This document shows, piece after piece, positions 1 to 59,868 of a stretch of DNA of 59,868 nucleotides. The DNA comes from a virus. Taxonomy: Duplodnaviria; Caudoviricetes. Where the stretch lies: positions 1 through 59,868 of the IMG/VR virus record IMGVR_UViG_3300043811_000165, one strand, 5' to 3'. Below the pieces are notes generated by a model. It saw only the letters and a list, made by a program, of their open reading frames with translations, had not been told where the DNA came from and searched no databases. Position numbers and translations under genes: made by a program. Numbering within the stretch: the first letter of the stretch is position 1; every line of letters begins with the position of its first letter.

Positions 1-585
1 ATAGTATGGGCTCTCGGGCAGCAAATTCTTCATATACTTGTCTTGGCTTATTAGATCGAGAGCAACGCCATAGCCAAGCAGTTGCGAGTCTGCGAGTAGA
101 TGAACTAGATCTTTGTAAAGGGCCTTATTCTCCGGATGAGGGAAGCTAGAAAATTCTCCGTAATCAGATTCGCATTCGGCGGCATGGAAACAAACCTTTT
201 CACCAGTCGCTGGATTAGTAGGCAAGCGATTGCGCCATTTTATTTCCAGAGCATTCCCACTGATGCTGTTCACCAAATACCGCGCCTACCGCGAAGACTC
301 TTTGATGGGTTTCGTCGCTGCTTTCGTCACCAAATGCACTTACCACGTATATCACTCCTTTGCGGCGGCGGGCAGCCGCAATAGAAGCCAGAGTGACCGT
401 AGATTGTCTGATGGAGGCAGGCATGATACACTACTCCTAGCCCACCGGAAAGGGCCTCAACGCTGAATCGGTCGCCAAACTAAGCCAGCGTCGAACCGCT
501 CACCTAAAAAATCAAACTCTAACTTCTCAGTTGGAGTGTACCACGGTTTGGTAAGCCAGCGATATTATTACCCAAATCATGCGGC

Positions 586-957
586 TCAATCCACTCCGTA
601 CACTTTCTCCAATTCCGTTTCTACCGGCCAATGATCCGGACACATCAGCAGATCATCATCTACTTCTCTCTGGTGATCGTCACACACTGCATTTCCACAC
701 GGGTGAATTTCCATTCGTAAACATGGAAGCCTCACGTTCACCGACCGCACGATGACCGAGCGTTTCTCACCCGCCAATTTTAAGACTGCGTAGTCGTCGC
801 CATTCACATGCACTTTTTTCACTGGGCGATAAATCAGCGTCAGATCGTCTCGCACCAGGTCCAGTTCTTCGATCTCATCCGGGAACACGATGCGCGGGTC
901 TGGTGTTTTGAAGGTGCATACCGAGGTCGCTGGTTTCAGACAGAAGTGGCAACGCAT
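586..957 (-). CDS. Hypothetical Cys-rich (putative Zn-binding) protein
   Basis: ATG directly after the GAGG of a repeat; CxxC and C..CxxH..CxxH motifs. Confidence 0.6.
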   Translation of the reverse strand: MRCHFCLKPATSVCTFKTPDPRIVFPDEIEELDLVRDDLTLIYRPVKKVHVNGDDYAVLKLAGEKRSVIVRSVNVRLPCLRMEIHPCGNAVCDDHQREVDDDLLMCPDHWPVETELEKVYGVD

Positions 958-967
958 TTTTGTGGCC

Positions 968-1402
968 TCATCCGGCTTGTGGCTTCGCTTCCGATTGTTT
1001 CCGTTCGACCAGGAGAAGTTTTAGTTCGACCTGGGACAAGCGCGCATCGACATCGATCATTGCCCGTTTTACTTCGGACGCCACAAATCGCGGAAGCCGG
1101 TCCCGTAACTTCCCGAACCCAGCGCCGTTATGATGAAAGTCGTCTTTGCATTGCTTCGAATGAAACATCTGATTGACCTTGATCTGCTTAAAGATCACCG
1201 GGCAGTTTTTACAGCGTACGGTTTTCAATTCCGGGTTCTTGGGAACTCGTTTGCGCGCGCTGTGACGCTTCGCCGCCGCTTTTGGGGTGCCTGACATAGC
1301 CTCCAGCCTAACACAACCCGTAGCGCTCACGCAAACCAGCGCCACGGCAGTTTTAAAACCAGCACGGGCATTTAGTTTCGGTAAATATTTCCATTTAGCC
1401 AT
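968..1402 (-). CDS. Hypothetical protein with Zn-finger-like motif; C-terminus encoded by a repeat
   Basis: CKNC...HSKQC motif; ends LLLVER..EAKPQAG inside the repeat. Confidence 0.5.
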   Translation of the reverse strand: MAKWKYLPKLNARAGFKTAVALVCVSATGCVRLEAMSGTPKAAAKRHSARKRVPKNPELKTVRCKNCPVIFKQIKVNQMFHSKQCKDDFHHNGAGFGKLRDRLPRFVASEVKRAMIDVDARLSQVELKLLLVERKQSEAKPQAG

Positions 1403-1564
1403 CCGGTTTTGATTTTTTCTTCAAGATCCCGGACGATGGCGGCGTTCTCATCGGCCGTCCGCTTCGGTGTTCCGGCGATCCGCGTCGGCTTCGGGGACTT
1501 CATCCGCAACGTGCTCCACAGTCGGTCTTGTGCTTTTCGAAATTTCAAGTCCTGTTCGGTGCGA

Positions 1565-2581
1565 CTAGATTCTTTCGAGTAAGTCATGAGCGAGTTTCCT
1601 TTCTTCGGCTGTTGATTTGGGATCGGCCAGTGTGTCTTCGGCTAGTTTGCGGCTGCGCGCAATGTCGCGCTCCGCGTGTTGCAACTGGCCGTTAAGAGAT
1701 TTTCTTGCCGCGAGCAATGGGGCTCCACTGAGCATTTTCGGAATACTGGTGAGCAGCAACCCGGCCCAGTTCGTCACACTACCCCGCATTTGAGATTTTT
1801 TCATCCGGCCGAGTTCGATCAGTTCGAGAGTCGTGATCGCCGGTTCGATCTTTTTTGATTTCGCCAATAACTTCCCCGCCGCGTCGTCGTCCAGCCCGAG
1901 CGCTATTCCAAGTTCCCGAACAGACGACGACGGAGATTCCGGGTTGAAAACAGAATTTGAACCTGCCGTAGTGTTCGGTGTTATAGGCGGGGTCAAGGCG
2001 GGGTCTAGGTCAAGGCGGGGTCTAGGTCTCGCCACGGATTGCGTTTTTGTGCGCACGGTTTGGCGATCCGTGCGCACGGTTTGGCGATCCGTGCGCACGG
2101 CATGCGCACGTTTGGAGTTTTCATACTCCAAAATCGCCTTTTCCTTTGAAATCTTATAATCCTCATAAAACTCGCGAAGTGGTTCCCTCTCTCTGGCAAA
2201 AAACCGAGACAATTTTGGGACCTCTAGAATGGTTTCTCCAGGGGCTCCCTGGCGTACAAAAAACTCCCGTCTGCGGGCGATTCTCATGTGAACTCCATCG
2301 TCGGCATGATCCGGCCAGTCGTGAACGATCAGACGATGCTGTTTACTCACGTCTATCCAGCCGCAATCAATCAACGCCGTGATCATTTTTTGTTCGTCGC
2401 CGTGGTAGTCGATGGCGATAGCGATGTCTTCGTCCGACAGTTTGCCGATGTCGCCGCGCGGAGTCTCCCGAGCCGTGACGTGCCAGATAGATTCGAGCAG
2501 TCCTATTGCCTGCCATAGTTCCAGATTCAGCTTGCGGCAGAGCCGCTTCATTTTGGAATGGTGAACCGCTTCGCGCTTCAT
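1565..2581 (-). CDS. Putative phage replication initiator (N-terminal winged-helix type)
   Basis: N-terminus KMKRL..AIGLLESIWH..GDIGKLSDEDIA..LIDCGWID..LIVHDW resembles phage replication proteins; central low-complexity linker carries DNA direct repeats. Confidence 0.6.
   Translation of the reverse strand: MKREAVHHSKMKRLCRKLNLELWQAIGLLESIWHVTARETPRGDIGKLSDEDIAIAIDYHGDEQKMITALIDCGWIDVSKQHRLIVHDWPDHADDGVHMRIARRREFFVRQGAPGETILEVPKLSRFFAREREPLREFYEDYKISKEKAILEYENSKRAHAVRTDRQTVRTDRQTVRTKTQSVARPRPRLDLDPALTPPITPNTTAGSNSVFNPESPSSSVRELGIALGLDDDAAGKLLAKSKKIEPAITTLELIELGRMKKSQMRGSVTNWAGLLLTSIPKMLSGAPLLAARKSLNGQLQHAERDIARSRKLAEDTLADPKSTAEERKLAHDLLERI
1986..2110. repeat. Iteron-like direct repeats inside the replication gene (candidate origin)
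   Basis: GTGCGCACGGTTTGGCGATCC x2.5 (2049-2100), a further TGCGCACG at 2103, and GGTCAAGGCGGGGTCTA x2 plus a partial copy (1986-2028). Confidence 0.75.
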
Positions 2582-2909
2582 CCGTTCCAGCCCTCGTTTG
2601 AAGTCGGAAAGGCGCGCGGTATTTCAGAAGTCATCAACACTCTCCAGCAAGAGTTCGGGACCGATGTGCTGGCACCGGTCCCGTGGAACCTATCTCCACT
2701 TGTCGGGGATCAGCCGACGATTTGAGTATAACGTACTGCGGGAGAGACTGTATCACAGTTTTCGATTGGTTTGGCGCTTTCCTCGGCTCCGCTGAACTTC
2801 CGGGATTTTTGATCGTGCGCGCTCAGAGCAAGAAAGTACCACTCCTGGTCGAACGCGAATCTCGTAGACTTGCAAACCGGACCCCGATGAGGCTAAAATA
2901 TGCGAGCCA

Positions 2910-3512
2910 ATGTCCCTCAAGCCCGACTCGATCATCGATTTATCACACTGGAACATCGTCCAGAACTTCACCGAAGTGGCCAAATCCGGCGTCTCCGCAG
3001 TGATCCACAAAGCAAGCCAGGGAGTGACGATGGACCCGCGTTACATGAGCCGCGAATTTCAAGCGAAAAACAGAGGTCTGCTTTGGGGCGCCTACCACTT
3101 CGGAGTCCAGGGACACGATCCGGTTCAGCAGGCGGATTGGTTTCTCGGAGTCGCAGGCCGATCAAAAGTTCTGGCACTCGACTGGGAATGGAACAACGCG
3201 GACACAATGACGGGCAACCAGGCGGCGGCGTTCGTTGCGCGCGTGCAGCAAAAAACCGGACGCTGGCCCTTGATCTACACTTCGGCGGCGTTCCTTGCTT
3301 CGATTCCGCGGCTGGTCGACCCGGTGCTTTTAAATTGCGAGTTGTGGCTCACCGGTTTTACGCCGTCGCCGGTGATTCCTCAGCAGTGGGCGACGAAGGG
3401 CTATCGGATATGGCAGCACGGATTGGGAAGTGTATCGGGGATTCAGGGACAGGTGGATCTGGATACATTCAATGGGACGGGGGAGGAGTTGGTAGCGTAC
3501 TTTGGCTCGTAA
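2910..3512 (+). CDS. GH25 family lysozyme (endolysin)
   Basis: IDLSHWN, KASQG, GAYHF, LDWE, IYTS, IWQH, VDLDTFNG motifs. Confidence 0.93.
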   Translation: MSLKPDSIIDLSHWNIVQNFTEVAKSGVSAVIHKASQGVTMDPRYMSREFQAKNRGLLWGAYHFGVQGHDPVQQADWFLGVAGRSKVLALDWEWNNADTMTGNQAAAFVARVQQKTGRWPLIYTSAAFLASIPRLVDPVLLNCELWLTGFTPSPVIPQQWATKGYRIWQHGLGSVSGIQGQVDLDTFNGTGEELVAYFGS

Positions 3513-4071
3513 AAATACCCGGACCGTTTTCAGTCGATCCAGGTTAGAGTTTCACTTCGGAGGAATTTTCTTTGCGGGGATAGTGTAGACGATGTTTTGG
3601 CCTCCGTCAAGTCCGGTCTTGCGCTTCAGTACTGGATCGCCCGACCAGGAGGGGGTTTGGGAGCCGGGTACACGAAGCGGATCGGAAACCAGTCGCACGT
3701 CGTGTTGGTCGAGATCTCTTCGCCGATGAACTTCCGGCAGAATCCAAAATGCCCACAGGTCGAACAAGTTTGGCCCTCAGGTAGTTTCTTCGTCGAATAA
3801 AATAACTATCAGAGCCGTTGCGTTCTCTGCGGGTACCCGAAAGATGCCCACTTGTCGGATGGTCGTTGTTCAAGGGATGTAGTGTTGGTCGCTGTGACTC
3901 ACAGCGCCGCTCCAATTTCGATGTGCCGCCAGTATTGATCGATCCAAAACCGACCGCGCCACGACACGCCCCATGCGGATCTATTCCTGAACTCGATGTG
4001 TGCGAACCAATCGATGTGCGCCGCTTCGAATCTTTCCAAACGATTGATCGACTGATAGGCCGGTTCGTAAG

Positions 4072-4485
4072 TCACTGCACCCTCCCCGCCGTCCCGAACA
4101 GTTCATCATCCCCCAGATATTCCGCCGCCGTGTCCCGCAAAATCTGTTCCTCCTGTTTTTTCGACGGCTTCACGTAGCCCATCGGATTCGAGCGGTCGAT
4201 GACCGGACGTGCGGCGCGCGGGTTGTTCAAATAATTCGCGAGAGCCGGATCGACCACGGCGCGCGGAGACTTGGTGACCTTCGGCTGCACACCCTCGACG
4301 CCGTCCATGAATGCGTTCAGGAACCGCGCCACGCGACGAAGGCCTGCGAGATAGACCACGGCCGCGATCGACGCCACGGCGAGCGCAGCGCCCAGCCACA
4401 GCATATTGGCGGGCCGTCCACCGGCGAGGACGACGGCGAGCGCTGAGAAGATCGAGCCGGCGAGGAAGGCGAGGGAGAGTTTCAC
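4072..4485 (-). CDS. Hypothetical membrane protein
   Basis: Two N-terminal hydrophobic helices; coupled to 4482..4700. Confidence 0.65.
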   Translation of the reverse strand: MKLSLAFLAGSIFSALAVVLAGGRPANMLWLGAALAVASIAAVVYLAGLRRVARFLNAFMDGVEGVQPKVTKSPRAVVDPALANYLNNPRAARPVIDRSNPMGYVKPSKKQEEQILRDTAAEYLGDDELFGTAGRVQ

Positions 4486-4700
4486 AGCCGCACCCCCATC
4501 TTCGCGGCCAGTTCAGTCCCCGCACCATTCGGAGGATTGCGGCCGGGTTCACCGTGCGCCTGCCAGAGCAGCCGGGCGATAGCGCGGAATTTTGCGCCAT
4601 ATTCAGCGGGGACGTTAAAATCTTCGCCCGCGTGATGTGCCATCGCGAAGGCCTGCTGTAAAAGTTCTCTGTTAACCGATGTGAAAGTGACGTTCTTCAT
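4482..4700 (-). CDS. Hypothetical protein
   Basis: ORF with 4-nt overlap to the downstream gene. Confidence 0.55.
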   Translation of the reverse strand: MKNVTFTSVNRELLQQAFAMAHHAGEDFNVPAEYGAKFRAIARLLWQAHGEPGRNPPNGAGTELAAKMGVRL

Positions 4701-5001
4701 ACTTCTGATTATGCGGGCAGAGTCCCGCTGTTCAAATAGTCCGGAGGTACTGTTTTAAAGCAAAAAGGACCTTAGGACGGGTCTAGGGTATCCCTTTAAC
4801 ATCACAGCAATCGATATCACGGAAGACCGGTTCACGGCTGTCGATTTCGACTTGTATCAGTGCGTCAAACTTCTCATCGATAGGAATTTTTACGCGAGTC
4901 GGATCGAACATCACCTGAAGATCATGGCTCGAATACAGCGTGAAACATCGATGGGTCAGCCCAAGGCAACCAACCTAGCAACTCAAAACCTTCTTGCGCT
5001 G

Positions 5002-5211
5002 TCATCGCTGGCACCTCGGACACAATACCACCGGATCGTCGTCTTCGTCGAATGCGGTTTTGAACTGCCAGCCGGATCTGGTTGCCGCAGTGTCTGCTTC
5101 CCGGATGTTTTTGAAACTGGATATTTCTTTTGAATCAGCGTGACGCGGTTCGCCGTCTGAGCCCAAGAAGCGCCGGCATCTGTCGCAGCCTATGGAGATG
5201 GAGCCTTTCAT
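5002..5211 (-). CDS. Small Zn-ribbon-like phage protein
   Basis: CDRC...GW...LCPRC; ATG right after a repeat RBS. Confidence 0.65.
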   Translation of the reverse strand: MKGSISIGCDRCRRFLGSDGEPRHADSKEISSFKNIREADTAATRSGWQFKTAFDEDDDPVVLCPRCQR

Positions 5212-6633
5212 GATTTGGCCTCAGTCTGCTCCGCACTTCGCGTCGGATTCGGATCGTTCGACCAGGAGAGAGGCCCGAGACAATTCGGACCAGAAATGGT
5301 CACAGTTGGCCACGTAGACCGGGGAAAAGTTTCGCTCATGTTCTGCAATTTGTTTATCGAGCGCATGGACCGGATCTTCATCCGGCAGCCCGCAACGCAG
5401 GCACCTGTGATCCTCGCCCTCCCGGACGTCAGCAACATGCGGCATCGTCATCCAAAACCGCCATTGCCGGTTGTCCGCCAAAACCTCTCCTGGTCGAACA
5501 GTAGAGACTGCGGGCGACGACTGTGTTCGAAATGTTTCCTTGATCGTTTCCGCAATCTGATCGATCATTCTCGATCTGAATCCTCCCGGGCATGGACGGT
5601 CTGGATTGGGGAACCCGCCATATATTTTGTGCGCTGCTGCGTAGGCGGCGACTTCCAACTGATAGGGGGTCATGGTTTGGCCTCGCCCGGTTGTGCGGCT
5701 TGTTCGGGTGTGGACTTCTCGACAGCGCCCATGTGTCTGCTGGCCATGGTGACATCGAAACTTGCGCTTACACACTCTCCAGGTCTTAGGACGATGGAAG
5801 GTTTGAGCCCTCGCCGCGCTTCTTCTTCTCTGAGTACCTCCATCATATCGCGCGCTTCGTTCGCCACCGCATATTTGCGCAGGGCGCGTTCGATCTGAGT
5901 CTCACTGAAACCTGTTCCAGCCCATTCTTTTCTGCCCACCAACAAAAGCCACCTTTCGAACCCCAGTGGATTTTTCCCATACCCGCCGTAGATGCTTCCG
6001 TTGTGTGATCCGACCGCGCAAGCCAGCAACCAGGGGCTGAGTTTCGAAGTGATTTGTTCTGCGTTCTGGGGTACTCCTCCTGATCGAACGGAATCGTACC
6101 GACGCACAAGCCACATGCCGAATGAGGCTAAAATATTGCGCATTTAAAACCTCCTCTGTTCCGGCAACTCATCAAAATAAGTTCTGATGTCGTAATCGCA
6201 AAGCGGTGTTCCATCTTCCTGGACCACCCGCAAGCGATCCCCCACCACAAGCGCACGCCCGGCGAGAGAACGGCGCATCCACTGGTCGAAACTGGTCCAA
6301 TCCTCCGTGACGATCATCGCCAGAGTGAAAAAGAGCAGGCAGGTTGGGAAGATCTGCAAAAATACGTCAAACATGGGGTTCCTCGATTGCCGAAAGAATC
6401 CGGCGCCGGATGCGAAGGAACCGCGCGTGCCGGTCTTCGTAGCCGTAGATCATCTCGATAAATCCGATGCAGAAGGGAAACGCGATCAGAAAGTCGATTA
6501 ACATGCTGCCTCCAAAACCATCGTACGCCTGACCGGTGTTTTGGTGAAATGGAGCGGAGGTACTGTTTTCGGGCGGGATTCGCCTTAGGGCTGTTTCTAA
6601 GGTGTCTGGTACTCACAGATCTTCAGTACTGTA

Positions 6634-6662
6634 TTGACGCGGGGCAATTGTTTCACTACACT
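6634..6662 (+). promoter_or_regulatory. Sigma70-type promoter
   Basis: TTGACG-N17-TACACT at a strand switch, upstream of the long + strand gene array. Confidence 0.6.
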
Positions 6663-6736
6663 ACGGATTCGCTATATTGGCCTCATCGCAGTCGGGTTCT
6701 TCAACCGAAGCATTGAGCGTTCGACCAGGAGAAGTT

Positions 6737-7336
6737 TTGGAACAAAAACGAAGAGGCGACTGGATTCAAACCTTCACTGGGCTTTCGATGTTCCCCCTTG
6801 ATCCGCGACTCGAAGAGATCACGATTGAGGATATTGCCCATGCTCTTTCGAACATTTGCCGGTTCACCGGGCACGTTCGTACTTTCTATTCAGTCGCTGA
6901 ACATTCGGTGCGCGTGAGCTGGGCTTGTGAAATTGAAAACGCGATGTGGGGTCTTCTCCACGATGCGTCAGAGGCTTATCTGTCGGACATCAGTCGGCCG
7001 ATGAAACGAACTTCTGATTTCGGCAAACTCTACATGGAAGCCGAACAGGTGTTGATGTCGACGATCTGTGCGAAGTTCGGCCTGCCTCCAGAATGCCCCG
7101 CCGACGTGAAGCTGAGCGATAACCGGATGTTGGTTACTGAAAAACGAGATCTCTTAGGACCATGTAACCGGCAGTGGGAAAAACAGGATGTCGCGGTCAA
7201 GCCGTATGAAGGACGGATCATTCCGCAGAGCCCGGAGACGGCAGAGCGTCTTTTCTTAGAACGATTTCGTCAGATCGGTACAAAACCTCTCGTGGTCGAA
7301 CGCTCTAAACCCGAAGTGAAAACTGAATCCGAATGA
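6737..7336 (+). CDS. HD-domain phosphohydrolase (YfbR-like 5'-deoxynucleotidase type), carried between inverted repeats
   Basis: DIAHALSNICRFTGH..YSVAEHS..LLHDASEAY; TTG start after the repeat AGGAG; stop inside the closing repeat. Confidence 0.85.
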   Translation: MEQKRRGDWIQTFTGLSMFPLDPRLEEITIEDIAHALSNICRFTGHVRTFYSVAEHSVRVSWACEIENAMWGLLHDASEAYLSDISRPMKRTSDFGKLYMEAEQVLMSTICAKFGLPPECPADVKLSDNRMLVTEKRDLLGPCNRQWEKQDVAVKPYEGRIIPQSPETAERLFLERFRQIGTKPLVVERSKPEVKTESE

Positions 7337-7346
7337 GGCCAAATTA

Positions 7347-7601
7347 ATGAGTGCATCTTTACGCTACAACCCCGAACACACAGCATTTGAAGTAACCGTC
7401 GGAGACAATGTATGGGCGCAGGAGATCGACGCCAACGACGAATCGGTCATGCTCCACCACGACGGCGGCTGCTACGTGGTCACGATGGATGACGCGCAAC
7501 TCGAAGGACTGGACCCGAACGCGGTTTATGAACTGCGGAAAGTCACCACGGTCGTCAAGCCGGATGGAGAATTCGAATACGACAAGTTGGATGCGAACTG
7601 A
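7347..7601 (+). CDS. Hypothetical acidic protein
   Basis: Fills the space between two repeats. Confidence 0.7.
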   Translation: MSASLRYNPEHTAFEVTVGDNVWAQEIDANDESVMLHHDGGCYVVTMDDAQLEGLDPNAVYELRKVTTVVKPDGEFEYDKLDAN

Positions 7602-8004
7602 TATGTTGGCCTCATCGAGCAGCGAGGGACGCGCACCTGAAAGCGTTCGACCAGGAGAGGAAACTGTCGAATGGACGCGGCTTAAAAACGGGTCCTGGTT
7701 GGGATGCTCCGGCTCTCAAATACTTTGTATCGTCGACAAACTCGAGGATTTTCCGGTAGAGGGATGGACCCCTCAATGCTTCCGGGATGTGTTCACCACT
7801 CCCGAAGCCGCGATGGTTGCAGGAGAACTGCTGTTACGATCCATCCGGCATCAACAGGAGGAAACGACCACGCCTCCGATTTCGTGGGTGGATATTTATC
7901 TCCCAATTCTGAAAAGCGTTGTGGCCGCGCTTGAAGACAAGTCGCTCCTGGCCGGGCGCTCCACGTCCAACGAAACCCAAAAGCCGACGGAGGCCAAATC
8001 ATAA

Positions 8005-8154
8005 ATGCCTCTGGACATCGAAACCATCGTCGATCAATCGGTACTACGGTTCAAAACCTCCCTCGGCTGGAAAGCTTCCTTCATCGACCCGGAAGACGTG
8101 GAGAATTACAAGGCGGAAATCAGGCGGGTGATTAAGGAGGCACGCAAACCGTGA
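8005..8154 (+). CDS. Small hypothetical protein (49 aa, not in ORF track)
   Basis: MPLDIETIVDQ...EARKP; ATG after a repeat, TGA just before the next repeat. Confidence 0.55.
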   Translation: MPLDIETIVDQSVLRFKTSLGWKASFIDPEDVENYKAEIRRVIKEARKP

Positions 8155-8524
8155 TGCCGCTGGCCTCATCGCAGTCGAGTCTTCGCGTTGGGCATCCTGC
8201 CGTTCGACCAGGAGAGGCCGTAGATCGCCCGCTCACATTCAAACCGGGACATCTCGGGAGGGGCGGAGAATTGTTGCTGCTCGGGCGGCGAGACAAATTG
8301 TGTTCGGAGTGCCACAAACCATTCGTCTCGGCAACAGCGAACCAAAAAACGTGTACTCCGGAATGCTCCGAAGCCCGCGAGAAACGAATGAAAAAAGCGT
8401 CGAGAACCCGCGAACGAGTCAATCGGAATCTGCCCAAACCAAAACGCGGTCGTCCACCAAAGGCGCTCCTGGTCGAACGGAAACCGCCGATGCGCAGCAC
8501 GCTGCCGAATGAGGCCAAAACAAA

Positions 8525-8917
8525 ATGCCGGTAGCGCTCACCCGCCATCTACCGGGCAAAGCCACGATGCGCGACGAATTCGGACAGGTGCGTTTCGAAT
8601 ATGGCATCGTCGCCGAAGTTGGCAAAGATTCTATCTTGATCAAAACCGGCTCGAAGGAAATCGGGCAGGCGGTAGATCATGGATATCTCCGGCTCATCGG
8701 GGAAACGTACATTTACTGGTGTCCCAAATGTCAGACCAACGTATGGGAAGTAGAGCGGCTACGATCGCGGGGTGCTTGCCCGCATTGTAGTCAGGGGCTC
8801 TGGGCGCTACAGGCTGGAGATCGGGTAAGGCTTCATTACCGGATATCCGTAGGAAAGAATGCCGAAGGGCAGATTGTTTCAGGCGGGGGAGCGTGGTGGG
8901 GAGAGAAGGTAGTTTGA
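8525..8917 (+). CDS. Hypothetical protein with Zn ribbon
   Basis: CPKC...CPHC; fills the inter-repeat space. Confidence 0.7.
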   Translation: MPVALTRHLPGKATMRDEFGQVRFEYGIVAEVGKDSILIKTGSKEIGQAVDHGYLRLIGETYIYWCPKCQTNVWEVERLRSRGACPHCSQGLWALQAGDRVRLHYRISVGKNAEGQIVSGGGAWWGEKVV

Positions 8918-8983
8918 TGATTTGGCCTCATCGGGTTTGAGGCTTCGACCGGAGTTTTGATCGTTCGACCAGGAGGGGTTTTT

Positions 8984-9184
8984 GTGAAGCGCAAAACAAG
9001 ATTCAATATTATCCGAGCTTTGGAGTTTACGTGCGGCTGGATCGGAGGCCGTTACTTTCATGACGACTGGAGATTTATTCTAGTCCTGATTCCGTTCGCA
9101 ATAGTGTTTGCATATCTGCTCAGAGTCCCAGAACCACTCCTGGTCGAACGCTCCGAAACCGACGCGCAGACCGTTTCCGACTGA
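8984..9184 (+). CDS. Small membrane protein (cassette cargo)
   Basis: GTG after AGGAGG; one TM; ends in a repeat. Confidence 0.55.
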   Translation: MKRKTRFNIIRALEFTCGWIGGRYFHDDWRFILVLIPFAIVFAYLLRVPEPLLVERSETDAQTVSD

Positions 9185-9193
9185 GGCCAAAAC

Positions 9194-9691
9194 ATGGAAC
9201 CCATCACACCCCTAGAACCCCAAAACTTCAGCCTCCCGCCCGGCCAGCGCGGAACCGAAACAATGAACCCCGACTCAGTCGAATTCGTGGATCACAAAAC
9301 CATCGCCGCATTGAACGGAATGCCGCCGGGCGAGACTGCCGAGAAACTGACGTTCCTTGAAAAAGAGTGGGACGACTGGACCGTCGACAATGCGCACGAT
9401 GTTGAAGTATGGCCGATCGAAGCATTCCGCATCCTTCGACTTCAAGTCCGCGAACTGGCCTTGGCCTACTCAACCGAAGTCGCCGGCAAGCGGGCGCTCG
9501 CAATTCAGGCGGACATCGGCACAATGCACATTGAGAACCAGCGACTACAAGCGCAGTTCCGCAGGTTCATGCAGCAACATTTCGAGGAAGATGTTCTGAA
9601 CGGAGAAGGCCGGAATCTGACTATTTTTGAGATGGCGCAGGATATCATGCTTCGAGCAAAGCCGAAGTGGTTTGAGTTTTGGAGGCGATGA
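9194..9691 (+). CDS. Hypothetical protein
   Basis: Fills the inter-repeat space; C-terminal KPKWFEFWRR. Confidence 0.7.
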   Translation: MEPITPLEPQNFSLPPGQRGTETMNPDSVEFVDHKTIAALNGMPPGETAEKLTFLEKEWDDWTVDNAHDVEVWPIEAFRILRLQVRELALAYSTEVAGKRALAIQADIGTMHIENQRLQAQFRRFMQQHFEEDVLNGEGRNLTIFEMAQDIMLRAKPKWFEFWRR

Positions 9692-9755
9692 TGGTTTGGC
9701 CTTTTAGCGCACGGTGGCTTCGGGGTGCAGTCGTGCGTACGACCAGGAGGGGTTT

Positions 9756-9980
9756 ATGAGCACATCCTGGACCAACCTACACGGCTATTGGGCTTTTTCG
9801 GTTTACGGAGTAGAGCGTGGTAGCGTTTCTAGAATCTTTAGGAAGGTCGGCGGTGAGGGCTACATCGCAGAATATGAAGCATTCGTAAAAGGTCAGTTTG
9901 ATTCCCTCCGCGATGCAAAGGTCGCTGTCGAGAAGGCCCATGCGGAACAAGCCGAAACGACGAACGAGGCCAAAACATGA
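9756..9980 (+). CDS. Hypothetical cargo protein
   Basis: ATG after AGGAGG; ends EAKT with ATGA overlap. Confidence 0.65.
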   Translation: MSTSWTNLHGYWAFSVYGVERGSVSRIFRKVGGEGYIAEYEAFVKGQFDSLRDAKVAVEKAHAEQAETTNEAKT

Positions 9981-10153
9981 CCTGCCCCGCCTGCATCGTT
10001 CAGCGATTTCACTCCGCTGAAGACTGGAACAATCATCCATTGGCCGGTCACGGCTACACCCGCGAACAAGGCTGGTCGCACCCCGATCTGAAGGCCGCTG
10101 TCGAGAAGGCCAAAGCCGAACAAGTGGCAGTGTCGAACGAGGCCAAATCATGA
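9977..10153 (+). CDS. Small hypothetical protein (58 aa, not in ORF track)
   Basis: MTCPAC...EAKS; ATGA overlaps at both ends. Confidence 0.6.
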   Translation: MTCPACIVQRFHSAEDWNNHPLAGHGYTREQGWSHPDLKAAVEKAKAEQVAVSNEAKS

Positions 10154-10497
10154 ACCCCATGGGGCGAACAATCCCGGTAAACCCGGAGCAGATCAAAAAC
10201 GCAATCATGCTGATTGAAGCCAAGATCGGAATGCAGCAGGAAAAACTCGCGGCGCTGACGAAGCATTCGGACATGACCCGGCGCCTCGTAACCTATCTTT
10301 CGCGCTACATCACGCACTCGCCCGAGAACGTCACACCTGGCCCGGTAAGCCTGTGGATAGGCACGCATCAGCAGCAGGAGAAAGCCGAGCGCTCCGTGAT
10401 CGAGGTGCAGATCGCGGAACTTAAAAGCCAACTTGCGGTAAACCAGTTTATACTGGAAGAGGCTCAGAATCAGGGATCGGGATTGATCACCAATTAG
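10150..10497 (+). CDS. Hypothetical coiled-coil protein
   Basis: ORF between repeats. Confidence 0.65.
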   Translation: MNPMGRTIPVNPEQIKNAIMLIEAKIGMQQEKLAALTKHSDMTRRLVTYLSRYITHSPENVTPGPVSLWIGTHQQQEKAERSVIEVQIAELKSQLAVNQFILEEAQNQGSGLITN

Positions 10498-10701
10498 CCT
10501 CATCGGACAGGTGGCTTCGCGTCGGATGTGAATCGTTCGACCAGGAGTAGGTTTGGTGGAACACGAACATTGGGTTTGGATTCTTTTAGGGGCATTGGTG
10601 GCCGCGCCGATCTGGATCGTGTTCGGGATTGTGCTATGGGTCAAGTGGATAGGCAGGCGGCTGCATGATCTGTTTCGCGACATGATTTTGAACTGGCCAA
10701 A

Positions 10702-10974
10702 ATGGACATGAAAACCTTCAACTTCGCCGATGTTCCGCAATTCGCGTTTGACCGGCTGATTGAACAGGTGAAAGGTCACGGGGTCGAATTCTTCGCGTCC
10801 AGATCCGGTAATGAGATTCTGGGAACCTTCCGATCCGATGCGGGCGCCGGATCGTTCGCTTACGACGGCCAGCGATTGAGCGTGACGATTATTCACGATC
10901 GGGGAGATTTTCCTTCGCTGATGATCACAGGCGGGCTCCGTCAGCTCGTTCAGGAAGCGGTAGAGCGAGTGTGA
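10702..10974 (+). CDS. Hypothetical protein
   Basis: ORF track; co-oriented with neighbours. Confidence 0.55.
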   Translation: MDMKTFNFADVPQFAFDRLIEQVKGHGVEFFASRSGNEILGTFRSDAGAGSFAYDGQRLSVTIIHDRGDFPSLMITGGLRQLVQEAVERV

Positions 10975-11146
10975 AGCGGTTACTCAACATTCTGCGTCTC
11001 GTTCTGTTTTCTCCGTGGTTTATCGCAATCTGGATCATTTACGTGAGCCGGATCGTGTGGATTGTGGTGGAGATGAAAATCATGAATTGGCCTCATCGCA
11101 GTTCGATCTTCGCGCGGAGTTCGCCCCGTTCGACCAGGAGTGGCTT

Positions 11147-11371
11147 GTGAGCAATCCAGACGATGATCGCAGGCACGATCCAGTCAAGCCCGAGCACTAT
11201 CAGGGAGATTACGTCATGCGGATCATCGAAGATTTTAAATTGGATTTCCTCAGCGGAACCGTCATCAAATATATTCTGCGCGCTGGCAATAAACCGGGTG
11301 ATTCAACTGTTCAGGATTTAAAGAAGGCGAGATGGTACATCGATCGCAAGATCTCGAATCTGGAACAATGA
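11147..11371 (+). CDS. DUF3310-type phage protein
   Basis: DPVKPEHY...F..G.VIKYILRAG.K....QDLKKARWYIDR; GTG after the repeat RBS. Confidence 0.85.
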   Translation: MSNPDDDRRHDPVKPEHYQGDYVMRIIEDFKLDFLSGTVIKYILRAGNKPGDSTVQDLKKARWYIDRKISNLEQ

Positions 11372-11604
11372 CTCCCGGAAAAGATGGACGAGCCTTCGAC
11401 ATGGAACGATGGCTAAGATGGGCGTCTAATCCAACTTCGCGTCCCCGGTTGAAGTTCAATCGCGAACAGGAGCCCGTCGCCCGAGGAATCGCAAATAGGA
11501 AAACCATGAAACGGAGCGGCAATATCCGCAAACCCTGTCCTGATTGCGGAAGGATGAATCATATTTCGCAAAAAGTATGTAAATGCGGGCGTTCGATGAA
11601 ATAG
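11368..11604 (+). CDS. Small basic Zn-ribbon protein
   Basis: CPDC...CKC; ATGA overlap. Confidence 0.5.
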   Translation: MTPGKDGRAFDMERWLRWASNPTSRPRLKFNREQEPVARGIANRKTMKRSGNIRKPCPDCGRMNHISQKVCKCGRSMK

Positions 11605-11714
11605 TGTTCCTCCTGGTCGAACGCGATCAAGGCCGCGCGCGGCCTCAAGTACCATTGAGGCCAAAACAAAATCGGTACTACCCTTAAAATCAAACTTCTG
11701 ATACACTCGCTTCC

Positions 11715-12335
11715 ATGGCATTAGGACTCACCTTCTCAAACGGCAAACCGGCTTCGATGGCCCGCGGTAAATACCAGACGCGTAACAACCGGCTGGTGGA
11801 AATCACCGGGCATCGCACAGTCTCAGGAAGCACAGGAACTGTCTCCTGGACCAAAGTCGTTTGGGATGGAGTGCTGTACCAGGGCGATCAGAAAACGGTC
11901 GAATCACATGCCACCTGGTCGAATGAAGGCGGGTATCTGCATCAGGAAGGGGTAGGGAACCAACTCGACTTGATGACAGTGATTACGCAGGAGGTGGAGC
12001 CCGAGCCGGCGGCATTCCATAATGATCCCGCAATTCTCGAACATCAGATCGTGCTCGCGGCATTATGCAAGGACTTGATTCGGCAACAGGTCGATCAGGA
12101 AAATGTGGTCGAAACATTGAAGCGCATCATCGACGAACGGGACCGCGCGGAAAGCGAACCTACCGAAGTTGCGGAGAAAGCACATGCGTTCGATGAACTG
12201 CTGCTCATTCTCTCCGAGCAGGCAGGAACGGAACATGCAGGCGAACATCCAAGCATAACTCTCCAGCGCATCATTGGACAACGGGATACGGCACAGCGTC
12301 AGGTTGCGGCGCTTCTCAAAACTCCGGTAGTCTGA
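11715..12335 (+). CDS. Hypothetical protein
   Basis: 206 aa ORF between repeats. Confidence 0.7.
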   Translation: MALGLTFSNGKPASMARGKYQTRNNRLVEITGHRTVSGSTGTVSWTKVVWDGVLYQGDQKTVESHATWSNEGGYLHQEGVGNQLDLMTVITQEVEPEPAAFHNDPAILEHQIVLAALCKDLIRQQVDQENVVETLKRIIDERDRAESEPTEVAEKAHAFDELLLILSEQAGTEHAGEHPSITLQRIIGQRDTAQRQVAALLKTPVV

Positions 12336-12429
12336 TTTTATGTCGGCCTCATCGCAGTCGGGTGCTTCGTCTGAAGTTGGGAGCGCTCGACCAGGAGAGG
12401 GGCTTTCTGGACTCGACAAAGTAAAACGA

Positions 12430-12999
12430 ATGATGGTGAACGGGTGCGTTTTCTGTTCATCGGCCGCGATTGAAGGTTCAACGTTTTGTCGAGAGCATTT
12501 GTGGATTGAAGTAAAAGACGGCAATCTTCAAGCGCGGGAATTATTCGGACGACACTACACCTACCGGAAAAGTCGTGACCAGATATCGCTATTCTGGCAG
12601 CGGAACCGCAATTACAATCTGATCGCCGGTCCTGGTGAAAAACTCCTACTGTTAAACCCTCAGGCTCTGTTCGTTTGGCGGAAGTTTATCAGCATGGACC
12701 ATCAGGAAGGCGTCAATTGTGCAGTGTTCCGCAACGAAGGACCGGTGCTTTCGTCGGAACTGATTCGCGAAGCTGATCGGATTGCGTGGCAGCGTTGGCC
12801 CGGCGAACGACTGTACATCTACGTCGATGCGAACAAGACCCGACGCAAACGGGACCCCGGCCGCTGCTTTCTTCGAGCAGGTTGGAATTATTGTGGTACG
12901 ACTCTGAAGGGTCTTCTGATTCTGGAAATCAAACCAGAACCTCTCCTGGTCGGGCGCTCTACGCCCCACGAAGCCGCGAAGCCGACGGAGGCCAAATAA
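12430..12999 (+). CDS. Phage protein, possibly Mom-like/GNAT-fold DNA modification enzyme (start uncertain)
   Basis: RHY..GPGEKLLL..CAVFRNEG..LSSELI..YVD..PGRCFLRAGW pattern. Confidence 0.5.
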   Translation: MMVNGCVFCSSAAIEGSTFCREHLWIEVKDGNLQARELFGRHYTYRKSRDQISLFWQRNRNYNLIAGPGEKLLLLNPQALFVWRKFISMDHQEGVNCAVFRNEGPVLSSELIREADRIAWQRWPGERLYIYVDANKTRRKRDPGRCFLRAGWNYCGTTLKGLLILEIKPEPLLVGRSTPHEAAKPTEAK

Positions 13000-13661
13000 T
13001 GCTAATAGGCTTAGCCTCAACCCCCTCCATCCAGCAAATGATCATCACCGCCGCAAACCAGTACGGCGTACCTCCCTCGATCGCTCTTGGAATCGCAGCG
13101 CACGAATCCGGATTCAATCCCAACGCCACCAACGTCAATCCAGCGACATCTACAAGTCCGTCGACCACAGACTACGGTGTGATGCAGTTGAACACATCCG
13201 TTTTGCAGACTTACGGACTCACCCCGGCACAGGCCTACGATCCCCAAACAAACATCGACACGGCGATGCAGTTGCTAGGAGGCTACATTTCGAAGTACGG
13301 TAACATCGACACGGCATTGCAGGCCTATGCGTCAGGACCGGGCACGGTGGCCTCTGGCGCGGCGCCCAACGCGACGGCGGCAAGTTTTATATCCTGCGTA
13401 ACAGCATATCCGAATTGTCCAGGAGTCGCACAGCCGGATCCCAGTATCCTCGCGTCATTGTCCGATTCGTCGGATTCTTCTGCGGGAACAGTTACAACGG
13501 CATCGATGCCCGGCTCGGATATATTCACAACTGCATTCACTGATCTGGGAGCTGCGTTTTCCTCAGGCGACTTCTCGGGGATGTCTGGATCTGACTGGCT
13601 GGTAATTGGTGGGGGGGTGGCGTTGGTGGTGTTTCTGGGGTTTAAGGTTGCGAGGGGTTGA
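12999..13661 (+). CDS. Lytic transglycosylase (SLT) with C-terminal membrane anchor
   Basis: AANQYGV..IAAHESGFNPNA..DYGVMQL..DPQTNI..ALQAY; C-terminal TM plus basic tail. Confidence 0.9.
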   Translation: MLIGLASTPSIQQMIITAANQYGVPPSIALGIAAHESGFNPNATNVNPATSTSPSTTDYGVMQLNTSVLQTYGLTPAQAYDPQTNIDTAMQLLGGYISKYGNIDTALQAYASGPGTVASGAAPNATAASFISCVTAYPNCPGVAQPDPSILASLSDSSDSSAGTVTTASMPGSDIFTTAFTDLGAAFSSGDFSGMSGSDWLVIGGGVALVVFLGFKVARG

Positions 13662-13671
13662 TGGGTTAGCC

Positions 13672-13944
13672 TCAGTCGGATTGAGGATTCGCGTCAGTGG
13701 TTGAGCGTTCGACCAGGAGGGGTTTTAGCAGACCACCGGCCACCAACCGCCCGTACGCTTCCTTATACTTCGACTCCGCGCGCGGGTACGATTTATCGGA
13801 AACCATCAGAATAGGTTCCATCGCCGTGTCGCTAACATAGCCGAAGAGTTGCCAGCCGGTATCGAACAGGAGCACATGCGGTTCCAGCAGCGGGCAGGCG
13901 GCGCGGAGGAGCTGGCACTTCACGTTGTATTCTTCGATGGTCAC
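13672..13944 (-). CDS. Hypothetical protein
   Basis: Ends inside a repeat (LLVERS...). Confidence 0.55.
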   Translation of the reverse strand: MTIEEYNVKCQLLRAACPLLEPHVLLFDTGWQLFGYVSDTAMEPILMVSDKSYPRAESKYKEAYGRLVAGGLLKPLLVERSTTDANPQSD

Positions 13945-14285
13945 TCGGAATAGACCTTCACTCCCATTAATTGCACAATGAAGCGCGGCCGTTTCCTACC
14001 GATGTTTAGATCGTCAGGCAACGAGACGGCAAAGCGGATGACCTCGGATGGTCCGTATAATTTTGCGGGCACCAATGGCCACGGGAATTCGTCGAGATTT
14101 ATCCAGTGCAATTGAAGGTCGCAGAATTTGAAGCGAATCGGCCCGGTTGTCGTCGTATGGTGAATGGCCTGCAATTCGTAGGGCGCATCGGCGTCGATAG
14201 TGATGTCGAACTGAACCTGTCGGTTAATCCGGTTTGTGAAGTTACCCTCACAAGTGTAGAAATGATGATGTCGGAGGGTGCTCAT
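13941..14285 (-). CDS. Divergent paralog of the small capsid-like protein 43429..43878
   Basis: ITIDADAPYEL/SIQTDADFYL, PAKLYGPSEVI/PAHLFPAGSKI, LMGVKVY/FKGIKLY. Confidence 0.6.
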   Translation of the reverse strand: MSTLRHHHFYTCEGNFTNRINRQVQFDITIDADAPYELQAIHHTTTTGPIRFKFCDLQLHWINLDEFPWPLVPAKLYGPSEVIRFAVSLPDDLNIGRKRPRFIVQLMGVKVYSE

Positions 14286-14764
14286 GCGGCCCTCTGCTGG
14301 CCGATCAGCACCGTGATCGCGAGGCACTTGATAGATTCCTCGGAGAACCTCACGGTGTAGCCAATCGCCGTTCCATACTGCTCCGCTTCCTTCGCCGCCG
14401 CAATCGCGGTCTTCAGCGCGGCTTCAAGTTGCGTCGTGACGTGCGCTGGCTTGCGCTCTGGCGCGGCTGAAGCGTTCGCCGGGACTTCGGCGGGCTTGCG
14501 CTCTACCTTCCAGTCAAAACCACGCTGGCCGTTGCGCGTGGCCTTTGTGAGCAGGAACGGCTGGCCGGGCGCGAGGGTGAGGGACTGGATTTCCTTGCCC
14601 ACTTCGAGCGGCACGTACATGCGGGAGTGGTTTGCGAGCGAGAACAGCATTTGCGGGCCGTAGTTGCCGCGCACTTCGATGCCGTTGGGGGAGGCCAAGG
14701 TAATTTCGTGCGTTACGTTCGGCTCTGGTTTGAAGATGGACGAATTGGGAGTGGAGGCGGTCAT
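14282..14764 (-). CDS. Hypothetical protein
   Basis: ATG after a repeat RBS; 160 aa. Confidence 0.7.
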   Translation of the reverse strand: MTASTPNSSIFKPEPNVTHEITLASPNGIEVRGNYGPQMLFSLANHSRMYVPLEVGKEIQSLTLAPGQPFLLTKATRNGQRGFDWKVERKPAEVPANASAAPERKPAHVTTQLEAALKTAIAAAKEAEQYGTAIGYTVRFSEESIKCLAITVLIGQQRAA

Positions 14765-15297
14765 GCTTTGGCCTCCGTCGGCTCTTGCGGCTTCGTGGGG
14801 CTTTGTTCCGCCCGACCAGGAGAGGTTTGGAGTTGTCCCTGTGCTTTGAAGATCACGGCTGTGGCTTTGGCGACCAGCGCGAGGCCTTTTGGATCATCTC
14901 CGACGTAGGCATGTGCAAACGCGGTCATCGTCTGTAGGGATTCCAGCAGCTCCGGCGCGGCGGCGATCAGGTGGGCGTTTGCGATTTCATCCGGCTCCCA
15001 GTCTTCGAGCGCGGGACCGATTTCGCAAATAGTGAAGCCGAAGGAGTTGAGTATCTCTACTTCAACTTCGGCGTCGAATTGTCCCTCGATGCGCCAGGGT
15101 CCAAGTGTATGCGACGGCATTATGCGGCCTCCCGTTCTTCCATCCCCAGAATGGCTTCGTAGCGGTTGATCTGAACGCGCAGCGTGCGGAGTTGCATGTT
15201 TCGCGAAGTTCAGTTGTGAGCGCAGGCTTTTGATGTCCAAATGCAGATCGTCTATTTCCCGCGCTGTTTCCAGTTTGTCGATGGTGGCTTGTTCCAT
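14761..15297 (-). CDS. Phage protein of the HT.GPW...ANAHLIAAAPELLE type
   Basis: Motif common in phage accessory proteins; true start may be 15120. Confidence 0.65.
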   Translation of the reverse strand: MEQATIDKLETAREIDDLHLDIKSLRSQLNFAKHATPHAARSDQPLRSHSGDGRTGGRIMPSHTLGPWRIEGQFDAEVEVEILNSFGFTICEIGPALEDWEPDEIANAHLIAAAPELLESLQTMTAFAHAYVGDDPKGLALVAKATAVIFKAQGQLQTSPGRAEQSPTKPQEPTEAKA

Positions 15298-15500
15298 GAA
15301 TCAATTATCCACAGTGGATAAGTGTGTGGAAATAGATCGGGAGTACTGAAAGAGAAGGAGAAATGCCTTATGGCGTTCTAGGTACTTCCGGTTCATCAGT
15401 TCGCTTCTCATAGCAGGTTTGGCAGATTCCGGGACGCACCTTCGCTTCTTTTGAGACTGGTTTTCGTTTGTCGCAGTCGCGGCAGATGAAGTGGTAGGTT

Positions 15501-16067
15501 TTATTTTTCTTTGGCCTCATCGGAGTTCTCGACTTCGCCGGGTTGTGGTGCGTTCGACATGGGCGATTCGGCGGCTTCGTCCGATTCTTCCATCCGGGTT
15601 TGGATATAGGTCAGACGCCGTTTTGCCTCATCCAATTGAACTTCGGTCAACGGCCGCATCATTGCCATGGCCGCGCCGAACGCGTAGTTTTCTTTCTCGC
15701 TCAATTGGTCCATCGCCGCAACCGCCTCCTCAAGACGCTGCACCTGAAGTTGCGCGGCCATCAGGTCTTCAACGCTCGGCTTGGGCGGTTTCCACGAAGA
15801 GCCATGTTCGCGCTGTTTGAGCATCTGGGCAAGGTGATATTCCACGCCTTCACAAAGAAAATCCCGTAACGCGCCGTGAAATTGTTCGAGTACGGTCCCG
15901 ACGTTTTCAAGCCCCATCCGGTCAATCGCCGTCTGGTGGATAAAGCAGGGCATGACGCGCCATGTCGATTCCGCGAGCCGTTCCCGTAATTTGATCGCTT
16001 CCCGGCAGTGCTTCTCTTGGGCGTCGAAGTCCGGAGACTGCGGATAAAATTCTGCTCCTTCGATCAT
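15501..16067 (-). CDS. Hypothetical cargo protein
   Basis: ATG after the AGGAGG of a repeat; ends EAKEK at the closing repeat. Confidence 0.65.
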   Translation of the reverse strand: MIEGAEFYPQSPDFDAQEKHCREAIKLRERLAESTWRVMPCFIHQTAIDRMGLENVGTVLEQFHGALRDFLCEGVEYHLAQMLKQREHGSSWKPPKPSVEDLMAAQLQVQRLEEAVAAMDQLSEKENYAFGAAMAMMRPLTEVQLDEAKRRLTYIQTRMEESDEAAESPMSNAPQPGEVENSDEAKEK

Positions 16068-16157
16068 AAACCCCTCCTGGTCGAACGCTCGAAATCCGAC
16101 GTGAAACCACATGCCGGATGAGGCCAAAAAATAATTGTTTCGCTTTTCACACCATCC

Positions 16158-16439
16158 ATGGTATACAGGTATACAGATTTAAGCAAGACGATATTTTGGC
16201 CTCATCGGGCTCTCGAGTCTTCGAAAGAGTTTTGGAGCGTTCGACCAGGAGAGGGACTGAAGGAAAACCGATTGCCGGAACCGACCGTTCAAGCAACATT
16301 CAACATGCCTCCCGAGCTGTACGAACGCCTGAAGGCGCAAGCTGCAACCGAGGGCACGTCGATGCGCGAGATTATGGAAAACGCGTTGAAAAGTTATTTC
16401 GCTCAAGCTGAGAACGGGTCGCAGGAGCGCGGCGCATGA
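16158..16439 (+). CDS. Ribbon-helix-helix DNA-binding protein (start uncertain)
   Basis: ATFNMPPELYERLKAQAATEGTSMREIMENALKSY. Confidence 0.75.
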   Translation: MVYRYTDLSKTIFWPHRALESSKEFWSVRPGEGLKENRLPEPTVQATFNMPPELYERLKAQAATEGTSMREIMENALKSYFAQAENGSQERGA

Positions 16440-16663
16440 TCCTGAACGTAGCGCAATACGCGATTTCCAATTCGCAAAAACGAAAGCCTTCGATTCCCAA
16501 GAAACAATATCCGTATCAGGGGCAAATGTTCAACATCGTGGAACTCTCGAACATCACCAGAATTCTTCCTGCGACGATAAAAGATCGCATGTATCGTCAG
16601 CGAATGACGATGGATCAGGCTCTAGAACTTGGAGTCAGAGGTCGCGGAGGCCGAAATGGTTGA
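16436..16663 (+). CDS. Small HTH-like DNA-binding protein
   Basis: YQGQMFNIVELS..ATIKDRM..MTMDQAL. Confidence 0.55.
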   Translation: MILNVAQYAISNSQKRKPSIPKKQYPYQGQMFNIVELSNITRILPATIKDRMYRQRMTMDQALELGVRGRGGRNG

Positions 16664-17813
16664 GCACGTTTTGCAACATCCGGATGTGCATCGGCCTTGG
16701 GCTTCGTGGTCCGAAGACCAAACCCTCCACGTCGCCGTCTGCTACTCAAATCCCTTCCGCTGGAGAACGCGCCGCGAACTCGCAAACGACTGCATCCGGC
16801 ACCTGGCAGGATCGGCCAACGTAAAACTCTATATCGGAGAACTGGCCTACGGCGCGCGGCCGTTCGAAGTGACGGAGGGTCAACCCTACCAACCGGAACC
16901 TGAGTACGATCCAGCCGATGGTTACCGACAGTATGAAGCCAAACGCCGCCGCAATCCGCGAACGCGCGGGATAACCAACATCCAACTGCGCACGACCTGT
17001 GAACTCTTCCACAAGGAAAACATCCTCAACCGGGTGATTCAGCAATTCCCGGCCAACTGGAAGTACGGTGCCTACGTGGATGCGGACTTCCACCTGACGC
17101 GCCACGACTGGGCGCTCGAAACTATTCATCAGCTGCAGCACTACGATTTCGTGCAGCCTTTCAGCACGTACACTGATCTCTCAGGAGAAACCTATGGAAC
17201 CGGACATCTCCCGCTCCGGCACAATGCCAGCTTCGCCTTCACCTACGTGCAAAACGGCTACCGTCTGTCTGCGGGTTTCAGCAATGGTGGATGGAGAACT
17301 CCGGCAGGAGCGGATCATTATTACGGGGCCATTGCTGGACCACGAGGAGTGGGGGCAACTGGCGGAATGTGGGCCTTCCGAAGAACAGCTTTCGATACGG
17401 TTGGTGGCCTGCTCGATAAGTGTATCTTGGGTCACGGTGACTGGTTCATGACCTTCGGTCTGGTGGGCGAAGAGGCCCCGGACATGCATATCGACGGCTA
17501 CACGGACGATTACCGGAAAGCGATTGTCGCCTGGCAGAACAATGCGGCGAAGCTCAAAAAGAACATCGGGTACGTGGACTGCCACGCGATCCACCACTTT
17601 CACGGCTCGAAAACGAAACGGGCATACTCCAGCCGGGATCAGATCTTAGTGCGAAACAAGTTTGCACCGACCACGGACCTGCGGCCGGATTACCAGGGAA
17701 TTTATCAGTTGACGGCGGATAAGCCGGCGCTGAGGGATGACATCAGGCGGTACTTTATTTCAAGGTCAGAGGACGATCCGAATTTGTATGGAAGCGAGGG
17801 GTCGTTGGTCTGA
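16656..17813 (+). CDS. Putative GT-A fold glycosyltransferase
   Basis: FHKENILN..YVDAD DxD motif, GGMWAFRR, HHFHG. Confidence 0.65.
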   Translation: MVEHVLQHPDVHRPWASWSEDQTLHVAVCYSNPFRWRTRRELANDCIRHLAGSANVKLYIGELAYGARPFEVTEGQPYQPEPEYDPADGYRQYEAKRRRNPRTRGITNIQLRTTCELFHKENILNRVIQQFPANWKYGAYVDADFHLTRHDWALETIHQLQHYDFVQPFSTYTDLSGETYGTGHLPLRHNASFAFTYVQNGYRLSAGFSNGGWRTPAGADHYYGAIAGPRGVGATGGMWAFRRTAFDTVGGLLDKCILGHGDWFMTFGLVGEEAPDMHIDGYTDDYRKAIVAWQNNAAKLKKNIGYVDCHAIHHFHGSKTKRAYSSRDQILVRNKFAPTTDLRPDYQGIYQLTADKPALRDDIRRYFISRSEDDPNLYGSEGSLV

Positions 17814-17880
17814 TGATCTGGCCTCAGTCAGCATCGGTCTTGCGTGTGGACGCTCTACCGTTCGAACAGGAGATGTGTTT

Positions 17881-18237
17881 GTGAAATACCGAAAGAAGCC
17901 GGTTGTGATCGAGGCTATTCCATGTAAAGCGGCGATTCAGCACGCTGGGTCAAATTGGAAAGTATTGCCGAAGTGGTTTCGCGATGCCTACGAAAAAGGT
18001 GGTATGGTCATCGCACATAACGCCATCATCATTCCCACGCTTGAAGGAAAACTGAGAGCCGATCCTGACGACATGATCATCTGCGGCGTGAAGGGTGAAT
18101 TGTATCCTTGCAAACCCGACATTTTTGCAGCAACCTATGAAACCATCGCAATTGAAAGCGAAGGTTTATCTCAAATGGTCGCTGTCGAGAACTCTGAAGC
18201 CGAACAAGTCGAAAAACAGAACGAGGCCAAACCATAA
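17881..18237 (+). CDS. Conserved phage protein (YRKKPVVIEA / PGDYG-like family), cassette cargo
   Basis: KYRKKPVVIEA..IPTLEG..DDMIICGVKGELYPCKPDIFAATYE. Confidence 0.85.
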   Translation: MKYRKKPVVIEAIPCKAAIQHAGSNWKVLPKWFRDAYEKGGMVIAHNAIIIPTLEGKLRADPDDMIICGVKGELYPCKPDIFAATYETIAIESEGLSQMVAVENSEAEQVEKQNEAKP

Positions 18238-18488
18238 TGCGAAACATTTCCACAGTAATCAACCAAATCCTACTCATCCTGGCAGGAGCAACCATTCAGC
18301 CAGCAGATCAGGACAACATCACTACGTTGCAAGCCGAACTGCGGATCATTCTGCGGCGCGCAGCTTACAACCCGCCGGAGGCCGGGAACGTGCTTTGGCT
18401 GTCTCTGGCAACCACTCTCTATCGGTATCTGCCTCCAGCTTCAGGCGGCGGTTATCCCGCGCAGATCTCGGCCATCGTCACGCAATGA
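18237..18488 (+). CDS. Hypothetical protein
   Basis: TAATG coupling to the upstream gene. Confidence 0.55.
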   Translation: MRNISTVINQILLILAGATIQPADQDNITTLQAELRIILRRAAYNPPEAGNVLWLSLATTLYRYLPPASGGGYPAQISAIVTQ

Positions 18489-18751
18489 ACCGGGTCGTCA
18501 TTACTTTGTGGGTCGGAGCCGCAATCCTGATCGGTTGCGCAGTCGGGACATGTTTTCCCGCGGATCAGGAATACGCGCTGGCGCTCGCGAGCCCCGATAA
18601 ACCCACCGTGATGATTGGTATTGTTGCGGTGGGGCTGAACAAGGTGCAAGCCGAAGGCGCGGCAGTGCAGTTGAACAGAACGTTCGAGAAACAGTCAATA
18701 CCTGTGGTCGTGTGCGCACGGCCACGGATTGACATTGGAAATTACAAGTAG
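18485..18751 (+). CDS. Hypothetical exported/membrane protein
   Basis: ATGA overlap; N-terminal hydrophobic segment. Confidence 0.5.
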   Translation: MNRVVITLWVGAAILIGCAVGTCFPADQEYALALASPDKPTVMIGIVAVGLNKVQAEGAAVQLNRTFEKQSIPVVVCARPRIDIGNYK

Positions 18752-18821
18752 GACGATGGGTTGGCCTCATCGGGCTTGCGGCTTCGCGGGTACGGTGTAG
18801 CGTTCGACCAGGAGAGGGATT

Positions 18822-19136
18822 TTGCGATATCGAAGACGGCGGCGGATTGCCAAACTCACGGATGAACAGAAGATGCTCGAATACTATGCGGATCGCGCCG
18901 GTATCCGAGCCTCGGTAATAGTCATCGGCGTTGCAGAATCCTTCCGTAGACTTGATTCTTCGAAAGACCTGGAACTTCTGCAATCGATCGTTGATAACGA
19001 TCTCGAACCTGCAATAAAGTTGTCCGAACGCACTCAAGCCGATCTTGAAGCCTCGTTCAGCAAACGATCCAAACCTTCTCCTGGTCGAACGGTAAAGACC
19101 AAACGCGCAGCCAAAAAGCCGATTGAGGCCAAATAA
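18822..19136 (+). CDS. Hypothetical cargo protein
   Basis: TTG after the repeat RBS; ends EAK. Confidence 0.55.
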   Translation: MRYRRRRRIAKLTDEQKMLEYYADRAGIRASVIVIGVAESFRRLDSSKDLELLQSIVDNDLEPAIKLSERTQADLEASFSKRSKPSPGRTVKTKRAAKKPIEAK

Positions 19137-19673
19137 ATGAAACTACTCTACCAACTCACTCTGATTTCCACCATCATCACAACTCTTTTCACTTCCGGCT
19201 GTTCCACCGGAGGCCTACCGACTACTCTTGCCGTCATCTCCGACGCTTGTGAAGCGGCAACAATTGCAATTCCCCTTCTCGAAGCGTCGGGCGTTGTTCC
19301 TTCAGGGATAGGCAACATTGTGCTTGCCTACACTGGAGCCGTAAGCGATGCGGCCTCGAAGTCGTCCGCAGAGTTGCTCACGACGGACACGGCCGCAGAA
19401 AAGGCCACAAAGATCACGAGTTATTTCGCCTCGGTTGCGGTGCCGGCGCTCGGACCCACGGTTGGACCTGAAGTGCAGGCGCTGGTGAACGCGATCGCCT
19501 CCGCAGTGAATCTCTTCCTGACGCAATTCGACAGCCCGTCGGCTAAGAAGGTGCTCGCGAGTCCCGCAGCGGATCATCTGAAATTGTCGATGGGGGATCG
19601 TCACGCGTTGGGCGGTTTAGAAAAGAAGTTCGTGGCGACGTCGGCGAAGGCGAAGGGGTTGATTAAGCAGTAG
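19137..19673 (+). CDS. Putative lipoprotein
   Basis: Signal peptide ending FTSG-C (lipobox-like). Confidence 0.65.
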   Translation: MKLLYQLTLISTIITTLFTSGCSTGGLPTTLAVISDACEAATIAIPLLEASGVVPSGIGNIVLAYTGAVSDAASKSSAELLTTDTAAEKATKITSYFASVAVPALGPTVGPEVQALVNAIASAVNLFLTQFDSPSAKKVLASPAADHLKLSMGDRHALGGLEKKFVATSAKAKGLIKQ

Positions 19674-19787
19674 AATTTGTATGTCGGCCTCATCGAACAG
19701 AGGGTGGTGGTCTCGATTCGCTAAGAGCACTTTGTGCTCTAAAGCGTTGTTTTGGCAGTGCGCTCTGGTATGTGCTAGATTGTCGGC

Positions 19788-21020
19788 ATGGGGCGAACAA
19801 TCGCTAAATTCGTATTGGGGGGTCTCATTTTGCTGATCTCCCAACTCTCAAACATTTTTTCTTGGTTTCGGGCGCTGCAATATATCCAGCTGAACCTGCC
19901 CAAGACATTCCTGTTGATCTCAAGCCCGCTTCTTCAAGTCTCGCTGCTGTTAGTCGGCATTGCATTGTGTGGAACTGGGCTCTACGAAGTATGGGATTTA
20001 AAGCACAAATCCGGCGTAGAGGGCGAAGGAAAGACCAGCAGTGAACAACTTTCTATGCTGTTCGTAAAAATGTGGGAAGAACTTCCCATGCGAGAGGACT
20101 TAAAAGGACAGCATCTACTAGAAGTTAATTTTCGCAGCGACTACTCCAAGCCAATAGGGGTGGAGTTCATCAAATGGGAGGAGTCGGGAAGCAAGGTTAG
20201 CGTACTTCCGTTGACCTATTTTATGGAATTAAGGGGCATCAGGTACTCACAGGACAACTCACAAATCTCGGGATCGGGGCCTTCAAAGATGGTTGTTAAT
20301 CCGAGAGAGGCGGTCAAGGTAACCATGCGGGTATACCATACGGTGATTTCATGGCAGCATTTGGCTGACCGGGTTCCAGATCACCATCCTGTTGGAGTTC
20401 TCGTACTTCGCCTAGATGGTAAAGAGGTGGCGTTTGACATCACTTACAGAGACGTTAGAAAGCAGGAAGTAACGAGGCGTCAAAAACTCCCCATTCTTTC
20501 AACTAACAGTCGTTTAACACTGTCGCCAGCGTCTGGTATTCAATTGCTGCGATCCGACCGAGAATTGATCAGCGCCATCGGATTCACCGTTTCTAATTCG
20601 CATATTCAGAGACGAAATATCGTCGCCAACATCCGAGCAACTTTCACCTTTTCCCATTTTGAAGAGGAAACCTTCAAGGTAACCGGACTATTCGGGCCTG
20701 CCAGGATTGACGCATCAACACCATTTACGGCTGAACAAAGCGTCTCTTTATGCCAAGGCGATGTACGTCATCTCTTTCTCGCCGCGCACAGAGATGCGCT
20801 TCCTATGATGGCTGTTGACCGAACGAAATATTATACGCTCTCAGGATGGCCGTTCAATGAAGAGAATGAGAAGCACATCGATGAGGTTGAGTGGTCGGTT
20901 ACTATTCAGTTGAATACCGATTCTCCAGAAGATGATATTGAGCGTAAGTTGATACTACAAGTATCGCCGCCGCCGCGAACAGGACTATCGCTAAGTCCTA
21001 TGCAGCCATTGTCGAGCTAA
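19788..21020 (+). CDS. Passenger hypothetical membrane protein
   Basis: 410 aa, two N-terminal TMs, atypical composition. Confidence 0.7.
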   Translation: MGRTIAKFVLGGLILLISQLSNIFSWFRALQYIQLNLPKTFLLISSPLLQVSLLLVGIALCGTGLYEVWDLKHKSGVEGEGKTSSEQLSMLFVKMWEELPMREDLKGQHLLEVNFRSDYSKPIGVEFIKWEESGSKVSVLPLTYFMELRGIRYSQDNSQISGSGPSKMVVNPREAVKVTMRVYHTVISWQHLADRVPDHHPVGVLVLRLDGKEVAFDITYRDVRKQEVTRRQKLPILSTNSRLTLSPASGIQLLRSDRELISAIGFTVSNSHIQRRNIVANIRATFTFSHFEEETFKVTGLFGPARIDASTPFTAEQSVSLCQGDVRHLFLAAHRDALPMMAVDRTKYYTLSGWPFNEENEKHIDEVEWSVTIQLNTDSPEDDIERKLILQVSPPPRTGLSLSPMQPLSS

Positions 21021-21146
21021 CTCTTCCCAAGGAAACTATTTCTTGAATCGACCACACATGAGAACTCAGACCAGCAGCCATGGGAGCCCATTCATAGGCT
21101 CAGTAGTGTCTTTCAAATCTGCATTGCGATATTCGGGGGTGCGGCT

Positions 21147-22091
21147 GTGGATCGGGTAATTCAGGGCATTCTTGCCGTTTTCACATCTCCTAATCTGCCT
21201 TGGTGGGGGGACATGCTAATGGCGGGGGCTTGCTGTGGGGTGATCTTTTTGCTTGTGTCTTTTGGTAGTAAAAATGCGGTAAAGAGCCAAAGCGGGGATC
21301 ATCTGCAACTTCAGATTCATTCGGCGATCTGGGGGACCGACGCCAGCCATTCTCAGGTTGGCGGAACAATTGACGGGAAGCCACGAAACGCCCTTGCGTT
21401 TTTCGTTAATCAAGACGCCTTCCCGCTTCCCGATCCGGCGCACGGTGTTGACGAGAAGTACGTTGAAGTGAAGTATTCGTATACGGGAAGTGGTCCAAAA
21501 ACTATTCGGCGTAAGCAGGGTGAATGGATAGTGCTACCGGAAGATCCGGTGTTGCTGAAAAGGATCGAAGACAACTTCGCCCAGTACCTAGAGGACAACG
21601 AAGAACTGAGCAAGGGTAAAATCGCGAAGCGCGATGCAGTTACAGCATTAACCCGCACCGCTAAGTTGCTGATCGAATATAAGCCCTCGCAAATCGGAAA
21701 GACCGAGCATCTCATTTTCGTCAACGATGGTTCCGTGACGATTCAGGATATTGTCGTAGGGCCGCTTTTATGGGGGTGTGGCTTATTGAGGCGAGAGATC
21801 AGTCTGCACAACGTGGTTGGTCCATTGATGGCAGGCAAGCAAGTCGAATGTAAGACAGTGTTTTTGGAACGACAAGGGACCAATCAGATCATCTTGGAAC
21901 TACCAGACATGCTAAAGCAGATCAATCGACAGTTGGGCGTGGACGCTAAGGCGATCGTCCATGTTCAGTATAAAGACTCTAACCAGAATGAGTTCTCGAT
22001 AAACTTCTCGTTATCTATCGATCTGTATGATCGTGTGGTTTGGAATCCCGAACAGGTGCAGCTTGAGAGCGCCGCAAAGGGGATGCTTTGA
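21147..22091 (+). CDS. Passenger hypothetical membrane protein
   Basis: 314 aa, N-terminal TM. Confidence 0.7.
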   Translation: MDRVIQGILAVFTSPNLPWWGDMLMAGACCGVIFLLVSFGSKNAVKSQSGDHLQLQIHSAIWGTDASHSQVGGTIDGKPRNALAFFVNQDAFPLPDPAHGVDEKYVEVKYSYTGSGPKTIRRKQGEWIVLPEDPVLLKRIEDNFAQYLEDNEELSKGKIAKRDAVTALTRTAKLLIEYKPSQIGKTEHLIFVNDGSVTIQDIVVGPLLWGCGLLRREISLHNVVGPLMAGKQVECKTVFLERQGTNQIILELPDMLKQINRQLGVDAKAIVHVQYKDSNQNEFSINFSLSIDLYDRVVWNPEQVQLESAAKGML

Positions 22092-22324
22092 GCACCTGCT
22101 TTAACATCTTCTCGAATCGCCGATATTCAAGCGGCTTCTTTGCCTTCGTTGGCTTTTTGCTTTCCTCGGCCTTGTCGTTTTTGGGTTCCGGCATCCGAGT
22201 CACCCCTTCACCCGCGCGTAGGTCAGATAACCGCCGTTTTCTGTCCGATGCTGAGTACGTTTGCCATAAAACAAGCATACCATACCGTTCTGGCATGTCA
22301 ATAGGTAAGCGCAACCAAATAAAG

Positions 22325-22576
22325 CTATTTTTCTGGTTTCTTTTTCCCCCATCTTTTTTCAGCCGCAAGCTTCCCCATTTGGCTACGTTGTTCGGCGGTC
22401 AAAAGTTCCATGCGGCGTTTGCCGCCTGTTTTGCCGCCTTTTCTGCCCATAGCGGCCATAACTTGAGAGACCAGGGAGCGGCTCACGGTTACCTCTTCGT
22501 ACTCGCCCACCGATTCAAGAACTACGCGGCGGGCATTTTGAACTTGATCCAAATGTTTAACAGTGCGTTTTGGCAT
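22325..22576 (-). CDS. Small basic KGG-motif protein of the type found beside IS1595 transposases
   Basis: AMGRKGGKTGGKRRMELLTAEQRSQMGKLAAEKRW. Confidence 0.7.
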   Translation of the reverse strand: MPKRTVKHLDQVQNARRVVLESVGEYEEVTVSRSLVSQVMAAMGRKGGKTGGKRRMELLTAEQRSQMGKLAAEKRWGKKKPEK

Positions 22577-22835
22577 ACGCCTTTAGCGTTGCACGGTTCG
22601 CGCGGAGCGTCAAGGGGGCTTTTGTTGGCTTTATGATTCAAAGTGCTTGCAGTGAATTGAGACCACTACCGAACAGAGAGACACGCGAACCTGAAAGCGT
22701 TCGACCAAGGGAAGAAACTGCGCCCCAGAGAATTGCACAACGCCCCACCCGCACTAGCTGGATTGCGAAATTGTTTCTCCTGGTCGGGCGCTCCGACTCA
22801 GAACGAAGCCACACAGCCGAAGGAGGCTAAAGAAA

Positions 22836-23594
22836 ATGCAAATCCATAAACTCGGAAAACGCGCACCCCGCATCGATCACCGAACACTGCACATGGCCCG
22901 CTACCGAATCCCTGGAGCCATTTCAGTACCACCGGAAGTCTCCTGGGTGACAAAAGTATCAGCTTGGCCGATGATGTTGAACGATTCACTGGGCGACTGC
23001 ACCTGCGCCGCGGCTGGTCACATGATCGAACAGTGGACAACCTACGCAGGTTCACCCTTCACGCCGCCCGACTCCGCGATTCTGACGGCCTACGAAGATC
23101 CATCTGTGGGCGACTACAACCCGAACGATGCGTCGACCGACAACGGCGCCGTGATGCTCGATGTATTGAACTACTGGAGGCAAACCGGCATCGGCGGACA
23201 CAAGATATTCGCGTTCATGAAAGTGAACCTGGCGAACATGGACGAAGTGCGGGAAGCCGTATACCTGTTCGGAAACGTCTACTGGGGCGTCCAGTTGCCA
23301 GCAAGCGCGCAAGGGGCAGACTCCTGGACCGTGCCTGACGGTGGTGTCGCATCGCCCAACGGATCGCCGGGGAGCTGGGGCGGGCACTGTGTGCCGATTG
23401 TTGCGATGTCGCCTGAGACGCTCACCTGTGTTACGTGGGGAGAGACGTTGAAGATGTCGCACGGGTTCTTTTCGGATTACGGAGATGAAGGATACGCCGT
23501 CTTGTCGCTCGACTGGATTGAGAAGAACGGGCTATCTCCAGGTCAGTTCAATCTGAAGCAATTGGAAGCTGACTTGAAGATTGTGACGGCTTGA
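22836..23594 (+). CDS. Papain-like (C1-type) cysteine peptidase-like protein
   Basis: NDSLGDCTCA, GGHCV, VTWG motifs. Confidence 0.75.
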   Translation: MQIHKLGKRAPRIDHRTLHMARYRIPGAISVPPEVSWVTKVSAWPMMLNDSLGDCTCAAAGHMIEQWTTYAGSPFTPPDSAILTAYEDPSVGDYNPNDASTDNGAVMLDVLNYWRQTGIGGHKIFAFMKVNLANMDEVREAVYLFGNVYWGVQLPASAQGADSWTVPDGGVASPNGSPGSWGGHCVPIVAMSPETLTCVTWGETLKMSHGFFSDYGDEGYAVLSLDWIEKNGLSPGQFNLKQLEADLKIVTA

Positions 23595-23658
23595 TTTTGG
23601 CCTTTTAGGGCCGCGTGGCTTCGTGGCTGGTTTGGTGCGTACGACCAGGAGGGATGTT

Positions 23659-24387
23659 TTGAACAGACGTGATTTATTGAAAACTTTCGGCGTCATCTCG
23701 GCGGCGGTGGCCAACGTCAAGTCCGATGAAACGACCTTTGAGAAACTCACGGATTATACCAGCAAACCGCTGGTACCGCGTACATTTCAGCCTTTCACGA
23801 TGGATGTGGTCAAAGCTCGTTTGTACAGCGCTCTTGTCGTCGATGACACCTTTGTGGAGTACATGCGCACCGATGGAGAGACGGACACATTTGCCGATTA
23901 CAAGTTTGATTGCCGATTGAAAGACCGGCATCAGTTTTTCAAATACAGCCTGGGAACCCCGAATCCCTACGACACACCGTGGGTGAAGCCGGGCGGGACG
24001 ATCACATACGCAGATACGAACATGAATCAAGACTGCCGGCTCAATGCGCCGGAAGCATTCATGATTCAGCGCGTCGGGCTGGTATTCTCTCCGAAGTGTG
24101 ATCCTGTATCACGTTCGACGTTCATCGAAAATTACTCAGTCGCCGTCTGGATGGGCTGCAAACACTTCTTTCGGTGCCCGATAGCGGAATGTTTCTCTAT
24201 CGGAGAGCCGGTCAACAAACAGTTTCATGAACTCCCCGAGAAGGGAAGCGTCGAACTTCTTCCGCTTCCACTGATCGTCGAAAACCAGATCCCTTTCTTT
24301 GCGGAGATTCAGGGCAATCCATTCCGTTCCGGTTACCTCAAATGTTGGGTTGTCTACGAGGGACTTCATGCGCGCGGCATTCAATAA
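23659..24387 (+). CDS. Paralog of the putative major capsid protein with Tat-like N-terminus; cassette cargo
   Basis: TYADTNMNQDCRLNAPEAF vs TLAQTNMTQNGKLDAPKAF; GLHARGIQ vs GLFARGVQ; N-terminal NRRDLLK. Confidence 0.75.
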   Translation: MNRRDLLKTFGVISAAVANVKSDETTFEKLTDYTSKPLVPRTFQPFTMDVVKARLYSALVVDDTFVEYMRTDGETDTFADYKFDCRLKDRHQFFKYSLGTPNPYDTPWVKPGGTITYADTNMNQDCRLNAPEAFMIQRVGLVFSPKCDPVSRSTFIENYSVAVWMGCKHFFRCPIAECFSIGEPVNKQFHELPEKGSVELLPLPLIVENQIPFFAEIQGNPFRSGYLKCWVVYEGLHARGIQ

Positions 24388-24437
24388 CTTCTCCTGGTCG
24401 AACGCTCTAAAATGGATGCGCAGACTCATGCCGACTG

Positions 24438-25252
24438 AGGCCAAAACATGGTCCTTTTTGTTGTTTTCATCGTTGTGTTTCGGTCAGAGCCTCTCGCCCA
24501 CCCTCTCAGAGCCCTTTTCCTATCCCGGCTCGACCGTCATTCTGACACTTTCCTACGCGAACAACGTGACAAACGCAGGAATCGCAGGTTTTTCCTGGAC
24601 CATCACAATGCCTACCGGCTTCACAATGGGAACGCTGGTGCAAGGCGCTGCAACGATTGCCGCCGGCGAAACCGTTCAGTGCAATCCGGCAACCTTCACC
24701 TGCACCACAAGCGCGCAGACGACGAACAGCTACGCGCCCGGTGTGGTAGTGATTATTCCAATCACCCTCACTGCCGCGGCGCCCGTCGGTCCTCAGCAAG
24801 TCTCCCTCACGAACCTGGTTGCGAGCACATCCGCAGGTACTGCCGTGCCGATTTCGACCACGCCCACCACAATTCAGGTGGATGCTTCGACCGGCACAAC
24901 GCCCTGGTTCAGCGTGTCGATCGGGCAGGCAACGTGCCGGGCTTCGAAGGTTGCGCAGACGCCGATCCGCATATCCTGGGTGTGTTTCAATCTGTACGGA
25001 GCGAACTCGGGCTCCTACACGGCGGATTTGAACAACGGAGGAAACGGCACGGATTATTTCGATATCGGGATCAACTCATTCGCGCTTACGACGTCAACGG
25101 TTCCCGATGCGTTTTTGCGTTGCACGTTGCAGATCAATGCGACTTCGAGCACGGTGACGATGTTGAACGGGGCGACGGTACCGGCTAATTCAGCGGCGTA
25201 TAATTGTTCTGGTTATTCTCAGAGTGGGCCGATGGTGCTGAGTTGGCCATGA
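24438..25252 (+). CDS. Secreted or virion beta-sandwich (cohesin/Ig-like) protein
   Basis: Signal peptide; Thr/Ser-rich beta-strand pattern; likely start lies inside a repeat. Confidence 0.55.
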
Positions 25253-26049
25253 TGGTTTGGCCTCAATGTAGTTGCGGCTTCGCGGGTGCGCGGCTCCGTT
25301 CGACCAGCAGGGGCTTGTGACTTCGTGGTGTTGGAGTTTCATAATTGACGTCCCTAGCGAGTGGGATCGTTGTCGGACTAGCAACAGGAGAGGTCAAGTC
25401 GGGGAGCGCTGCATTCGTTCCGGGGAAGTTCGGAGCGGGCGTTTTAAAGCGGGATGGACCAGCGGTAGGTCATCGGGCTATAACCAAAGAACCATGGACC
25501 GTGCATCTCCATACGTTGTGGGAGCTTGAGCGAAGGTCGCGAAAGCCATAACCACTGCTATGCCCAAAGTGCGTTTGTGTTTCATCACTAGTTGTTTCGG
25601 CGGCAACCACGTCAAACTGTAGAGGGCGCTGGATTCCTCCGATAAGATTTCCAGCGCCCGTTTTGCGCTTACCTACGATTGATGTAAGCGGCTATGATGG
25701 TTGCGACTCCGGTAATGACTGCTCCAACGAGCACGGCATTATCGGAATCCGACATCGTGCTTTGCTCTTGCTTGGTAGGCGCGGCAAAGCACGGTGCATA
25801 AAACTGAGGCAGCAATACAAATTTTGAAATTCGCATTCTCCTCCCTTTCCCCGGACACACGTCCGGCCAGGGCCATGGATTGACGATTCGCCCGATACGG
25901 GCTAGGATAGGAACTGGTTAGGGTTTCCATCCGGCCATCCAACGGCCAAAAACACTTCGGGCCGATTCTGCTCTAACAGGATCGGCCCTCTGTATTTTCG
26001 AATTATAACGCTTTTCTCTTGCCGCGCTTCTGGCGCTGGCGTTCCTTTT

Positions 26050-26244
26050 CAGTCAGCACTCGGTCGATTCTCCGCGTCCTTACCAGTGACCTGATTCCAC
26101 GTCAGCCGCTTGCCAACGATCTGAGACAGCGCCGACTTGAAGCGGTCGAAATCGGTAAGAGGGTTTCCGTTTTCATCCTTGCGGTTTGTTGAAGCGGAAA
26201 GCCTGTTCGTCTAGGTAGCGGAACAGGTGGAAGGGCTCCACGCT
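26050..26244 (-). pseudogene. IS1595-family transposase C-terminal remnant (frameshifted)
   Basis: Minus strand reads SVEPFHLFRYLDEQAFRFN / RKDENGNPLTDFDRFKSALSQIVGKRLTWNQVTGK. Confidence 0.85.
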
Positions 26245-26693
26245 AGTTCGTCAGAACAAGATCGGATCGGCTATTCTGAAATACGTGGTCGGTTCCTAAG
26301 GCTCGGGGCGGGAGACCGCTCCAGACTCAGAGTGAGCATCGGATTGAGAATCCTGAACAGATTTTTACCCGAGAGATTCACTAGCACAAAATGCCGAAGT
26401 GACAGGCAAGGCAAACAAAGCGGAAATCTTTGGTTCGAATCCAAAGCGGGCCCCCAAAACTTTTTATGGCCCGCTGGCGAAGTGGTATCGCGCCGCGATT
26501 AGATTGAAAGTGCGACAAGGCATAGGTCTTGAAAACCTATTACTTTTGGTCCTTGCGACCATCGCGGGGCGGTTCTCAGGCACGAGGGGCGCTCCTTTAA
26601 AATCCAAGCCGCAAAACCCCTCCTGGTCGAACGTTCCATCGGTCGCGTGAAACCCCTATCTCTTTGAGGCCAAAATCATGTAAAATACACCCC

Positions 26694-28694
26694 ATGCGGA
26701 CTCTGAAATATCTGCTCGTCCTTCTGATCGCCCCCATCTGCTTTGCCCAAGGAATCCCTAACTGTACGTTGAATTTCACGCTGAACGCAGCCAGTCACAC
26801 CAGCGCAGTATTCCCGAACAACCCACCTGCTTGCGACAAATGGACACTGACGGTCTATCACACAGGAACACCGGGCACATTCTCGTTACTGTTTCAGAGC
26901 GCTCCTCCCGGACTGAGTTCGTCGACTCCCGGAACCTGGATCACCTACCCTGGTGCCACAGGATCAGGCAGCGCGAACCCGGTCACTTCCGATTCGGTAA
27001 ATACGTTTACGAACGGCAATTCAGCGACAGCATTTTTGCGAGTGTTGGCAAGCGGGCTTTCCGGTACAACGGTAGTTTATGGGCAATTGCAAGGGTCTCA
27101 GACGGTGATCAGCAAGGGAGGCGGGGGAAGTGGTGGAGGAGCACAGACAATAGCAGGTACAACGAACGAGATTGCAGTTACTGGCCCCGGATGTACGCCC
27201 ACCAACACCGGAACCTGCACGATCAGCATCCCAACAAATCCGGTATTGCCTGGGAACGCGAGTGCTACCGGAACGTTCACAGCGGCGGGGTTGATTTCGA
27301 GCGAATCTTTCAGCGGCAACCTTATATTGAACGGCCTGACTTCGGGTCAGGTGGTGCTGGCCGTGGACGACGTGGCGGGGACGGCAATCGTGTATGTTAT
27401 GCCTTCGACGAACGGAACCGCTGGGCAGTTTTTAGAGGATAGTGGTTCGGTGACATGTCCAACCTTACCGGCTGGATCGCCGTCAACATGTCATCAATTA
27501 GTTTGGACGGCGGGCATGATTACGGGCGGAACCTGCACGAATCAAGCCGTGACGGTTATCAGCACTACCGGCGTGCCGACATGCACTTCCCTCACCCCTG
27601 TCTTTTTCGCGGCCTTCAGCGCGGATAACATCCTGGGGAATTTCACCGGTTCATCCGCCGTCCCCAGCACGCAGGCGATTCCCGCCTGTGCGAACGATGG
27701 GAGTCACGCGCTGGTTTATCCCTCGCATACTTTGACGTGCGAAACAGTGACAGGCGCCGGCGCGTCAGGCGGCGGCACTTCGGGCTGGTCCGGGCTGCCC
27801 CTTACCTTCATCTCCACTACGACTCAATTCGCGGCTCCCGTGGGCGGGGCGTTAACCAGCGCTACGGAATCAGTTGTACAACTGAAAGCATCGGCTACCG
27901 CCACGATTACCAATTTGCAGGTAACCCTCAGCGCGGCTTTAGGCGTTGCCGCAACGTTGGCGGTCACCCTGCGGGATGGTGGCTCATCGATGGCGCTCAC
28001 CTGCACGACGACATCGGGGGGCTCCACTTGCACCGATACGACCCACAGCGTCAATGTCACACTCGGAGATTTACTCAGTTTTCAGCTTGTCTCGGCTGGC
28101 ACGGTTACAGCGGGTCTACCTCAGATCGAGATTTCTTACGCAGTAGGGACCAGTGGCGTGGGACTCACGGGAACTCCGACTAATCACGGTGTGGTGATCG
28201 GAACCGGGGCGAACAATGTTAACTCGACTACGGCAGGGAGCGTGGGCCAGGTGCTCACTTCGAATGGTGCGAGCGCGGACCCGACCTTTCAGGCGGCAAG
28301 CGGAGGCTTCGGACCAATTGTCACCCCCAGCTATGTCCAGACCGCGCAGACCACAACGACGAATTGCCCCACATTTGTAGATCTTGCGACGGCGGACACA
28401 GTCACATTCAGCCTCTCAGCTACGACCAATATCGTCCTGCAATATATGGCGCAGGTTTCCGACAGCGCTGGCAATGGAGAACTGCAAAACCAAGTGATGG
28501 TTGATGGCTCCCTGATTGCTGGAACGCTGCAAAAATGCGACCAACAAGGATCAAATTTTATTTGGACATGTCCCGCGAGTTATGCGGCCTCTCTCGGATC
28601 TGGCAGCCATACCATCAAGGTTCAGCATTGCGTGTTGACCTCGGGAACCGGAACCTGGTCCAACCGTCTTTTGACCGTGATGAGTACACCATAG
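26694..28694 (+). CDS. Large Thr/Gly/Ser-rich spike/fibre-like protein with signal peptide
   Basis: MRTLKYLLVLLIAPICFA signal; GQVLTSNG..PTFQ fibre-like motif. Confidence 0.65.
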   Translation: MRTLKYLLVLLIAPICFAQGIPNCTLNFTLNAASHTSAVFPNNPPACDKWTLTVYHTGTPGTFSLLFQSAPPGLSSSTPGTWITYPGATGSGSANPVTSDSVNTFTNGNSATAFLRVLASGLSGTTVVYGQLQGSQTVISKGGGGSGGGAQTIAGTTNEIAVTGPGCTPTNTGTCTISIPTNPVLPGNASATGTFTAAGLISSESFSGNLILNGLTSGQVVLAVDDVAGTAIVYVMPSTNGTAGQFLEDSGSVTCPTLPAGSPSTCHQLVWTAGMITGGTCTNQAVTVISTTGVPTCTSLTPVFFAAFSADNILGNFTGSSAVPSTQAIPACANDGSHALVYPSHTLTCETVTGAGASGGGTSGWSGLPLTFISTTTQFAAPVGGALTSATESVVQLKASATATITNLQVTLSAALGVAATLAVTLRDGGSSMALTCTTTSGGSTCTDTTHSVNVTLGDLLSFQLVSAGTVTAGLPQIEISYAVGTSGVGLTGTPTNHGVVIGTGANNVNSTTAGSVGQVLTSNGASADPTFQAASGGFGPIVTPSYVQTAQTTTTNCPTFVDLATADTVTFSLSATTNIVLQYMAQVSDSAGNGELQNQVMVDGSLIAGTLQKCDQQGSNFIWTCPASYAASLGSGSHTIKVQHCVLTSGTGTWSNRLLTVMSTP

Positions 28695-28756
28695 CCTTCT
28701 CCTGGTCGGGCGATCCCGACTCCCACGAAGCCACTCAAGCCCTAGGAGGCCAAACC

Positions 28757-30316
28757 ATGAAACGCCTTTTCCTGATAGTCCTTCTAACCACCCAACTCTT
28801 CTCCCAGCCCATCCCGATTACCTCGAACATCACAGCCTACTGGAAATTCGATGAATCATTCCCCACCAACTTCACGGTGCTTCCAATCTACGCCGATGCA
28901 ACGGGGCGGGGAAACACTCTCACCGTTTTCCCGGATCAGCGCGCCCAACCGTCCGCGTTACCCTTTCGGCTTGGGGCAAACGCGACGGGCGGGCAAACGC
29001 TCGATGGAAGCATGGCAGGTTGCGGGAAGTGGAACCGCGCATGGACGAGTGGCGAGCTAACGGCTCTGGCGGGCGGCGAAATGTGGCCCTTCTCGACCAC
29101 TACCAGCCTCCAGGATGCCAAAGCTTTCTATCTGCTCAATGAAGCGAGCAATTCCGCGACGTATGCGGATGCAACGGGCCGGGGAAACACTCTGACTAGG
29201 TCAGGGATTACTACGCAAGTAACAGGGCCAGGTGGATCAGGACATGGAACTAAATTCACATCCGGCGCCTACCTGGAAGCCAATCCTCCGACATCGGATC
29301 TCCAAAGCGGCAATTTCACTTTCAGCGTGGGATGCTGGGTCAACCTGAACACCAAGCCCAGCGGCGGGCAATCCGTCATGTGGGGGCAAGTAACACTTTC
29401 CGGAACTCCTCATACGGGCGAAGTGATCTACTACCAGGGAACGACGGATAATTTCAATATCGACCTCGGAAACGACGTAAACCTGTTCGCCAACGGCGTG
29501 CTGCCGATCAGCGGGACTACCCCGGCGACGGGGACTTGGTATTTCGTCGGATCGACCTTCAACGCTACCAGCTCGATTATGGCGGGAACGGTGAACAACG
29601 GAACGGCGGCGACATTCGCGCGGAACATCCAACCCGGCGCGGTGCCTGCAAAAATCAACAATGGTGCGCAGTTCTCGGCGATCTTTCAGTACAACAACAC
29701 TTTAGCTCCCGGTTGGGATGCGGCCGTTGTTTCGAGCGCGCAAGGGGCGACATCGAATGATGTGACGTTCGGAAACAATTCGCGCACGGTCTGGTTTTGG
29801 TTCAAGGCTACGAACACGACGCCGGTCCAAACACTTGCCGGGTTCTACGATCAGGCAACCACGAATATCGATTGGCTCGTGCAGCTCGCGGGCGGCCAGT
29901 TGTTTTTTTTGATCGGCAACGCTGCCGGGAGTTTTCAGGACTGCTCCGTCGCGTTTAGCGACACGTCAACATTTCACCTCATCGTCGCGTGGTTCGATGC
30001 GGGATTTCAGACTCTTTCACTGAATTTGGATAACGGAGCGTCTTCGTGTTCGCATGTGCTCAGCAGCTTGACGCCGGCGACGACTACGTATCCCTTGTAC
30101 ATTGGATCCAACAAAAACAGCGGAGTCGCGGCGGGCGCTGCCCAACAGTTTCCTGGCATCATCGACGAAATGGGAATTGCGGACGGAACGCCGTCAACTT
30201 CGGATCTGAATATATTATGGAATGGCGGGGAGGGATGGACTTTTCCGGTTTCCGGAACATCGGGAGCTGCCATGCGGGGATCTTCCGTGCTTCGTGGGAA
30301 TGCGGTGATTCGCTGA
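28757..30316 (+). CDS. LamG/concanavalin-A-like domain protein with signal peptide
   Basis: AYWKFDE, FSVGCWVN, TWYFVGST, LYIG..FPGIIDE; duplicated YADATGRGNTLT. Confidence 0.8.
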   Translation: MKRLFLIVLLTTQLFSQPIPITSNITAYWKFDESFPTNFTVLPIYADATGRGNTLTVFPDQRAQPSALPFRLGANATGGQTLDGSMAGCGKWNRAWTSGELTALAGGEMWPFSTTTSLQDAKAFYLLNEASNSATYADATGRGNTLTRSGITTQVTGPGGSGHGTKFTSGAYLEANPPTSDLQSGNFTFSVGCWVNLNTKPSGGQSVMWGQVTLSGTPHTGEVIYYQGTTDNFNIDLGNDVNLFANGVLPISGTTPATGTWYFVGSTFNATSSIMAGTVNNGTAATFARNIQPGAVPAKINNGAQFSAIFQYNNTLAPGWDAAVVSSAQGATSNDVTFGNNSRTVWFWFKATNTTPVQTLAGFYDQATTNIDWLVQLAGGQLFFLIGNAAGSFQDCSVAFSDTSTFHLIVAWFDAGFQTLSLNLDNGASSCSHVLSSLTPATTTYPLYIGSNKNSGVAAGAAQQFPGIIDEMGIADGTPSTSDLNILWNGGEGWTFPVSGTSGAAMRGSSVLRGNAVIR

Positions 30317-30318
30317 TT

Positions 30319-30458
30319 TTGGCCTCATTCGGCATGTGGGCTTCGATCAGCAGACAGCGCCCGGCCAGGAGATGGGTTTTCTCCCCTCGAAGACGGGCAC
30401 CGTCTCCTGGTCGAACGGTAGAGCGGGCGGGTGAAACGGAAAACTACGATGAGGCCAA
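30319..30458. mobile_element. Empty ~140 bp repeat-pair unit (MITE-like) 1
   Basis: Forward repeat + ~32 bp spacer + reverse repeat. Confidence 0.8.
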
Positions 30459-30920
30459 TGCATCCATCTTGTCAAAATCGAATAGCGTTGGACTCGTTAC
30501 CTTCTGTTCCATCGCTCTGAGGTATCCCACTCCATCCGCCCAATACTCGGAAGAGGTGCGGCCGAAGGGTCAAACTGGCACTTTCCGAACCCCGCTCGTC
30601 CGCGATTACCACCTTGGATGCCAAAAACTCGCTATAGGTCGGTTTTTTGCCCACTTCCCTCGCGTGGGACGAATCGCCGGAGGCTGTCTGGACTTCCGGG
30701 ATGGGGCGCGGCTCCGACTCGTTGTAGGGCGTTTTTGGGCTGTTCATAAAACCTCCCTGCATTTCAACACGGATCGGGATTGAAAACAATGGTACTTCTA
30801 GGCCATTGGTACGGTGTTTACAAATCAGATGTTTTCCGATAGACTCCGTTCCATGGTTTGGCCTCATCGGGCATGTGGCTTCGATGGCAAGCCGGATCGT
30901 TCGACCAGGAGGGGTTTTGG

Positions 30921-31631
30921 ATGGCTTTCGACTTGCAAGTTGTGGTGAACGGCGCGGTGGAAGCGGCGATGAAGGACGGCGGACCCGTTGAGAAGTTGGT
31001 TTCCGAACAGGTGAATAAGGCGATTGCGGAAGCGTTCATGTCGCAGTTCCGAACCTATTCCGATTTCGGAAAGGCGGTCCAGAAGGCAGTTGCCGACGCT
31101 CTCACCTTCGACCCGAATAAATTCGATATCCAGCGGTATCACCTTCTGATTCGGGATGTCGTCAAGAAGCGCGTTGAAGAAAAGATGACGCAGGAGTTCG
31201 CGGTAGAACTGGACAAGTTGCTCGCGGATCTTCATGAGCCCGTTCCCGCTGAACTGAAACTGTCGGAACTGGTCGCGGCGTTCATTGAGCATTTCGAAAA
31301 GGACAGTTACGCGCGCAAACAGGCCGACCGCGTTTCGGTGAAGGTGGGGACGACAGACTACGGATTCACGCACATCTACTTGTACCCAGACGGGAGCCAG
31401 AAGAAACCATACTCCTCTCACTACGACATGGGCCTCCACCTGGACAAAGAGGGCGTCGTCTACTCCGTGGTGATTAACGGCGAATCGATTGATAAGAAGT
31501 TCTTTCTCTCCAGAAAACGAGGCTTCGAGCGGCTGCTGGTCGGCCTCTACATGCAAAAAAGCAGGATCGTGCTGGATTCCTACGATAGTGCCTACAAGGA
31601 AGAGCCGGAGGATGAATGCAGTTGCGCATGA
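30921..31631 (+). CDS. Conserved hypothetical phage protein (cassette cargo)
   Basis: ATG after the AGGAGG of a repeat; 236 aa. Confidence 0.75.
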   Translation: MAFDLQVVVNGAVEAAMKDGGPVEKLVSEQVNKAIAEAFMSQFRTYSDFGKAVQKAVADALTFDPNKFDIQRYHLLIRDVVKKRVEEKMTQEFAVELDKLLADLHEPVPAELKLSELVAAFIEHFEKDSYARKQADRVSVKVGTTDYGFTHIYLYPDGSQKKPYSSHYDMGLHLDKEGVVYSVVINGESIDKKFFLSRKRGFERLLVGLYMQKSRIVLDSYDSAYKEEPEDECSCA

Positions 31632-31851
31632 TGAGGCGCGTCACCATAAAGAGTGAGCAATTCACTAGTTCCGTTGTTCTCGTTCGACCGCCATATCCGA
31701 AGGTCGGCGACGAAGTCACTGGGCATCTATGCGGCGTCCCTGTGAATGGGATAGTGACCGCCGTTAAAAAAGAGACGGGATTTATCATAACCCCTCCTGG
31801 TCGGGCGAACAAACGTCGCGCGAAGTCAGCGAAGCCGATGGAGGCCAAACC

Positions 31852-32502
31852 ATGAAAACCGCTGCGATCTATGCCCGCGTCTCCACATCAGACCAATCCG
31901 CAGAATCCCAACTGAGCTCCCTGCGTGACTACGCATCCCGAAGAGGCTTTTTCGTCTACCGGGAATACACCGACCACGTGACCGGCGTCATTTCCAAACG
32001 AAAAGAGGGGAAGGGAACCGAGTATCAGGCGCTGATGCACGACGCGAAGCAGAAGCGGTTCGATGTAGTGCTGGTCTGGAAGTTCGACCGCTTCGCACGT
32101 TCGCTCAAAGCCCTGATCGAAGGCCTTCAGCTTTTCCAGGAGTTGGGCATCGACTTCGTTTCGGTGACGCAGGACATCGACACGACGGTTTCGATGGGCC
32201 GGTTCTTCTTTCAGATCGTCGGTGCCTTCGCGGAGTTCGAACGGGAGATGATTGTAGAGCGGGTGCGGAGCGGTTTGGATAACGCGCGAAAGAAGGGTGT
32301 GAAGTTGGGAAGGCCGCGCGCACATCCGCCATACGTGGAGCAGGTTGTCCTCGAACGGTTCAAGGCAGGAGATTCTTATCGGGAGATTGGAAAGGCGGTG
32401 GGCATGTCCAGAAACTCAGCGTATGCGATAGTACAAAGGCTCAATGGGTTGGCCTCATCGGGCTTGCCGTCTGCGGCCGGGAGCGGGAGCGTTCGACCAT
32501 GA
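31852..32502 (+). CDS. Small serine recombinase (resolvase/invertase family) with C-terminal HTH
   Basis: YARVSTSDQ, VWKFDRFARS, AFAEFEREMIVERVRSGL..ARKKGVKLGRP, HTH. Confidence 0.95.
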   Translation: MKTAAIYARVSTSDQSAESQLSSLRDYASRRGFFVYREYTDHVTGVISKRKEGKGTEYQALMHDAKQKRFDVVLVWKFDRFARSLKALIEGLQLFQELGIDFVSVTQDIDTTVSMGRFFFQIVGAFAEFEREMIVERVRSGLDNARKKGVKLGRPRAHPPYVEQVVLERFKAGDSYREIGKAVGMSRNSAYAIVQRLNGLASSGLPSAAGSGSVRP

Positions 32503-32849
32503 GGGGTTTTGGTGAGAAGCGCGTCAAAGGTCGCCATAAGATGAAGAATCGCAAACTGAGAAAAAATCCTGCGTTTCTGACGCTCGGCAAACTCCCCGAT
32601 TTAATGCCGGTCGGGTCCGTGATCCCGATTGATATCAACAAGGTTCAGGACGACGGTTTTTCTCGGATGGCCGCTGACCTGATGGTTTCGGCGTCTCTAG
32701 TGAATGCAACCCCGGGCGAGAAAATGCTGATCGCCGCTGTCATTCCGAGCTTCCTCAAAATGATTCGTCCGAAGAAGAAGTCCAACAAGATCTCTAAAAC
32801 CCCTCCTGGTCGAACGGACGGACCAGAAGCGCAGCACACAGCCGAATGA
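32499..32849 (+). CDS. Hypothetical basic cargo protein
   Basis: Between inverted repeats; start uncertain. Confidence 0.5.
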   Translation: MRGFGEKRVKGRHKMKNRKLRKNPAFLTLGKLPDLMPVGSVIPIDINKVQDDGFSRMAADLMVSASLVNATPGEKMLIAAVIPSFLKMIRPKKKSNKISKTPPGRTDGPEAQHTAE

Positions 32850-32875
32850 GGCCAAAGAAAGAAAGGAATTGATTC

Positions 32876-33337
32876 ATGTCCCTAATCACAGTCCCATCCC
32901 CCCTCCCCGTGCCCATGCCCGGTGGAGGCCCACGCAATGGATACCAGTGGCGATTTAACCAGCGCTACTACGCGAAACGCATTCCCGCCCTCCAGCCGTT
33001 TTCCTACGGCCTGGCGGCGGCATTTTTCCCCAACCGAACCGCGCTGACGCAGGAGCAACTCACGGCGCTGGCCGATAAGTTGTATGACTGGGTCGCACCT
33101 GGTGGCCCCGGCGTGTACGGGCCGGAGCACGTCGATTTCGACCAGCAGACGGATTATTGGCAATGGGACCCGTACGGTACAGCGTACGAACGGCTGGTCG
33201 TGTACGGGTATGAGCGGGTTCCCATCGGAACGGGGAACACACTGCAGCCGATTGAAGTGGTGAATCCGGCAGACTTGCAGGGGCCTCCGGTTCCTGGGAA
33301 GTATTTGCTGGTAACGTGTGACATAAATTTGCTTTGA
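32876..33337 (+). CDS. Hypothetical protein
   Basis: RBS AAGGA; ends just before a repeat. Confidence 0.7.
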   Translation: MSLITVPSPLPVPMPGGGPRNGYQWRFNQRYYAKRIPALQPFSYGLAAAFFPNRTALTQEQLTALADKLYDWVAPGGPGVYGPEHVDFDQQTDYWQWDPYGTAYERLVVYGYERVPIGTGNTLQPIEVVNPADLQGPPVPGKYLLVTCDINLL

Positions 33338-33403
33338 TGATTTGGCCTCATCGTAGTTGAGGCTGCGATGGGGCCTTTCGAGCGTTCGACCAGGAGGAGT
33401 TTT

Positions 33404-33901
33404 GTGGAACTCGATAAAGTGGGGACATTGATAAAAGGCACCGAGCATCGGGACGCAATTCACGTTGCAATCGCCCCGGTATTCGCCGGAGAGGTTATAA
33501 ACCCAGGAGAGCATGTGGGCTTTCATGTCGGCGATGCGGCCACCGTATTTCGGGAATCATCTGAGATCGAAGCTATTGGTATTGTTGATCCGTATCTGAG
33601 AAGGGCCGTCGAAATAGGCCAACGATTCTTCATCTTTTTGTATCCTGGCACAGTGACATCTCTCAGGCACCAATGGACCCACCCCGCGTTCAGGGAACCT
33701 GACGAAATTCCTGAGTCGGAACAATACCTGCGGATGTTCGCCGCTAGGAATGATTCCACTTACGAAGATATTTTAGAAGGCCTGTTCCGCGGGGATGATG
33801 AGCGAGAGATTCCGGGAGAGTTCTGGTACCACTTTCGAAAGGTGACCGGAAAGGATGTTCCTGAAAATGAACGACCCTACTTCTTTCGTTGCTACTGCTA
33901 G
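33404..33901 (+). CDS. Conserved hypothetical phage protein (cassette cargo)
   Basis: RDAIHVAIAPV..GIVDPYL..LYPGTVTSLRHQWTHPAF. Confidence 0.75.
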   Translation: MELDKVGTLIKGTEHRDAIHVAIAPVFAGEVINPGEHVGFHVGDAATVFRESSEIEAIGIVDPYLRRAVEIGQRFFIFLYPGTVTSLRHQWTHPAFREPDEIPESEQYLRMFAARNDSTYEDILEGLFRGDDEREIPGEFWYHFRKVTGKDVPENERPYFFRCYC

Positions 33902-33979
33902 GCAGATAACCCCTCTTGGTCGAACGCTCCAACCCACCCGCGCAGACCGATGCCCGATGAGGCCAAGATAAAAAACACA

Positions 33980-35077
33980 ATGCCGTTGGACCCACTCGCC
34001 CTATTGCACAAACAAGGAAAGGAACTGCTCAACGTCCTTTCCTCCGGCCGCGAATCCTCGGATCTTATCCCAGCGAAGGTCCTGGAGCAACACATCGCGA
34101 TTCTAGGAAAAACCGGCAGCGGTAAAAGTTACACGGCCAAAGGCATAGTCGAAACCCTCCTGGCGCAAAAACAGCGAGTGTGCGTAATCGATCCCACGGG
34201 CGTCTGGTGGGGACTTAGATCCGATTCAACCGGGAAGAAACTGGGATTTCCTATTATCGTGCTAGGAGGGGAGGGGGATCTGCTCCTGAACCCGGACCAC
34301 GGCGCCGCGATTGCGGAGATCATCGGAACCACCGACACATCCGCTATTCTCAACACCCGCACAATGACGATCAAACAGCGCACGGGCTTCTTTGCCGATT
34401 TCGCGGAAACGCTGCTGCGAAAGAACACCGGGCCTTTGACGCTGGTGATCGACGAAGCCCACCTGTTCATGCCGCAGACCCGGCCGGGAGACGTCGCCGG
34501 TACACGGATGCTCGACGCGGCGAACAACCTGGTCAGCCTCGGCCGCGGAATCGGGCTCCGGATCATCCTCATCTCCCAGCGGCCGGCGAAAGTGCACAAG
34601 GACAGTTTGACGCAGGCGGAAACACTGATCGTTATGCGCCTGATAGCCCCTCAGGATCGCAGAGCCGTCGAAGATTGGATCGGCGAGTGGGCGCAGCCCC
34701 ATGAGGGCCGGGAATTGCTGCGATCGCTCCAGTCGCTTCCTACGGGCGAAGGATGGCTTTGGGCTCCGGAGCTGGGAATTCTCGATTATGTCGAGTTCCC
34801 GCGCATCAAAACCTACGATTCGAGCCGGGCGCCCGATGGAACGAAGCGGTTGACGGAGCTGCCAGCGTTGCGGAATGCTGTGGACCGGCTGAATGTCCAG
34901 GTGATTGCGGAGCGGTTGAAAAACGTTCCCCCTCCTGGTCGGACGGACAAACGGAGGCGCAAAGACGAAGAGTTGAGGGAGGCCAATGAATCGGCCTCTT
35001 CGGGCTCTGATCCTTCGACCGATCTTCCTACCGTTCGACATGGGCAGGCTTCGGAAGGGCCGAAAAGTGGCTCCTAA
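33980..35077 (+). CDS. HerA/FtsK-superfamily P-loop ATPase; candidate genome-packaging ATPase
   Basis: Walker A GKTGSGKS, VIDPTG, Walker B LVIDEAH, GR.G and SQRPA motifs. Confidence 0.85.
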   Translation: MPLDPLALLHKQGKELLNVLSSGRESSDLIPAKVLEQHIAILGKTGSGKSYTAKGIVETLLAQKQRVCVIDPTGVWWGLRSDSTGKKLGFPIIVLGGEGDLLLNPDHGAAIAEIIGTTDTSAILNTRTMTIKQRTGFFADFAETLLRKNTGPLTLVIDEAHLFMPQTRPGDVAGTRMLDAANNLVSLGRGIGLRIILISQRPAKVHKDSLTQAETLIVMRLIAPQDRRAVEDWIGEWAQPHEGRELLRSLQSLPTGEGWLWAPELGILDYVEFPRIKTYDSSRAPDGTKRLTELPALRNAVDRLNVQVIAERLKNVPPPGRTDKRRRKDEELREANESASSGSDPSTDLPTVRHGQASEGPKSGS

Positions 35078-36356
35078 AGCCTGGTACAACGAAATAGATC
35101 CGAAGAAAGCGGCATGGCTTCGAGAACTGATCAAGCGCGGACTGATCGCGCCAGGAGACGTGGATGAACGATCAATTGCCGATGTTCGGCCCGCCGACCT
35201 TGCCGGATACACCCAATGTCACTTCTTTACCGGAATCGGCATCTGGAGCTACGCGCTCCGTCTCGCCGGGTGGCCCGACGAAAGGGAAGTCTGGACGGGC
35301 TCCTGCCCCTGCCAGCCCTTCAGCGCGGCCGGCAAAGGTGAAGCGTTCGACGACGAAAGGCATCTTTGGCCAGAGTTCTTTCGACTCATCGAGGCACGAC
35401 GACCTGTCGTATGCTTTGGCGAACAGGTTGCGTCGATCGACGGACTCGCTTGGCTCGACCTTGTTCAATCTGACCTGGACCGTGCGGATTACACCTGCGG
35501 GGCGGTCGATCTGTGCGCTGCGGGCGTCGGAGCCCCTCACCGAAGGCAGCGTCTTTATTGGGTGGCCGACACCGCGATCGTCGGGAGGCGGTCCAGATTT
35601 CGCAATCGAGCAGCGGCAGGAGAGCGGGGGATTGAGTCTTCAAACGCCTGTGGCACTGTCGGGTTGGCCCACGAGTCGCGCGGAGGACGCGGAATCGTCG
35701 GGAATGAGGCACAGCCGGGGAGTGGCCGACACGTTGACGGCCGTGGCTGCGTTGACGGGATGGGGAACGCCGGCGGCGCGGGATTGGAAGTCGGGGGACG
35801 CAAGTCAGGAGACGCTGGACAAGAACGCGCGGCCGTTGACCGAACTGGCGAAGCTGGCAGGATGGCCAACCGCAACTGCGACGGACGGGCAGCGGGGCGG
35901 GGAGCAGACGGAGGAGATGAGCGGTTCGTCCCTGACACAGTGGGCGAAGAATGGCGGGATGGGGAACGCCGAAAGCATCGGACGGGGAAGGCGGGCGAGA
36001 TTGAGCGGATGGGTGACTCCGAAGAAAGCCGACGGGGAGCAGGGCAGCGAATCGATGATGCGGGGCAACCTGACGCTGTTGGGCGAGGCCCGGTTAACGG
36101 CTTTTGGCGAGACTCCGATTGGGTACTTACTCGGCCCCAACGGGTGGGAGATCGTCCCGGCTTGCGGCCAGTTGAGCCCGGCTCATTCCCGCTGGCTAAT
36201 GGGTCTTCCGAGCGCGTGGGACGATTGCGGGGTTACGGCGATGGCATCGTTGCGCAGTGCGCGCAAGCGTTCATCGAAGCATACCTGTCCCTCACCGCCA
36301 CAACGGACCATGCACCGGAGCCGGAATGTAGCCCACAAGGTACGACAACAGAATGA
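35067..36356 (+). CDS. C5 cytosine DNA methyltransferase
   Basis: FFTGIG (I), SCPCQPFS (IV), FGEQV (VI), HRRQRLY (VIII), LRGYGDGIV (X). Confidence 0.9.
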   Translation: MAPKAWYNEIDPKKAAWLRELIKRGLIAPGDVDERSIADVRPADLAGYTQCHFFTGIGIWSYALRLAGWPDEREVWTGSCPCQPFSAAGKGEAFDDERHLWPEFFRLIEARRPVVCFGEQVASIDGLAWLDLVQSDLDRADYTCGAVDLCAAGVGAPHRRQRLYWVADTAIVGRRSRFRNRAAAGERGIESSNACGTVGLAHESRGGRGIVGNEAQPGSGRHVDGRGCVDGMGNAGGAGLEVGGRKSGDAGQERAAVDRTGEAGRMANRNCDGRAAGRGADGGDERFVPDTVGEEWRDGERRKHRTGKAGEIERMGDSEESRRGAGQRIDDAGQPDAVGRGPVNGFWRDSDWVLTRPQRVGDRPGLRPVEPGSFPLANGSSERVGRLRGYGDGIVAQCAQAFIEAYLSLTATTDHAPEPECSPQGTTTE

Positions 36357-36501
36357 TCAGGAAAATCACGGCGACGATCACCCGAACGATCTGACCGATG
36401 GGAACGGGCATTGGGATCATGTCGATGATCCACCAGACCACTGTGAAAATCAGGCCGATGATCAGGAGCGTGACGAGCATTCCAATAAGACCTGTGAGCA
36501 T
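36292..36501 (-). CDS. Small two-TM membrane protein (holin-like)
   Basis: 69 aa, two hydrophobic helices. Confidence 0.7.
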   Translation of the reverse strand: MLTGLIGMLVTLLIIGLIFTVVWWIIDMIPMPVPIGQIVRVIVAVIFLIILLSYLVGYIPAPVHGPLWR

Positions 36502-36545
36502 GGAAGCACCTTCAGGTAGTGAGATCCTCGAAACGGCTTTTTGTT

Positions 36546-36686
36546 TCGGCCTCCGTCGGCTTCCTGGCTTCGATCAGCAGACAGCGCCCGACCAGGAGAT
36601 GGTTTTTCTACCCGCGAAGATCAACACCTTTCTCCTGGTCGAACGGGTATAGCGGGCGCAGAAACACCAAAGCCCGATGAGGCTAA
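36546..36686. mobile_element. Empty ~140 bp repeat-pair unit 2
   Basis: Same architecture and related spacer as unit 1. Confidence 0.8.
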
Positions 36687-37813
36687 AGGCAAGGATAAAG
36701 CTTCTTACCCACCATATACACTACAATCTGAACCGGAAGCAGAGCGGGATTTGTTACTTCCGAGTAGAAATCAATTTGCAGTTGCGAATCTTTCCGGTAG
36801 AACAGCGGCGGAACCACTGCCCCGTTTTCATAAGGCGAGCCCGGCCCTCCGTTGTAGAAAATATCCATGATCGGAATGTTGGAGAGGGTGACGAAGTTGT
36901 GATCGTAGACCGATAGCGCGCAGATCGGGGAAGTGATCACTTCGGCGCCGCCGCCAGTTAAAAACTGGGGAGTGAACGTCTGGAAAGCGCTGTTCACGGG
37001 CGCGGTAAAAAGCACAAGCGCGGCGACGGCCGGGATTGCGTTCAGAGCAACTACCAAGTCCCCGGTGAGCCCATCGGATAATCCGCCACTGTTCGTTTGT
37101 AACCCCACCGTGATCGCGTTTCCAACCACCGTAGCTGTGACGGGTTGACTTGGACCAAGCGTGACGAAGGCGACCGATATCAAATTGCCGGTAGGACCCG
37201 CAACTTTCGCAGTCACAACCACTGTGCCAGCTTCGGTCGCAAACGTCGTGCTGGCGGCCGACTGCTTCATGATGATCAACTGGTGCAGTTCAAAGTCGTA
37301 ATTGTTGATCGGCGTGTAGGTTGTGACTGGCGCGGAGGGAGCGGTCTGCGTCAGCGTTGCGGTCGTTTGGTAGGTGAAGGATCTGGGCTGATTCTTGTAA
37401 TTCGGGTTGTGAACATTGCCCGGCAGACGTCGGACACCCTGGAACGCGAGCTGCGCCGTCAGATTCTGGGAGGGAAGCGAAATCCCATACAGATCGAAAC
37501 CGATTTGCCCGGTCTCCGGATACCACTCCTCGGGTGCGATCGCCAGCTCGGGGCTGTTTGGTGCCTGGACCGGGTTTGAACTCTGGTAAACGCCCTGCGA
37601 GGCGCGCATGATCTGGAATTGGCCGGTTCCGTTCGTTGCGAGAAGGCGGTTCAATCCGACTACTCGCCGGACTGCGAAGTCTCCGTAGCCTCCCTGGATG
37701 TATACTTGCTGGTTTTGATAGTTGTTTCCATTGGTGAGAGAGGATGCGTTGAAGGCGTAGGTGTACGGAAGATCGTAGTAGCCTGGCGGGGGTGTGTAGG
37801 GCCGGGTTTTCAT
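36683..37813 (-). CDS. Putative virion protein (tandem beta-barrel) with inserted domain
   Basis: Paralog of 38015..39973; ends VGKKLYP. Confidence 0.7.
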   Translation of the reverse strand: MKTRPYTPPPGYYDLPYTYAFNASSLTNGNNYQNQQVYIQGGYGDFAVRRVVGLNRLLATNGTGQFQIMRASQGVYQSSNPVQAPNSPELAIAPEEWYPETGQIGFDLYGISLPSQNLTAQLAFQGVRRLPGNVHNPNYKNQPRSFTYQTTATLTQTAPSAPVTTYTPINNYDFELHQLIIMKQSAASTTFATEAGTVVVTAKVAGPTGNLISVAFVTLGPSQPVTATVVGNAITVGLQTNSGGLSDGLTGDLVVALNAIPAVAALVLFTAPVNSAFQTFTPQFLTGGGAEVITSPICALSVYDHNFVTLSNIPIMDIFYNGGPGSPYENGAVVPPLFYRKDSQLQIDFYSEVTNPALLPVQIVVYMVGKKLYPCL

Positions 37814-38014
37814 GGTTTGGCCTCGCCCCACTTCCCGGCTCGCTCAATTCGATACTTCTCGACAGCGACCGCTTTTCCGCGCACGCCATCTCTTCCACGC
37901 CAGCAGAGAGCCAGTAGCAGGCACCCAAATAACGGGCGGTTTGTGCTCACAGACCACTCCTGGTCGAACGGAGCCAAGTCCGCGCGAAGCCCGAACTGCG
38001 ATGAGGCCAAACCA

Positions 38015-39973
38015 TTATTCGCACGGATACAACTTCCTGCCTACCAGATACGCAACCACCTGAGCCGGTCCTGCTTCGAACACGTAAACCGGATTCAACC
38101 CGCTTCCATGAATCGGTTCATTGCCGACAAACACCCAACCTCCCGTTGGCGATCCAGACACCGCAATTCCCATCGCCTGTGTTGGGAACGCCGGATCGGG
38201 TATCAGCGTCTGAGACAAAGCCCACGTGTTGCCGGTGAGCGTGTAAACGTAAACCTGGCCGTTGCCTGCGGTCGATCCTGAAAACGGTGCCTGGTAGGCC
38301 CCGATGATCAACGTCGAATCATCGCCCGCGATCGAATTCGGAGCCGCGAAAAACTCAGCTCCCAGTCCGGCGAACGGATGAAGCAGCGTTTGCTGCAACG
38401 TCCAGACCCCGCCCGCGAGTTTATAAACGAGAGCCTCTTCCGGTCCAAACCCGCCCGTTGCGATCGCGCCAATCACGGCCGTCAAGCCGGTCGATGTCAT
38501 GTATCCACCGTAGCCTGAGAAGGTGAATCCGGCCGGTGGTGAAATTTCCTGCTCTTGAACCCACGCGCCAGCGACCAATTGGAAGAAATACGCGCGAGTT
38601 CCGCCCGCGGCGTTGCCAGTAACGATCATCCAGTTCCCGCCCGAATAAATGTTCAGTCCAAATCCGGCGGTCGTGTCCGCAGCGTTGAATTTCTGTTGCA
38701 GCGTCCAGGTACCTGCGACCAGCGTATAGTAGTACACGTTTCCGGGTTGCCCGACGGCTCCACTCGTGGAACGGGTCGCACCGATCAGCAGATTGCCGCT
38801 TGGCGAGATAGCGATAAACGCGCCGAAGAAATCCGTAACCGCGCCATCGGTTCCCTGTATCGTTTGGGCAAGTGAGAAACTTCCAGCCGCGAGATTGTAG
38901 ACGTAAACTGAGCCGCGGGTTGCGGCCGTCGACGGTTCGCCAACGAACAGTTTCGTGCCATCCGGAGAAAATGCAATCGCCGTGCCGTAGGAATCGACTC
39001 CGGACGCGGCAGGCTTGTTCAGGGCCTGTAGGAACGTCCAGACGCCGTTGATGTTCTGGTAAATGTCCACCTGCCCGATTTCTGAGCCCGTATTCGTGCG
39101 ATCATAGGCGGCGGCGTAATTACCCGCAGCGGCGACCGCGACGAACTGGCCGTAATCCGTGCTGGCCGGGCCGGTCGACAGCAGCTCCTGCGTCTGAGTC
39201 AACGCGCCGGTGCCGAAGCCATGGTAGTCGATCTGGATCTGGCTGTCCTTCTTGTAAAACAGCGGTGGAACGATCGCGCCATTCTCGTAAGGTGTTCCCG
39301 GCGCGCCGTTCAGATAAATATCGACGACCGGGATGTTGGAAATTCCCACCGTGAATTGGTCATAAATTGTGATTGCGCAGACGGGCGACTTGATCACGAC
39401 GAACAGACCGGAGGAGTTTTTGGAGAACAGCAGGACCTGGTACAGTTCGAAATCGTAATTGTCGACCTTCGTGTAGCTCGAAACGAAGCCGATGCTTTGG
39501 CTGGGGAGCGTCACGTCCGCGACGTACGTATAGGATTTCGGCTGAAATTTGTATGAGGGCCGGTGGGATGCTCCCGCGCCTTTGAGCCGACGGACCCCTT
39601 GAAACGCAATTTGCGCCGCGATCGGATTCGACGGGAGCAGGACGCCGTACAGATCGAAACCGATTTGCCCGGTCTCCGGATACCACTCCTCGGGTGCGAT
39701 CGCCAGCTCGGGGCTGTTTGCCGATTGCACCGGGTTCGAGGATTGGTAGACGCCTTGCGAGGCGCGCATGACTTGGAATTGGCCGGTGGGATTGGGGTTC
39801 AGGATGCGGTTCAGTCCGACGATGCGGCGCGCGGCGAAGTCTCCGTAACCACCTTGAATGTAGATCTGCTGATTCTGATAATTGTTCCCGTTTGTCAGGT
39901 TTCCTGCGTTGAAGGCGTAGGTGTAGGGTAAGTCGTAGTAGCCTGGCGGGGGTGTGTAGGGCCGGGTTTTCAT
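38015..39973 (-). CDS. Putative virion spike protein with FG-GAP-like beta-propeller insertion
   Basis: Repeats of (F/Y)G..(V/I)A..D..L.(I/V)G...G.VYVY....W...Q.L. Confidence 0.75.
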   Translation of the reverse strand: MKTRPYTPPPGYYDLPYTYAFNAGNLTNGNNYQNQQIYIQGGYGDFAARRIVGLNRILNPNPTGQFQVMRASQGVYQSSNPVQSANSPELAIAPEEWYPETGQIGFDLYGVLLPSNPIAAQIAFQGVRRLKGAGASHRPSYKFQPKSYTYVADVTLPSQSIGFVSSYTKVDNYDFELYQVLLFSKNSSGLFVVIKSPVCAITIYDQFTVGISNIPVVDIYLNGAPGTPYENGAIVPPLFYKKDSQIQIDYHGFGTGALTQTQELLSTGPASTDYGQFVAVAAAGNYAAAYDRTNTGSEIGQVDIYQNINGVWTFLQALNKPAASGVDSYGTAIAFSPDGTKLFVGEPSTAATRGSVYVYNLAAGSFSLAQTIQGTDGAVTDFFGAFIAISPSGNLLIGATRSTSGAVGQPGNVYYYTLVAGTWTLQQKFNAADTTAGFGLNIYSGGNWMIVTGNAAGGTRAYFFQLVAGAWVQEQEISPPAGFTFSGYGGYMTSTGLTAVIGAIATGGFGPEEALVYKLAGGVWTLQQTLLHPFAGLGAEFFAAPNSIAGDDSTLIIGAYQAPFSGSTAGNGQVYVYTLTGNTWALSQTLIPDPAFPTQAMGIAVSGSPTGGWVFVGNEPIHGSGLNPVYVFEAGPAQVVAYLVGRKLYPCE

Positions 39974-40209
39974 GGTTTGGCCTCGTTCTGCCTGAGTGAC
40001 CCCTCGGCTTGAGACTTCTCGACAGCGTCCGCCGATCGCGTTCGCTCAGCAATTCTACCACTGTCTTTCGATGCGAGAATCAATTGGTCCAATCGGCTGT
40101 TCAGGGATAAATGAATCTCCCGGATGCTGGATTTATTATGCAGACCGACAATCACGCCCAAAATTCCCGGGACTGCGGCGATGAGCGCAACCTGAACGGC
40201 ATCAGTCAT
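39970..40209 (-). CDS. Small TM protein (cargo)
   Basis: N-terminal TM; ends EAKP with ATGA overlap. Confidence 0.6.
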   Translation of the reverse strand: MTDAVQVALIAAVPGILGVIVGLHNKSSIREIHLSLNSRLDQLILASKDSGRIAERTRSADAVEKSQAEGSLRQNEAKP

Positions 40210-40451
40210 TTTTGGTGGCCCATCAGTTGAATAATATATCCGAAAAGGATGCCGGCGATTGAACCCATACCCCAAACGATCCATTTGAAGTTTTCAAGGG
40301 CCCTGACCCGGCTTTCGATGTCTTCCGCTTTTTCTTTAGCGTCGTCTTTCATTTCCTGAAGGGACCTGATGATCCCGGCCAACTGCCAGCCATGCCTTAG
40401 CAGTTCGTCGCGATCTTCTTTTTTGAAACAGTTCTCATCGTGTTCATTCAT
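40206..40451 (-). CDS. Coiled-coil + C-terminal TM protein (XhlA/holin-like)
   Basis: IESRVRALENFKWIVWG..TM. Confidence 0.6.
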   Translation of the reverse strand: MNEHDENCFKKEDRDELLRHGWQLAGIIRSLQEMKDDAKEKAEDIESRVRALENFKWIVWGMGSIAGILFGYIIQLMGHQK

Positions 40452-40531
40452 TCTGGGCTCACAAAACATCTCCTGGTCGAACGCTCCAGCATGGAAGCGG
40501 AGCCCCGATTCGACTGAGGCTAAAGAATTGT

Positions 40532-41572
40532 CTAACGTCTCGGATAAAACCATCCAAAAACACCAGCATTTATCGTTCCACCGGCGATCGGCGTGAGAGG
40601 CGGAACATTCGCGAACACTTCAATCGTCTGGCCGCTGATCACCCTGGCGATGTAGCGGCCCGGTACCTGAAATGCAGTTTGCAACGATCCATACGTGTTA
40701 TCCACATCACCGAAGTTTTTGGCATACCGGATGCCGTATTTCAGGCGCCAGACGATCTGGTTCGAGAAATCGGTGTATCCGGCGACTCCCGTCGTCGAAG
40801 CGACGAAGCGGTTAATCACGCCATCGTAGCCGGAAGGTACCTGAATCGACAAAATCAGCACGTCGAGACCGGTAAAAACTCCGCTGTCCTGGAAATCGGT
40901 GATCGGCAGCCCGTTCATGGGTCCGAATTCGTAGCCGTTCGAAGGCATCGCGAGGGGCGGATCGGGATCATAAACCGGCGCGCCAAGTTCTGGAATTCTG
41001 CAACACGATTTCAGTCCGCCGTGCTGCGCAACCCACTGCCACTTTTTCGCCCGACCGATCACTTCGAAGTCGTAGCGATTGGGAATCCACTGAGCCGGAG
41101 CAATCAGAGGATTGGACCGCTGAAGCGGCGGCGGCAATAGCGAGTCCGGCAGAATCGGCTGGGGTGACCAGTCGAGCGGAGGGCCAAGCGCGCCTCCTGG
41201 AACGCTGATGACGCTTCCAGGGGGTGGCAGGGCGAGGGGTTGGGTTCCGCCATTCGACCAGTAACGCCGGCCGTCAGAACCTTCGCGCCATCCGGCGGGA
41301 ACTTTGACCACGCTCCCTGGAGGCGTCATCGAACCCGGTAAAACTGTCGGCTGTGTGCCGGGGCCGGTCCATACCAATTGTCCGTTGGGTGAAATCACCC
41401 AACCTGCATTTGAGGATATTCCCGGCCCGGAAGTGATGGGGATGTTAATTGGGGGTGCTTGTGTTCCAGTCCAGTACCAGTTTCCATCCGGAGCCATGAG
41501 CCAGCCGGATGCTTGGGTGGTTACTGCTCCTGGGGGGATGTTCAGGGGTACTAAATCGCCAAAGCCTCTCAT
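40532..41572 (-). CDS. Putative virion protein with Pro-rich repeats and C-terminal beta-barrel
   Basis: Three GW...P.G...W.G repeats; QVPSGYDGVI..GWFYP. Confidence 0.7.
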   Translation of the reverse strand: MRGFGDLVPLNIPPGAVTTQASGWLMAPDGNWYWTGTQAPPINIPITSGPGISSNAGWVISPNGQLVWTGPGTQPTVLPGSMTPPGSVVKVPAGWREGSDGRRYWSNGGTQPLALPPPGSVISVPGGALGPPLDWSPQPILPDSLLPPPLQRSNPLIAPAQWIPNRYDFEVIGRAKKWQWVAQHGGLKSCCRIPELGAPVYDPDPPLAMPSNGYEFGPMNGLPITDFQDSGVFTGLDVLILSIQVPSGYDGVINRFVASTTGVAGYTDFSNQIVWRLKYGIRYAKNFGDVDNTYGSLQTAFQVPGRYIARVISGQTIEVFANVPPLTPIAGGTINAGVFGWFYPRR

Positions 41573-41892
41573 GATTTGGCCTCGTTCTGCATTCCGGCTT
41601 GTTCAAGTGTCGACTTCTCGACAGCGCCCTGTTTAGAAACACCGTCCAGGTAGGGACAACCCACCGAACCGTAGTGGATTCCGCCACAATTAGCACACCG
41701 TCCGGGCTCCTCTACCTTGGGAATGTACTTCATCGGCTGTTGAGCGCGGACAACAGCGATTCCCGTCATGTCGATTTCGCCCGACGAGTTGAAGCAGTGT
41801 CCGTAATCGGCGTCCCGCAACTTGCGGGCGATCTCATCGTACCCGGCGGCGCTGATTTCCAGGGTGACGTAGGTATGGGTGTGGCGGCTCAT
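41569..41892 (-). CDS. Cargo protein, paralog of 42646..43191
   Basis: Shared N-terminus HTHTYVTLEISA.GYDEIARKLRDADYGHCF. Confidence 0.65.
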   Translation of the reverse strand: MSRHTHTYVTLEISAAGYDEIARKLRDADYGHCFNSSGEIDMTGIAVVRAQQPMKYIPKVEEPGRCANCGGIHYGSVGCPYLDGVSKQGAVEKSTLEQAGMQNEAKS

Positions 41893-42157
41893 GTTTTTGG
41901 CTCCACGCGAATTAGACTACTGGCGACATGGTTCGTTGGGATTCCGCCGTTTCCCCAATCGACCACGACGCGAGTGGGTGTGAGATTCACGACTACGCCA
42001 TTTTGACGATTCCTGAAGTATGGATTTTTTCTGACTGGAAGTTTTACTCTGTCTCCTACTGCGAAGTCGCACTGTCGAGCAGTCACAGTTTCACGCGAAG
42101 AACCCGACTCCGACGAGGACAAAACATCGAGATCGATACCGTCCACAAGTCCGATCA

Positions 42158-42649
42158 TTAAGCCGGCTCCCCTCCCCACAGGATAAGCTGAATTTGCCTG
42201 TCACTGCTCGAAGTGGTCGCAATCTCGACATGCAAAAGACCAGGCGAGGGAACGACCAGCAAGCAGGAAAGCAACTGCTGCTGCGACCAGGTCGGCTCCG
42301 CGATCAGTTCCGCCGTCTCCGGCTGCTTCGTGACAAATTCGGAAATCAGCGGAACATCGGTACAGGTTTCGCGGACCTGAAATGAATCCGTGCCTGACGA
42401 ATCGCCGGTGAACGTGTAGCCCCAGATTGCGGAGCCGGGTTTCATATAGACCTGATATTCGTAGGAGTCGAAGGCAGGGATTTGCTGCGACTGCGTGTCG
42501 TTCGGGACACACCAGGATTTGGAGCGGTAGGCTTTCAATCGTCGGAGAGCGTTGTACTGCTCGATGGCCAGTGCGCTGAATTTCAAATTGCACCGCTGCA
42601 AGGTTTTGAGCACGAAGCCGTCGAGGATGGGGTAGGGTAGTGCGCTCAT
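42158..42649 (-). CDS. Putative small capsid-like protein
   Basis: Beta-rich; in the structural operon; ends IQLILWGGEP. Confidence 0.6.
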   Translation of the reverse strand: MSALPYPILDGFVLKTLQRCNLKFSALAIEQYNALRRLKAYRSKSWCVPNDTQSQQIPAFDSYEYQVYMKPGSAIWGYTFTGDSSGTDSFQVRETCTDVPLISEFVTKQPETAELIAEPTWSQQQLLSCLLVVPSPGLLHVEIATTSSSDRQIQLILWGGEPA

Positions 42650-43191
42650 GATTTGGCCTCGCTCTGCACTTCGGCTTGTTCAGGTGTTGACTTCTCGACA
42701 TTGACCGCTGGAGTGAATGAGTGACTCATATCCGAGCCGTCACCGCGATAATGGGCTCGCTCCGTGTATCCGCACGTCGTATTCCCAATCGGATAAACAC
42801 ACACGGGTTGAGGCGTTACCAGCCGCGCGCGCATTCCTTCAATTGCCAGATTGCAGCCGCGACTGTGGCGCGCGCCGATTGAGCACGGCACACAACAGAA
42901 TTCCGCATAGCCTTCTGCTGACGCGGTGCAGGCAAATCGATCACACTTTGGATTTTTGCACGCGTAAAACTCAATGATCTGCGAACCCGGCTTAACCGGT
43001 TCGGCGTATGCCGGGAAGGTTTGCACCGGCGGCGTGGACTCGCGAGCCCGCGTTACTGCAATTCCCGTCATGTCGATTTCGCCCGAAGAATTGAAGCAGT
43101 GTCCGTAATCGGCATCCCGAAGTTTGCGCGCGATCTCATCGTACCCAATGGCGCTGATTTCCAGAGTGACGTACGTGTGCGTGTGCCTCAA
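42646..43191 (-). CDS. Cys-rich cargo protein
   Basis: Paralog of 41569..41892; ends EAKS. Confidence 0.6.
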   Translation of the reverse strand: MRHTHTYVTLEISAIGYDEIARKLRDADYGHCFNSSGEIDMTGIAVTRARESTPPVQTFPAYAEPVKPGSQIIEFYACKNPKCDRFACTASAEGYAEFCCVPCSIGARHSRGCNLAIEGMRARLVTPQPVCVYPIGNTTCGYTERAHYRGDGSDMSHSFTPAVNVEKSTPEQAEVQSEAKS

Positions 43192-43428
43192 TTGCTACCT
43201 CCAACTGCGACTGTCATCATCGACCCATTCGGGCCGTTAACAGACCGCTCGCAGTTAGGCGGACCCGGCTCGCCTGGACGAAGAAGGTTCCCGTGTGGTC
43301 GTAGACCGAGAATCATCTCAACGCGCTTTAGGCGCTCTTCGATTGTCATCTCGTCCATGGTCACAATCCCCTCCTGGTCGAACGGAACCGCGTCCGCGCG
43401 AAGACCGGACTGCGATGAGGCCAAACCA

Positions 43429-43878
43429 TCATTGCGCCCGGCTCGCAATCTTATAAAGTTTGATCCCTTTGAACACAATTTGCAACGGGTTTGTTGCATC
43501 CGACAGATCCGCAATGTCGATCAGGATCTTGGAGCCTGCGGGAAACAGGTGAGCTGGCGAAATCACAGTGGGATCGTTCGAGGATTGCGACAGGGCGCCG
43601 GAGTTGATAAAGCCGCTTTCGAGCTGGTAACCGGTCGAATCGGCAAGCCGGAACTGGAACGAGCCGGTGAACAGCGAAATATACATGCCGAACAGGTAGA
43701 AATCGGCGTCCGTCTGGATCGACACTGTGTCGCCGTCGATTTCCTGAAGGGCCGTTAGTTGGCCGTTGGGCGGGTTGTAGACATAGTCGAAGGGTTTGGG
43801 CTCAGTTGATGCGTTCGGATCGAGCGCGAGGCCCTGGAAGTAGTCTGGTGCGAATTGGTTTATGGGGTATGTGCTCAT
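43429..43878 (-). CDS. Putative small single-jelly-roll-like capsid protein
   Basis: 149 aa beta-rich protein downstream of the candidate major capsid gene. Confidence 0.6.
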   Translation of the reverse strand: MSTYPINQFAPDYFQGLALDPNASTEPKPFDYVYNPPNGQLTALQEIDGDTVSIQTDADFYLFGMYISLFTGSFQFRLADSTGYQLESGFINSGALSQSSNDPTVISPAHLFPAGSKILIDIADLSDATNPLQIVFKGIKLYKIASRAQ

Positions 43879-43935
43879 GGTTTGGCCTCGTTCTGCTCTC
43901 CGTCTTCGTTCAAATCTTCGTTTCTCGACAGCGGC

Positions 43936-44127
43936 CTATTTCACCTTGCGCACCAGCGCCTTGATCTTTCTGAGCGTTGACGCTGCGCTCGCCTTTCGCC
44001 GCGGGTTCTTCCGTTTGGCAGTCTTGCGCCTGGCCGATGCCCGCCGCGTCGTCCGCCGTTTCGAATTCTTTCTCTTTTTCGGCGCGTATTTTTTCCGCCA
44101 CGCCGGTGAGCCGAATTTCAGAGCCAT
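43936..44127 (-). CDS. Highly basic protamine-like protein (possible DNA-condensing core protein)
   Basis: KKYAPKKRKNSKRRTTRRASARRKTAKRKNPRRK; RBS GGAG. Confidence 0.7.
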   Translation of the reverse strand: MALKFGSPAWRKKYAPKKRKNSKRRTTRRASARRKTAKRKNPRRKASAASTLRKIKALVRKVK

Positions 44128-44299
44128 GTTTTTCTCCCCTTCATTCCAAAACCCCTCCTGGTCGAACGCTGAAGTCCACCATCGAAGCGCGAACGCCCGA
44201 TGAGGCCAAATTATGAGCAAGTCCGGAGCAACCGTCGGAGGGGCAATCACCCCGGACTCGACTCAAATCCCCCTGCCCTATGACAAACAGAAGGAAACC

Positions 44300-44336
44300 G
44301 GTGAAGACGTTCCTCCCAGAACTACCGCCTTCACCA
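44300..44336 (-). terminator. Hairpin downstream of the candidate major capsid gene
   Basis: GGTGAAGGCG...CGTCTTCACC stem followed by a T-rich tract on the minus strand. Confidence 0.4.
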
Positions 44337-44342
44337 ATTCGT

Positions 44343-45041
44343 TTACTGCACGCCGCGAGCGAACAGACCGACCAGTTCTACCAGCAGAATCGCGCCGACA
44401 CCCGAAGAACTGAGCACCTGCGACGTGTTCGAACCGGTCAGATAGGCCATGAAGCTCATTTGATTGGCGATCACCAGTTTCACCGACAGCATGTTCATCG
44501 ACTGACGGCCGGGTAGACCGTTGGTGTAGAACGACTCCGCAGTTTTGGTGGTGTAGCCGGAAATCCCCATCCCCGAAGAGAAGTGGCGGATGTTCGCGCG
44601 CTGGTAGTTCTTGTCTCCCAGCCAGAAGTCGAATGCCCACGAATCGAGCAGCGTTTGCAGATCCGAGCGTAAAATACCCTCGGACCAGTTGAACCGGATC
44701 CCGAACACCGAAAAAGCCTTCGGCGCGTCGAGTTTCCCGTTCTGCGTCATGTTGGTCTGGGCAAGCGTCTTGCCCGAACCGTTTTCGACGTTGGTGAACC
44801 ACGAAGCGTTGCCGCCCTGGTTACCGGTGATCGATCCACTCGCAGTGTAGGTCACCGTGTCGTACAGCGGGGTGTCCTCGACGTCGAGCTGATTCGAAAT
44901 GTAAATCTGACCGCGAAAACTATTGATGATGAACTGCTGTTGGGCAGTGATCGCGGCTTGAGCGTTCGCCTGCATGTTCGCGGCGACGTTCTGAATTGCG
45001 GCTTGCGTGGCCTGTTGGGCCATTGCTGCGGATAACGACAT
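44343..45041 (-). CDS. Candidate major capsid protein (jelly-roll type)
   Basis: 232 aa beta-rich protein with PLYDT..F..TNM..G.L pattern; helical N-terminus; hairpin downstream; has a paralog. Confidence 0.6.
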   Translation of the reverse strand: MSLSAAMAQQATQAAIQNVAANMQANAQAAITAQQQFIINSFRGQIYISNQLDVEDTPLYDTVTYTASGSITGNQGGNASWFTNVENGSGKTLAQTNMTQNGKLDAPKAFSVFGIRFNWSEGILRSDLQTLLDSWAFDFWLGDKNYQRANIRHFSSGMGISGYTTKTAESFYTNGLPGRQSMNMLSVKLVIANQMSFMAYLTGSNTSQVLSSSGVGAILLVELVGLFARGVQ

Positions 45042-45093
45042 TTGGTTTCTTCTGATTTCCTTTCTTTTTATTCGGAGTCAGTTGACCCTAAAA

Positions 45094-45759
45094 CTAAGCT
45101 GCGATGGCGTACGGAGCCGGATATGCGCTCGTGACGCCGCCGCCCATCGGACCTCCGGCACTCAGAACAACGGGGGTCTGAGGAACCGGGAACCTGCCGG
45201 GAACGAAGTCCCGAAGACCAGTGAGACCGATGGTCGAACCGACCGAGGGAATCCACTGATTGATTGCGATCTGGCCCGCCGCCATCAGCCCGCCGAATGC
45301 GACGGCCGCGCCAAATTCTTTATCCACGAAACCGCCTGCGTAGCCAGTTGCGAGTGCGATTGCGACCGAAGACGCGACTGCACCGAAAGCGTTGCCGGTG
45401 AGCGTGGCCGGAAGCGCGGTCATCACGAGATTGTTTACCCCGAGTCCGACCAGTCCTCCTGCGACCAGTTCCACCATCTTCATCGGCTTGACGTTGCCGC
45501 CAAGAAATTGCGGGTTGCGGCGGCGCCGGTGACCGCGGATCGGATTGTGCCGGCGATGCGGATTGCGGGCGTGCATTCGACGGACACCGCTGTGTTTACG
45601 GTTCCGAGCAGACGCATGGCGCGGCCTGCTGGCGCGACGTTTGGTATGTGCCATTGACCTTGTTTCTCCTGTGGGATTTAGAAATCCCAGCGTCAGCATG
45701 TGCGCGTTGCGCTGGGTTCGACGAGGATTTGCCATTCTGGTCACTTTCGTGATCATCAT
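45094..45759 (-). CDS. Basic N-terminus (R..NP repeats) + multi-TM protein; putative internal membrane/core protein
   Basis: RMANP, HARNP, RRHNP, RRRNP followed by three hydrophobic segments. Confidence 0.7.
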   Translation of the reverse strand: MMITKVTRMANPRRTQRNAHMLTLGFLNPTGETRSMAHTKRRASRPRHASARNRKHSGVRRMHARNPHRRHNPIRGHRRRRNPQFLGGNVKPMKMVELVAGGLVGLGVNNLVMTALPATLTGNAFGAVASSVAIALATGYAGGFVDKEFGAAVAFGGLMAAGQIAINQWIPSVGSTIGLTGLRDFVPGRFPVPQTPVVLSAGGPMGGGVTSAYPAPYAIAA

Positions 45760-45917
45760 GGTTTGGTTCCTCGACTGTTGGCCAGAGAGCGGACGGGACT
45801 CGTTAGTCTTTGTACACTCTGCGGATTGCGAACTGGTTTTGACATGTTTTTGACCTCCGCGTCAGCTTCCCGGACGAAACGACTTGTGATCGCCCGACCA
45901 GGAGAGGCTCTCGATCA

Positions 45918-46262
45918 TCACCGGACCATCGAATGGGGACGCTCCAGCACGACGGTGAGCGTGCCGCCCGTTCCTGCACCTGCAACCTTGGTGGCTGTGA
46001 CCGACACCGAATTTGTCAGAGCCCAGGTCAGCACTGGTGCGCCGGCCGTTCCGACGGTGTTTAAATACACCTTGATCGTCGGAAACAGAAAAGTCGTATC
46101 GCTCAACGGAGATTGCCAGTTGTGTGTGACGACTGCGGTGGTGTCGGCGTCAACGAAACCGATCTGCGCTGTGACCATGTTGTCCCCGTTGGGACCGGTT
46201 TGCACCACTGTCGGCGGAACGGTTCCCGTTGCTGGATATGCGTAAGTTACGGTACCTGCCAT
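45918..46262 (-). CDS. Putative small structural protein
   Basis: Thr/Val-rich beta protein; RBS GGAG. Confidence 0.7.
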   Translation of the reverse strand: MAGTVTYAYPATGTVPPTVVQTGPNGDNMVTAQIGFVDADTTAVVTHNWQSPLSDTTFLFPTIKVYLNTVGTAGAPVLTWALTNSVSVTATKVAGAGTGGTLTVVLERPHSMVR

Positions 46263-46264
46263 TG

Positions 46265-47602
46265 TTATTCTCCCTTCAAAATGCCGGCCGTGGCCGGGAC
46301 TGCGTTGATATTGGCATCTCGCAATTTGAGATGCGGAACTTTCACGCGCGGATCGACGACCATGGTTTTACCGGCGTCCTTTGTGCGGCGTGAAAAAGCG
46401 ATGTCTTCCGATTCGAATCCATACGGATTCGCTGGATTAAGAATCGGTACAAATGGCTGTTCGATATCGGCCAGCGCGGACCGGCGCATCAGCACCAGCG
46501 GGAATCCGGTCCAGTCGATTTTCATCAGAACGTTCTGCTCAGCGAGCACTTCGAGAGGAATCGAGACATTGACAGGATCGCCGAAATAACCCACAGACGA
46601 TTTAGTTACGGGACTGATGTGTTCATCGGACTGGCAGTGGCACCAGCCGCAGGCGATGTCGATGTTCTGGTAGGTGTCTAGATCACCGATCAGGTTTTTC
46701 ACATGCTCGATTTCGATAAGATTGTCGTCATCGATCCAGAGCACGTAATCAACGTGATCTTCCTTGAGCACTTGTAGGGTCATCACGGCTCGCGTAACGT
46801 AGACGTTCGAGCAATACGCCATGAAGGGCACCACGTTATAGCGGGCTTCGAGCCAACTGATCAGACCGCAAATATGGGCTACCCAGCTCGAGCAGAAACG
46901 TTCGCCGGGCATACACACCGCAATCGTTTTGCGGGCTTTCGGTTCGGCGAAGTTGTTGCCCTTGCGGGAAGCGAAGATCTGTTCTCCTACTTGATAGGCT
47001 TCCGCGCGATTTTGCGCCTCGTAAACTTTGTCGCTCTCGATCGATCTGTCGCCGAACGGGTGCCGGTGTGGAAAAAGTAGATGTCGGCCATCCGCAATTT
47101 GTTTTTCAGTATCTGCGGCCTCGAAAAAATCGTTGTCGGCATACATTGATTCGTACGCCGGATAGAAAACGTGTCCCAATCGGTCGTATCGCGACCTGGT
47201 GAGCACTGGCATCACCATTATTCGCCGGTCATGCTCCGATGGCGTGCCAGTTGAAACTTCCACCACTTCTTTCCCTGAATCGGAAACAACTTCGGCAATT
47301 TGGAAATCCCAGTTCTCGCAAGGAAACTGATCATCCGCAGCAACGATCAGAACGTCACCCGTTGCATATTGTGCGCCGATATTCACTGCGTCCACGTAGC
47401 ACCGGCGTCCGGTGTTCCAGACGGCCCGGAAACCTCGTGTCGCTGGAAACTCTGGTAACTCATCGAAGCCCCACCGTCTATCGACGATCAGAATGTACTC
47501 GACGGATGCGAAATCGTTCGCGGCACCGCGCCACGCGTCGTAGATAGCCTGCCATTTATCCGGCCGGGCCGACGGGTGAATGATAGAGAACATTGGTTTC
47601 AT
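46265..47602 (-). CDS. Two-domain GT2-like glycosyltransferase
   Basis: AADD and WIDDD DxD motifs, YADND, SEDIAF..VDPRVKVPH. Confidence 0.8.
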   Translation of the reverse strand: MKPMFSIIHPSARPDKWQAIYDAWRGAANDFASVEYILIVDRRWGFDELPEFPATRGFRAVWNTGRRCYVDAVNIGAQYATGDVLIVAADDQFPCENWDFQIAEVVSDSGKEVVEVSTGTPSEHDRRIMVMPVLTRSRYDRLGHVFYPAYESMYADNDFFEAADTEKQIADGRHLLFPHRHPFGDRSIESDKVYEAQNRAEAYQVGEQIFASRKGNNFAEPKARKTIAVCMPGERFCSSWVAHICGLISWLEARYNVVPFMAYCSNVYVTRAVMTLQVLKEDHVDYVLWIDDDNLIEIEHVKNLIGDLDTYQNIDIACGWCHCQSDEHISPVTKSSVGYFGDPVNVSIPLEVLAEQNVLMKIDWTGFPLVLMRRSALADIEQPFVPILNPANPYGFESEDIAFSRRTKDAGKTMVVDPRVKVPHLKLRDANINAVPATAGILKGE

Positions 47603-47853
47603 TTGCTATTCAACCCTCCGACCACTTTCCCCGCCATAAATCCCGTTGCAAACTCGGCAACCGCTCCGATCTTTTCATTCGTGGGCTTTTCCCGCCAAAC
47701 TTCGTACATCACAAACGCAATCGCCGCCGCCGCCTGCACCCACGGATCGGTCATATAAACGGACACGCCGAAACCCAATGCCGCGTGGCCCCATGCGCAG
47801 GAATTCGGCGGGAAGTACGGCACGGATTTCGCGTATTCGAGAAGTTCGTTCAC
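47599..47853 (-). CDS. Small membrane protein
   Basis: Hydrophobic; ATGA overlap. Confidence 0.65.
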   Translation of the reverse strand: MNELLEYAKSVPYFPPNSCAWGHAALGFGVSVYMTDPWVQAAAAIAFVMYEVWREKPTNEKIGAVAEFATGFMAGKVVGGLNSK

Positions 47854-48603
47854 TCAACCACCAATCCCCGGACTTGCGCCCAAATCCGCCCTCTTGGGCA
47901 ACACCTTGTACCGTCCTCCATATAGCGCCATCGACGGATCACGCGGCTTGTAGACCAGCATCGGAACGACGCCTCCCGCGTGTTCATGGCCCAGCGGATG
48001 ATAGAAGTCGACCAGTTCTTTGCCGTCCTTCTCGAACTTCTTTTTCGTCCGGTATGTCAGCTCAAGCACGGCGCCGATAATCATGTGCTCCCTGAAATCG
48101 TCTGCCTTGAAACCGTAGTTCTCAAGCAGCCGCCGTGGGATTTCCTGATCGCCGCCGCGGAAGTACATTTGGTTTCCGGCTTCGTTGAACGCGACGTAGA
48201 CCACATCGGATTTCTTCGCGCGATCCGGATCCGGAGCTTCGAGGTTGAATCGCTTGCCGCGCTCCGTCTGAATCACCATCGACGTGAGTGTTCCAGCGGT
48301 CCAAAGATTCGTGTGTACGTGGACCCGTTCGACTATTTCGAGCACTTCGTTCGGCGGCATCCCGTGGAACATTTCGTACATTGCAGCCGCTTCGCCCGCA
48401 GGGTTCTTGCTAAACAATTTTTTGAGCGCGTTGGTTGCTTTGCGCCCGGCTGCGGAGTGCGCAAGAGCAGCAGTGACCATGCCGGTACCTGGATTGCGTG
48501 TTCCAGCCGCAGTGCAGATGGCGTAGGCGGAACGGGCTGATTTGCTCTTCTTCACTTGTTTTACGCAACGCTCGAATTTGGCGGGGTTCTTTTTTGGCCT
48601 CAT
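47854..48603 (-). CDS. Hypothetical protein with (K/R)NP repeats; start codon provided by a repeat
   Basis: ATGAGGCCAAAA = MRPK; KKNP, TRNP, SKNP. Confidence 0.65.
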   Translation of the reverse strand: MRPKKNPAKFERCVKQVKKSKSARSAYAICTAAGTRNPGTGMVTAALAHSAAGRKATNALKKLFSKNPAGEAAAMYEMFHGMPPNEVLEIVERVHVHTNLWTAGTLTSMVIQTERGKRFNLEAPDPDRAKKSDVVYVAFNEAGNQMYFRGGDQEIPRRLLENYGFKADDFREHMIIGAVLELTYRTKKKFEKDGKELVDFYHPLGHEHAGGVVPMLVYKPRDPSMALYGGRYKVLPKRADLGASPGIGG

Positions 48604-48965
48604 CGGGCAACCTCCTTCGTAGAGGTTTTGGACCGTTCGACATTCGGAGTGAAGAATAACCAGAACACGAAATTCATTACTGCGACTTTCAGCTTTAGGA
48701 ATCGTCCTCGATTGAGATAGGCCGACATTATTCCGCAGCCATACCTGCACACTTCGCGGAAACATGGTTTGCAGATGGTTTCTGAAGTCTGGGATTCGAC
48801 CACATCGGGATTCATCCGTCGCGAAAACTCGATATCGATTTCGTCCAGATATTCTGAGCCGCCACAATAGGCGCACTTCTTCCAGCCAGGCTGGAGCGGC
48901 GAATGTCGAGCGTCCACTGGTCGCGATTCCGGGATGTGCGGCGAGGCCGACATAAAAAAGAATCC

Positions 48966-49424
48966 CTACCTGCGGCCCTTCTTTCCAAATAGCAACCACA
49001 GAGCCGCAGCGCTGCCGCCGATCACCAGCCAATCCTCACCGGTGATCGAAGAAATGGAGCCCGTCGAAATCGCAGTCTGAACATCGGTGAAAGCCGTAGT
49101 GAACGGAGCCGTGATCGACGTGAGGGACAACTGCCCCATTCCGCCGCCGCACTTCCCGCCGCATCCGCACGAATCGCCGCATCCCAATCCCGACATCCCC
49201 GCGCCATTCCACGCGGCCATCACCGAATTGTTGGGGATCACCATGCCCGTGGGCGAACTGGGCACGAGGGAGTTCATCCCCGCCGTCGTCACCACCGGAA
49301 CCTGAGGCACAGGATATTTTCCGGCAACAAAATCCCGGAGTCCGTTTAAGGAAACCGGGGTTTGCGGAACCGGCCACGATCCCGGCACGAAGTCGCGCAA
49401 AGCGTTCATTCCGATTAGGCTCAT
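48966..49424 (-). CDS. Putative virion membrane protein
   Basis: LRDFV.G..PVPQ.PV x2; C-terminal TM + KKGRR. Confidence 0.7.
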   Translation of the reverse strand: MSLIGMNALRDFVPGSWPVPQTPVSLNGLRDFVAGKYPVPQVPVVTTAGMNSLVPSSPTGMVIPNNSVMAAWNGAGMSGLGCGDSCGCGGKCGGGMGQLSLTSITAPFTTAFTDVQTAISTGSISSITGEDWLVIGGSAAALWLLFGKKGRR

Positions 49425-49434
49425 AAAATTCCTT

Positions 49435-49770
49435 TCATTGCGTTGCACTCTGACCTTGCATGGCCTCGTACGCCACATAACCCACGGCCGCGAGCGCGCC
49501 GACTGCGACCACCGTCCCGAGTTTGCTCGTTCCGCCGACTGCCGCTTTAGAGATCTTGCGCCGCGCGCGTTTCGTTTTCTTACCGACGCGCGAGCCGGCT
49601 GTTTTCAAATCGAAAAACAGCGAAATCGCCACGTAGGAAATCCCAATCACCGCCGCCCACTCGCCCACACCCCAACTGGAGATGTCGCTTGACAGCGAAA
49701 CTTGGCCCAGATCGCCCATACCGATGAGCGGCGCGGATTGGAACGGCGTGATGAGTTGCGCGTCGATCAT
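49435..49770 (-). CDS. Putative virion membrane protein (2 TM)
   Basis: ATGA overlap; two TMs with a basic loop. Confidence 0.65.
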   Translation of the reverse strand: MIDAQLITPFQSAPLIGMGDLGQVSLSSDISSWGVGEWAAVIGISYVAISLFFDLKTAGSRVGKKTKRARRKISKAAVGGTSKLGTVVAVGALAAVGYVAYEAMQGQSATQ

Positions 49771-50120
49771 TTCTTGATCAAATCCTTTAGCAAAAAGAAA
49801 CCGCCTACCGCAGCCGCAATCCAAATCAACGCAGTCGGAATTCCGGTAGCACTCGATATCCCGGACGCCAAACCGCCCGTGACTCCGGCCGTCAATCCTC
49901 CAGCCGCGGCGCCAGCGGTCGACCCCACAACCTGCGCGCCGCCGACGATCAAACCTTTGGTCGCTGTCACGTACAGCGTGTTCGTCGGGTCCGCGCAACC
50001 GAGATAATCCTGGCAGGCCTGTGACAGATAAACGTAATCGAGCAACCCGCAGGGACTCGCGCCGCACGTCGGATCCGTGGCAGGACCGGGCCCGAGTTGC
50101 CCCATTCCGACCAGGCTCAT
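49767..50120 (-). CDS. Putative virion membrane protein
   Basis: GMGQ N-terminus; C-terminal TM. Confidence 0.7.
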   Translation of the reverse strand: MSLVGMGQLGPGPATDPTCGASPCGLLDYVYLSQACQDYLGCADPTNTLYVTATKGLIVGGAQVVGSTAGAAAGGLTAGVTGGLASGISSATGIPTALIWIAAAVGGFFLLKDLIKK

Positions 50121-50341
50121 GCGCTCCTCCGCACGTCATCGTAGGTTTTTATGTTATCGGCGATTTTTGCCCGTGCTTCATGCTCCGAAAGATGATGGCA
50201 ATTAGGACATTCGGCGGAAAGTATCTTGGTACCGTGATATGGAACGGCTAAAATCCATTTCTCGTTTATGGCTTTGCTGACGGCCGCTTTTTCCGTCAGG
50301 GCGGATAGAGTGCGCTCGCAGCGTTCACAGCGAATTGTCAT
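50117..50341 (-). CDS. Small Zn-ribbon protein
   Basis: CERC...CPNC. Confidence 0.6.
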   Translation of the reverse strand: MTIRCERCERTLSALTEKAAVSKAINEKWILAVPYHGTKILSAECPNCHHLSEHEARAKIADNIKTYDDVRRSA

Positions 50342-50739
50342 GGTTTCCTCCGCGCCTGATGGTGAAGAAACTGCATGAAATCTCCAACGATGGGAGGCGC
50401 ACCCGCAGCACGCGTCAGTTCTTCAATCGCTTCGTCGATCTTTTCAGGCGAGAAACCCTCATAGGCTTCCGGGTACGCGGATTCCGGCGTATGCGGATGG
50501 CGCGCCGCAGATCTCACCTTCGATTTTCCATTTGTGTGAGCCGTGGCCAACTGCTTGTCGAGTTCCGCGCGTTTCTTCGGGTCTTTTAAAATCGCGTACG
50601 CATCGTTCAACCGTTGGGTTTTGAGTTTGTCCGGCCGTGGCCCGTCCGGGTGACATTGGCGGACAAGCGCGGACCAAGCTGCGCGGATGACTTCGACGGG
50701 CGCTGTTCGGGAAACCTGAAGGATTTCGTAGGCGTTCAC
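50338..50739 (-). CDS. DnaJ (J-domain) protein
   Basis: NAYEILQV..IRAAW..CHPD..LNDAYAILKDPKKRAELD. Confidence 0.9.
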   Translation of the reverse strand: MNAYEILQVSRTAPVEVIRAAWSALVRQCHPDGPRPDKLKTQRLNDAYAILKDPKKRAELDKQLATAHTNGKSKVRSAARHPHTPESAYPEAYEGFSPEKIDEAIEELTRAAGAPPIVGDFMQFLHHQARRKP

Positions 50740-51107
50740 TTGTGGCCTCCGAAAACACTCGCAAGAATGAACAGCGAAACGACGGCACCGATTCCCAAGT
50801 AAAGATTGGTGTTCGGTACGCCGGGGATGATTGAGCACGTTGCACCAACCGGACACGCCGCGACGACGGCATAGCAGATCGGGTTTCCATCGGGATCTGT
50901 GCTCAGCGCATATCCCGAATCGCATCCCATATCGGAAGGAGTCGAGTAAGACGTCGGAGTCGAGCCCGTCACACAAGCGCCCGTTTGCGGATTCATCACT
51001 GTTCCAGAAGGACACGGTCCAACGAAGGAGGGCGAAGCGATCTGCACGCCGGACGTGTTGATTGTTACTCCTGTGTCCGTCGAATACTGCCCCATGCCCA
51101 TCAGCAT
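50736..51107 (-). CDS. Cys-rich putative virion membrane protein
   Basis: GMGQ N-terminus; C-terminal TM. Confidence 0.7.
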   Translation of the reverse strand: MLMGMGQYSTDTGVTINTSGVQIASPSFVGPCPSGTVMNPQTGACVTGSTPTSYSTPSDMGCDSGYALSTDPDGNPICYAVVAACPVGATCSIIPGVPNTNLYLGIGAVVSLFILASVFGGHK

Positions 51108-51493
51108 GAGGCCTCCGTGAATTGGAGCACGTCGCCGCGTTTCGTTCCTGTGGCTCTGGCGGTCCCTGCCGGAAGTTCAAGGGCCGATGCCGCCGTGAAC
51201 AAACTCCATTCGGAATTTGGTTGAAGTGTCAATGTTGCGAGCACAACGCGGTCAGCATCCAAGAACAAAACATCGATCGAAAACTTCATGTCAACCGTGT
51301 GAACCGAATTGCACGGGGTGATGTGCAGGCCTTCGCCGATTGGTAGCGATTCGCGATTCAGCAAGCCGGTTCTCCGGTCCAACATCGTTACGGCTGTTTT
51401 GACCTGGTTCGCAAGCGTGGTTCCGCGCGTCAGGTTGAACGCCGAGGTAATCCCCGTTGCGCCTGCGAGTCCGAGATGTTGTGTTGCGATCAT
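51101..51493 (-). CDS. DUF192 family protein
   Basis: RRTGLLNR..GEGL..PCNSVHT..MKFSIDVLFLD..ALELPAG. Confidence 0.85.
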   Translation of the reverse strand: MIATQHLGLAGATGITSAFNLTRGTTLANQVKTAVTMLDRRTGLLNRESLPIGEGLHITPCNSVHTVDMKFSIDVLFLDADRVVLATLTLQPNSEWSLFTAASALELPAGTARATGTKRGDVLQFTEASC

Positions 51494-51653
51494 CACTTCT
51501 TTTTTAAAATTGCAATTGCCGCGATTCCGCCGGCCAAAATCCAAAACCATGTTGCATCGGGACAAACTGTTTGACCTTTCGAGGTTCCACAAGCGACCTG
51601 AGGAGAAAACACTGCCTCCCAGGAGTAGCAGCCGGAGAGATCACCCATTTGTT

Positions 51654-51791
51654 TTGGCCTCCTTCGGCAGAGTGGCTTCGACCGATTTTAGAGCGCCCGA
51701 CCAGGAGAGATCTTTTCTACCCGCGAAGTGCGAAACCCACTCCTGGTCGAACGGTAGAGCGTACGCGGACATCGATGCACTTTGAGGCCAA
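51654..51791. mobile_element. Empty ~140 bp repeat-pair unit 3
   Basis: Same architecture and spacer. Confidence 0.8.
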
Positions 51792-51795
51792 CCCA

Positions 51796-52374
51796 TTACC
51801 AACCTCCATGAATCATGCTTGCCGGAATTCCGGGATAATGCCCGAGACCACTGAGCCCGGTTACTCCAGCCGCGGTGTTGAGTAGTTCCACAAACTGAGC
51901 CGGGGCCATCAGCACGTAGCTTCGATTCGCGCCGGTAGCTCCAGCGGCCGATAGCATGGCTTCAACCTGATCGCCGGTCAATGGCGTAACGTTCGGCAGT
52001 TTAGCGTAGTAATACGCCCACTGGTCAATATTCAGTTGCGGCGGATTATTTGGAGTCGCAGTCTGTTGTGCGAGTTGAATTGCCATCGCCAATCCACCAC
52101 TGCTGACATCGGCCTGTCCGCCGTATTCAGTAGTCGCAGGCGTGGCTGAGGTTTGCACCGGAGGATTCGAAGTAAGAGGGGCCGTGCAAATCCCTCCTAC
52201 CATCGTCGACGGCGCAACACAGGGCTGAATAGTGCCTGTCGAAACTGGAGCTGGTGTCGGAGCAGCAGCCGCGAACGAAAATAGATTCGCAAACCAGCCC
52301 TGCTCATACCCGTACCACGCAAGCGCACCGGCTCCGGCGAGTATGATCAGCGAGGTGTAGTCTTGCTGCGCCAT
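51796..52374 (-). CDS. N-terminal TM protein, paralog of 52725..53351
   Basis: IDQWAYYY vs LDNWAYYW; NR....A.QFV. Confidence 0.7.
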   Translation of the reverse strand: MAQQDYTSLIILAGAGALAWYGYEQGWFANLFSFAAAAPTPAPVSTGTIQPCVAPSTMVGGICTAPLTSNPPVQTSATPATTEYGGQADVSSGGLAMAIQLAQQTATPNNPPQLNIDQWAYYYAKLPNVTPLTGDQVEAMLSAAGATGANRSYVLMAPAQFVELLNTAAGVTGLSGLGHYPGIPASMIHGGW

Positions 52375-52737
52375 TTATTGCCCCCCCCCTACTGGGTTCA
52401 ACATCAGCGGGCTGCAATCGGCATTCTTTGGACAAGGAAACTTCGGGTCCAATATTACACCAGCGCCGCCAGTGGTAGGAAGCGGCGATAATACTCCGGG
52501 CGGTGGCACTCCGTTGATCGGAGGACCATAAAGCGGAGGTAACACTGCGGGGGGCTGAGCCGGGGTCAAGACGGAGATCGGAACCATATTACCGCTTCCG
52601 ATGGGCGCGACCGTTGGAACAACAGCAGGCGCGGTTGCGGCGGTTCCAAACCAGTTGTTCTGGTAGCCGTAGTACAGCACGGCGCCGATTCCCGCAATCC
52701 ACAAAATTGGTGTCCAGTCTTTCATCAGTTCACCCAA
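52375..52737 (-). CDS. N-terminal TM Pro-rich protein
   Basis: YGYQNNWF anchor similar to neighbours. Confidence 0.65.
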   Translation of the reverse strand: MGELMKDWTPILWIAGIGAVLYYGYQNNWFGTAATAPAVVPTVAPIGSGNMVPISVLTPAQPPAVLPPLYGPPINGVPPPGVLSPLPTTGGAGVILDPKFPCPKNADCSPLMLNPVGGGQ

Positions 52738-53351
52738 TCGCTATACTGCGAGCTGTAATCGTAAAAGGACTGAAGCCCGGCCGTTCCGGATGCGGGAGTT
52801 CCGCTCGGAGTTGTCTGGTTGATCCAGGCCACGAACTGCTCCGCGCTCACCGCCGCGTTGCGATTGCCTCCGTTCAGCGAAACAATCTGATCCATCTGCG
52901 AAGGTGCGATGGAATTCGGAACACCGAAACCAGCAGGCGCGCCTTCAAACGGCGTGCTGTTCTGCCAGTAGTAAGCCCAATTGTCGAGGTCCTGCGAATC
53001 GGATCCACCGGCCGCGGCTTGCATCAGTGAAATCGCTTGCTGATAGTTGGGAGCAAGACCTGCCCCTGGAGACGTAACTGGAGGAAGCGCGGCGTTTGAA
53101 TTCGAGGCGAGCCATTGCGCGCATGTCGCCGTCGAACTGGCACCCGTGGCCGGATCCACGTAGATTGCAGTGCCGGTTGGGTTCGCCTGGCAGTAAGCCA
53201 GAAGCCCGGTTGATGTGTTGAACGTGTTGGTCGAAGAGGAACCACCGAACCATTGCGCCCAGAGGCCGGAGTTCTGGAGCCACTGATAGACGAAATAGGC
53301 TGCGGCGGCCATGGCACCGTACTTGATTAATTGTTTGGTGTTTTCGTCCAT
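52725..53351 (-). CDS. N-terminal TM protein
   Basis: ATG right after a repeat RBS. Confidence 0.7.
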   Translation of the reverse strand: MDENTKQLIKYGAMAAAAYFVYQWLQNSGLWAQWFGGSSSTNTFNTSTGLLAYCQANPTGTAIYVDPATGASSTATCAQWLASNSNAALPPVTSPGAGLAPNYQQAISLMQAAAGGSDSQDLDNWAYYWQNSTPFEGAPAGFGVPNSIAPSQMDQIVSLNGGNRNAAVSAEQFVAWINQTTPSGTPASGTAGLQSFYDYSSQYSDWVN

Positions 53352-53354
53352 TAT

Positions 53355-53494
53355 TTGGCCTCCGTCGGCGGGGTAGCTTCGAGCGATTTGAGAGCGCCCG
53401 ACCAGGAGATGGGTTTTCTACCCTCGGAGAACCGCACCTTCTCCTGGTCGAACGGGAGAGCGAGCGCGTGAAAACGAATTTGCGATGAGGCCAA
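53355..53494. mobile_element. Empty ~140 bp repeat-pair unit 4
   Basis: Same architecture and spacer. Confidence 0.8.
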
Positions 53495-53499
53495 ATTAT

Positions 53500-54030
53500 T
53501 CATCGTTTCCTCGGAAGTACAACGAGTGCAAACCCCGCTAAAATTCCAGCAGCAATCAGAGGATTATCATTCAGCCACTGGTTGATCTGGCACCAGCATG
53601 AATCTCCCAAAACGGAAACCTGCACTGGCGCATTCGATTGTGTGATGTTCGGCAGCGGTTGCACGATGTTTACGGGCGTCAGAGTAACCGGCGGATTGGA
53701 TGTGGGAGGCGGCGCTGGAGTCGGAGTGATCGGCGTAGGAGCCAGAATATTGCAACCCGGAATACTCGCCTTGTAGGGTGCACACACCGGCGAAGTGCAA
53801 GGCTGCGCACCGCCGAATCCTTCCTGTCCCCAATATCCGCACCAGAAGATCGCCGCAGCATTACCCGTATCCACTCCGCACTGGAAAGGAGCGCACTGAG
53901 CCGCGGTCGCCGGAGTGTTCGCGGGATCGGGAATCGGCGTCCCGTCATACAAAAAGACCGGCCCGTAATTTGAAAACGCGCTCGCGTCGTTGCCCCAGTC
54001 GAAAGCCTGCCCGAGTCCCATCATGCTCAT
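53500..54030 (-). CDS. Putative virion membrane protein
   Basis: GLGQ N-terminus; C-terminal TM + RKR. Confidence 0.7.
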   Translation of the reverse strand: MSMMGLGQAFDWGNDASAFSNYGPVFLYDGTPIPDPANTPATAAQCAPFQCGVDTGNAAAIFWCGYWGQEGFGGAQPCTSPVCAPYKASIPGCNILAPTPITPTPAPPPTSNPPVTLTPVNIVQPLPNITQSNAPVQVSVLGDSCWCQINQWLNDNPLIAAGILAGFALVVLPRKR

Positions 54031-54752
54031 CTGCGGCCTCCGATCAAGCCGGGAAGAATCATCAGCGCGGCAATCGCGCCAACCGCAACGGCCCAGTTTG
54101 GCAGGCCGGAGATCAAATCCGAATTTGTGAGGAACGACAAATCGATTCCGCTGGTTGAACTGGTGGACGATGTCGAACCCGTGGAACTTCCCGCGTCAGA
54201 ACTACCGGCCGGGCCTGGAGGCGCAGTATTTCCGGCTGGAGGAGCGACGGTTTGAAGTTGTTTCTGCGTCGGTTGAACGGTAGGAACTGGAGGCGCAACG
54301 TAAGGCTTATCGCCGCTGGTTTCAGGAACTGCGCCGCCATATTTCGCGTTCAACATCTGGGCGAGTTGAGCGGTCGTGTATGTCGACATCGGCTGCCCGC
54401 CGGTCGTCACGTCGCTGATCGAGGGTGACGGACAATTGATCGTGACTCCCATTGCGTCGACGAACGTCAAACCGGGATTCGATTGGCAGTAGACTGCGTC
54501 CTGTCCGATGTTGATCGGAACTGCGACCAGCGCTGCCAGCGTTTGCCCTTCGAAGGAACTTGCGGGAATCGAGGCGATGTCTGCCGCGACTTCCGTATTC
54601 TGCTGTTGAATGAAGGCGGGATTGTTCAGAATTGAACAGGGGTCTTGAAGCGCTGGTGTTCCCGCTGGTGCGCAGCAGACTTGGAGTCCCGAGTCCCAGG
54701 AGCCTCCATTGGGACAGGTCTGGCCGAAACCTCGAAGCGACATTAAGCCCAT
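54027..54752 (-). CDS. Putative virion membrane protein
   Basis: GFGQ N-terminus; C-terminal TM + GGRR. Confidence 0.7.
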   Translation of the reverse strand: MGLMSLRGFGQTCPNGGSWDSGLQVCCAPAGTPALQDPCSILNNPAFIQQQNTEVAADIASIPASSFEGQTLAALVAVPINIGQDAVYCQSNPGLTFVDAMGVTINCPSPSISDVTTGGQPMSTYTTAQLAQMLNAKYGGAVPETSGDKPYVAPPVPTVQPTQKQLQTVAPPAGNTAPPGPAGSSDAGSSTGSTSSTSSTSGIDLSFLTNSDLISGLPNWAVAVGAIAALMILPGLIGGRR

Positions 54753-54755
54753 GAT

Positions 54756-54894
54756 TTGGCCTCCGTCGGCATATGGGCTTCGATCAGCAGACAGCGCCCG
54801 GCCAGGAGATGGGTTTGCTCCGCGCGAAGACGGGCACCTACTCCTGGTCGAACGGTAGAGCGGGCGCGCACATCCTCGACTACGATGAGGCTAA
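54756..54894. mobile_element. Empty ~140 bp repeat-pair unit 5
   Basis: Very similar to unit 1 at 30319. Confidence 0.8.
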
Positions 54895-55644
54895 TCAAAG
54901 GAGCACCACCAACGCGAGTAGCGCCGCGCCGATCAAAAGTTCCGTCAAATCCGGTGTGGACGTCGATAAAGTTGGGCTTGCCGTTGTCGCCGCCGATCCA
55001 CCCGGAGCCGTCGCAGACGTTGGGTCCGGTTGAACAAAAGGATCGTTCGCGATCGGATCACGCATTCCGACGAACCAGTTCCAACATACCGATCCCGATC
55101 CGGCCGCACCCCACGGAGTGTAGGTTCCATCGGCGTTCCATCCCCCCTGAGAAACCTTCCATGTGCATGCGCCTTGTTGCCGGTCCGAGATACAACGTTG
55201 ACCAGCCGCGCCGAGCTGCGCGTTGCCGCACGCCGCTTGAAGTGCTGCCCACGTGGTGTCAAACGTGTTGAGCGCCGCTGTTTGCATCGATACGTAGCGA
55301 ATCGACGAAGATGTGTAGGCCGTGACATTCTGCACGAGAATCGCATCCGCCTGGTTTGCGATCTGGGTTGCTTCGATGCACGTTTGGCCGCAACCTTTGA
55401 ACAAATTGGCGATAGCAATTCCGACTCCCACCAGTGCCGCGATCGCCGCGCCCACGACCGGCAGAGATAAACCCAAAATCGTCATTGTGGAACCGAGCGC
55501 TCCGAGAATCGAAGTGGTGGTCGTGATTCCCGTTGCAGCGATCGACGCCGCGGTGCTCACGCTCGTTGGAACAACCTGCCCCATTCCCCACGTCACGTAG
55601 GGATTGCGAGGAACGATGTGGTAGCTGTCGCGGATTGCGAGCAC
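54895..55644 (-). CDS. Putative virion membrane protein (hydrophobic N-terminal helices, Cys-rich ectodomain, C-terminal TM)
   Basis: Sequence pattern. Confidence 0.7.
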   Translation of the reverse strand: MLAIRDSYHIVPRNPYVTWGMGQVVPTSVSTAASIAATGITTTTSILGALGSTMTILGLSLPVVGAAIAALVGVGIAIANLFKGCGQTCIEATQIANQADAILVQNVTAYTSSSIRYVSMQTAALNTFDTTWAALQAACGNAQLGAAGQRCISDRQQGACTWKVSQGGWNADGTYTPWGAAGSGSVCWNWFVGMRDPIANDPFVQPDPTSATAPGGSAATTASPTLSTSTPDLTELLIGAALLALVVLL

Positions 55645-56334
55645 TTATCGTTTCCCTCCGATGAGGTTTGGCAAAATAATAATCGCCGCGATTGCCCCGA
55701 TAATCAAGGGCACATAGGGTCCGATGGAGGCAAGTCCAGCCGTCAGACTCGCGCTCGCGTTCACGGCCGTCGACGTGGTCAGTTGGCCCGTCGCCGGGTT
55801 GTAAATCAGATTCGTTCCCGCAACCTGGTATGGTCCGCCCGCCGCAGTGCGGATCAGGGAAACCGCAGAATTGCCCGTGGCCGCGATCAGTTGCGCCGTC
55901 TGTGCGGGTGTGAGCCCGGCCGCCTGCGGTGTGAGCGTCACGCTTCCACCGGTCGACACGGTGTATCCGCAGTTTGACATTTGTTGCGCGGTCATTGAAC
56001 TCAGGGGCACTGAATCACAGGAAACGTCCGGTACCGTGATGGGCGTCGTGCCGCCGCCGGTGGGCTCGGTGTAGGTGGTCGTTATTTCCGTGTCGTCTCC
56101 GCTGTCGTCCTGACCCAGTCCCATGAAGCCGTGGAAGCGCGGCATCAGCCGGGGTCGACCACAATCTGCGCCGGGCGGGCAGCCCAGACCTGGAGCGGAA
56201 TATCCCTCTCCCAGAATTCCCGCGTGATCCGGCCAGTTCAAGTCGAAGAATACGGAGATGTCGTTCGGAGTGTAGGGATCTCCTGTAAACCCCGGAGGGT
56301 AGGGCATGGAGGAGGGGACTGTTAAAATGCTCAT
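55645..56334 (-). CDS. Putative virion membrane protein
   Basis: GLGQ motif; C-terminal TM + GGKR. Confidence 0.7.
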   Translation of the reverse strand: MSILTVPSSMPYPPGFTGDPYTPNDISVFFDLNWPDHAGILGEGYSAPGLGCPPGADCGRPRLMPRFHGFMGLGQDDSGDDTEITTTYTEPTGGGTTPITVPDVSCDSVPLSSMTAQQMSNCGYTVSTGGSVTLTPQAAGLTPAQTAQLIAATGNSAVSLIRTAAGGPYQVAGTNLIYNPATGQLTTSTAVNASASLTAGLASIGPYVPLIIGAIAAIIILPNLIGGKR

Positions 56335-56337
56335 GAT

Positions 56338-56477
56338 TTGGCCTCCGTCGGCAGAGTGGCTCCGTGGAATTTGAGAGCGCCCGACCAGGAGAAGCCTTTT
56401 CTACGCGCGAAGAAAAAACTGTCTCCTGGTCGAACGTGGCAGCGGACGCGGGAACCTGGAAACTTCGATGAGGCCAA
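56338..56477. mobile_element. Empty ~140 bp repeat-pair unit 6
   Basis: Same architecture and spacer. Confidence 0.8.
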
Positions 56478-56479
56478 AA

Positions 56480-57160
56480 TCAAATGACCCTCCTATTCAA
56501 CCAGCGGATCAACCCATAAACCCCAGCGGCAATCGCCACCGGAGTCAAAGCAAGGGTCATCTTCTCAATCGGCGTCTCATACACCGGCCATTCCCGTATT
56601 CGGGTGTGCGGGCATTCCCATCCCGGATATTCGCCATGTGAAAAATCAAGCGGAATTCGCCGGCCGTCCGGACCTTCGGGATACGCGGCAACATAAATGT
56701 GCGAATACTCCCGCGGCCGGTCCTGATCCGCGGCCACCGTCACGAGCGCGCAAGGAATTCCCAAGGAGGTCAACAGGCACGCCCCATACATCGTGAACCC
56801 GTCGCAGTCCTCCACTCCCACCCCCCGGAGCGCAATCAGCATCGACTGATCGACCGGTCGGATGAAAACTTCAACGATGTCGTTTTTTCGCGGGTCCGTC
56901 GTGTCCAGGTCCTTCGCGATATCGACGTCCTGTTTAAACTTCATCGACGGCTTGATGAGTTTCCAGACCCCTGATATCGCATCGCCGTCGCGCATCGCCC
57001 GCGCCGCATCCGCCCGGATCGGTTCGGACATTGCGTCTTTACGAATGAAGCAGATTGCTTTGGCCACCGCCTGGCGAACCTGGGCGTCCGGATCGTCGGA
57101 CATGCGGTCAAAGTGGTAGGCCACTTTCACACCGAAATCGGGATGGTACGCCGTGTTCAT
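56480..57160 (-). CDS. Transglutaminase-like cysteine protease-fold protein with C-terminal TM
   Basis: EDCDG (Cys), SHIY (His), PLD (Asp) triad order; first gene of the structural operon. Confidence 0.75.
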   Translation of the reverse strand: MNTAYHPDFGVKVAYHFDRMSDDPDAQVRQAVAKAICFIRKDAMSEPIRADAARAMRDGDAISGVWKLIKPSMKFKQDVDIAKDLDTTDPRKNDIVEVFIRPVDQSMLIALRGVGVEDCDGFTMYGACLLTSLGIPCALVTVAADQDRPREYSHIYVAAYPEGPDGRRIPLDFSHGEYPGWECPHTRIREWPVYETPIEKMTLALTPVAIAAGVYGLIRWLNRRVI

Positions 57161-57262
57161 TAGTACTGGTACTTGCGTTGGGTACTATATTGCACTAGAA
57201 TTTTGGAACGTGTCAAGCGAACATAGATATAGATATATATATCAGCCGACGTCGGGGGAACC

Positions 57263-58810
57263 GTGGCAAAAACCTATCTGAGCATCCCGGCAAAGTCGAA
57301 ATGCTCCCTTCCGTTGCCCGATCAGACGTCATTTAAGGACAATGATCGACGCAAAGACGCGATCAAATTCTTCGAGTACTGGCAAAACATGCCCGAAGAT
57401 TTGAAAGCGATCACGAAAGTACGCGTTTACCGGGTGAAACCGCCTGTTGATCTCAAAAAGATCGGCCTGCGGGTGAAATCTCTGGAAATCTGGCAGGGTG
57501 CGATTCCTTTCGTGCCTGAAGATTACGAGAAGCAGTTTTATCATAAGTTCGGCGGCGGGGATTACCGGTGCAGCCTAGAGGAGATCGGCTTGGGCGGGGG
57601 AGAAGTCTGCGAAGCTCTCTTTTCCCTGCCTGACTGGGAAACGTATCCGCCCAAAGTGGCGGATGGATCGCTGCTGACCGAAACAAATGCTGGGCAGGAA
57701 TATATTCAGTGGCGGGCGCGCCGCGGCGATCCGGTAGGCGGAATAAAGCCAGAATCCGAAACCGCCGAAGGAGAGGATTTTATGGAAGTCGGAAAGTCTA
57801 CAAGTCCGGTTGCCGCAATGGTCGACGGGTTCACGAACCTGGCGACGACGCTGGTCAGTGACGCCAAAGCCGAGGCACGGGACGCAAGAATTGAACTTAA
57901 AGAAGCCGCCGCCGCACGAACGGCCGCAGTTCCCACCACCGACACCGTGACCCATGCCGCGGCCGAGGGAATCAAACTGATGGGCGACGTAACGCGCGAG
58001 GTGATGAAGAACTCGAATGCACCGGACCCCGTCGAGATGTTCAAGAGTTTTGCCGCGCTGATGCCGCCGCCGCCCGATCCTTCTCCCATGTTCAACACCA
58101 TCCTGACTGTAGTGCAGGAATCGAATAAGACCATGCTCCAAATGGTGATGAACCAGAATTCAGAGTTGAAAAGCGAAATCCTTACTCTGCGGAACTCGAA
58201 TACTGCGGTTGCCGTCCAGTCGAAATCAGCCGCTGATCAATTGCGCGAAATCCGCGACAACGCCGAAATGTTGGGCTACACGCGCAACGGAAACGGAGCA
58301 TCGGCAACACCTGCGAAGTCCACATTCGAGGAGTGGGGTCCGATCATCCAGATGGGCCTCCAGATTTTCTCGCCTCTCCTGAATGCCCTCACGATGAAAC
58401 TTGCCGGCAACGGAGGTATGCCGGGACAGGCGCCGCAACCAGGCGCAGCAGCTCCAGCGCCCAATCCTCAGCCCGCGCCGCCGCCCGACAATCCACTGTT
58501 GAGATTCTTAAAAGGATTCGAGCCGACGTTCATGTCGCACTTGCAGACGATCGATTGCAACGGGTTTACTCTCGCATCGCAGGTTCTGTCCGGAGGAACC
58601 GGGGGAATGGAAACGATTCCTGGTCGGGCCAATTACAACTGGATCAAAACGAATCTCGGCTTCCGGCCAGATCGGACGTGCGGGCTTGATGCGCTGATCC
58701 GAACGTATGAACCGATGTGGAACATCATTGAGAAGGATCTGCCAAAATATCAAATGTTTCTTTCTCAATTTTTGAATTATGATGATCAGGTGGGGACGCA
58801 GCCTTCTTGA
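57263..58810 (+). CDS. Large hypothetical protein, divergent from the structural operon
   Basis: 515 aa ORF with coiled-coil and Pro-rich segments; ends just before a repeat. Confidence 0.8.
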   Translation: MAKTYLSIPAKSKCSLPLPDQTSFKDNDRRKDAIKFFEYWQNMPEDLKAITKVRVYRVKPPVDLKKIGLRVKSLEIWQGAIPFVPEDYEKQFYHKFGGGDYRCSLEEIGLGGGEVCEALFSLPDWETYPPKVADGSLLTETNAGQEYIQWRARRGDPVGGIKPESETAEGEDFMEVGKSTSPVAAMVDGFTNLATTLVSDAKAEARDARIELKEAAAARTAAVPTTDTVTHAAAEGIKLMGDVTREVMKNSNAPDPVEMFKSFAALMPPPPDPSPMFNTILTVVQESNKTMLQMVMNQNSELKSEILTLRNSNTAVAVQSKSAADQLREIRDNAEMLGYTRNGNGASATPAKSTFEEWGPIIQMGLQIFSPLLNALTMKLAGNGGMPGQAPQPGAAAPAPNPQPAPPPDNPLLRFLKGFEPTFMSHLQTIDCNGFTLASQVLSGGTGGMETIPGRANYNWIKTNLGFRPDRTCGLDALIRTYEPMWNIIEKDLPKYQMFLSQFLNYDDQVGTQPS

Positions 58811-58874
58811 TTTTGGCCTCATCGCAGTTGAGTCTTCGACCGAAGTTTTGAGCGTTCGACCAGGAGGGGGTTTT

Positions 58875-59033
58875 GTGGAACACGGCGAATATCCGATTTT
58901 GAAAGAGTACTGTGATCGATGGGAGGTTGAAGTGCTAGACCAGACCGTCCGCCCCTGGTTGGTACGTGTGACGACGTTCACCGGGCCGGGTGCGGAGCAG
59001 ATGGCGCGGTCGATGTACGATTCGATTCGGTAG
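58875..59033 (+). CDS. Small cargo protein
   Basis: GTG after the AGGAGG of a repeat. Confidence 0.5.
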   Translation: MEHGEYPILKEYCDRWEVEVLDQTVRPWLVRVTTFTGPGAEQMARSMYDSIR

Positions 59034-59267
59034 ATTCGACCAGCCGCAAAAAGTACAGATCAATGGATCGAACTGCCGCCTCTCCGCAATGGGCATGAGC
59101 TAGTTTTATGATGGCCTGCATTTGGCCAACCCGTTCGATGGTCCCGAATTGGCTCAGTTTCCAGCGGTTCCAATCGCGGATTATTCTTCCTCGTCGATCC
59201 GTGAAATAGCCAGTGGGCATTACGATCTCAATTCTGTCTCCGACTTGGAACGGTCGTTCGCGGCGTG

Positions 59268-59867
59268 TCATTTTGGGAACTGCTTCCACTCGCGACCGTC
59301 GAGGAGTGCCCCCGCTCTCTTCTTGCCGATCTTCTCCATGTAGGGAACCGATGAATCCCATTTGTGTCCGTACTCGCCCCACTGCTTGAAGAAAAACGCA
59401 ACGCCCGCCGCTTCGCACTGATCGCGCACAGATCGAAACCAATCGGGATGTGGAGGGCGTGCGCCGGGTCCTGATTCCCCGCCCGCGATGATCCAGTCGA
59501 GACCGCGCTCAGCTTCGTAGCGCCGATGTGGATGTAGATCCGAACCCATCGATGGGATAGTGGATAGGAACGTAGAGAAATCCACCGGCCCCAGCGCCGG
59601 TTCATAACTGACGAAGCGGATGGCGGCGGGAGTCTGCAACAGAAGCGCGATGCGCGCATCGGCGGTTATTTTGTCTTCGACGGAGACTCCGAGCCAGACG
59701 TTGGGTAGCGGCCAACCCTTGTACAGTCGCACCGCATCTTCGTTGATGCCGCGACTGGGAACTGGATCTATCACATCCTGAACTCGCCGCCGCGCTTCAT
59801 GCCCGTGGTTCTCGGAAAGGTAAAAATATACTTGACTTACCACGCTAGTTCGGGCATACTTAGTCAT
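59268..59867 (-). CDS. Phage Gp37/Gp68 (DUF5131) family protein, 5' end outside window
   Basis: PNVWLGVSVE, RFVSYEPALGPVD, LDWIIAGGESGPGARP, FFFKQWG. Confidence 0.92.
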   Translation of the reverse strand: MTKYARTSVVSQVYFYLSENHGHEARRRVQDVIDPVPSRGINEDAVRLYKGWPLPNVWLGVSVEDKITADARIALLLQTPAAIRFVSYEPALGPVDFSTFLSTIPSMGSDLHPHRRYEAERGLDWIIAGGESGPGARPPHPDWFRSVRDQCEAAGVAFFFKQWGEYGHKWDSSVPYMEKIGKKRAGALLDGREWKQFPK

Positions 59868-59868
59868 G

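What the first reader, a model, noticed from the sequence alone, without database searches (positions are those of the whole stretch)
33980..57160. Probable new lineage of large tailless membrane-containing virus with multiple jelly-roll-like paralogs
Seen: a 20 kb minus-strand operon of beta-rich proteins (44343, 43429, 42158, 40532, 38015, 36683), several ending in a hydrophobic strand-G-x-K/W motif, plus more than ten TM-anchored proteins, a basic core protein and a nearby HerA/FtsK ATPase. No terminase, portal, HK97 capsid or tail genes are visible. Established: an FtsK/HerA-type packaging ATPase with jelly-roll capsids and an internal membrane typifies PRD1-like and sphaerolipovirus-like viruses, which are usually well under 60 kb. 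The fold assignment is inference.
Basis: inference. Interest (0 to 1): 0.75.

Follow-up and report, generated by a model that had tools for sequence, protein, structure and literature searches.

The report
Tail-less jelly-roll virus without conserved packaging motor
This 60-kb contig is a nearly whole genome of an uncultured bacterial virus family that seems to build a tail-less, membrane-lined shell from a jelly-roll protein, and whose close relatives encode no DNA-packaging motor at all.

Summary
A minus-strand array (36683-57160) encodes beta-rich, membrane and basic proteins, a HerA-like ATPase lies beside it, and no terminase, portal, HK97 capsid or tail gene was found. The same was true of two relatives rated complete, one with terminal repeats.

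The 232-aa protein (44343-45041) folds with high confidence (pLDDT 92.7) as a single jelly roll. Its best solved matches are shell proteins of membrane-containing icosahedral viruses: SPV1 (Z 8.3), then HHIV-2, HCIV-1, SH1 and P23-77. The Z-scores are modest. It is the most conserved gene (73% identity) of a 50-63 kb virus group.

The 149-aa protein is a paralog of the N-terminal domains of the 382- and 652-aa proteins, not of the 232-aa protein. Its fold was not modelled.

The ATPase is not the family's packaging enzyme. It is missing from two complete relatives that have no P-loop NTPase in any frame, and it belongs to a widespread HerA-like family also found in a tailed phage.

Best reading (about 0.5): a new lineage of internal-membrane, single-jelly-roll bacterial viruses whose DNA is enclosed without a conserved viral motor, as in Portogloboviridae. 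The scan met this group before on other DNA (e1-3289284).

The parts
44343..45041 (-). 232-aa single-jelly-roll protein, the candidate major capsid protein: an N-terminal helix (2-41) followed by an eight-strand barrel (about 50-232)
   Evidence: AlphaFold2 with 134 sequences gave pLDDT 92.7 and pTM 0.83. Best solved matches are SPV1 (Z 8.3), HHIV-2 (7.9), HCIV-1 (7.3), SH1 (7.3) and P23-77 (7.2). It is 73% identical in G007 and G008, the highest of all genes. The family has 481 clusters at 50% identity.
43936..44127 (-). 63-aa protein with 44% K+R, a candidate DNA-condensing core protein; not core to the group
   Evidence: Composition. Present in the window and G001 only.
45094..45759 (-). 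221-aa protein with an Arg-rich N-terminal half (27% K+R) and a Gly/Ala-rich hydrophobic C-terminal half: a candidate link between DNA and membrane
   Evidence: Conserved at 37-58% in G001, G007 and G008 and present in 15 of 16 large metagenome loci.
43429..43878 (-). 149-aa beta-rich core protein, founder of the second paralog family; fold not modelled
   Evidence: 55% identical in G007/G008. Adjacent to the 232-aa gene in 16 of 16 large loci. hhalign to the N-domain of the 382/652-aa proteins gave probability 94% and 92%.
42158..42649 (-). 163-aa beta-rich core protein, a possible distant paralog of the 149-aa protein
   Evidence: 39% identical in G007/G008. hhalign to the 149-aa family gave probability 57%, E 1e-4.
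40532..41572 (-). 346-aa protein with a Pro/Gly-rich repeat N-terminus and a conserved C-terminal domain of about 220 aa
   Evidence: 47-49% identical over about 220 aa in G007/G008. No family or PDB match.
38015..39973 (-). 652-aa protein: a shared core of about 260 aa with an insert of about 380 aa containing FG-GAP repeats; a candidate host-recognition or vertex protein
   Evidence: FG-GAP_2 at 2.6e-10. The core is 70% identical to that of the 382-aa protein, with the insert at a different loop.
36683..37831 (-). 382-aa paralog of the 652-aa protein with a different insert of about 105 aa; its N-domain is homologous to the 149-aa protein
   Evidence: A second copy of the domain in the C-terminal half is collinear but not significant (probability 1.4%).
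46265..47602 (-). glycosyltransferase (GT2) inside the module
   Evidence: Pfam 6.9e-07 and phrog_1574.
47854..48603 (-). core protein of unknown function; about 185 C-terminal residues are conserved
   Evidence: 46-49% identical in G007/G008.
48966..57160 (-). run of about ten genes for membrane-anchored or secreted proteins, plus a DnaJ-domain protein (50338-51180) and a DUF192 protein (51101-51592)
   Evidence: Hydropathy and sequences; Pfam. 52725, 53500, 54895 (three TM segments) and 56480 are conserved in G007/G008.
57263..58810 (+). 515-aa core protein of unknown function
   Evidence: 27-29% identical over the full length in G007/G008. No family match. The Atlas gave unnamed viral clusters only.
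33950..35077 (+). HerA-like P-loop ATPase, the only P-loop NTPase in the window; an accessory gene, not core
   Evidence: Present in 3 of 5 records by six-frame HMM. Absent from G007/G008. The family has more than 1259 members, mostly 540-580 aa.
34986..36356 (+). C5 cytosine DNA methyltransferase next to the ATPase
   Evidence: Pfam 1.4e-13 and phrog_363 at 1.6e-76.
12786..13661 (+). SLT lytic transglycosylase with a C-terminal membrane anchor shared with 48966-49478
   Evidence: Pfam 7.2e-21. The C-terminal 44 aa are 52% identical to the end of 48966-49478.
23623..24387 (+). 254-aa paralog of the 232-aa jelly-roll protein, specific to this genome
   Evidence: BLASTP 28% identity, E 3e-15. 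No separate ortholog in G001, G007 or G008.
31852..32502 (+). serine recombinase (resolvase/invertase), conserved in relatives
   Evidence: Pfam 1.2e-38. 52-65% identical in G001, G007 and G008.

Best explanation
The window is a nearly whole genome of an uncultured, tail-less double-stranded DNA virus of bacteria. The group has 50-63 kb genomes that assemble as circles or with terminal repeats.

Shown: the conserved 20-kb module encodes a single-jelly-roll protein of 232 aa. This is the most conserved gene of the group, and its fold most resembles the upright single-barrel capsid proteins of membrane-containing icosahedral viruses.

Shown: a second family of small beta proteins exists. It comprises the 149-aa protein, perhaps the 163-aa protein, and the N-terminal domains of the 382- and 652-aa proteins, whose different inserts include FG-GAP repeats.

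Inferred: the 232-aa protein forms the shell over an internal membrane that carries the roughly ten viral membrane proteins. The insert-bearing proteins sit at vertices and bind the host. The membrane-anchored transglycosylase opens the cell wall.

Shown: the HerA-like ATPase is an accessory gene, and complete relatives have no P-loop NTPase.

Inferred: the DNA is therefore not pumped by a conserved viral motor. It is condensed by Arg/Lys-rich proteins, one of them anchored in the membrane, and enclosed as shell and membrane assemble, as proposed for Sulfolobus polyhedral virus 1. Alternatively a host translocase is borrowed.
For: Fold: the model has pLDDT 92.7 and pTM 0.83. Against 48,161 representative solved chains, 39 reach Z>=5. 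The top rows are SPV1 (8.3, 148 residues aligned, rmsd 4.2), HCIV-1 (7.1), a phage 7-7-1 fibre (7.0), HHIV-2 (6.9) and P23-77 VP17 (6.8), with VP16 (6.0) at rank 10. In the second look, 6 of the top 7 entries are capsids of membrane-containing icosahedral viruses. The top BFVD match (E 4e-4, probability 1.0) has 211 aa, and a 256-aa protein with the next accession is at rank 33. These are the lengths of the adjacent structural proteins gp46 and gp47 of Salisaeta phage SSIP-1.

Conservation: 73% identity in G007/G008, against 27-59% for the other shared genes. The family has 211 close homologs and 481 clusters. The module is collinear in all 16 large metagenome loci.

No tailed-phage genes.

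No conserved motor: the ATPase is absent from G007 (rated 100% complete) and from G008 (97-bp terminal repeat) by tblastn, six-frame HMM and a GK[ST] scan of all frames.

Basic proteins. Bacterial host: SLT and M15 cell-wall hydrolases. SPV1 architecture and its lack of any annotated ATPase: ICTV profile PMC8459092, read whole.
Against: The Z-scores (7-8.3) lie in the range the tool calls common for models with no true relative, and Foldseek found no solved chain at E<=0.001. Jelly rolls also serve as fibres, cement proteins and lectins, and such proteins appear in the same lists. No sequence-level link to any known capsid protein was found: PDB profiles gave none, and hhalign to SSIP-1 gp46 gave only 5.8% probability. 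The identity of the BFVD hits rests on length and adjacent accessions only. No virion, lipid or proteome data exist. The other beta proteins were not folded. Absence of an ATPase in relatives rests on two whole genomes plus flanks, and a very deviant NTPase could escape. This genome does carry an ATPase, which might serve packaging here. The small basic protein is not conserved across the group.
Confidence: 0.5

Rival explanations
1. One reading: a PRD1-like or sphaerolipovirus-like virus in which the HerA/FtsK-type ATPase at 33950-35077 pumps DNA into a preformed, membrane-lined jelly-roll capsid.
For: It is the only P-loop NTPase in the window. It is of the HerA/FtsK class and matches phrog_2666, labelled a terminase. 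SSIP-1 has a Walker A structural protein, gp40.
Against: It is absent from complete relatives with the same capsid module. It was seen in 2 of 7 loci with at least about 9 kb of flank. It lies 9 kb from the capsid gene on the other strand, beside methyltransferases. It is 55-75% identical to a family of more than 1259 proteins, mostly about 560 aa, some in bacterial genomes. Its only GenBank-phage relative is a 'hera helicase' in a tailed phage that has its own terminase and portal.
Confidence: 0.2
2. The 232-aa jelly roll is an accessory shell, cement or receptor-binding protein, and the true major capsid protein is another product. One candidate is the 382/652-aa protein, whose core of about 260 aa could be two tandem barrels (double-jelly-roll-like).
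For: Cement proteins and fibres of tailed phages, and TNF/C1q domains, score close to the capsid hits. The N-domain of the 382/652-aa proteins is homologous to the 149-aa protein. The C-terminal half aligns collinearly with it end to end. The Atlas's nearest named clusters are PM2 P2 and PRD1 P3, at lead level only (0.75-0.77).
Against: The 232-aa protein is by far the most conserved gene. The second-domain alignment is not significant (probability 1.4%). A 380-aa propeller insert is unusual for a major capsid protein.
Confidence: 0.15
3. A non-viral mobile element (plasmid-like) that encodes surface or secreted beta-proteins and membrane proteins, not a capsid.
For: There is no packaging enzyme. 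Many products are membrane or secreted proteins, there is a resolvase, and one jelly-roll paralog carries a weak Tat-like signal.
Against: Phage-type accessory genes are present: DUF3310, DUF5131, dNMP phosphatase, an endolysin-type M15 peptidase and SLT. Genome size is uniform at 50-63 kb with terminal repeats. The best fold matches are viral shell proteins.
Confidence: 0.1
4. A very divergent tailed phage whose terminase, portal and HK97 capsid escape profile searches.
For: Most ORFs match no family. Source collections label the protein clusters Uroviricota.
Against: Terminases are P-loop ATPases, and G007 and G008 have no GK[ST] P-loop in any frame. There were 0 of 5 records for two terminase, one portal and one HK97 family, with positive controls. 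No tape-measure-sized gene is present.
Confidence: 0.05

Closest known systems
Sulfolobus polyhedral virus 1 (Portogloboviridae)
   Same: Its single-jelly-roll shell protein is the best solved structural match (Z 8.3 and 8.2). The virion has an outer shell, a lipid layer and a basic nucleoprotein core, with no ATPase among the annotated functions. A glycosyltransferase and a methyltransferase are present (PMC8459092, whole text).
   Different: SPV1 has an archaeal host and a 20-kb genome. There is no sequence similarity. No homolog of nucleoprotein VP1 was identified here. Here the host is bacterial (peptidoglycan hydrolases), the genome is 50-63 kb, and some members carry a HerA-like ATPase.
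Sphaerolipoviruses and relatives with two upright single-barrel capsid proteins (SH1, HHIV-2, HCIV-1, P23-77)
   Same: Their small and large capsid proteins fill ranks 2-7 of the structural matches (Z 6.9-7.9). They are tail-less with an internal membrane. P23-77 infects a bacterium (PMC4958249, passages).
   Different: Those viruses have genomes of 17-31 kb (recalled, not from a call). They have a conserved ATPase plus a two-capsid-protein gene block. Here the ATPase is not conserved and not adjacent. A second capsid protein is not established: the 149-aa family is unrelated by profile.
[quoted passage not shown]
   Same: It is the largest known membrane-containing tail-less phage (43.8 kb, circular) and is described as encoding two capsid protein types (PMC6356626 and PMC4958249, passages). 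The best BFVD fold match (E 4e-4) has the length of its gp46, and a second match has the length of gp47. gp46 and gp47 rank first and second of 39 SSIP-1 proteins against the family profile.
   Different: The sequence signal is not significant (E 0.042 among 39; hhalign probability 5.8%). Apart from a resolvase, no other gene is shared. SSIP-1 has a Walker A structural protein, gp40. The original SSIP-1 paper is not held.
PRD1-like viruses (Tectiviridae)
   Same: They are tail-less with an internal membrane, a virion transglycosylase, jelly-roll vertex proteins (P5 at Z 5.3) and a HerA/FtsK-class ATPase.
   Different: No double-jelly-roll capsid protein was identified, there are no inverted terminal repeats, no protein-primed polymerase matched, and the genome is four times larger.

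Membership tests
Caudoviricetes (tailed phages) | Large terminase (P-loop ATPase plus nuclease) | tested here: not met
   There were 0 of 5 records for PF03237 and PF03354 in six frames, with controls positive. None appeared among 74 window ORFs or 82 G008 ORFs. G007 and G008 have no P-loop motif.
Caudoviricetes (tailed phages) | Portal protein and HK97-fold capsid protein | tested here: not met
   There were 0 of 5 records for PF04860 and PF05065, and no such Pfam or PHROG match. These were profile searches only; the unassigned ORFs were not folded.
Sphaerolipovirus-like viruses (two upright single-barrel capsid proteins) | Capsid protein with an upright single jelly roll | tested here: met
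   The model has pLDDT 92.7. Z is 6.9-7.9 to HHIV-2, HCIV-1, SH1 and P23-77 capsid proteins, 117-136 residues aligned. The scores are modest. Orientation in a shell cannot be tested.
Sphaerolipovirus-like viruses (two upright single-barrel capsid proteins) | A second, partner capsid protein encoded beside the first | tested here: inconclusive
   The neighbouring 149-aa core protein shows no profile similarity to the 232-aa family and was not folded.
Sphaerolipovirus-like viruses (two upright single-barrel capsid proteins) | Conserved FtsK/HerA-type packaging ATPase in the capsid gene block | tested here: not met
   The ATPase lies 9 kb away on the other strand and is absent from complete relatives G007 and G008.
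Portogloboviridae | Single-jelly-roll shell proteins VP4 and VP10 | tested here: met
   SPV1 is the top structural match, at Z 8.3 with 148 of 178 residues aligned. This is fold only; sequence identity is 9-11%.
Portogloboviridae | VP1 nucleoprotein core, archaeal host, genome of about 20 kb | tested here: not met
   The genome is 50-63 kb. Bacterial cell-wall hydrolases are present. Basic proteins are present but no VP1 homolog was sought or found.
Tectiviridae / double-jelly-roll viruses | [quoted passage not shown] | tested here: inconclusive
   No Pfam match to the P2 or P3 families. The Atlas gave lead-level scores only. The 382/652-aa core may hold two domains, but the second is not significant.
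Tectiviridae / double-jelly-roll viruses | Linear genome with inverted terminal repeats and a protein-primed polymerase | tested here: not met
   No inverted repeat at the ends. Relatives have direct terminal repeats. No polymerase family matched.
Any internal-membrane virus | Lipid bilayer under the shell | not testable with these tools
   Only indirect evidence: about ten membrane proteins in the conserved module.

The most novel reading that the evidence does not exclude
These genomes represent the first bacterial counterpart of the portoglobovirus way of building a virion. It would be a large (50-63 kb), widespread lineage, probably of soil and peat Acidobacteriota. A single-jelly-roll shell and an internal membrane would close around DNA condensed by Arg-rich, membrane-tethered proteins, with no virus-encoded packaging motor. 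The lineage would lie outside all current bacterial virus families.
Probability: 0.3. Interest if true: 0.9.

Novelty: new variant of a known kind. Interest (0 to 1): 0.72.

Why it matters
All cultured tail-less, membrane-containing phages have genomes below 44 kb and carry a packaging ATPase. This group is common in metagenomes: the capsid-like protein has 211 close homologs and 481 clusters at 50% identity. It reaches 50-63 kb and keeps a jelly-roll shell gene while losing or never having a motor. That would extend motor-free assembly of icosahedral dsDNA virions, so far known from one archaeal family, to bacteria. It would also give a concrete set of genomes in which to test how single-jelly-roll shells relate across domains. 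Practically, these contigs are labelled as tailed phages in public collections, so their share of environmental viromes is misread.

Tried and rejected
- Complex prediction of the 232-aa with the 149-aa protein gave 'no answer' (score 0.00, controls not run). It is no evidence either way.
It was replaced by the 134-sequence model.
- Profile searches of the 232-aa and 149-aa families and of the 652- and 346-aa proteins against PDB sequences found nothing meaningful.
- PHROGs gave 1 weak match among 45 family members.
- tblastn of the 232-aa protein against 50,697 GenBank phage records found no match.
- Scans of viral contigs with two distant family members (P0160, P0125) found nothing, and the broad alignment A2 was too divergent to scan with. 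The gene context of distant family members is therefore unknown.
- A pairwise hit between 47854-49032 and SSIP-1 gp53 (E 2e-4 in a tiny database) was not reproduced by a profile of the conserved domain, so I dropped it.
- A profile link between the 232-aa family and any of the 149/163/346/382/652 families was rejected: probabilities were at most 0.5%.
- Host: a single 3.3-kb contig in a Ca. Sulfotelmatobacter MAG carries a partial homolog. This is too weak to name a host.
- The intergenic repeat has no Rfam match and no consensus RNA fold.
- The Atlas search on the 515-aa protein gave unnamed clusters only.
- Literature: three full-text searches listed no paper describing this group. The listings and abstracts were read, not the papers. 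The SSIP-1 original paper is not held.

Full report
**What the window is.** The window is the whole of a 59,868-base virus record. It has no direct or inverted terminal repeat and no tRNA gene. A DUF5131 gene is cut at the right edge: only profile positions 124-243 are present. The record is therefore broken inside a gene, although CheckV rates it 100% complete. A relative, G001 (58,096 bases, direct terminal repeats), is collinear with it in reverse at 65-82% DNA identity. A 116-kb metagenome contig carries two copies of the capsid-like gene about 58 kb apart, that is, two genome units head to tail. This fits a circular or terminally redundant genome.

**Checking the observation.** From 36683 to 57160 all plausible genes lie on the minus strand.
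- The six named ORFs exist and end in a hydrophobic strand followed by G-x-K/R/W-type residues.
- My hydropathy scan is crude. About nine to fourteen products have a membrane segment.
- A 63-aa ORF (43936-44127) is 44% Lys+Arg.
- The 221-aa product of 45094-45759 has an Arg-rich N-terminal half and a hydrophobic C-terminal half.
- The ATPase at 33950-35077 matches HerA/DUF87, TrwB, AAA_10 and FtsK profiles and solved HerA proteins. It is the only convincing P-loop protein in six frames.

Seventy-four window ORFs were scanned against Pfam and PHROGs without a terminase, portal, HK97 capsid or tail match. The one exception is phrog_2666, labelled 'terminase large subunit', which hits the HerA-like ATPase itself. 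Twenty ORFs in the part of G001 that showed no DNA match to the window gave none either. Six-frame searches for Terminase_6N, TerL_ATPase, Phage_portal and Phage_capsid found 0 of 5 records (window, G001, G002, G007, G008), while control genomes gave matches.

**The 232-aa protein.**
- It has 211 homologs at E<=0.001 in the clustered protein collection. The 120 listed are 62-100% identical and often lie on contigs of 40-63 kb.
- A profile finds 481 clusters at 50% identity among 1.84 billion representatives.
- None carries a Pfam or PHROG family, and none matches a PDB sequence.
- A first model from 17 close sequences was poor (pLDDT 61).
- With 134 diverse sequences the model reached pLDDT 92.7 and pTM 0.83. 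It shows a long N-terminal helix and a beta barrel spanning residues about 50-232.

Every representative solved chain (48,161) was aligned to this model. Thirty-nine reached Z>=5. The top rows were SPV1 (Z 8.3, rmsd 4.2, 148 residues), HCIV-1 (7.1), a fibre of phage 7-7-1 (7.0), HHIV-2 (6.9) and P23-77 VP17 (6.8), with VP16 (6.0) at rank 10. A second look at Foldseek's 989 best chains put SPV1, HHIV-2, HCIV-1, SH1 and two P23-77 entries in six of the first seven places.

Foldseek alone gave no solved chain at E<=0.001. Its weak list mixes C1q/TNF domains, SPV1, SH1 and PRD1 P5. In the BFVD library the top hit (E 4e-4, probability 1.0, TM 0.45/0.48) is an unnamed 211-aa protein, and a 256-aa protein with the next accession is at rank 33. 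These lengths equal those of the adjacent structural proteins gp46 and gp47 of Salisaeta phage SSIP-1. The same two proteins rank first and second of 39 SSIP-1 proteins against the family profile, though not significantly (E 0.042 and 0.41; hhalign probability 5.8%).

I conclude that the fold is a single jelly roll. The nearest known structures are the shell proteins of membrane-containing icosahedral viruses. The scores alone do not prove common descent or a capsid role.

**Conservation and core genes.** Against G001, G007 (56,849 bases, rated complete) and G008 (51,750 bases, 97-bp terminal repeat) the 232-aa protein is the best conserved gene: 92%, 73% and 73%. Also shared by all are:
- the 149-aa protein (55%) and the 163-aa protein (39%);
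- the C-domain of the 346-aa protein (47-49%);
- the core of the 382/652-aa pair;
- the basic/hydrophobic 221-aa protein (37-43%);
- the 47854 core and several membrane proteins (52725, 53500, 54895, 56480);
- the 515-aa protein (27-29%), the DnaJ-domain protein, DUF5131 and the resolvase.

In 16 of 16 metagenome loci of at least 10 kb, the 232-aa and 149-aa genes are neighbours and the order of the module is kept.

**The other beta proteins.** The 382- and 652-aa proteins share a core of about 260 residues at 64-70% identity. The core is interrupted at different loops by unrelated inserts. The larger insert holds FG-GAP repeats. Profile comparison shows that the 149-aa family is homologous to the N-terminal domain of both (probability 94% and 92%, 114 columns) and perhaps to the 163-aa family (57%). 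None is related to the 232-aa family (at most 0.5%). The C-terminal half of the 382-aa core aligns with the 149-aa family collinearly from end to end, sharing the ...P-x-x-F/Y...I-D... and P-x-Q-I-V-x-x-G-x-K-L-Y motifs, but without statistical support (probability 1.4%). These folds were not modelled, because both prediction jobs went to the 232-aa protein. 'Multiple jelly-roll paralogs' is therefore unproven for this second family. A window-specific 254-aa paralog of the 232-aa protein lies at 23623-24387 (28% identity, E 3e-15).

**The ATPase is accessory.**
- It is present in the window, G001 (66%, with a second partial copy) and G002 (64%). A 583-aa relative at 28% identity is in G006.
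- It is absent from G007 and G008 by protein search, tblastn and six-frame DUF87 and FtsK profiles.
- Neither genome has any GK[ST] motif in a P-loop context in any frame.
- Pfam and PHROG scans of 82 G008 ORFs show no NTPase. My ORF choice there was greedy and in places picked the wrong strand, which is why I added the frame-independent tests.
- Among seven metagenome loci with about 9-10 kb of DNA on the relevant side, two have it, and both correspond to G001 and G002. In three others the resolvase follows the structural module without it.
- The ATPase belongs to a family of more than 1259 proteins, mostly 540-580 aa and 55-75% identical, some in bacterial genomes.
- Its only relative among 50,697 GenBank phage records is a 'hera helicase' in a tailed phage that has its own terminase, portal and tape measure.
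- In the window it sits beside two methyltransferase-like ORFs, 9 kb from the capsid-like gene and on the other strand.

**How it most likely works.**

Shown:
- a conserved module centred on a jelly-roll protein;
- Arg-rich proteins, one with a membrane anchor;
- many membrane proteins;
- variable insert-bearing proteins;
- cell-wall hydrolases: an SLT whose C-terminal anchor is shared with another module protein in the window, and M15 plus SLT_3 in G008;
- no conserved NTPase.

Inferred:
- The shell of the 232-aa protein forms over a membrane vesicle studded with the viral membrane proteins.
- The genome is neutralised and tethered to the membrane by the basic proteins and enclosed during assembly, as described for SPV1. 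SPV1's virion has a single-jelly-roll shell, a lipid layer and a nucleoprotein coil, and its annotated functions include no ATPase (PMC8459092, whole text).
- The 382/652-aa proteins serve host recognition.

A borrowed host translocase is an alternative that I cannot exclude. In genomes that carry the HerA-like ATPase it may assist replication, recombination, counter-defence or packaging. I give packaging about one chance in five.

**Comparison with known groups.** Reviews place P23-77, IN93, SSIP-1, SH1, SNJ1, HHIV-2 and PH1 together as viruses with two upright single-barrel capsid proteins (PMC4958249 and PMC6356626, passages only). The present group shares the fold and the presumed architecture. 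It fails the conserved-ATPase criterion, has no established second capsid protein, shares no detectable sequence, and is larger than SSIP-1 (43.8 kb). It is not a tectivirus: it has no inverted terminal repeats, no polymerase and no identified double-barrel capsid protein. It is not a tailed phage. Full-text searches listed no description of such a group. An earlier report of this scan on another genome (e1-3289284) reached a similar 'jelly-roll capsid module, 58-kb virus' reading, with PRD1 vertex proteins as nearest. I saw it only after my own analysis. It agrees on the main point and does not mention the missing ATPase.

**Verdict.** The most likely reading is a new lineage of tail-less, probably membrane-containing, single-jelly-roll viruses of bacteria with 50-63 kb genomes and no conserved packaging motor (confidence about 0.5). 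The main weaknesses are the modest structural scores, the unfolded second protein family and the lack of any particle data.

Noticed in passing
window, 36 sites on both strands, e.g. 8963, 30899, 33384, 44167, 58854: An intergenic element is repeated 36 times. It has two conserved boxes, TTGGCCTCA and CGTTCGACCAGGAG, held about 38 nt apart by a variable spacer. Its 3' end supplies an AGGAG ribosome-binding site, and its reverse complement supplies the conserved GAGGCCAAAxC-ATG leader of many genes. Read through, it creates false N-termini ('..ASSQSG..FDQEGF') and the shared '...EAKS/P' C-termini. The second box occurs exactly 9 times in G001 and not at all in G007 or G008. It has no Rfam match and no consensus RNA fold, so it looks like a protein-binding or promoter element.
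   Followed up: partly
L028 and L029 (one 116,077-base metagenome contig): Two copies of the capsid-like gene lie about 58 kb apart on one contig. This is a two-unit concatemer of the G001 genome and fits a circular or concatemeric replicating form.
   Followed up: no
window 23623-24387 (+): The window-specific 254-aa paralog of the jelly-roll protein has an N-terminal stretch resembling a twin-arginine export signal (Pfam TAT_signal, E 0.034, below cut-off). It lies in a plus-strand block (19.8-30.3 kb) that is mostly absent from relatives and includes a GC dip to 0.487.
   Followed up: partly
G001:C1:39063-40816 (L005, L007): In G001 the HerA-like ATPase gene has an in-frame TGA, and a second 124-aa fragment repeats its Walker A region. 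This suggests decay or recent duplication of an accessory gene.
   Followed up: no
window 53500-54030, 54027-54752, 55645-56334 (-): Three neighbouring proteins rich in low-complexity Pro/Thr/Ser stretches end in a hydrophobic segment followed by LP-x-(L-I-G-G)-[RK]-[RK]. This may be a common C-terminal anchor or sorting signal of unknown kind.
   Followed up: no
window 41569-41892 and 42646-43191 (-): Two paralogs share an almost identical 60-residue N-terminus (78% identity) and have Cys-rich tails. Each sits directly upstream of a beta-protein gene with an overlapping stop/start (ATGA).
   Followed up: no
window 59268-59867 (-): The DUF5131 gene runs off the right end of the record (profile positions 1-123 are missing). 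The contig is therefore broken inside a gene, despite a 100% completeness estimate.
   Followed up: yes
L019 (3.3-kb contig of a Ca. Sulfotelmatobacter MAG): This is the only match to the capsid-like protein among 185,579 species genomes (60% identity over residues 37-104). It is a weak hint of an Acidobacteriota host.
   Followed up: no

Follow-up and report, generated by a model that had tools for sequence, protein, structure and literature searches.

Several described systems place short repeats beside genes. Integrons have the core consensus GTTRRRY/RYYYAAC and the tyrosine integrase IntI. MITEs and mobile insertion cassettes, the Correia elements of Neisseria among them, are IS ends that lack a transposase and may or may not carry passenger genes. 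The promoter-early stem-loop (PeSL) cassettes of T4-type phages are reportedly the subject of Comeau et al. 2014. In the description of PeSL cassettes by Arbiol et al. 2010 (PMC2839356), sigma-70-like promoters with terminator stem-loops lie in direct orientation, cluster in hyperplastic regions and, as short conserved regulatory repeats, flank ORFan or accessory genes; the role proposed there is portable homology for modular shuffling that leaves the neighbours undisturbed. vMITEs have been reported in phage genomes, 99 of them listed under "phages of Acidobacteriae UBA7540" in that report (PMC11602168). Finally, the account of the SAS/ESAS elements of Cluster K mycobacteriophages (PMC3203893) describes an AGGAG repeat 3 to 7 bp before the starts of many unrelated genes, which is lineage-specific, missing from the host genome and sometimes accompanied by an upstream inverted repeat.

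Here we describe dozens of small accessory-gene cassettes that occupy core-gene stop/start junctions of a soil phage (59.9 kb; this whole analyzed stretch is the window), which we compared with five related virus records (G001 to G005) and with metagenome stretches, among them L060, L064 and L067. The window holds about 26 inverted repeat pairs, and the layout across the genome-wide family is TTTGGCCTC, about 33 nt, GTTCGACCAGGAG, cargo and an inverted copy. The repeat unit, TTTGGCCTC followed by 31 to 36 nt and G(TT/CC)CGACCAGGAG, exceeds what the earlier note had described; an inverted pair of this unit, about 55 to 65 nt long, forms the boundaries of each cassette, with TTTGGCCTC/GAGGCCAAA as terminal inverted repeats plus an inner 13-nt pair. 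Units are almost always found two by two, in inverted orientation on either side of variable DNA, and many core junctions carry none. With at most one mismatch, TTTGGCCTC occurs 80 times in the window compared to 16.6 ± 3.9 times (maximum, 25) in 100 shuffles, and the five related records contain 56, 40, 24, 9, and 8 exact copies, with the reversed word found 0 to 3 times.

On the plus strand, cassettes extend from outer repeat to outer repeat over 6676-7343, 7605-7998, 8159-8519, 8921-9191, 9695-9974, 11086-11665, 12342-12996, 16195-16655, 17817-18231, 18760-19133, 23596-24445, 25256-26674, 30857-31849, 32448-32856, and 33341-33967; minus-strand cassettes lie at 39976-40524, 41575-42123 (with a decayed 5' unit), 42652-43425, and 43881-44210. 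Six cargo-less solos of about 142 bp, all on the minus strand (30318-30459, 36545-36687, 51653-51792, 53354-53495, 54755-54895, and 56337-56478), belong to a class of gene-less solos with a common 140-bp consensus. Solos 24 kb apart have even the variable filler in common. A half cassette on the minus strand (14767-15135) consists of a cargo ORF and a 3' unit only, with a TAATG joint to the upstream gene; G001 and G002 lack it and have an ATGA and a GTGA junction, respectively, in its place. Cargo ORFs begin with GTG or ATG 5 to 8 nt past AGGAG. The cargos are real phage genes: 5 of 10 matched PHROG families, among them that of a dNMP phosphatase (1e-61). Gene calls were our own crude ORF choices, and the 84 of 90 ORFs with at least 45 aa were scanned.

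The 207-bp interval 37811-38017 is one small member of this family, read on the minus strand. Its junction (38020-37808) had been quoted in the earlier note as GAATAATG-gtttggcctc...gaggccaaacc-ATGaaa, together with those at 43431-42649, 8915-9194, and 9689-9977 and with TGATG before repeats at 8152, 13659, 17811, 25250, and 33335; all of these are present in the sequence. The upstream core gene (38015-39973), which is spike-like with an FG-GAP repeat, ends in a TAA (38015-38017) that shares one base with an ATG at 38015-38013 (TAATG). From this left ATG, a 22-codon frame (37950-38015) stays open over the whole 5' repeat unit (37957-38011), which is made up of TTTGGCCTC at 38011-38003, a 33-nt variable filler and GTTCGACCAGGAG at 37969-37957. 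The TGA of this frame (37949-37947) overlaps the cargo GTG (GTGA), and the AGGAG of the unit lies 6 nt ahead of that GTG. The cargo ORF (37810-37950; 46 codons) specifies a small hydrophobic Cys-containing peptide, is kept in both G001 and G002 (60% identity over the longer ORF), and runs through a 3' repeat unit of degenerate type (37816-37866; GTCGAGAA at 37863-37856 and GAGGCCAAA at 37824-37816), such that its TGA overlaps the next ATG (ATGA). This ATG (37813-37811), two bases past the repeat, opens the downstream core gene (36683-37813), a spike-like paralogue, and the GAGG of the 3' unit, 7 nt before it, would be the Shine-Dalgarno sequence of that start.

Across six genomes we found 101 A>..<A pairs, 55 of which were oriented by an outer flank bearing ATG; 38 pairs with ATG on neither flank and 8 with ATG on both were left out, and the orientation given to at least one pair (11086-11665) is probably wrong. 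The predicted enrichment of ATG just outside upstream repeats was borne out. ATG stood exactly at positions -4..-2 of the upstream repeat in 25 of the 55 oriented pairs, compared to 0 at -3..-1, 1 at -5..-3, and 0 at -6..-4; at an ATG frequency of 0.0138 per position, the probability of 25 or more is 7e-32, a value that ignores the kinship of copies. T(G/A)ATG-N stood ahead of the upstream repeat in 18 of 55 pairs, the upstream stop most often ended 3 nt before the repeat (17 of 55), and the spacing from the left ATG to the repeat ranged from 1 to 8 nt. At the other end, the ATG of the next core gene fell at +3..+5 after GAGGCCAAA in 37 oriented pairs. At the family level, the two ends have mirrored outer hexamers (T at -3 in 51 of 55 and A at +3 in 50 of 55; G at -2 in 30 and C at +2 in 41), and within the outer flanks conservation is highest at the AT of -4/-3 and +3/+4, which a T-rich class of ends (TTTTGT/ACAAAA) lacks. 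Mirroring specific to individual cassettes was not detected over these 6 nt: flanks matched their own partner at 2.95 positions, a figure reached in 455 of 2,000 permutations, and permuted partners at 2.85 ± 0.12. The left ATG could mirror the CAT of the downstream N-C-ATG, or it could open a short coupling frame across the repeat.

A stop overlaps the next ATG in 41 of the 55 pairs, and in 37 of the 55 the frame ending at that point runs open for 60 nt or more. A 22-codon frame running over the 5' unit, from the left ATG to a (G/A)TGA at the cargo start, is also common. A cargo start was detected for 26 of the 5' units that bear the ATG, and in 17 of these the ATG was in frame with a TGA there, where one third would be expected (P = 8e-4); because the units share ancestry, this statistic is confounded. 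Thirteen of the 17 were open up to the TGA, which is near chance for 11 variable codons (about 0.6 by rough estimate); of 20 units without the ATG, 7 were in frame and 3 were open. Filler and spacer lengths offset each other such that the frame is kept (33+6, 34+8, and 34+5). Because it so often opens a frame that ends on the cargo start, the left ATG may be retained for translational coupling.

We also looked for structure and for transcription signals. Folding of 153 units (107 GTTCG and 46 GCCCG) against mononucleotide-preserving shuffles gave a mean z of 0 to -0.5, and RNAalifold returned no consensus structure for 160 units; on these grounds we rejected the idea that the variable filler is a covarying hairpin. 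Rfam and tRNA searches gave no match. Over positions 30000-49999, 5 promoter-like sites (of a sigma-70-like type that may not be that of the host) were found versus 8.8 expected, and 18 terminator-like sites versus 22.6 expected, none of them on units.

The same core-gene junctions were empty, filled or differently filled in related genomes, indicating that cassettes have been gained and swapped. Empty alleles of the same gene pairs, which the earlier note had proposed seeking in relatives, were found for 11 junctions; a nucleotide search with 300-nt flanks gave only 4 usable sites and a protein-anchored search gave the rest, and the count for the metagenome stretches took in rows whose insert bears a repeat. 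In one example, G001 reads CGATGA/TGC-repeat..repeat-TC/ATGAGC where the window has CAGATGAGC and G003 has CCGATGACG. In the window itself, the junction at 54027-54030 (minus strand) is an empty ATGA overlap, with a 140-bp solo between the same two genes in G001, and at 47851-47856 (minus strand) a TGA abuts a GTG where G001 has a 496-bp cassette. One junction carries three different cargos in the window, G001, and G004, one cargo gene lies at adjacent junctions in different genomes, and a solo of the window corresponds to a cassette 563 bp larger in G001. Cargos with homologues are mostly syntenic between relatives, and G005, an otherwise unrelated phage sharing 1% of its DNA, carries a common cargo inside a cassette.

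Cassettes lie exactly on stop/start junctions, as had been claimed, but not every empty allele contains an overlap. The 11 comprised five 4-nt NTGA overlaps, one TGATG (in L067), one 7-nt overlap, two abutting stop-start pairs, one 11-nt spacer, and one 20-nt mini-hairpin. TGATG/TAATG is accordingly not the usual empty type, and while removing the insert and one ATG does restore an empty junction, that junction was TGATG only once; NTGA is also the commonest junction in the window (53 versus 7 of the TGATG type in a crude ORF scan). At 10 of the 11 junctions, the filled allele keeps the ATG or the whole overlap beside the upstream stop, so that resident ATG or overlap nucleotides stand on both sides of the insert, as the proposed targeting of a start codon or overlap would have it; the exception is a G004/G003 pair in which the "empty" allele is the mini-hairpin. 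The duplicated stretch has no fixed length, however, but measures 3, 4 or at least 6 nt, and no sites with empty alleles showed 8-bp duplications of the IS1595 type. It is a clean 4-nt ATGA on both sides at two filled sites (G001 22658-22797 and 27209-27704), and some filled alleles replace the spacer of the empty allele instead of merely interrupting it (window position 17813 versus G002). Given this range and the 1- to 8-nt ATG-to-repeat spacing, neither a fixed ATG or AT target duplication nor a crossover core is demonstrated.

As relatives are about 73% identical to the window, all of these events are old, and junctions may have drifted. A metagenome scan yielded 49 stretches, including a 63-kb contig identical to G001, a 116-kb contig 99 to 100% identical to G002 and others at about 70 to 85%. 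No genome pair at 90 to 99% identity covering cassettes was obtained (L060 versus G005, over 3 kb, was uninformative), megablast with 8 kb returned no close deposited phage relative, and a 652-aa spike-like protein had no relatives in viral contigs. Among 185,579 species genomes, the repeat unit gave 2 single matches only, on MAG contigs having no proteins in common with this phage lineage. Contigs of two DNA runs over 30000-49999 held no usable recombination joints; we took as repeat artifacts one "goes back" joint, which fell within the palindromic solo 30318-30459, and three weak ones with sides of 21 to 27 nt, of which one linked two 5' units.

The reading we prefer, to which we give about an even chance, is that the 207-bp interval belongs to a family of accessory-gene cassettes on core-gene stop/start junctions whose ends act in translation and which spread mainly by recombination. 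The inward end of the 5' unit (CCAGGAG) would serve as the ribosome-binding site of the cargo, and the outward end of the 3' unit (GAGGCCAAA-NC-ATG) as that of the next core gene. Cassettes would be translationally seamless, with the upstream stop overlapping or abutting an ATG, that ATG leading through the 22-codon frame over the 5' unit to the (G/A)TGA at the cargo start, and the cargo continuing through the 3' unit to stop on the ATG of the next gene. We infer that exchange inside the conserved units is the main route by which cassettes arrive and relocate, with rare microhomology joins at the ATG/NTGA common to all junctions, and that selection retains only inserts that leave both neighbors intact. 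Such selection would force the overlapping nucleotides onto both sides of the insert, and the "ATG duplication," real as a pattern, would then be a functional footprint and not a fixed signature of a transposase or recombinase. Against this, the two clean ATGA sites also fit a true target duplication, the family-level mirroring of the outer 6 nt resembles transposon ends, and the filler common to distant solos suits copying between sites.

An alternative that we consider unlikely makes the cassettes non-autonomous transposable elements, of the MITE kind when they are empty and mobile insertion cassettes when they carry cargo, with ends (TG)N-TTTGGCCTC...GAGGCCAAA-N(CA). The transposase would act in trans, coming from the host or from a co-infecting element, and would duplicate 3 to 4 bp of target (ATG, TGA or ATGA), with survivors only on stop/start overlaps. 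The two ATGA sites and the family-level mirroring fit this as well. The terminal inverted repeats, the solos with their shared consensus, the occurrence of the same repeat in the unrelated G005, and at least one parse that gives TG...CA ends with a 3-bp TGA duplication are in keeping with it. However, the variable duplications and ATG spacings, the replaced spacers, half cassettes without one end and the lack of cassette-specific mirroring are not what it predicts; no transposase occurred among the 21 Pfam families matched by 84 ORFs of the window, and the near absence of the repeat from species genomes leaves no host reservoir visible.

A purely regulatory role is quite improbable. Here, the units would be intergenic translation-initiation or RNA-processing elements needed by every gene of the lineage, with no part in mobility, the cargo would be ordinary accessory genes, and the ATG would be a re-initiation codon. 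Shine-Dalgarno-like sequence at both unit ends at the right distance from starts, the synteny of most cargos with homologues and the existence in Cluster K mycobacteriophages of similar start-associated repeats that are not known to be mobile (PMC3203893) are compatible with such a role. Yet units come as inverted pairs and are missing from many core junctions, gene-less 142-bp pairs exist, presence varies at the same junction, G005 has the same units, and single units fold no better than shuffles.

We are similarly doubtful of a composite reading in which translationally transparent inverted ends (a Shine-Dalgarno sequence at each, a mini-ORF relaying over the 5' end and a 3' end that is read through) are combined with active targeting of the NTGA/TGATG overlap by a putative enzyme, possibly a serine recombinase acting on the start-codon AT; the overlap tetranucleotide would be the attachment site, making any coupled gene pair an operon landing pad. 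The window does encode a small serine recombinase of the resolvase/invertase type (31852-32502, plus strand; YARVSTSDQ motif), which has cassettes on both sides, is kept in G001, G002, and L064, and has a 3' end that reads through a repeat; "integrase" and "DNA invertase" were among the 25 of 64 PHROG families listed, and may or may not be this Pfam Resolvase ORF. That this enzyme itself moves or inverts cassettes, with excised circles re-entering at the AT(G) of other junctions, had been raised by an earlier reader and would suit the conserved flanking AT, as back-to-back ends form a palindrome, GAGGCCAAA-NC-AT-GN-TTTGGCCTC, like a core site with a 2-bp AT crossover; but it is very unlikely, since the complete 41-kb G005 has 24 repeats and cassettes without a recombinase homologue (tblastn to E = 10), target junctions have no half-sites, T-rich ends lack the AT, the canonical unit lies upstream in 55 of 55 oriented cassettes, with no inverted state seen, and contigs of the two runs, which drop rare variants, hold no inversion joint.

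Since overlapping, translationally coupled genes fill phage genomes, nearly any insertion is harmful. The cassette design would avoid this harm through ends that rebuild the predicted ribosome-binding site of the displaced gene, frames that would keep ribosomes moving over the insert, and placement exactly on the stop/start overlap. A genuine coupling relay would account for the build-up of accessory genes even inside virion-gene operons and would offer a portable way of adding genes to operons without polarity; should an enzyme choose the overlap as its target, this would be a new kind of site choice. The family also marks a little-known soil phage lineage.

Set against known systems, the cassettes differ from the invertible segments of the serine invertases Gin, Hin, and Mpi in that G005 lacks the recombinase despite its repeats and none of the 55 oriented pairs is inverted. 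They share with integrons (attC) promoterless single-gene cassettes, imperfect palindromes and gene-palindrome-gene arrays, but the end GTTTGGC has T where the GTTRRRY core needs R, the palindrome encloses its cargo instead of lying next to it, and no tyrosine integrase/recombinase family was among the Pfam families matched by the 84 ORFs. The SAS comparison holds for position before starts, but not for single orientation or sequence, SAS being a different 13-mer with no similarity to the units; SAS have one orientation, are unpaired around variable DNA and are not reported as insertion marks (PMC3203893).

PeSL shuffling cassettes, MITEs, and mobile insertion cassettes come nearest to what we see, although none is a full match. 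As in the PeSL description, short conserved repeats flank accessory genes, and the repeats are where related phages differ by insertion, deletion, or replacement. Unlike PeSLs, the present units carry Shine-Dalgarno sequences without promoters or terminators (in the 30000-49999 scan) and are inverted pairs on coupled junctions, including those of a virion-gene operon, that are predicted to be translated through; PeSL mini-circles would arise by recombination between direct repeats, whereas the repeats flanking cargo here are inverted. With MITEs and mobile insertion cassettes, they share inverted repeats at the termini, the coexistence of loaded copies with gene-less ones of about 140 bp, the lack of an internal transposase, a position at gene junctions and variable presence (11 junctions). 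Unlike MITEs, they show no fixed-length target duplication (one spacer being replaced, with drift possible), no matching transposase among the ORFs scanned and no real presence in cellular genomes, and their ends double as predicted ribosome-binding sites. The family may correspond to the unexplained excess of vMITEs in Acidobacteria phages described in the vMITE report (PMC11602168).

The cassette first noted, a small one at 37811-38017 between two spike-like core genes, belongs to a real and genome-wide system of paired repeats. Its minus strand (38020-37808) reads GAATAATG-G-TTTGGCCTC ... GAGGCCAAA-CC-ATGAAA, and the word TTTGGCCTC, allowing at most one mismatch, occurs 80 times in the window compared to 16.6 +/- 3.9 times in shuffles. 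The full repeat unit consists of this outer word (A), a variable filler of 31-36 nt, which is 33 nt long in 87 of 160 units, and the inner word G(TT/CC)CGACCAGGAG (B). Unit orientation alternates along the genome, resulting in inverted pairs with A on the outside that enclose either 0.2-1.4 kb of cargo or none; what the pairs enclose is variable DNA, with the core (conserved) genes outside. Six gene-less pairs ("solos") measure 140-143 bp and share a consensus over their full length. Rfam and tRNA searches of the repeat gave no match, single units folded no better than shuffles, and sigma-70 promoter-like and terminator-like sites were not enriched. The solos fold into long hairpins (z of -1.3 to -5.1), as any inverted repeat would.

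The two ends of a cassette differ. The unit lying upstream with respect to transcription has the canonical GTTCGACCAGGAG form, with a cargo GTG or ATG 5-8 nt further on, while the downstream unit has the GCCCGACC form or a degenerate GTCGAGAA...GAACAAGCCG form. To orient pairs we relied on their flanks, which led to 46 of 101 pairs being dropped and left one kept pair that is probably mis-oriented. In 37 of the 55 oriented pairs, the ATG of the next core gene lies at +3 to +5 past the outer GAGGCCAAA (as N-C-ATG in 30 of them), and the stop of the upstream gene most often ends 3 nt before A (17/55), with most others 1-13 nt away. Judging from the spacing of AGGAG and GAGG to these starts, both cassette ends look like ribosome-binding sites, AGGAG facing inward and GAGG outward.

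Open reading frames commonly cross the units. In the cassette at 37811-38017, a frame beginning at ATG 38015 runs for 22 codons across the first unit to a TGA that overlaps the cargo GTG, and the 46-codon cargo in turn crosses the 3' unit and ends in a TGA overlapping the ATG that follows, such that every base from spike gene to spike gene lies inside an open frame. Among 5' units that bear the ATG and for which a cargo start was detected, 17 of 26 have this start in the leader frame (P = 8e-4 versus one third) and 13 are open; for 5' units lacking the ATG, the corresponding numbers are 7 of 20 and 3. The leader is 22-23 codons long in 12 of 25 cases, 11 of which end on NTGA. Of the 55 pairs, 41 have a stop overlapping the following ATG at their 3' end, and in 37 the open frame extends through the unit; both the leader-frame and the 3'-end counts are inflated by common descent of the units. 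Three gene-less 142-bp units, at 51641-51802, 53351-53503 and 56331-56483 (minus), each lie within an open frame of 50-53 codons; for the solo at 51653-51792, the frame from the left ATG has 51 codons, its TGA falling just past the next start.

The window is an entire virus record (59,868 bp) from soil metagenomes, with small, tightly packed genes, most of them without a family match, and megablast against deposited phages returned nothing. We draw on five virus records found by the A..B pattern and taken whole: G001 (63 kb), G002 (58 kb), G005 (41 kb), G003 (22 kb) and G004 (12 kb), which contain 56, 40, 24, 9 and 8 exact A words, respectively, and 0-3 of the reversed word. Of the window's DNA, 10-38% is shared with G001-G004 at ~72-76% identity. 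G005, a complete phage, shares only 1% of the window DNA, yet has its 24 exact words and repeat-bounded cassettes. A further 49 stretches came from a metagenome scan, and many of them are identical or nearly so to G001, G002, G004 or G005. A pattern search of 185,579 species genomes gave two matches, each a single full A..B unit on a MAG contig (L076, Alcaligenaceae; L077, Gammaproteobacteria) whose proteins resemble none in this phage lineage, so the repeat is a property of phages rather than of host genomes. These contigs may derive from other phage lineages that share this unit.

At 11 core-gene junctions, one genome carries a repeat-bearing insert where another has an empty allele. In the clearest case, the junction at 54030 of the window is empty there and in G003 (...CAGATGAGC and ...CCGATGACG, both with an ATGA overlap), and G001 has a 140-bp solo in the arrangement ...CGATGA/TGC-A..A'-TC/ATGAGC, where A' is inverted A. 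As the insert is present in one genome and missing from three, gain in G001 is a simpler reading than loss. An NTGA overlap is found in at least one empty allele at five junctions. The others comprise one TGATG (stretch L067 versus window 5676-6132), one 7-nt overlap, ATGYTGA, of which the filled allele repeats at least TGACGC, two abutting stop-starts (TGAGTG, TAAATG), one 11-nt spacer with its own SD (G002 versus window 17817-18231 and G001) and one 20-nt GGCCTC-GAAG-GAGGCT mini-hairpin. In 10 of the 11, the filled allele retains an ATG or the entire overlap next to the upstream stop, the exception being the mini-hairpin pair. In that pair, G003 (60-85) has only GGCCTC-GAAG-GAGGCT before the start codon where G004 (4960-5100) holds a 141-bp solo; the short form is either a collapsed palindrome or the element in its primitive form. 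Across the window, NTGA junctions are the most frequent (53 versus 7 of TGATG type, from a crude scan in which spurious ORFs are counted), and a crude scan likewise finds them by far the commonest of the lineage, at 41-62 per genome. Many core and cargo genes begin with (A/G)TGA.

The earlier note had proposed that cassettes enter TGATG/TAATG stop-start overlaps and duplicate an ATG or AT core, and this reading is partly right. The junction at 38020-37808 is as it was written, and the three others quoted and five extra TGATG sites were also recovered. Cassettes do occupy the start codon or the stop-start overlap, with that sequence on both sides, and removing the insert with one copy restores a coupled junction. 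The empty alleles that it anticipated exist, but their usual state is ATGA rather than TGATG, and some have no overlap. An ATG is indeed enriched outside upstream repeats, at -4 to -2 in 25 of 55 oriented pairs compared to 0, 1 and 0 at three neighbouring offsets (P ~7e-32 against genomic ATG frequency, ignoring kinship of copies); T(G/A)ATG-N precedes A in 18 of the 55, 11 of these being A-T(G/A)A-TG-N (ATGATG or ATAATG). A fixed duplication did not hold up: the stretch present twice measures 3, 4 or at least 6 nt, with a distance of 1-8 nt between the left ATG and A. Moreover, because an insert that spares two overlapping genes must repeat their overlap, selection alone would give this pattern with any joining mechanism.

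The left ATG may have further sources. One is the opening of a frame across the 5' unit; another is mirroring between the two ends over their outer six bases, which is seen at the family level (-3 T in 51 and +3 A in 50; -4 A/T in 36/15 and +4 T/A in 42/12; -2 G in 30 and +2 C in 41), the T-rich outer class TTTTGT mirroring ACAAAA. Mirroring with an end's own partner was no better than with permuted partners (2.95 versus 2.85 +/- 0.12).

Cassette contents vary between relatives. At the junction behind the gene at 43429-43878, the window, G001 and G004 each have a different cargo, and a gene beginning MSRHTHTYV occupies this junction in G001, the next one in G002 and both in the window. Where the window has a solo (56337-56478), the G001 cassette is 563 bp larger. 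One window cargo has a repeat-flanked, non-syntenic homologue in G002, and for two the unrelated G005 has homologues, one of which lies within a cassette. As most shared cargo is syntenic, turnover is slow at this divergence. Among ten larger cargos, five match PHROG families and none matches Pfam. The cargo at 6737-7333 (+), in cassette 6676-7343, matches phage deoxyribonucleoside 5'-monophosphate phosphatases (phrog_318, E = 1e-61) and has no counterpart in the relatives; the cargo protein at 23623-24387 (+) is a 30%-identical paralogue of the conserved virion-block gene at 44343-45041 (-). The genes flanking the cassette at 37811-38017 (36683-37813 and 38015-39973, minus) are themselves paralogues with similar 5' ends, and a stretch from one relative matches the two of them. 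In G001 they stand in a different order with respect to the small cargo ORF, and G002 has a single copy; a rearrangement of the spike-like genes may have accompanied the origin of this cassette.

The sole recombinase found is a small serine recombinase (31852-32502), present in G001, G002 and stretch L064, with no homologue in the complete G005; no transposase family was matched in a Pfam search of window ORFs. With no stop ahead of the next cassette, the recombinase ORF continues through that cassette's 5' repeat (32448-32502, +), which encodes the last ~18 residues, and the G002 alignment covers this tail too. An enzyme targeted to the insertion sites is compatible with this evidence. The most likely account is one of accessory cassettes whose movement would be driven by recombination and filtered by selection, with ends adapted to translational coupling.

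Several known systems resemble these cassettes in part. The PeSLs of T4-type phages similarly place portable homology around ORFans, but as promoter-terminator direct repeats, whereas the units here are inverted. SAS/ESAS share a start-associated AGGAG repeat, but they lack the pairing around variable DNA and are not reported to mark indels. MITEs and mobile insertion cassettes also have inverted ends and gene-less copies, but require a fixed duplication and a transposase, neither of which was found here. One survey lists 99 vMITEs in "phages of Acidobacteriae UBA7540" (PMC11602168), and these may be the same elements as the cassettes described here.
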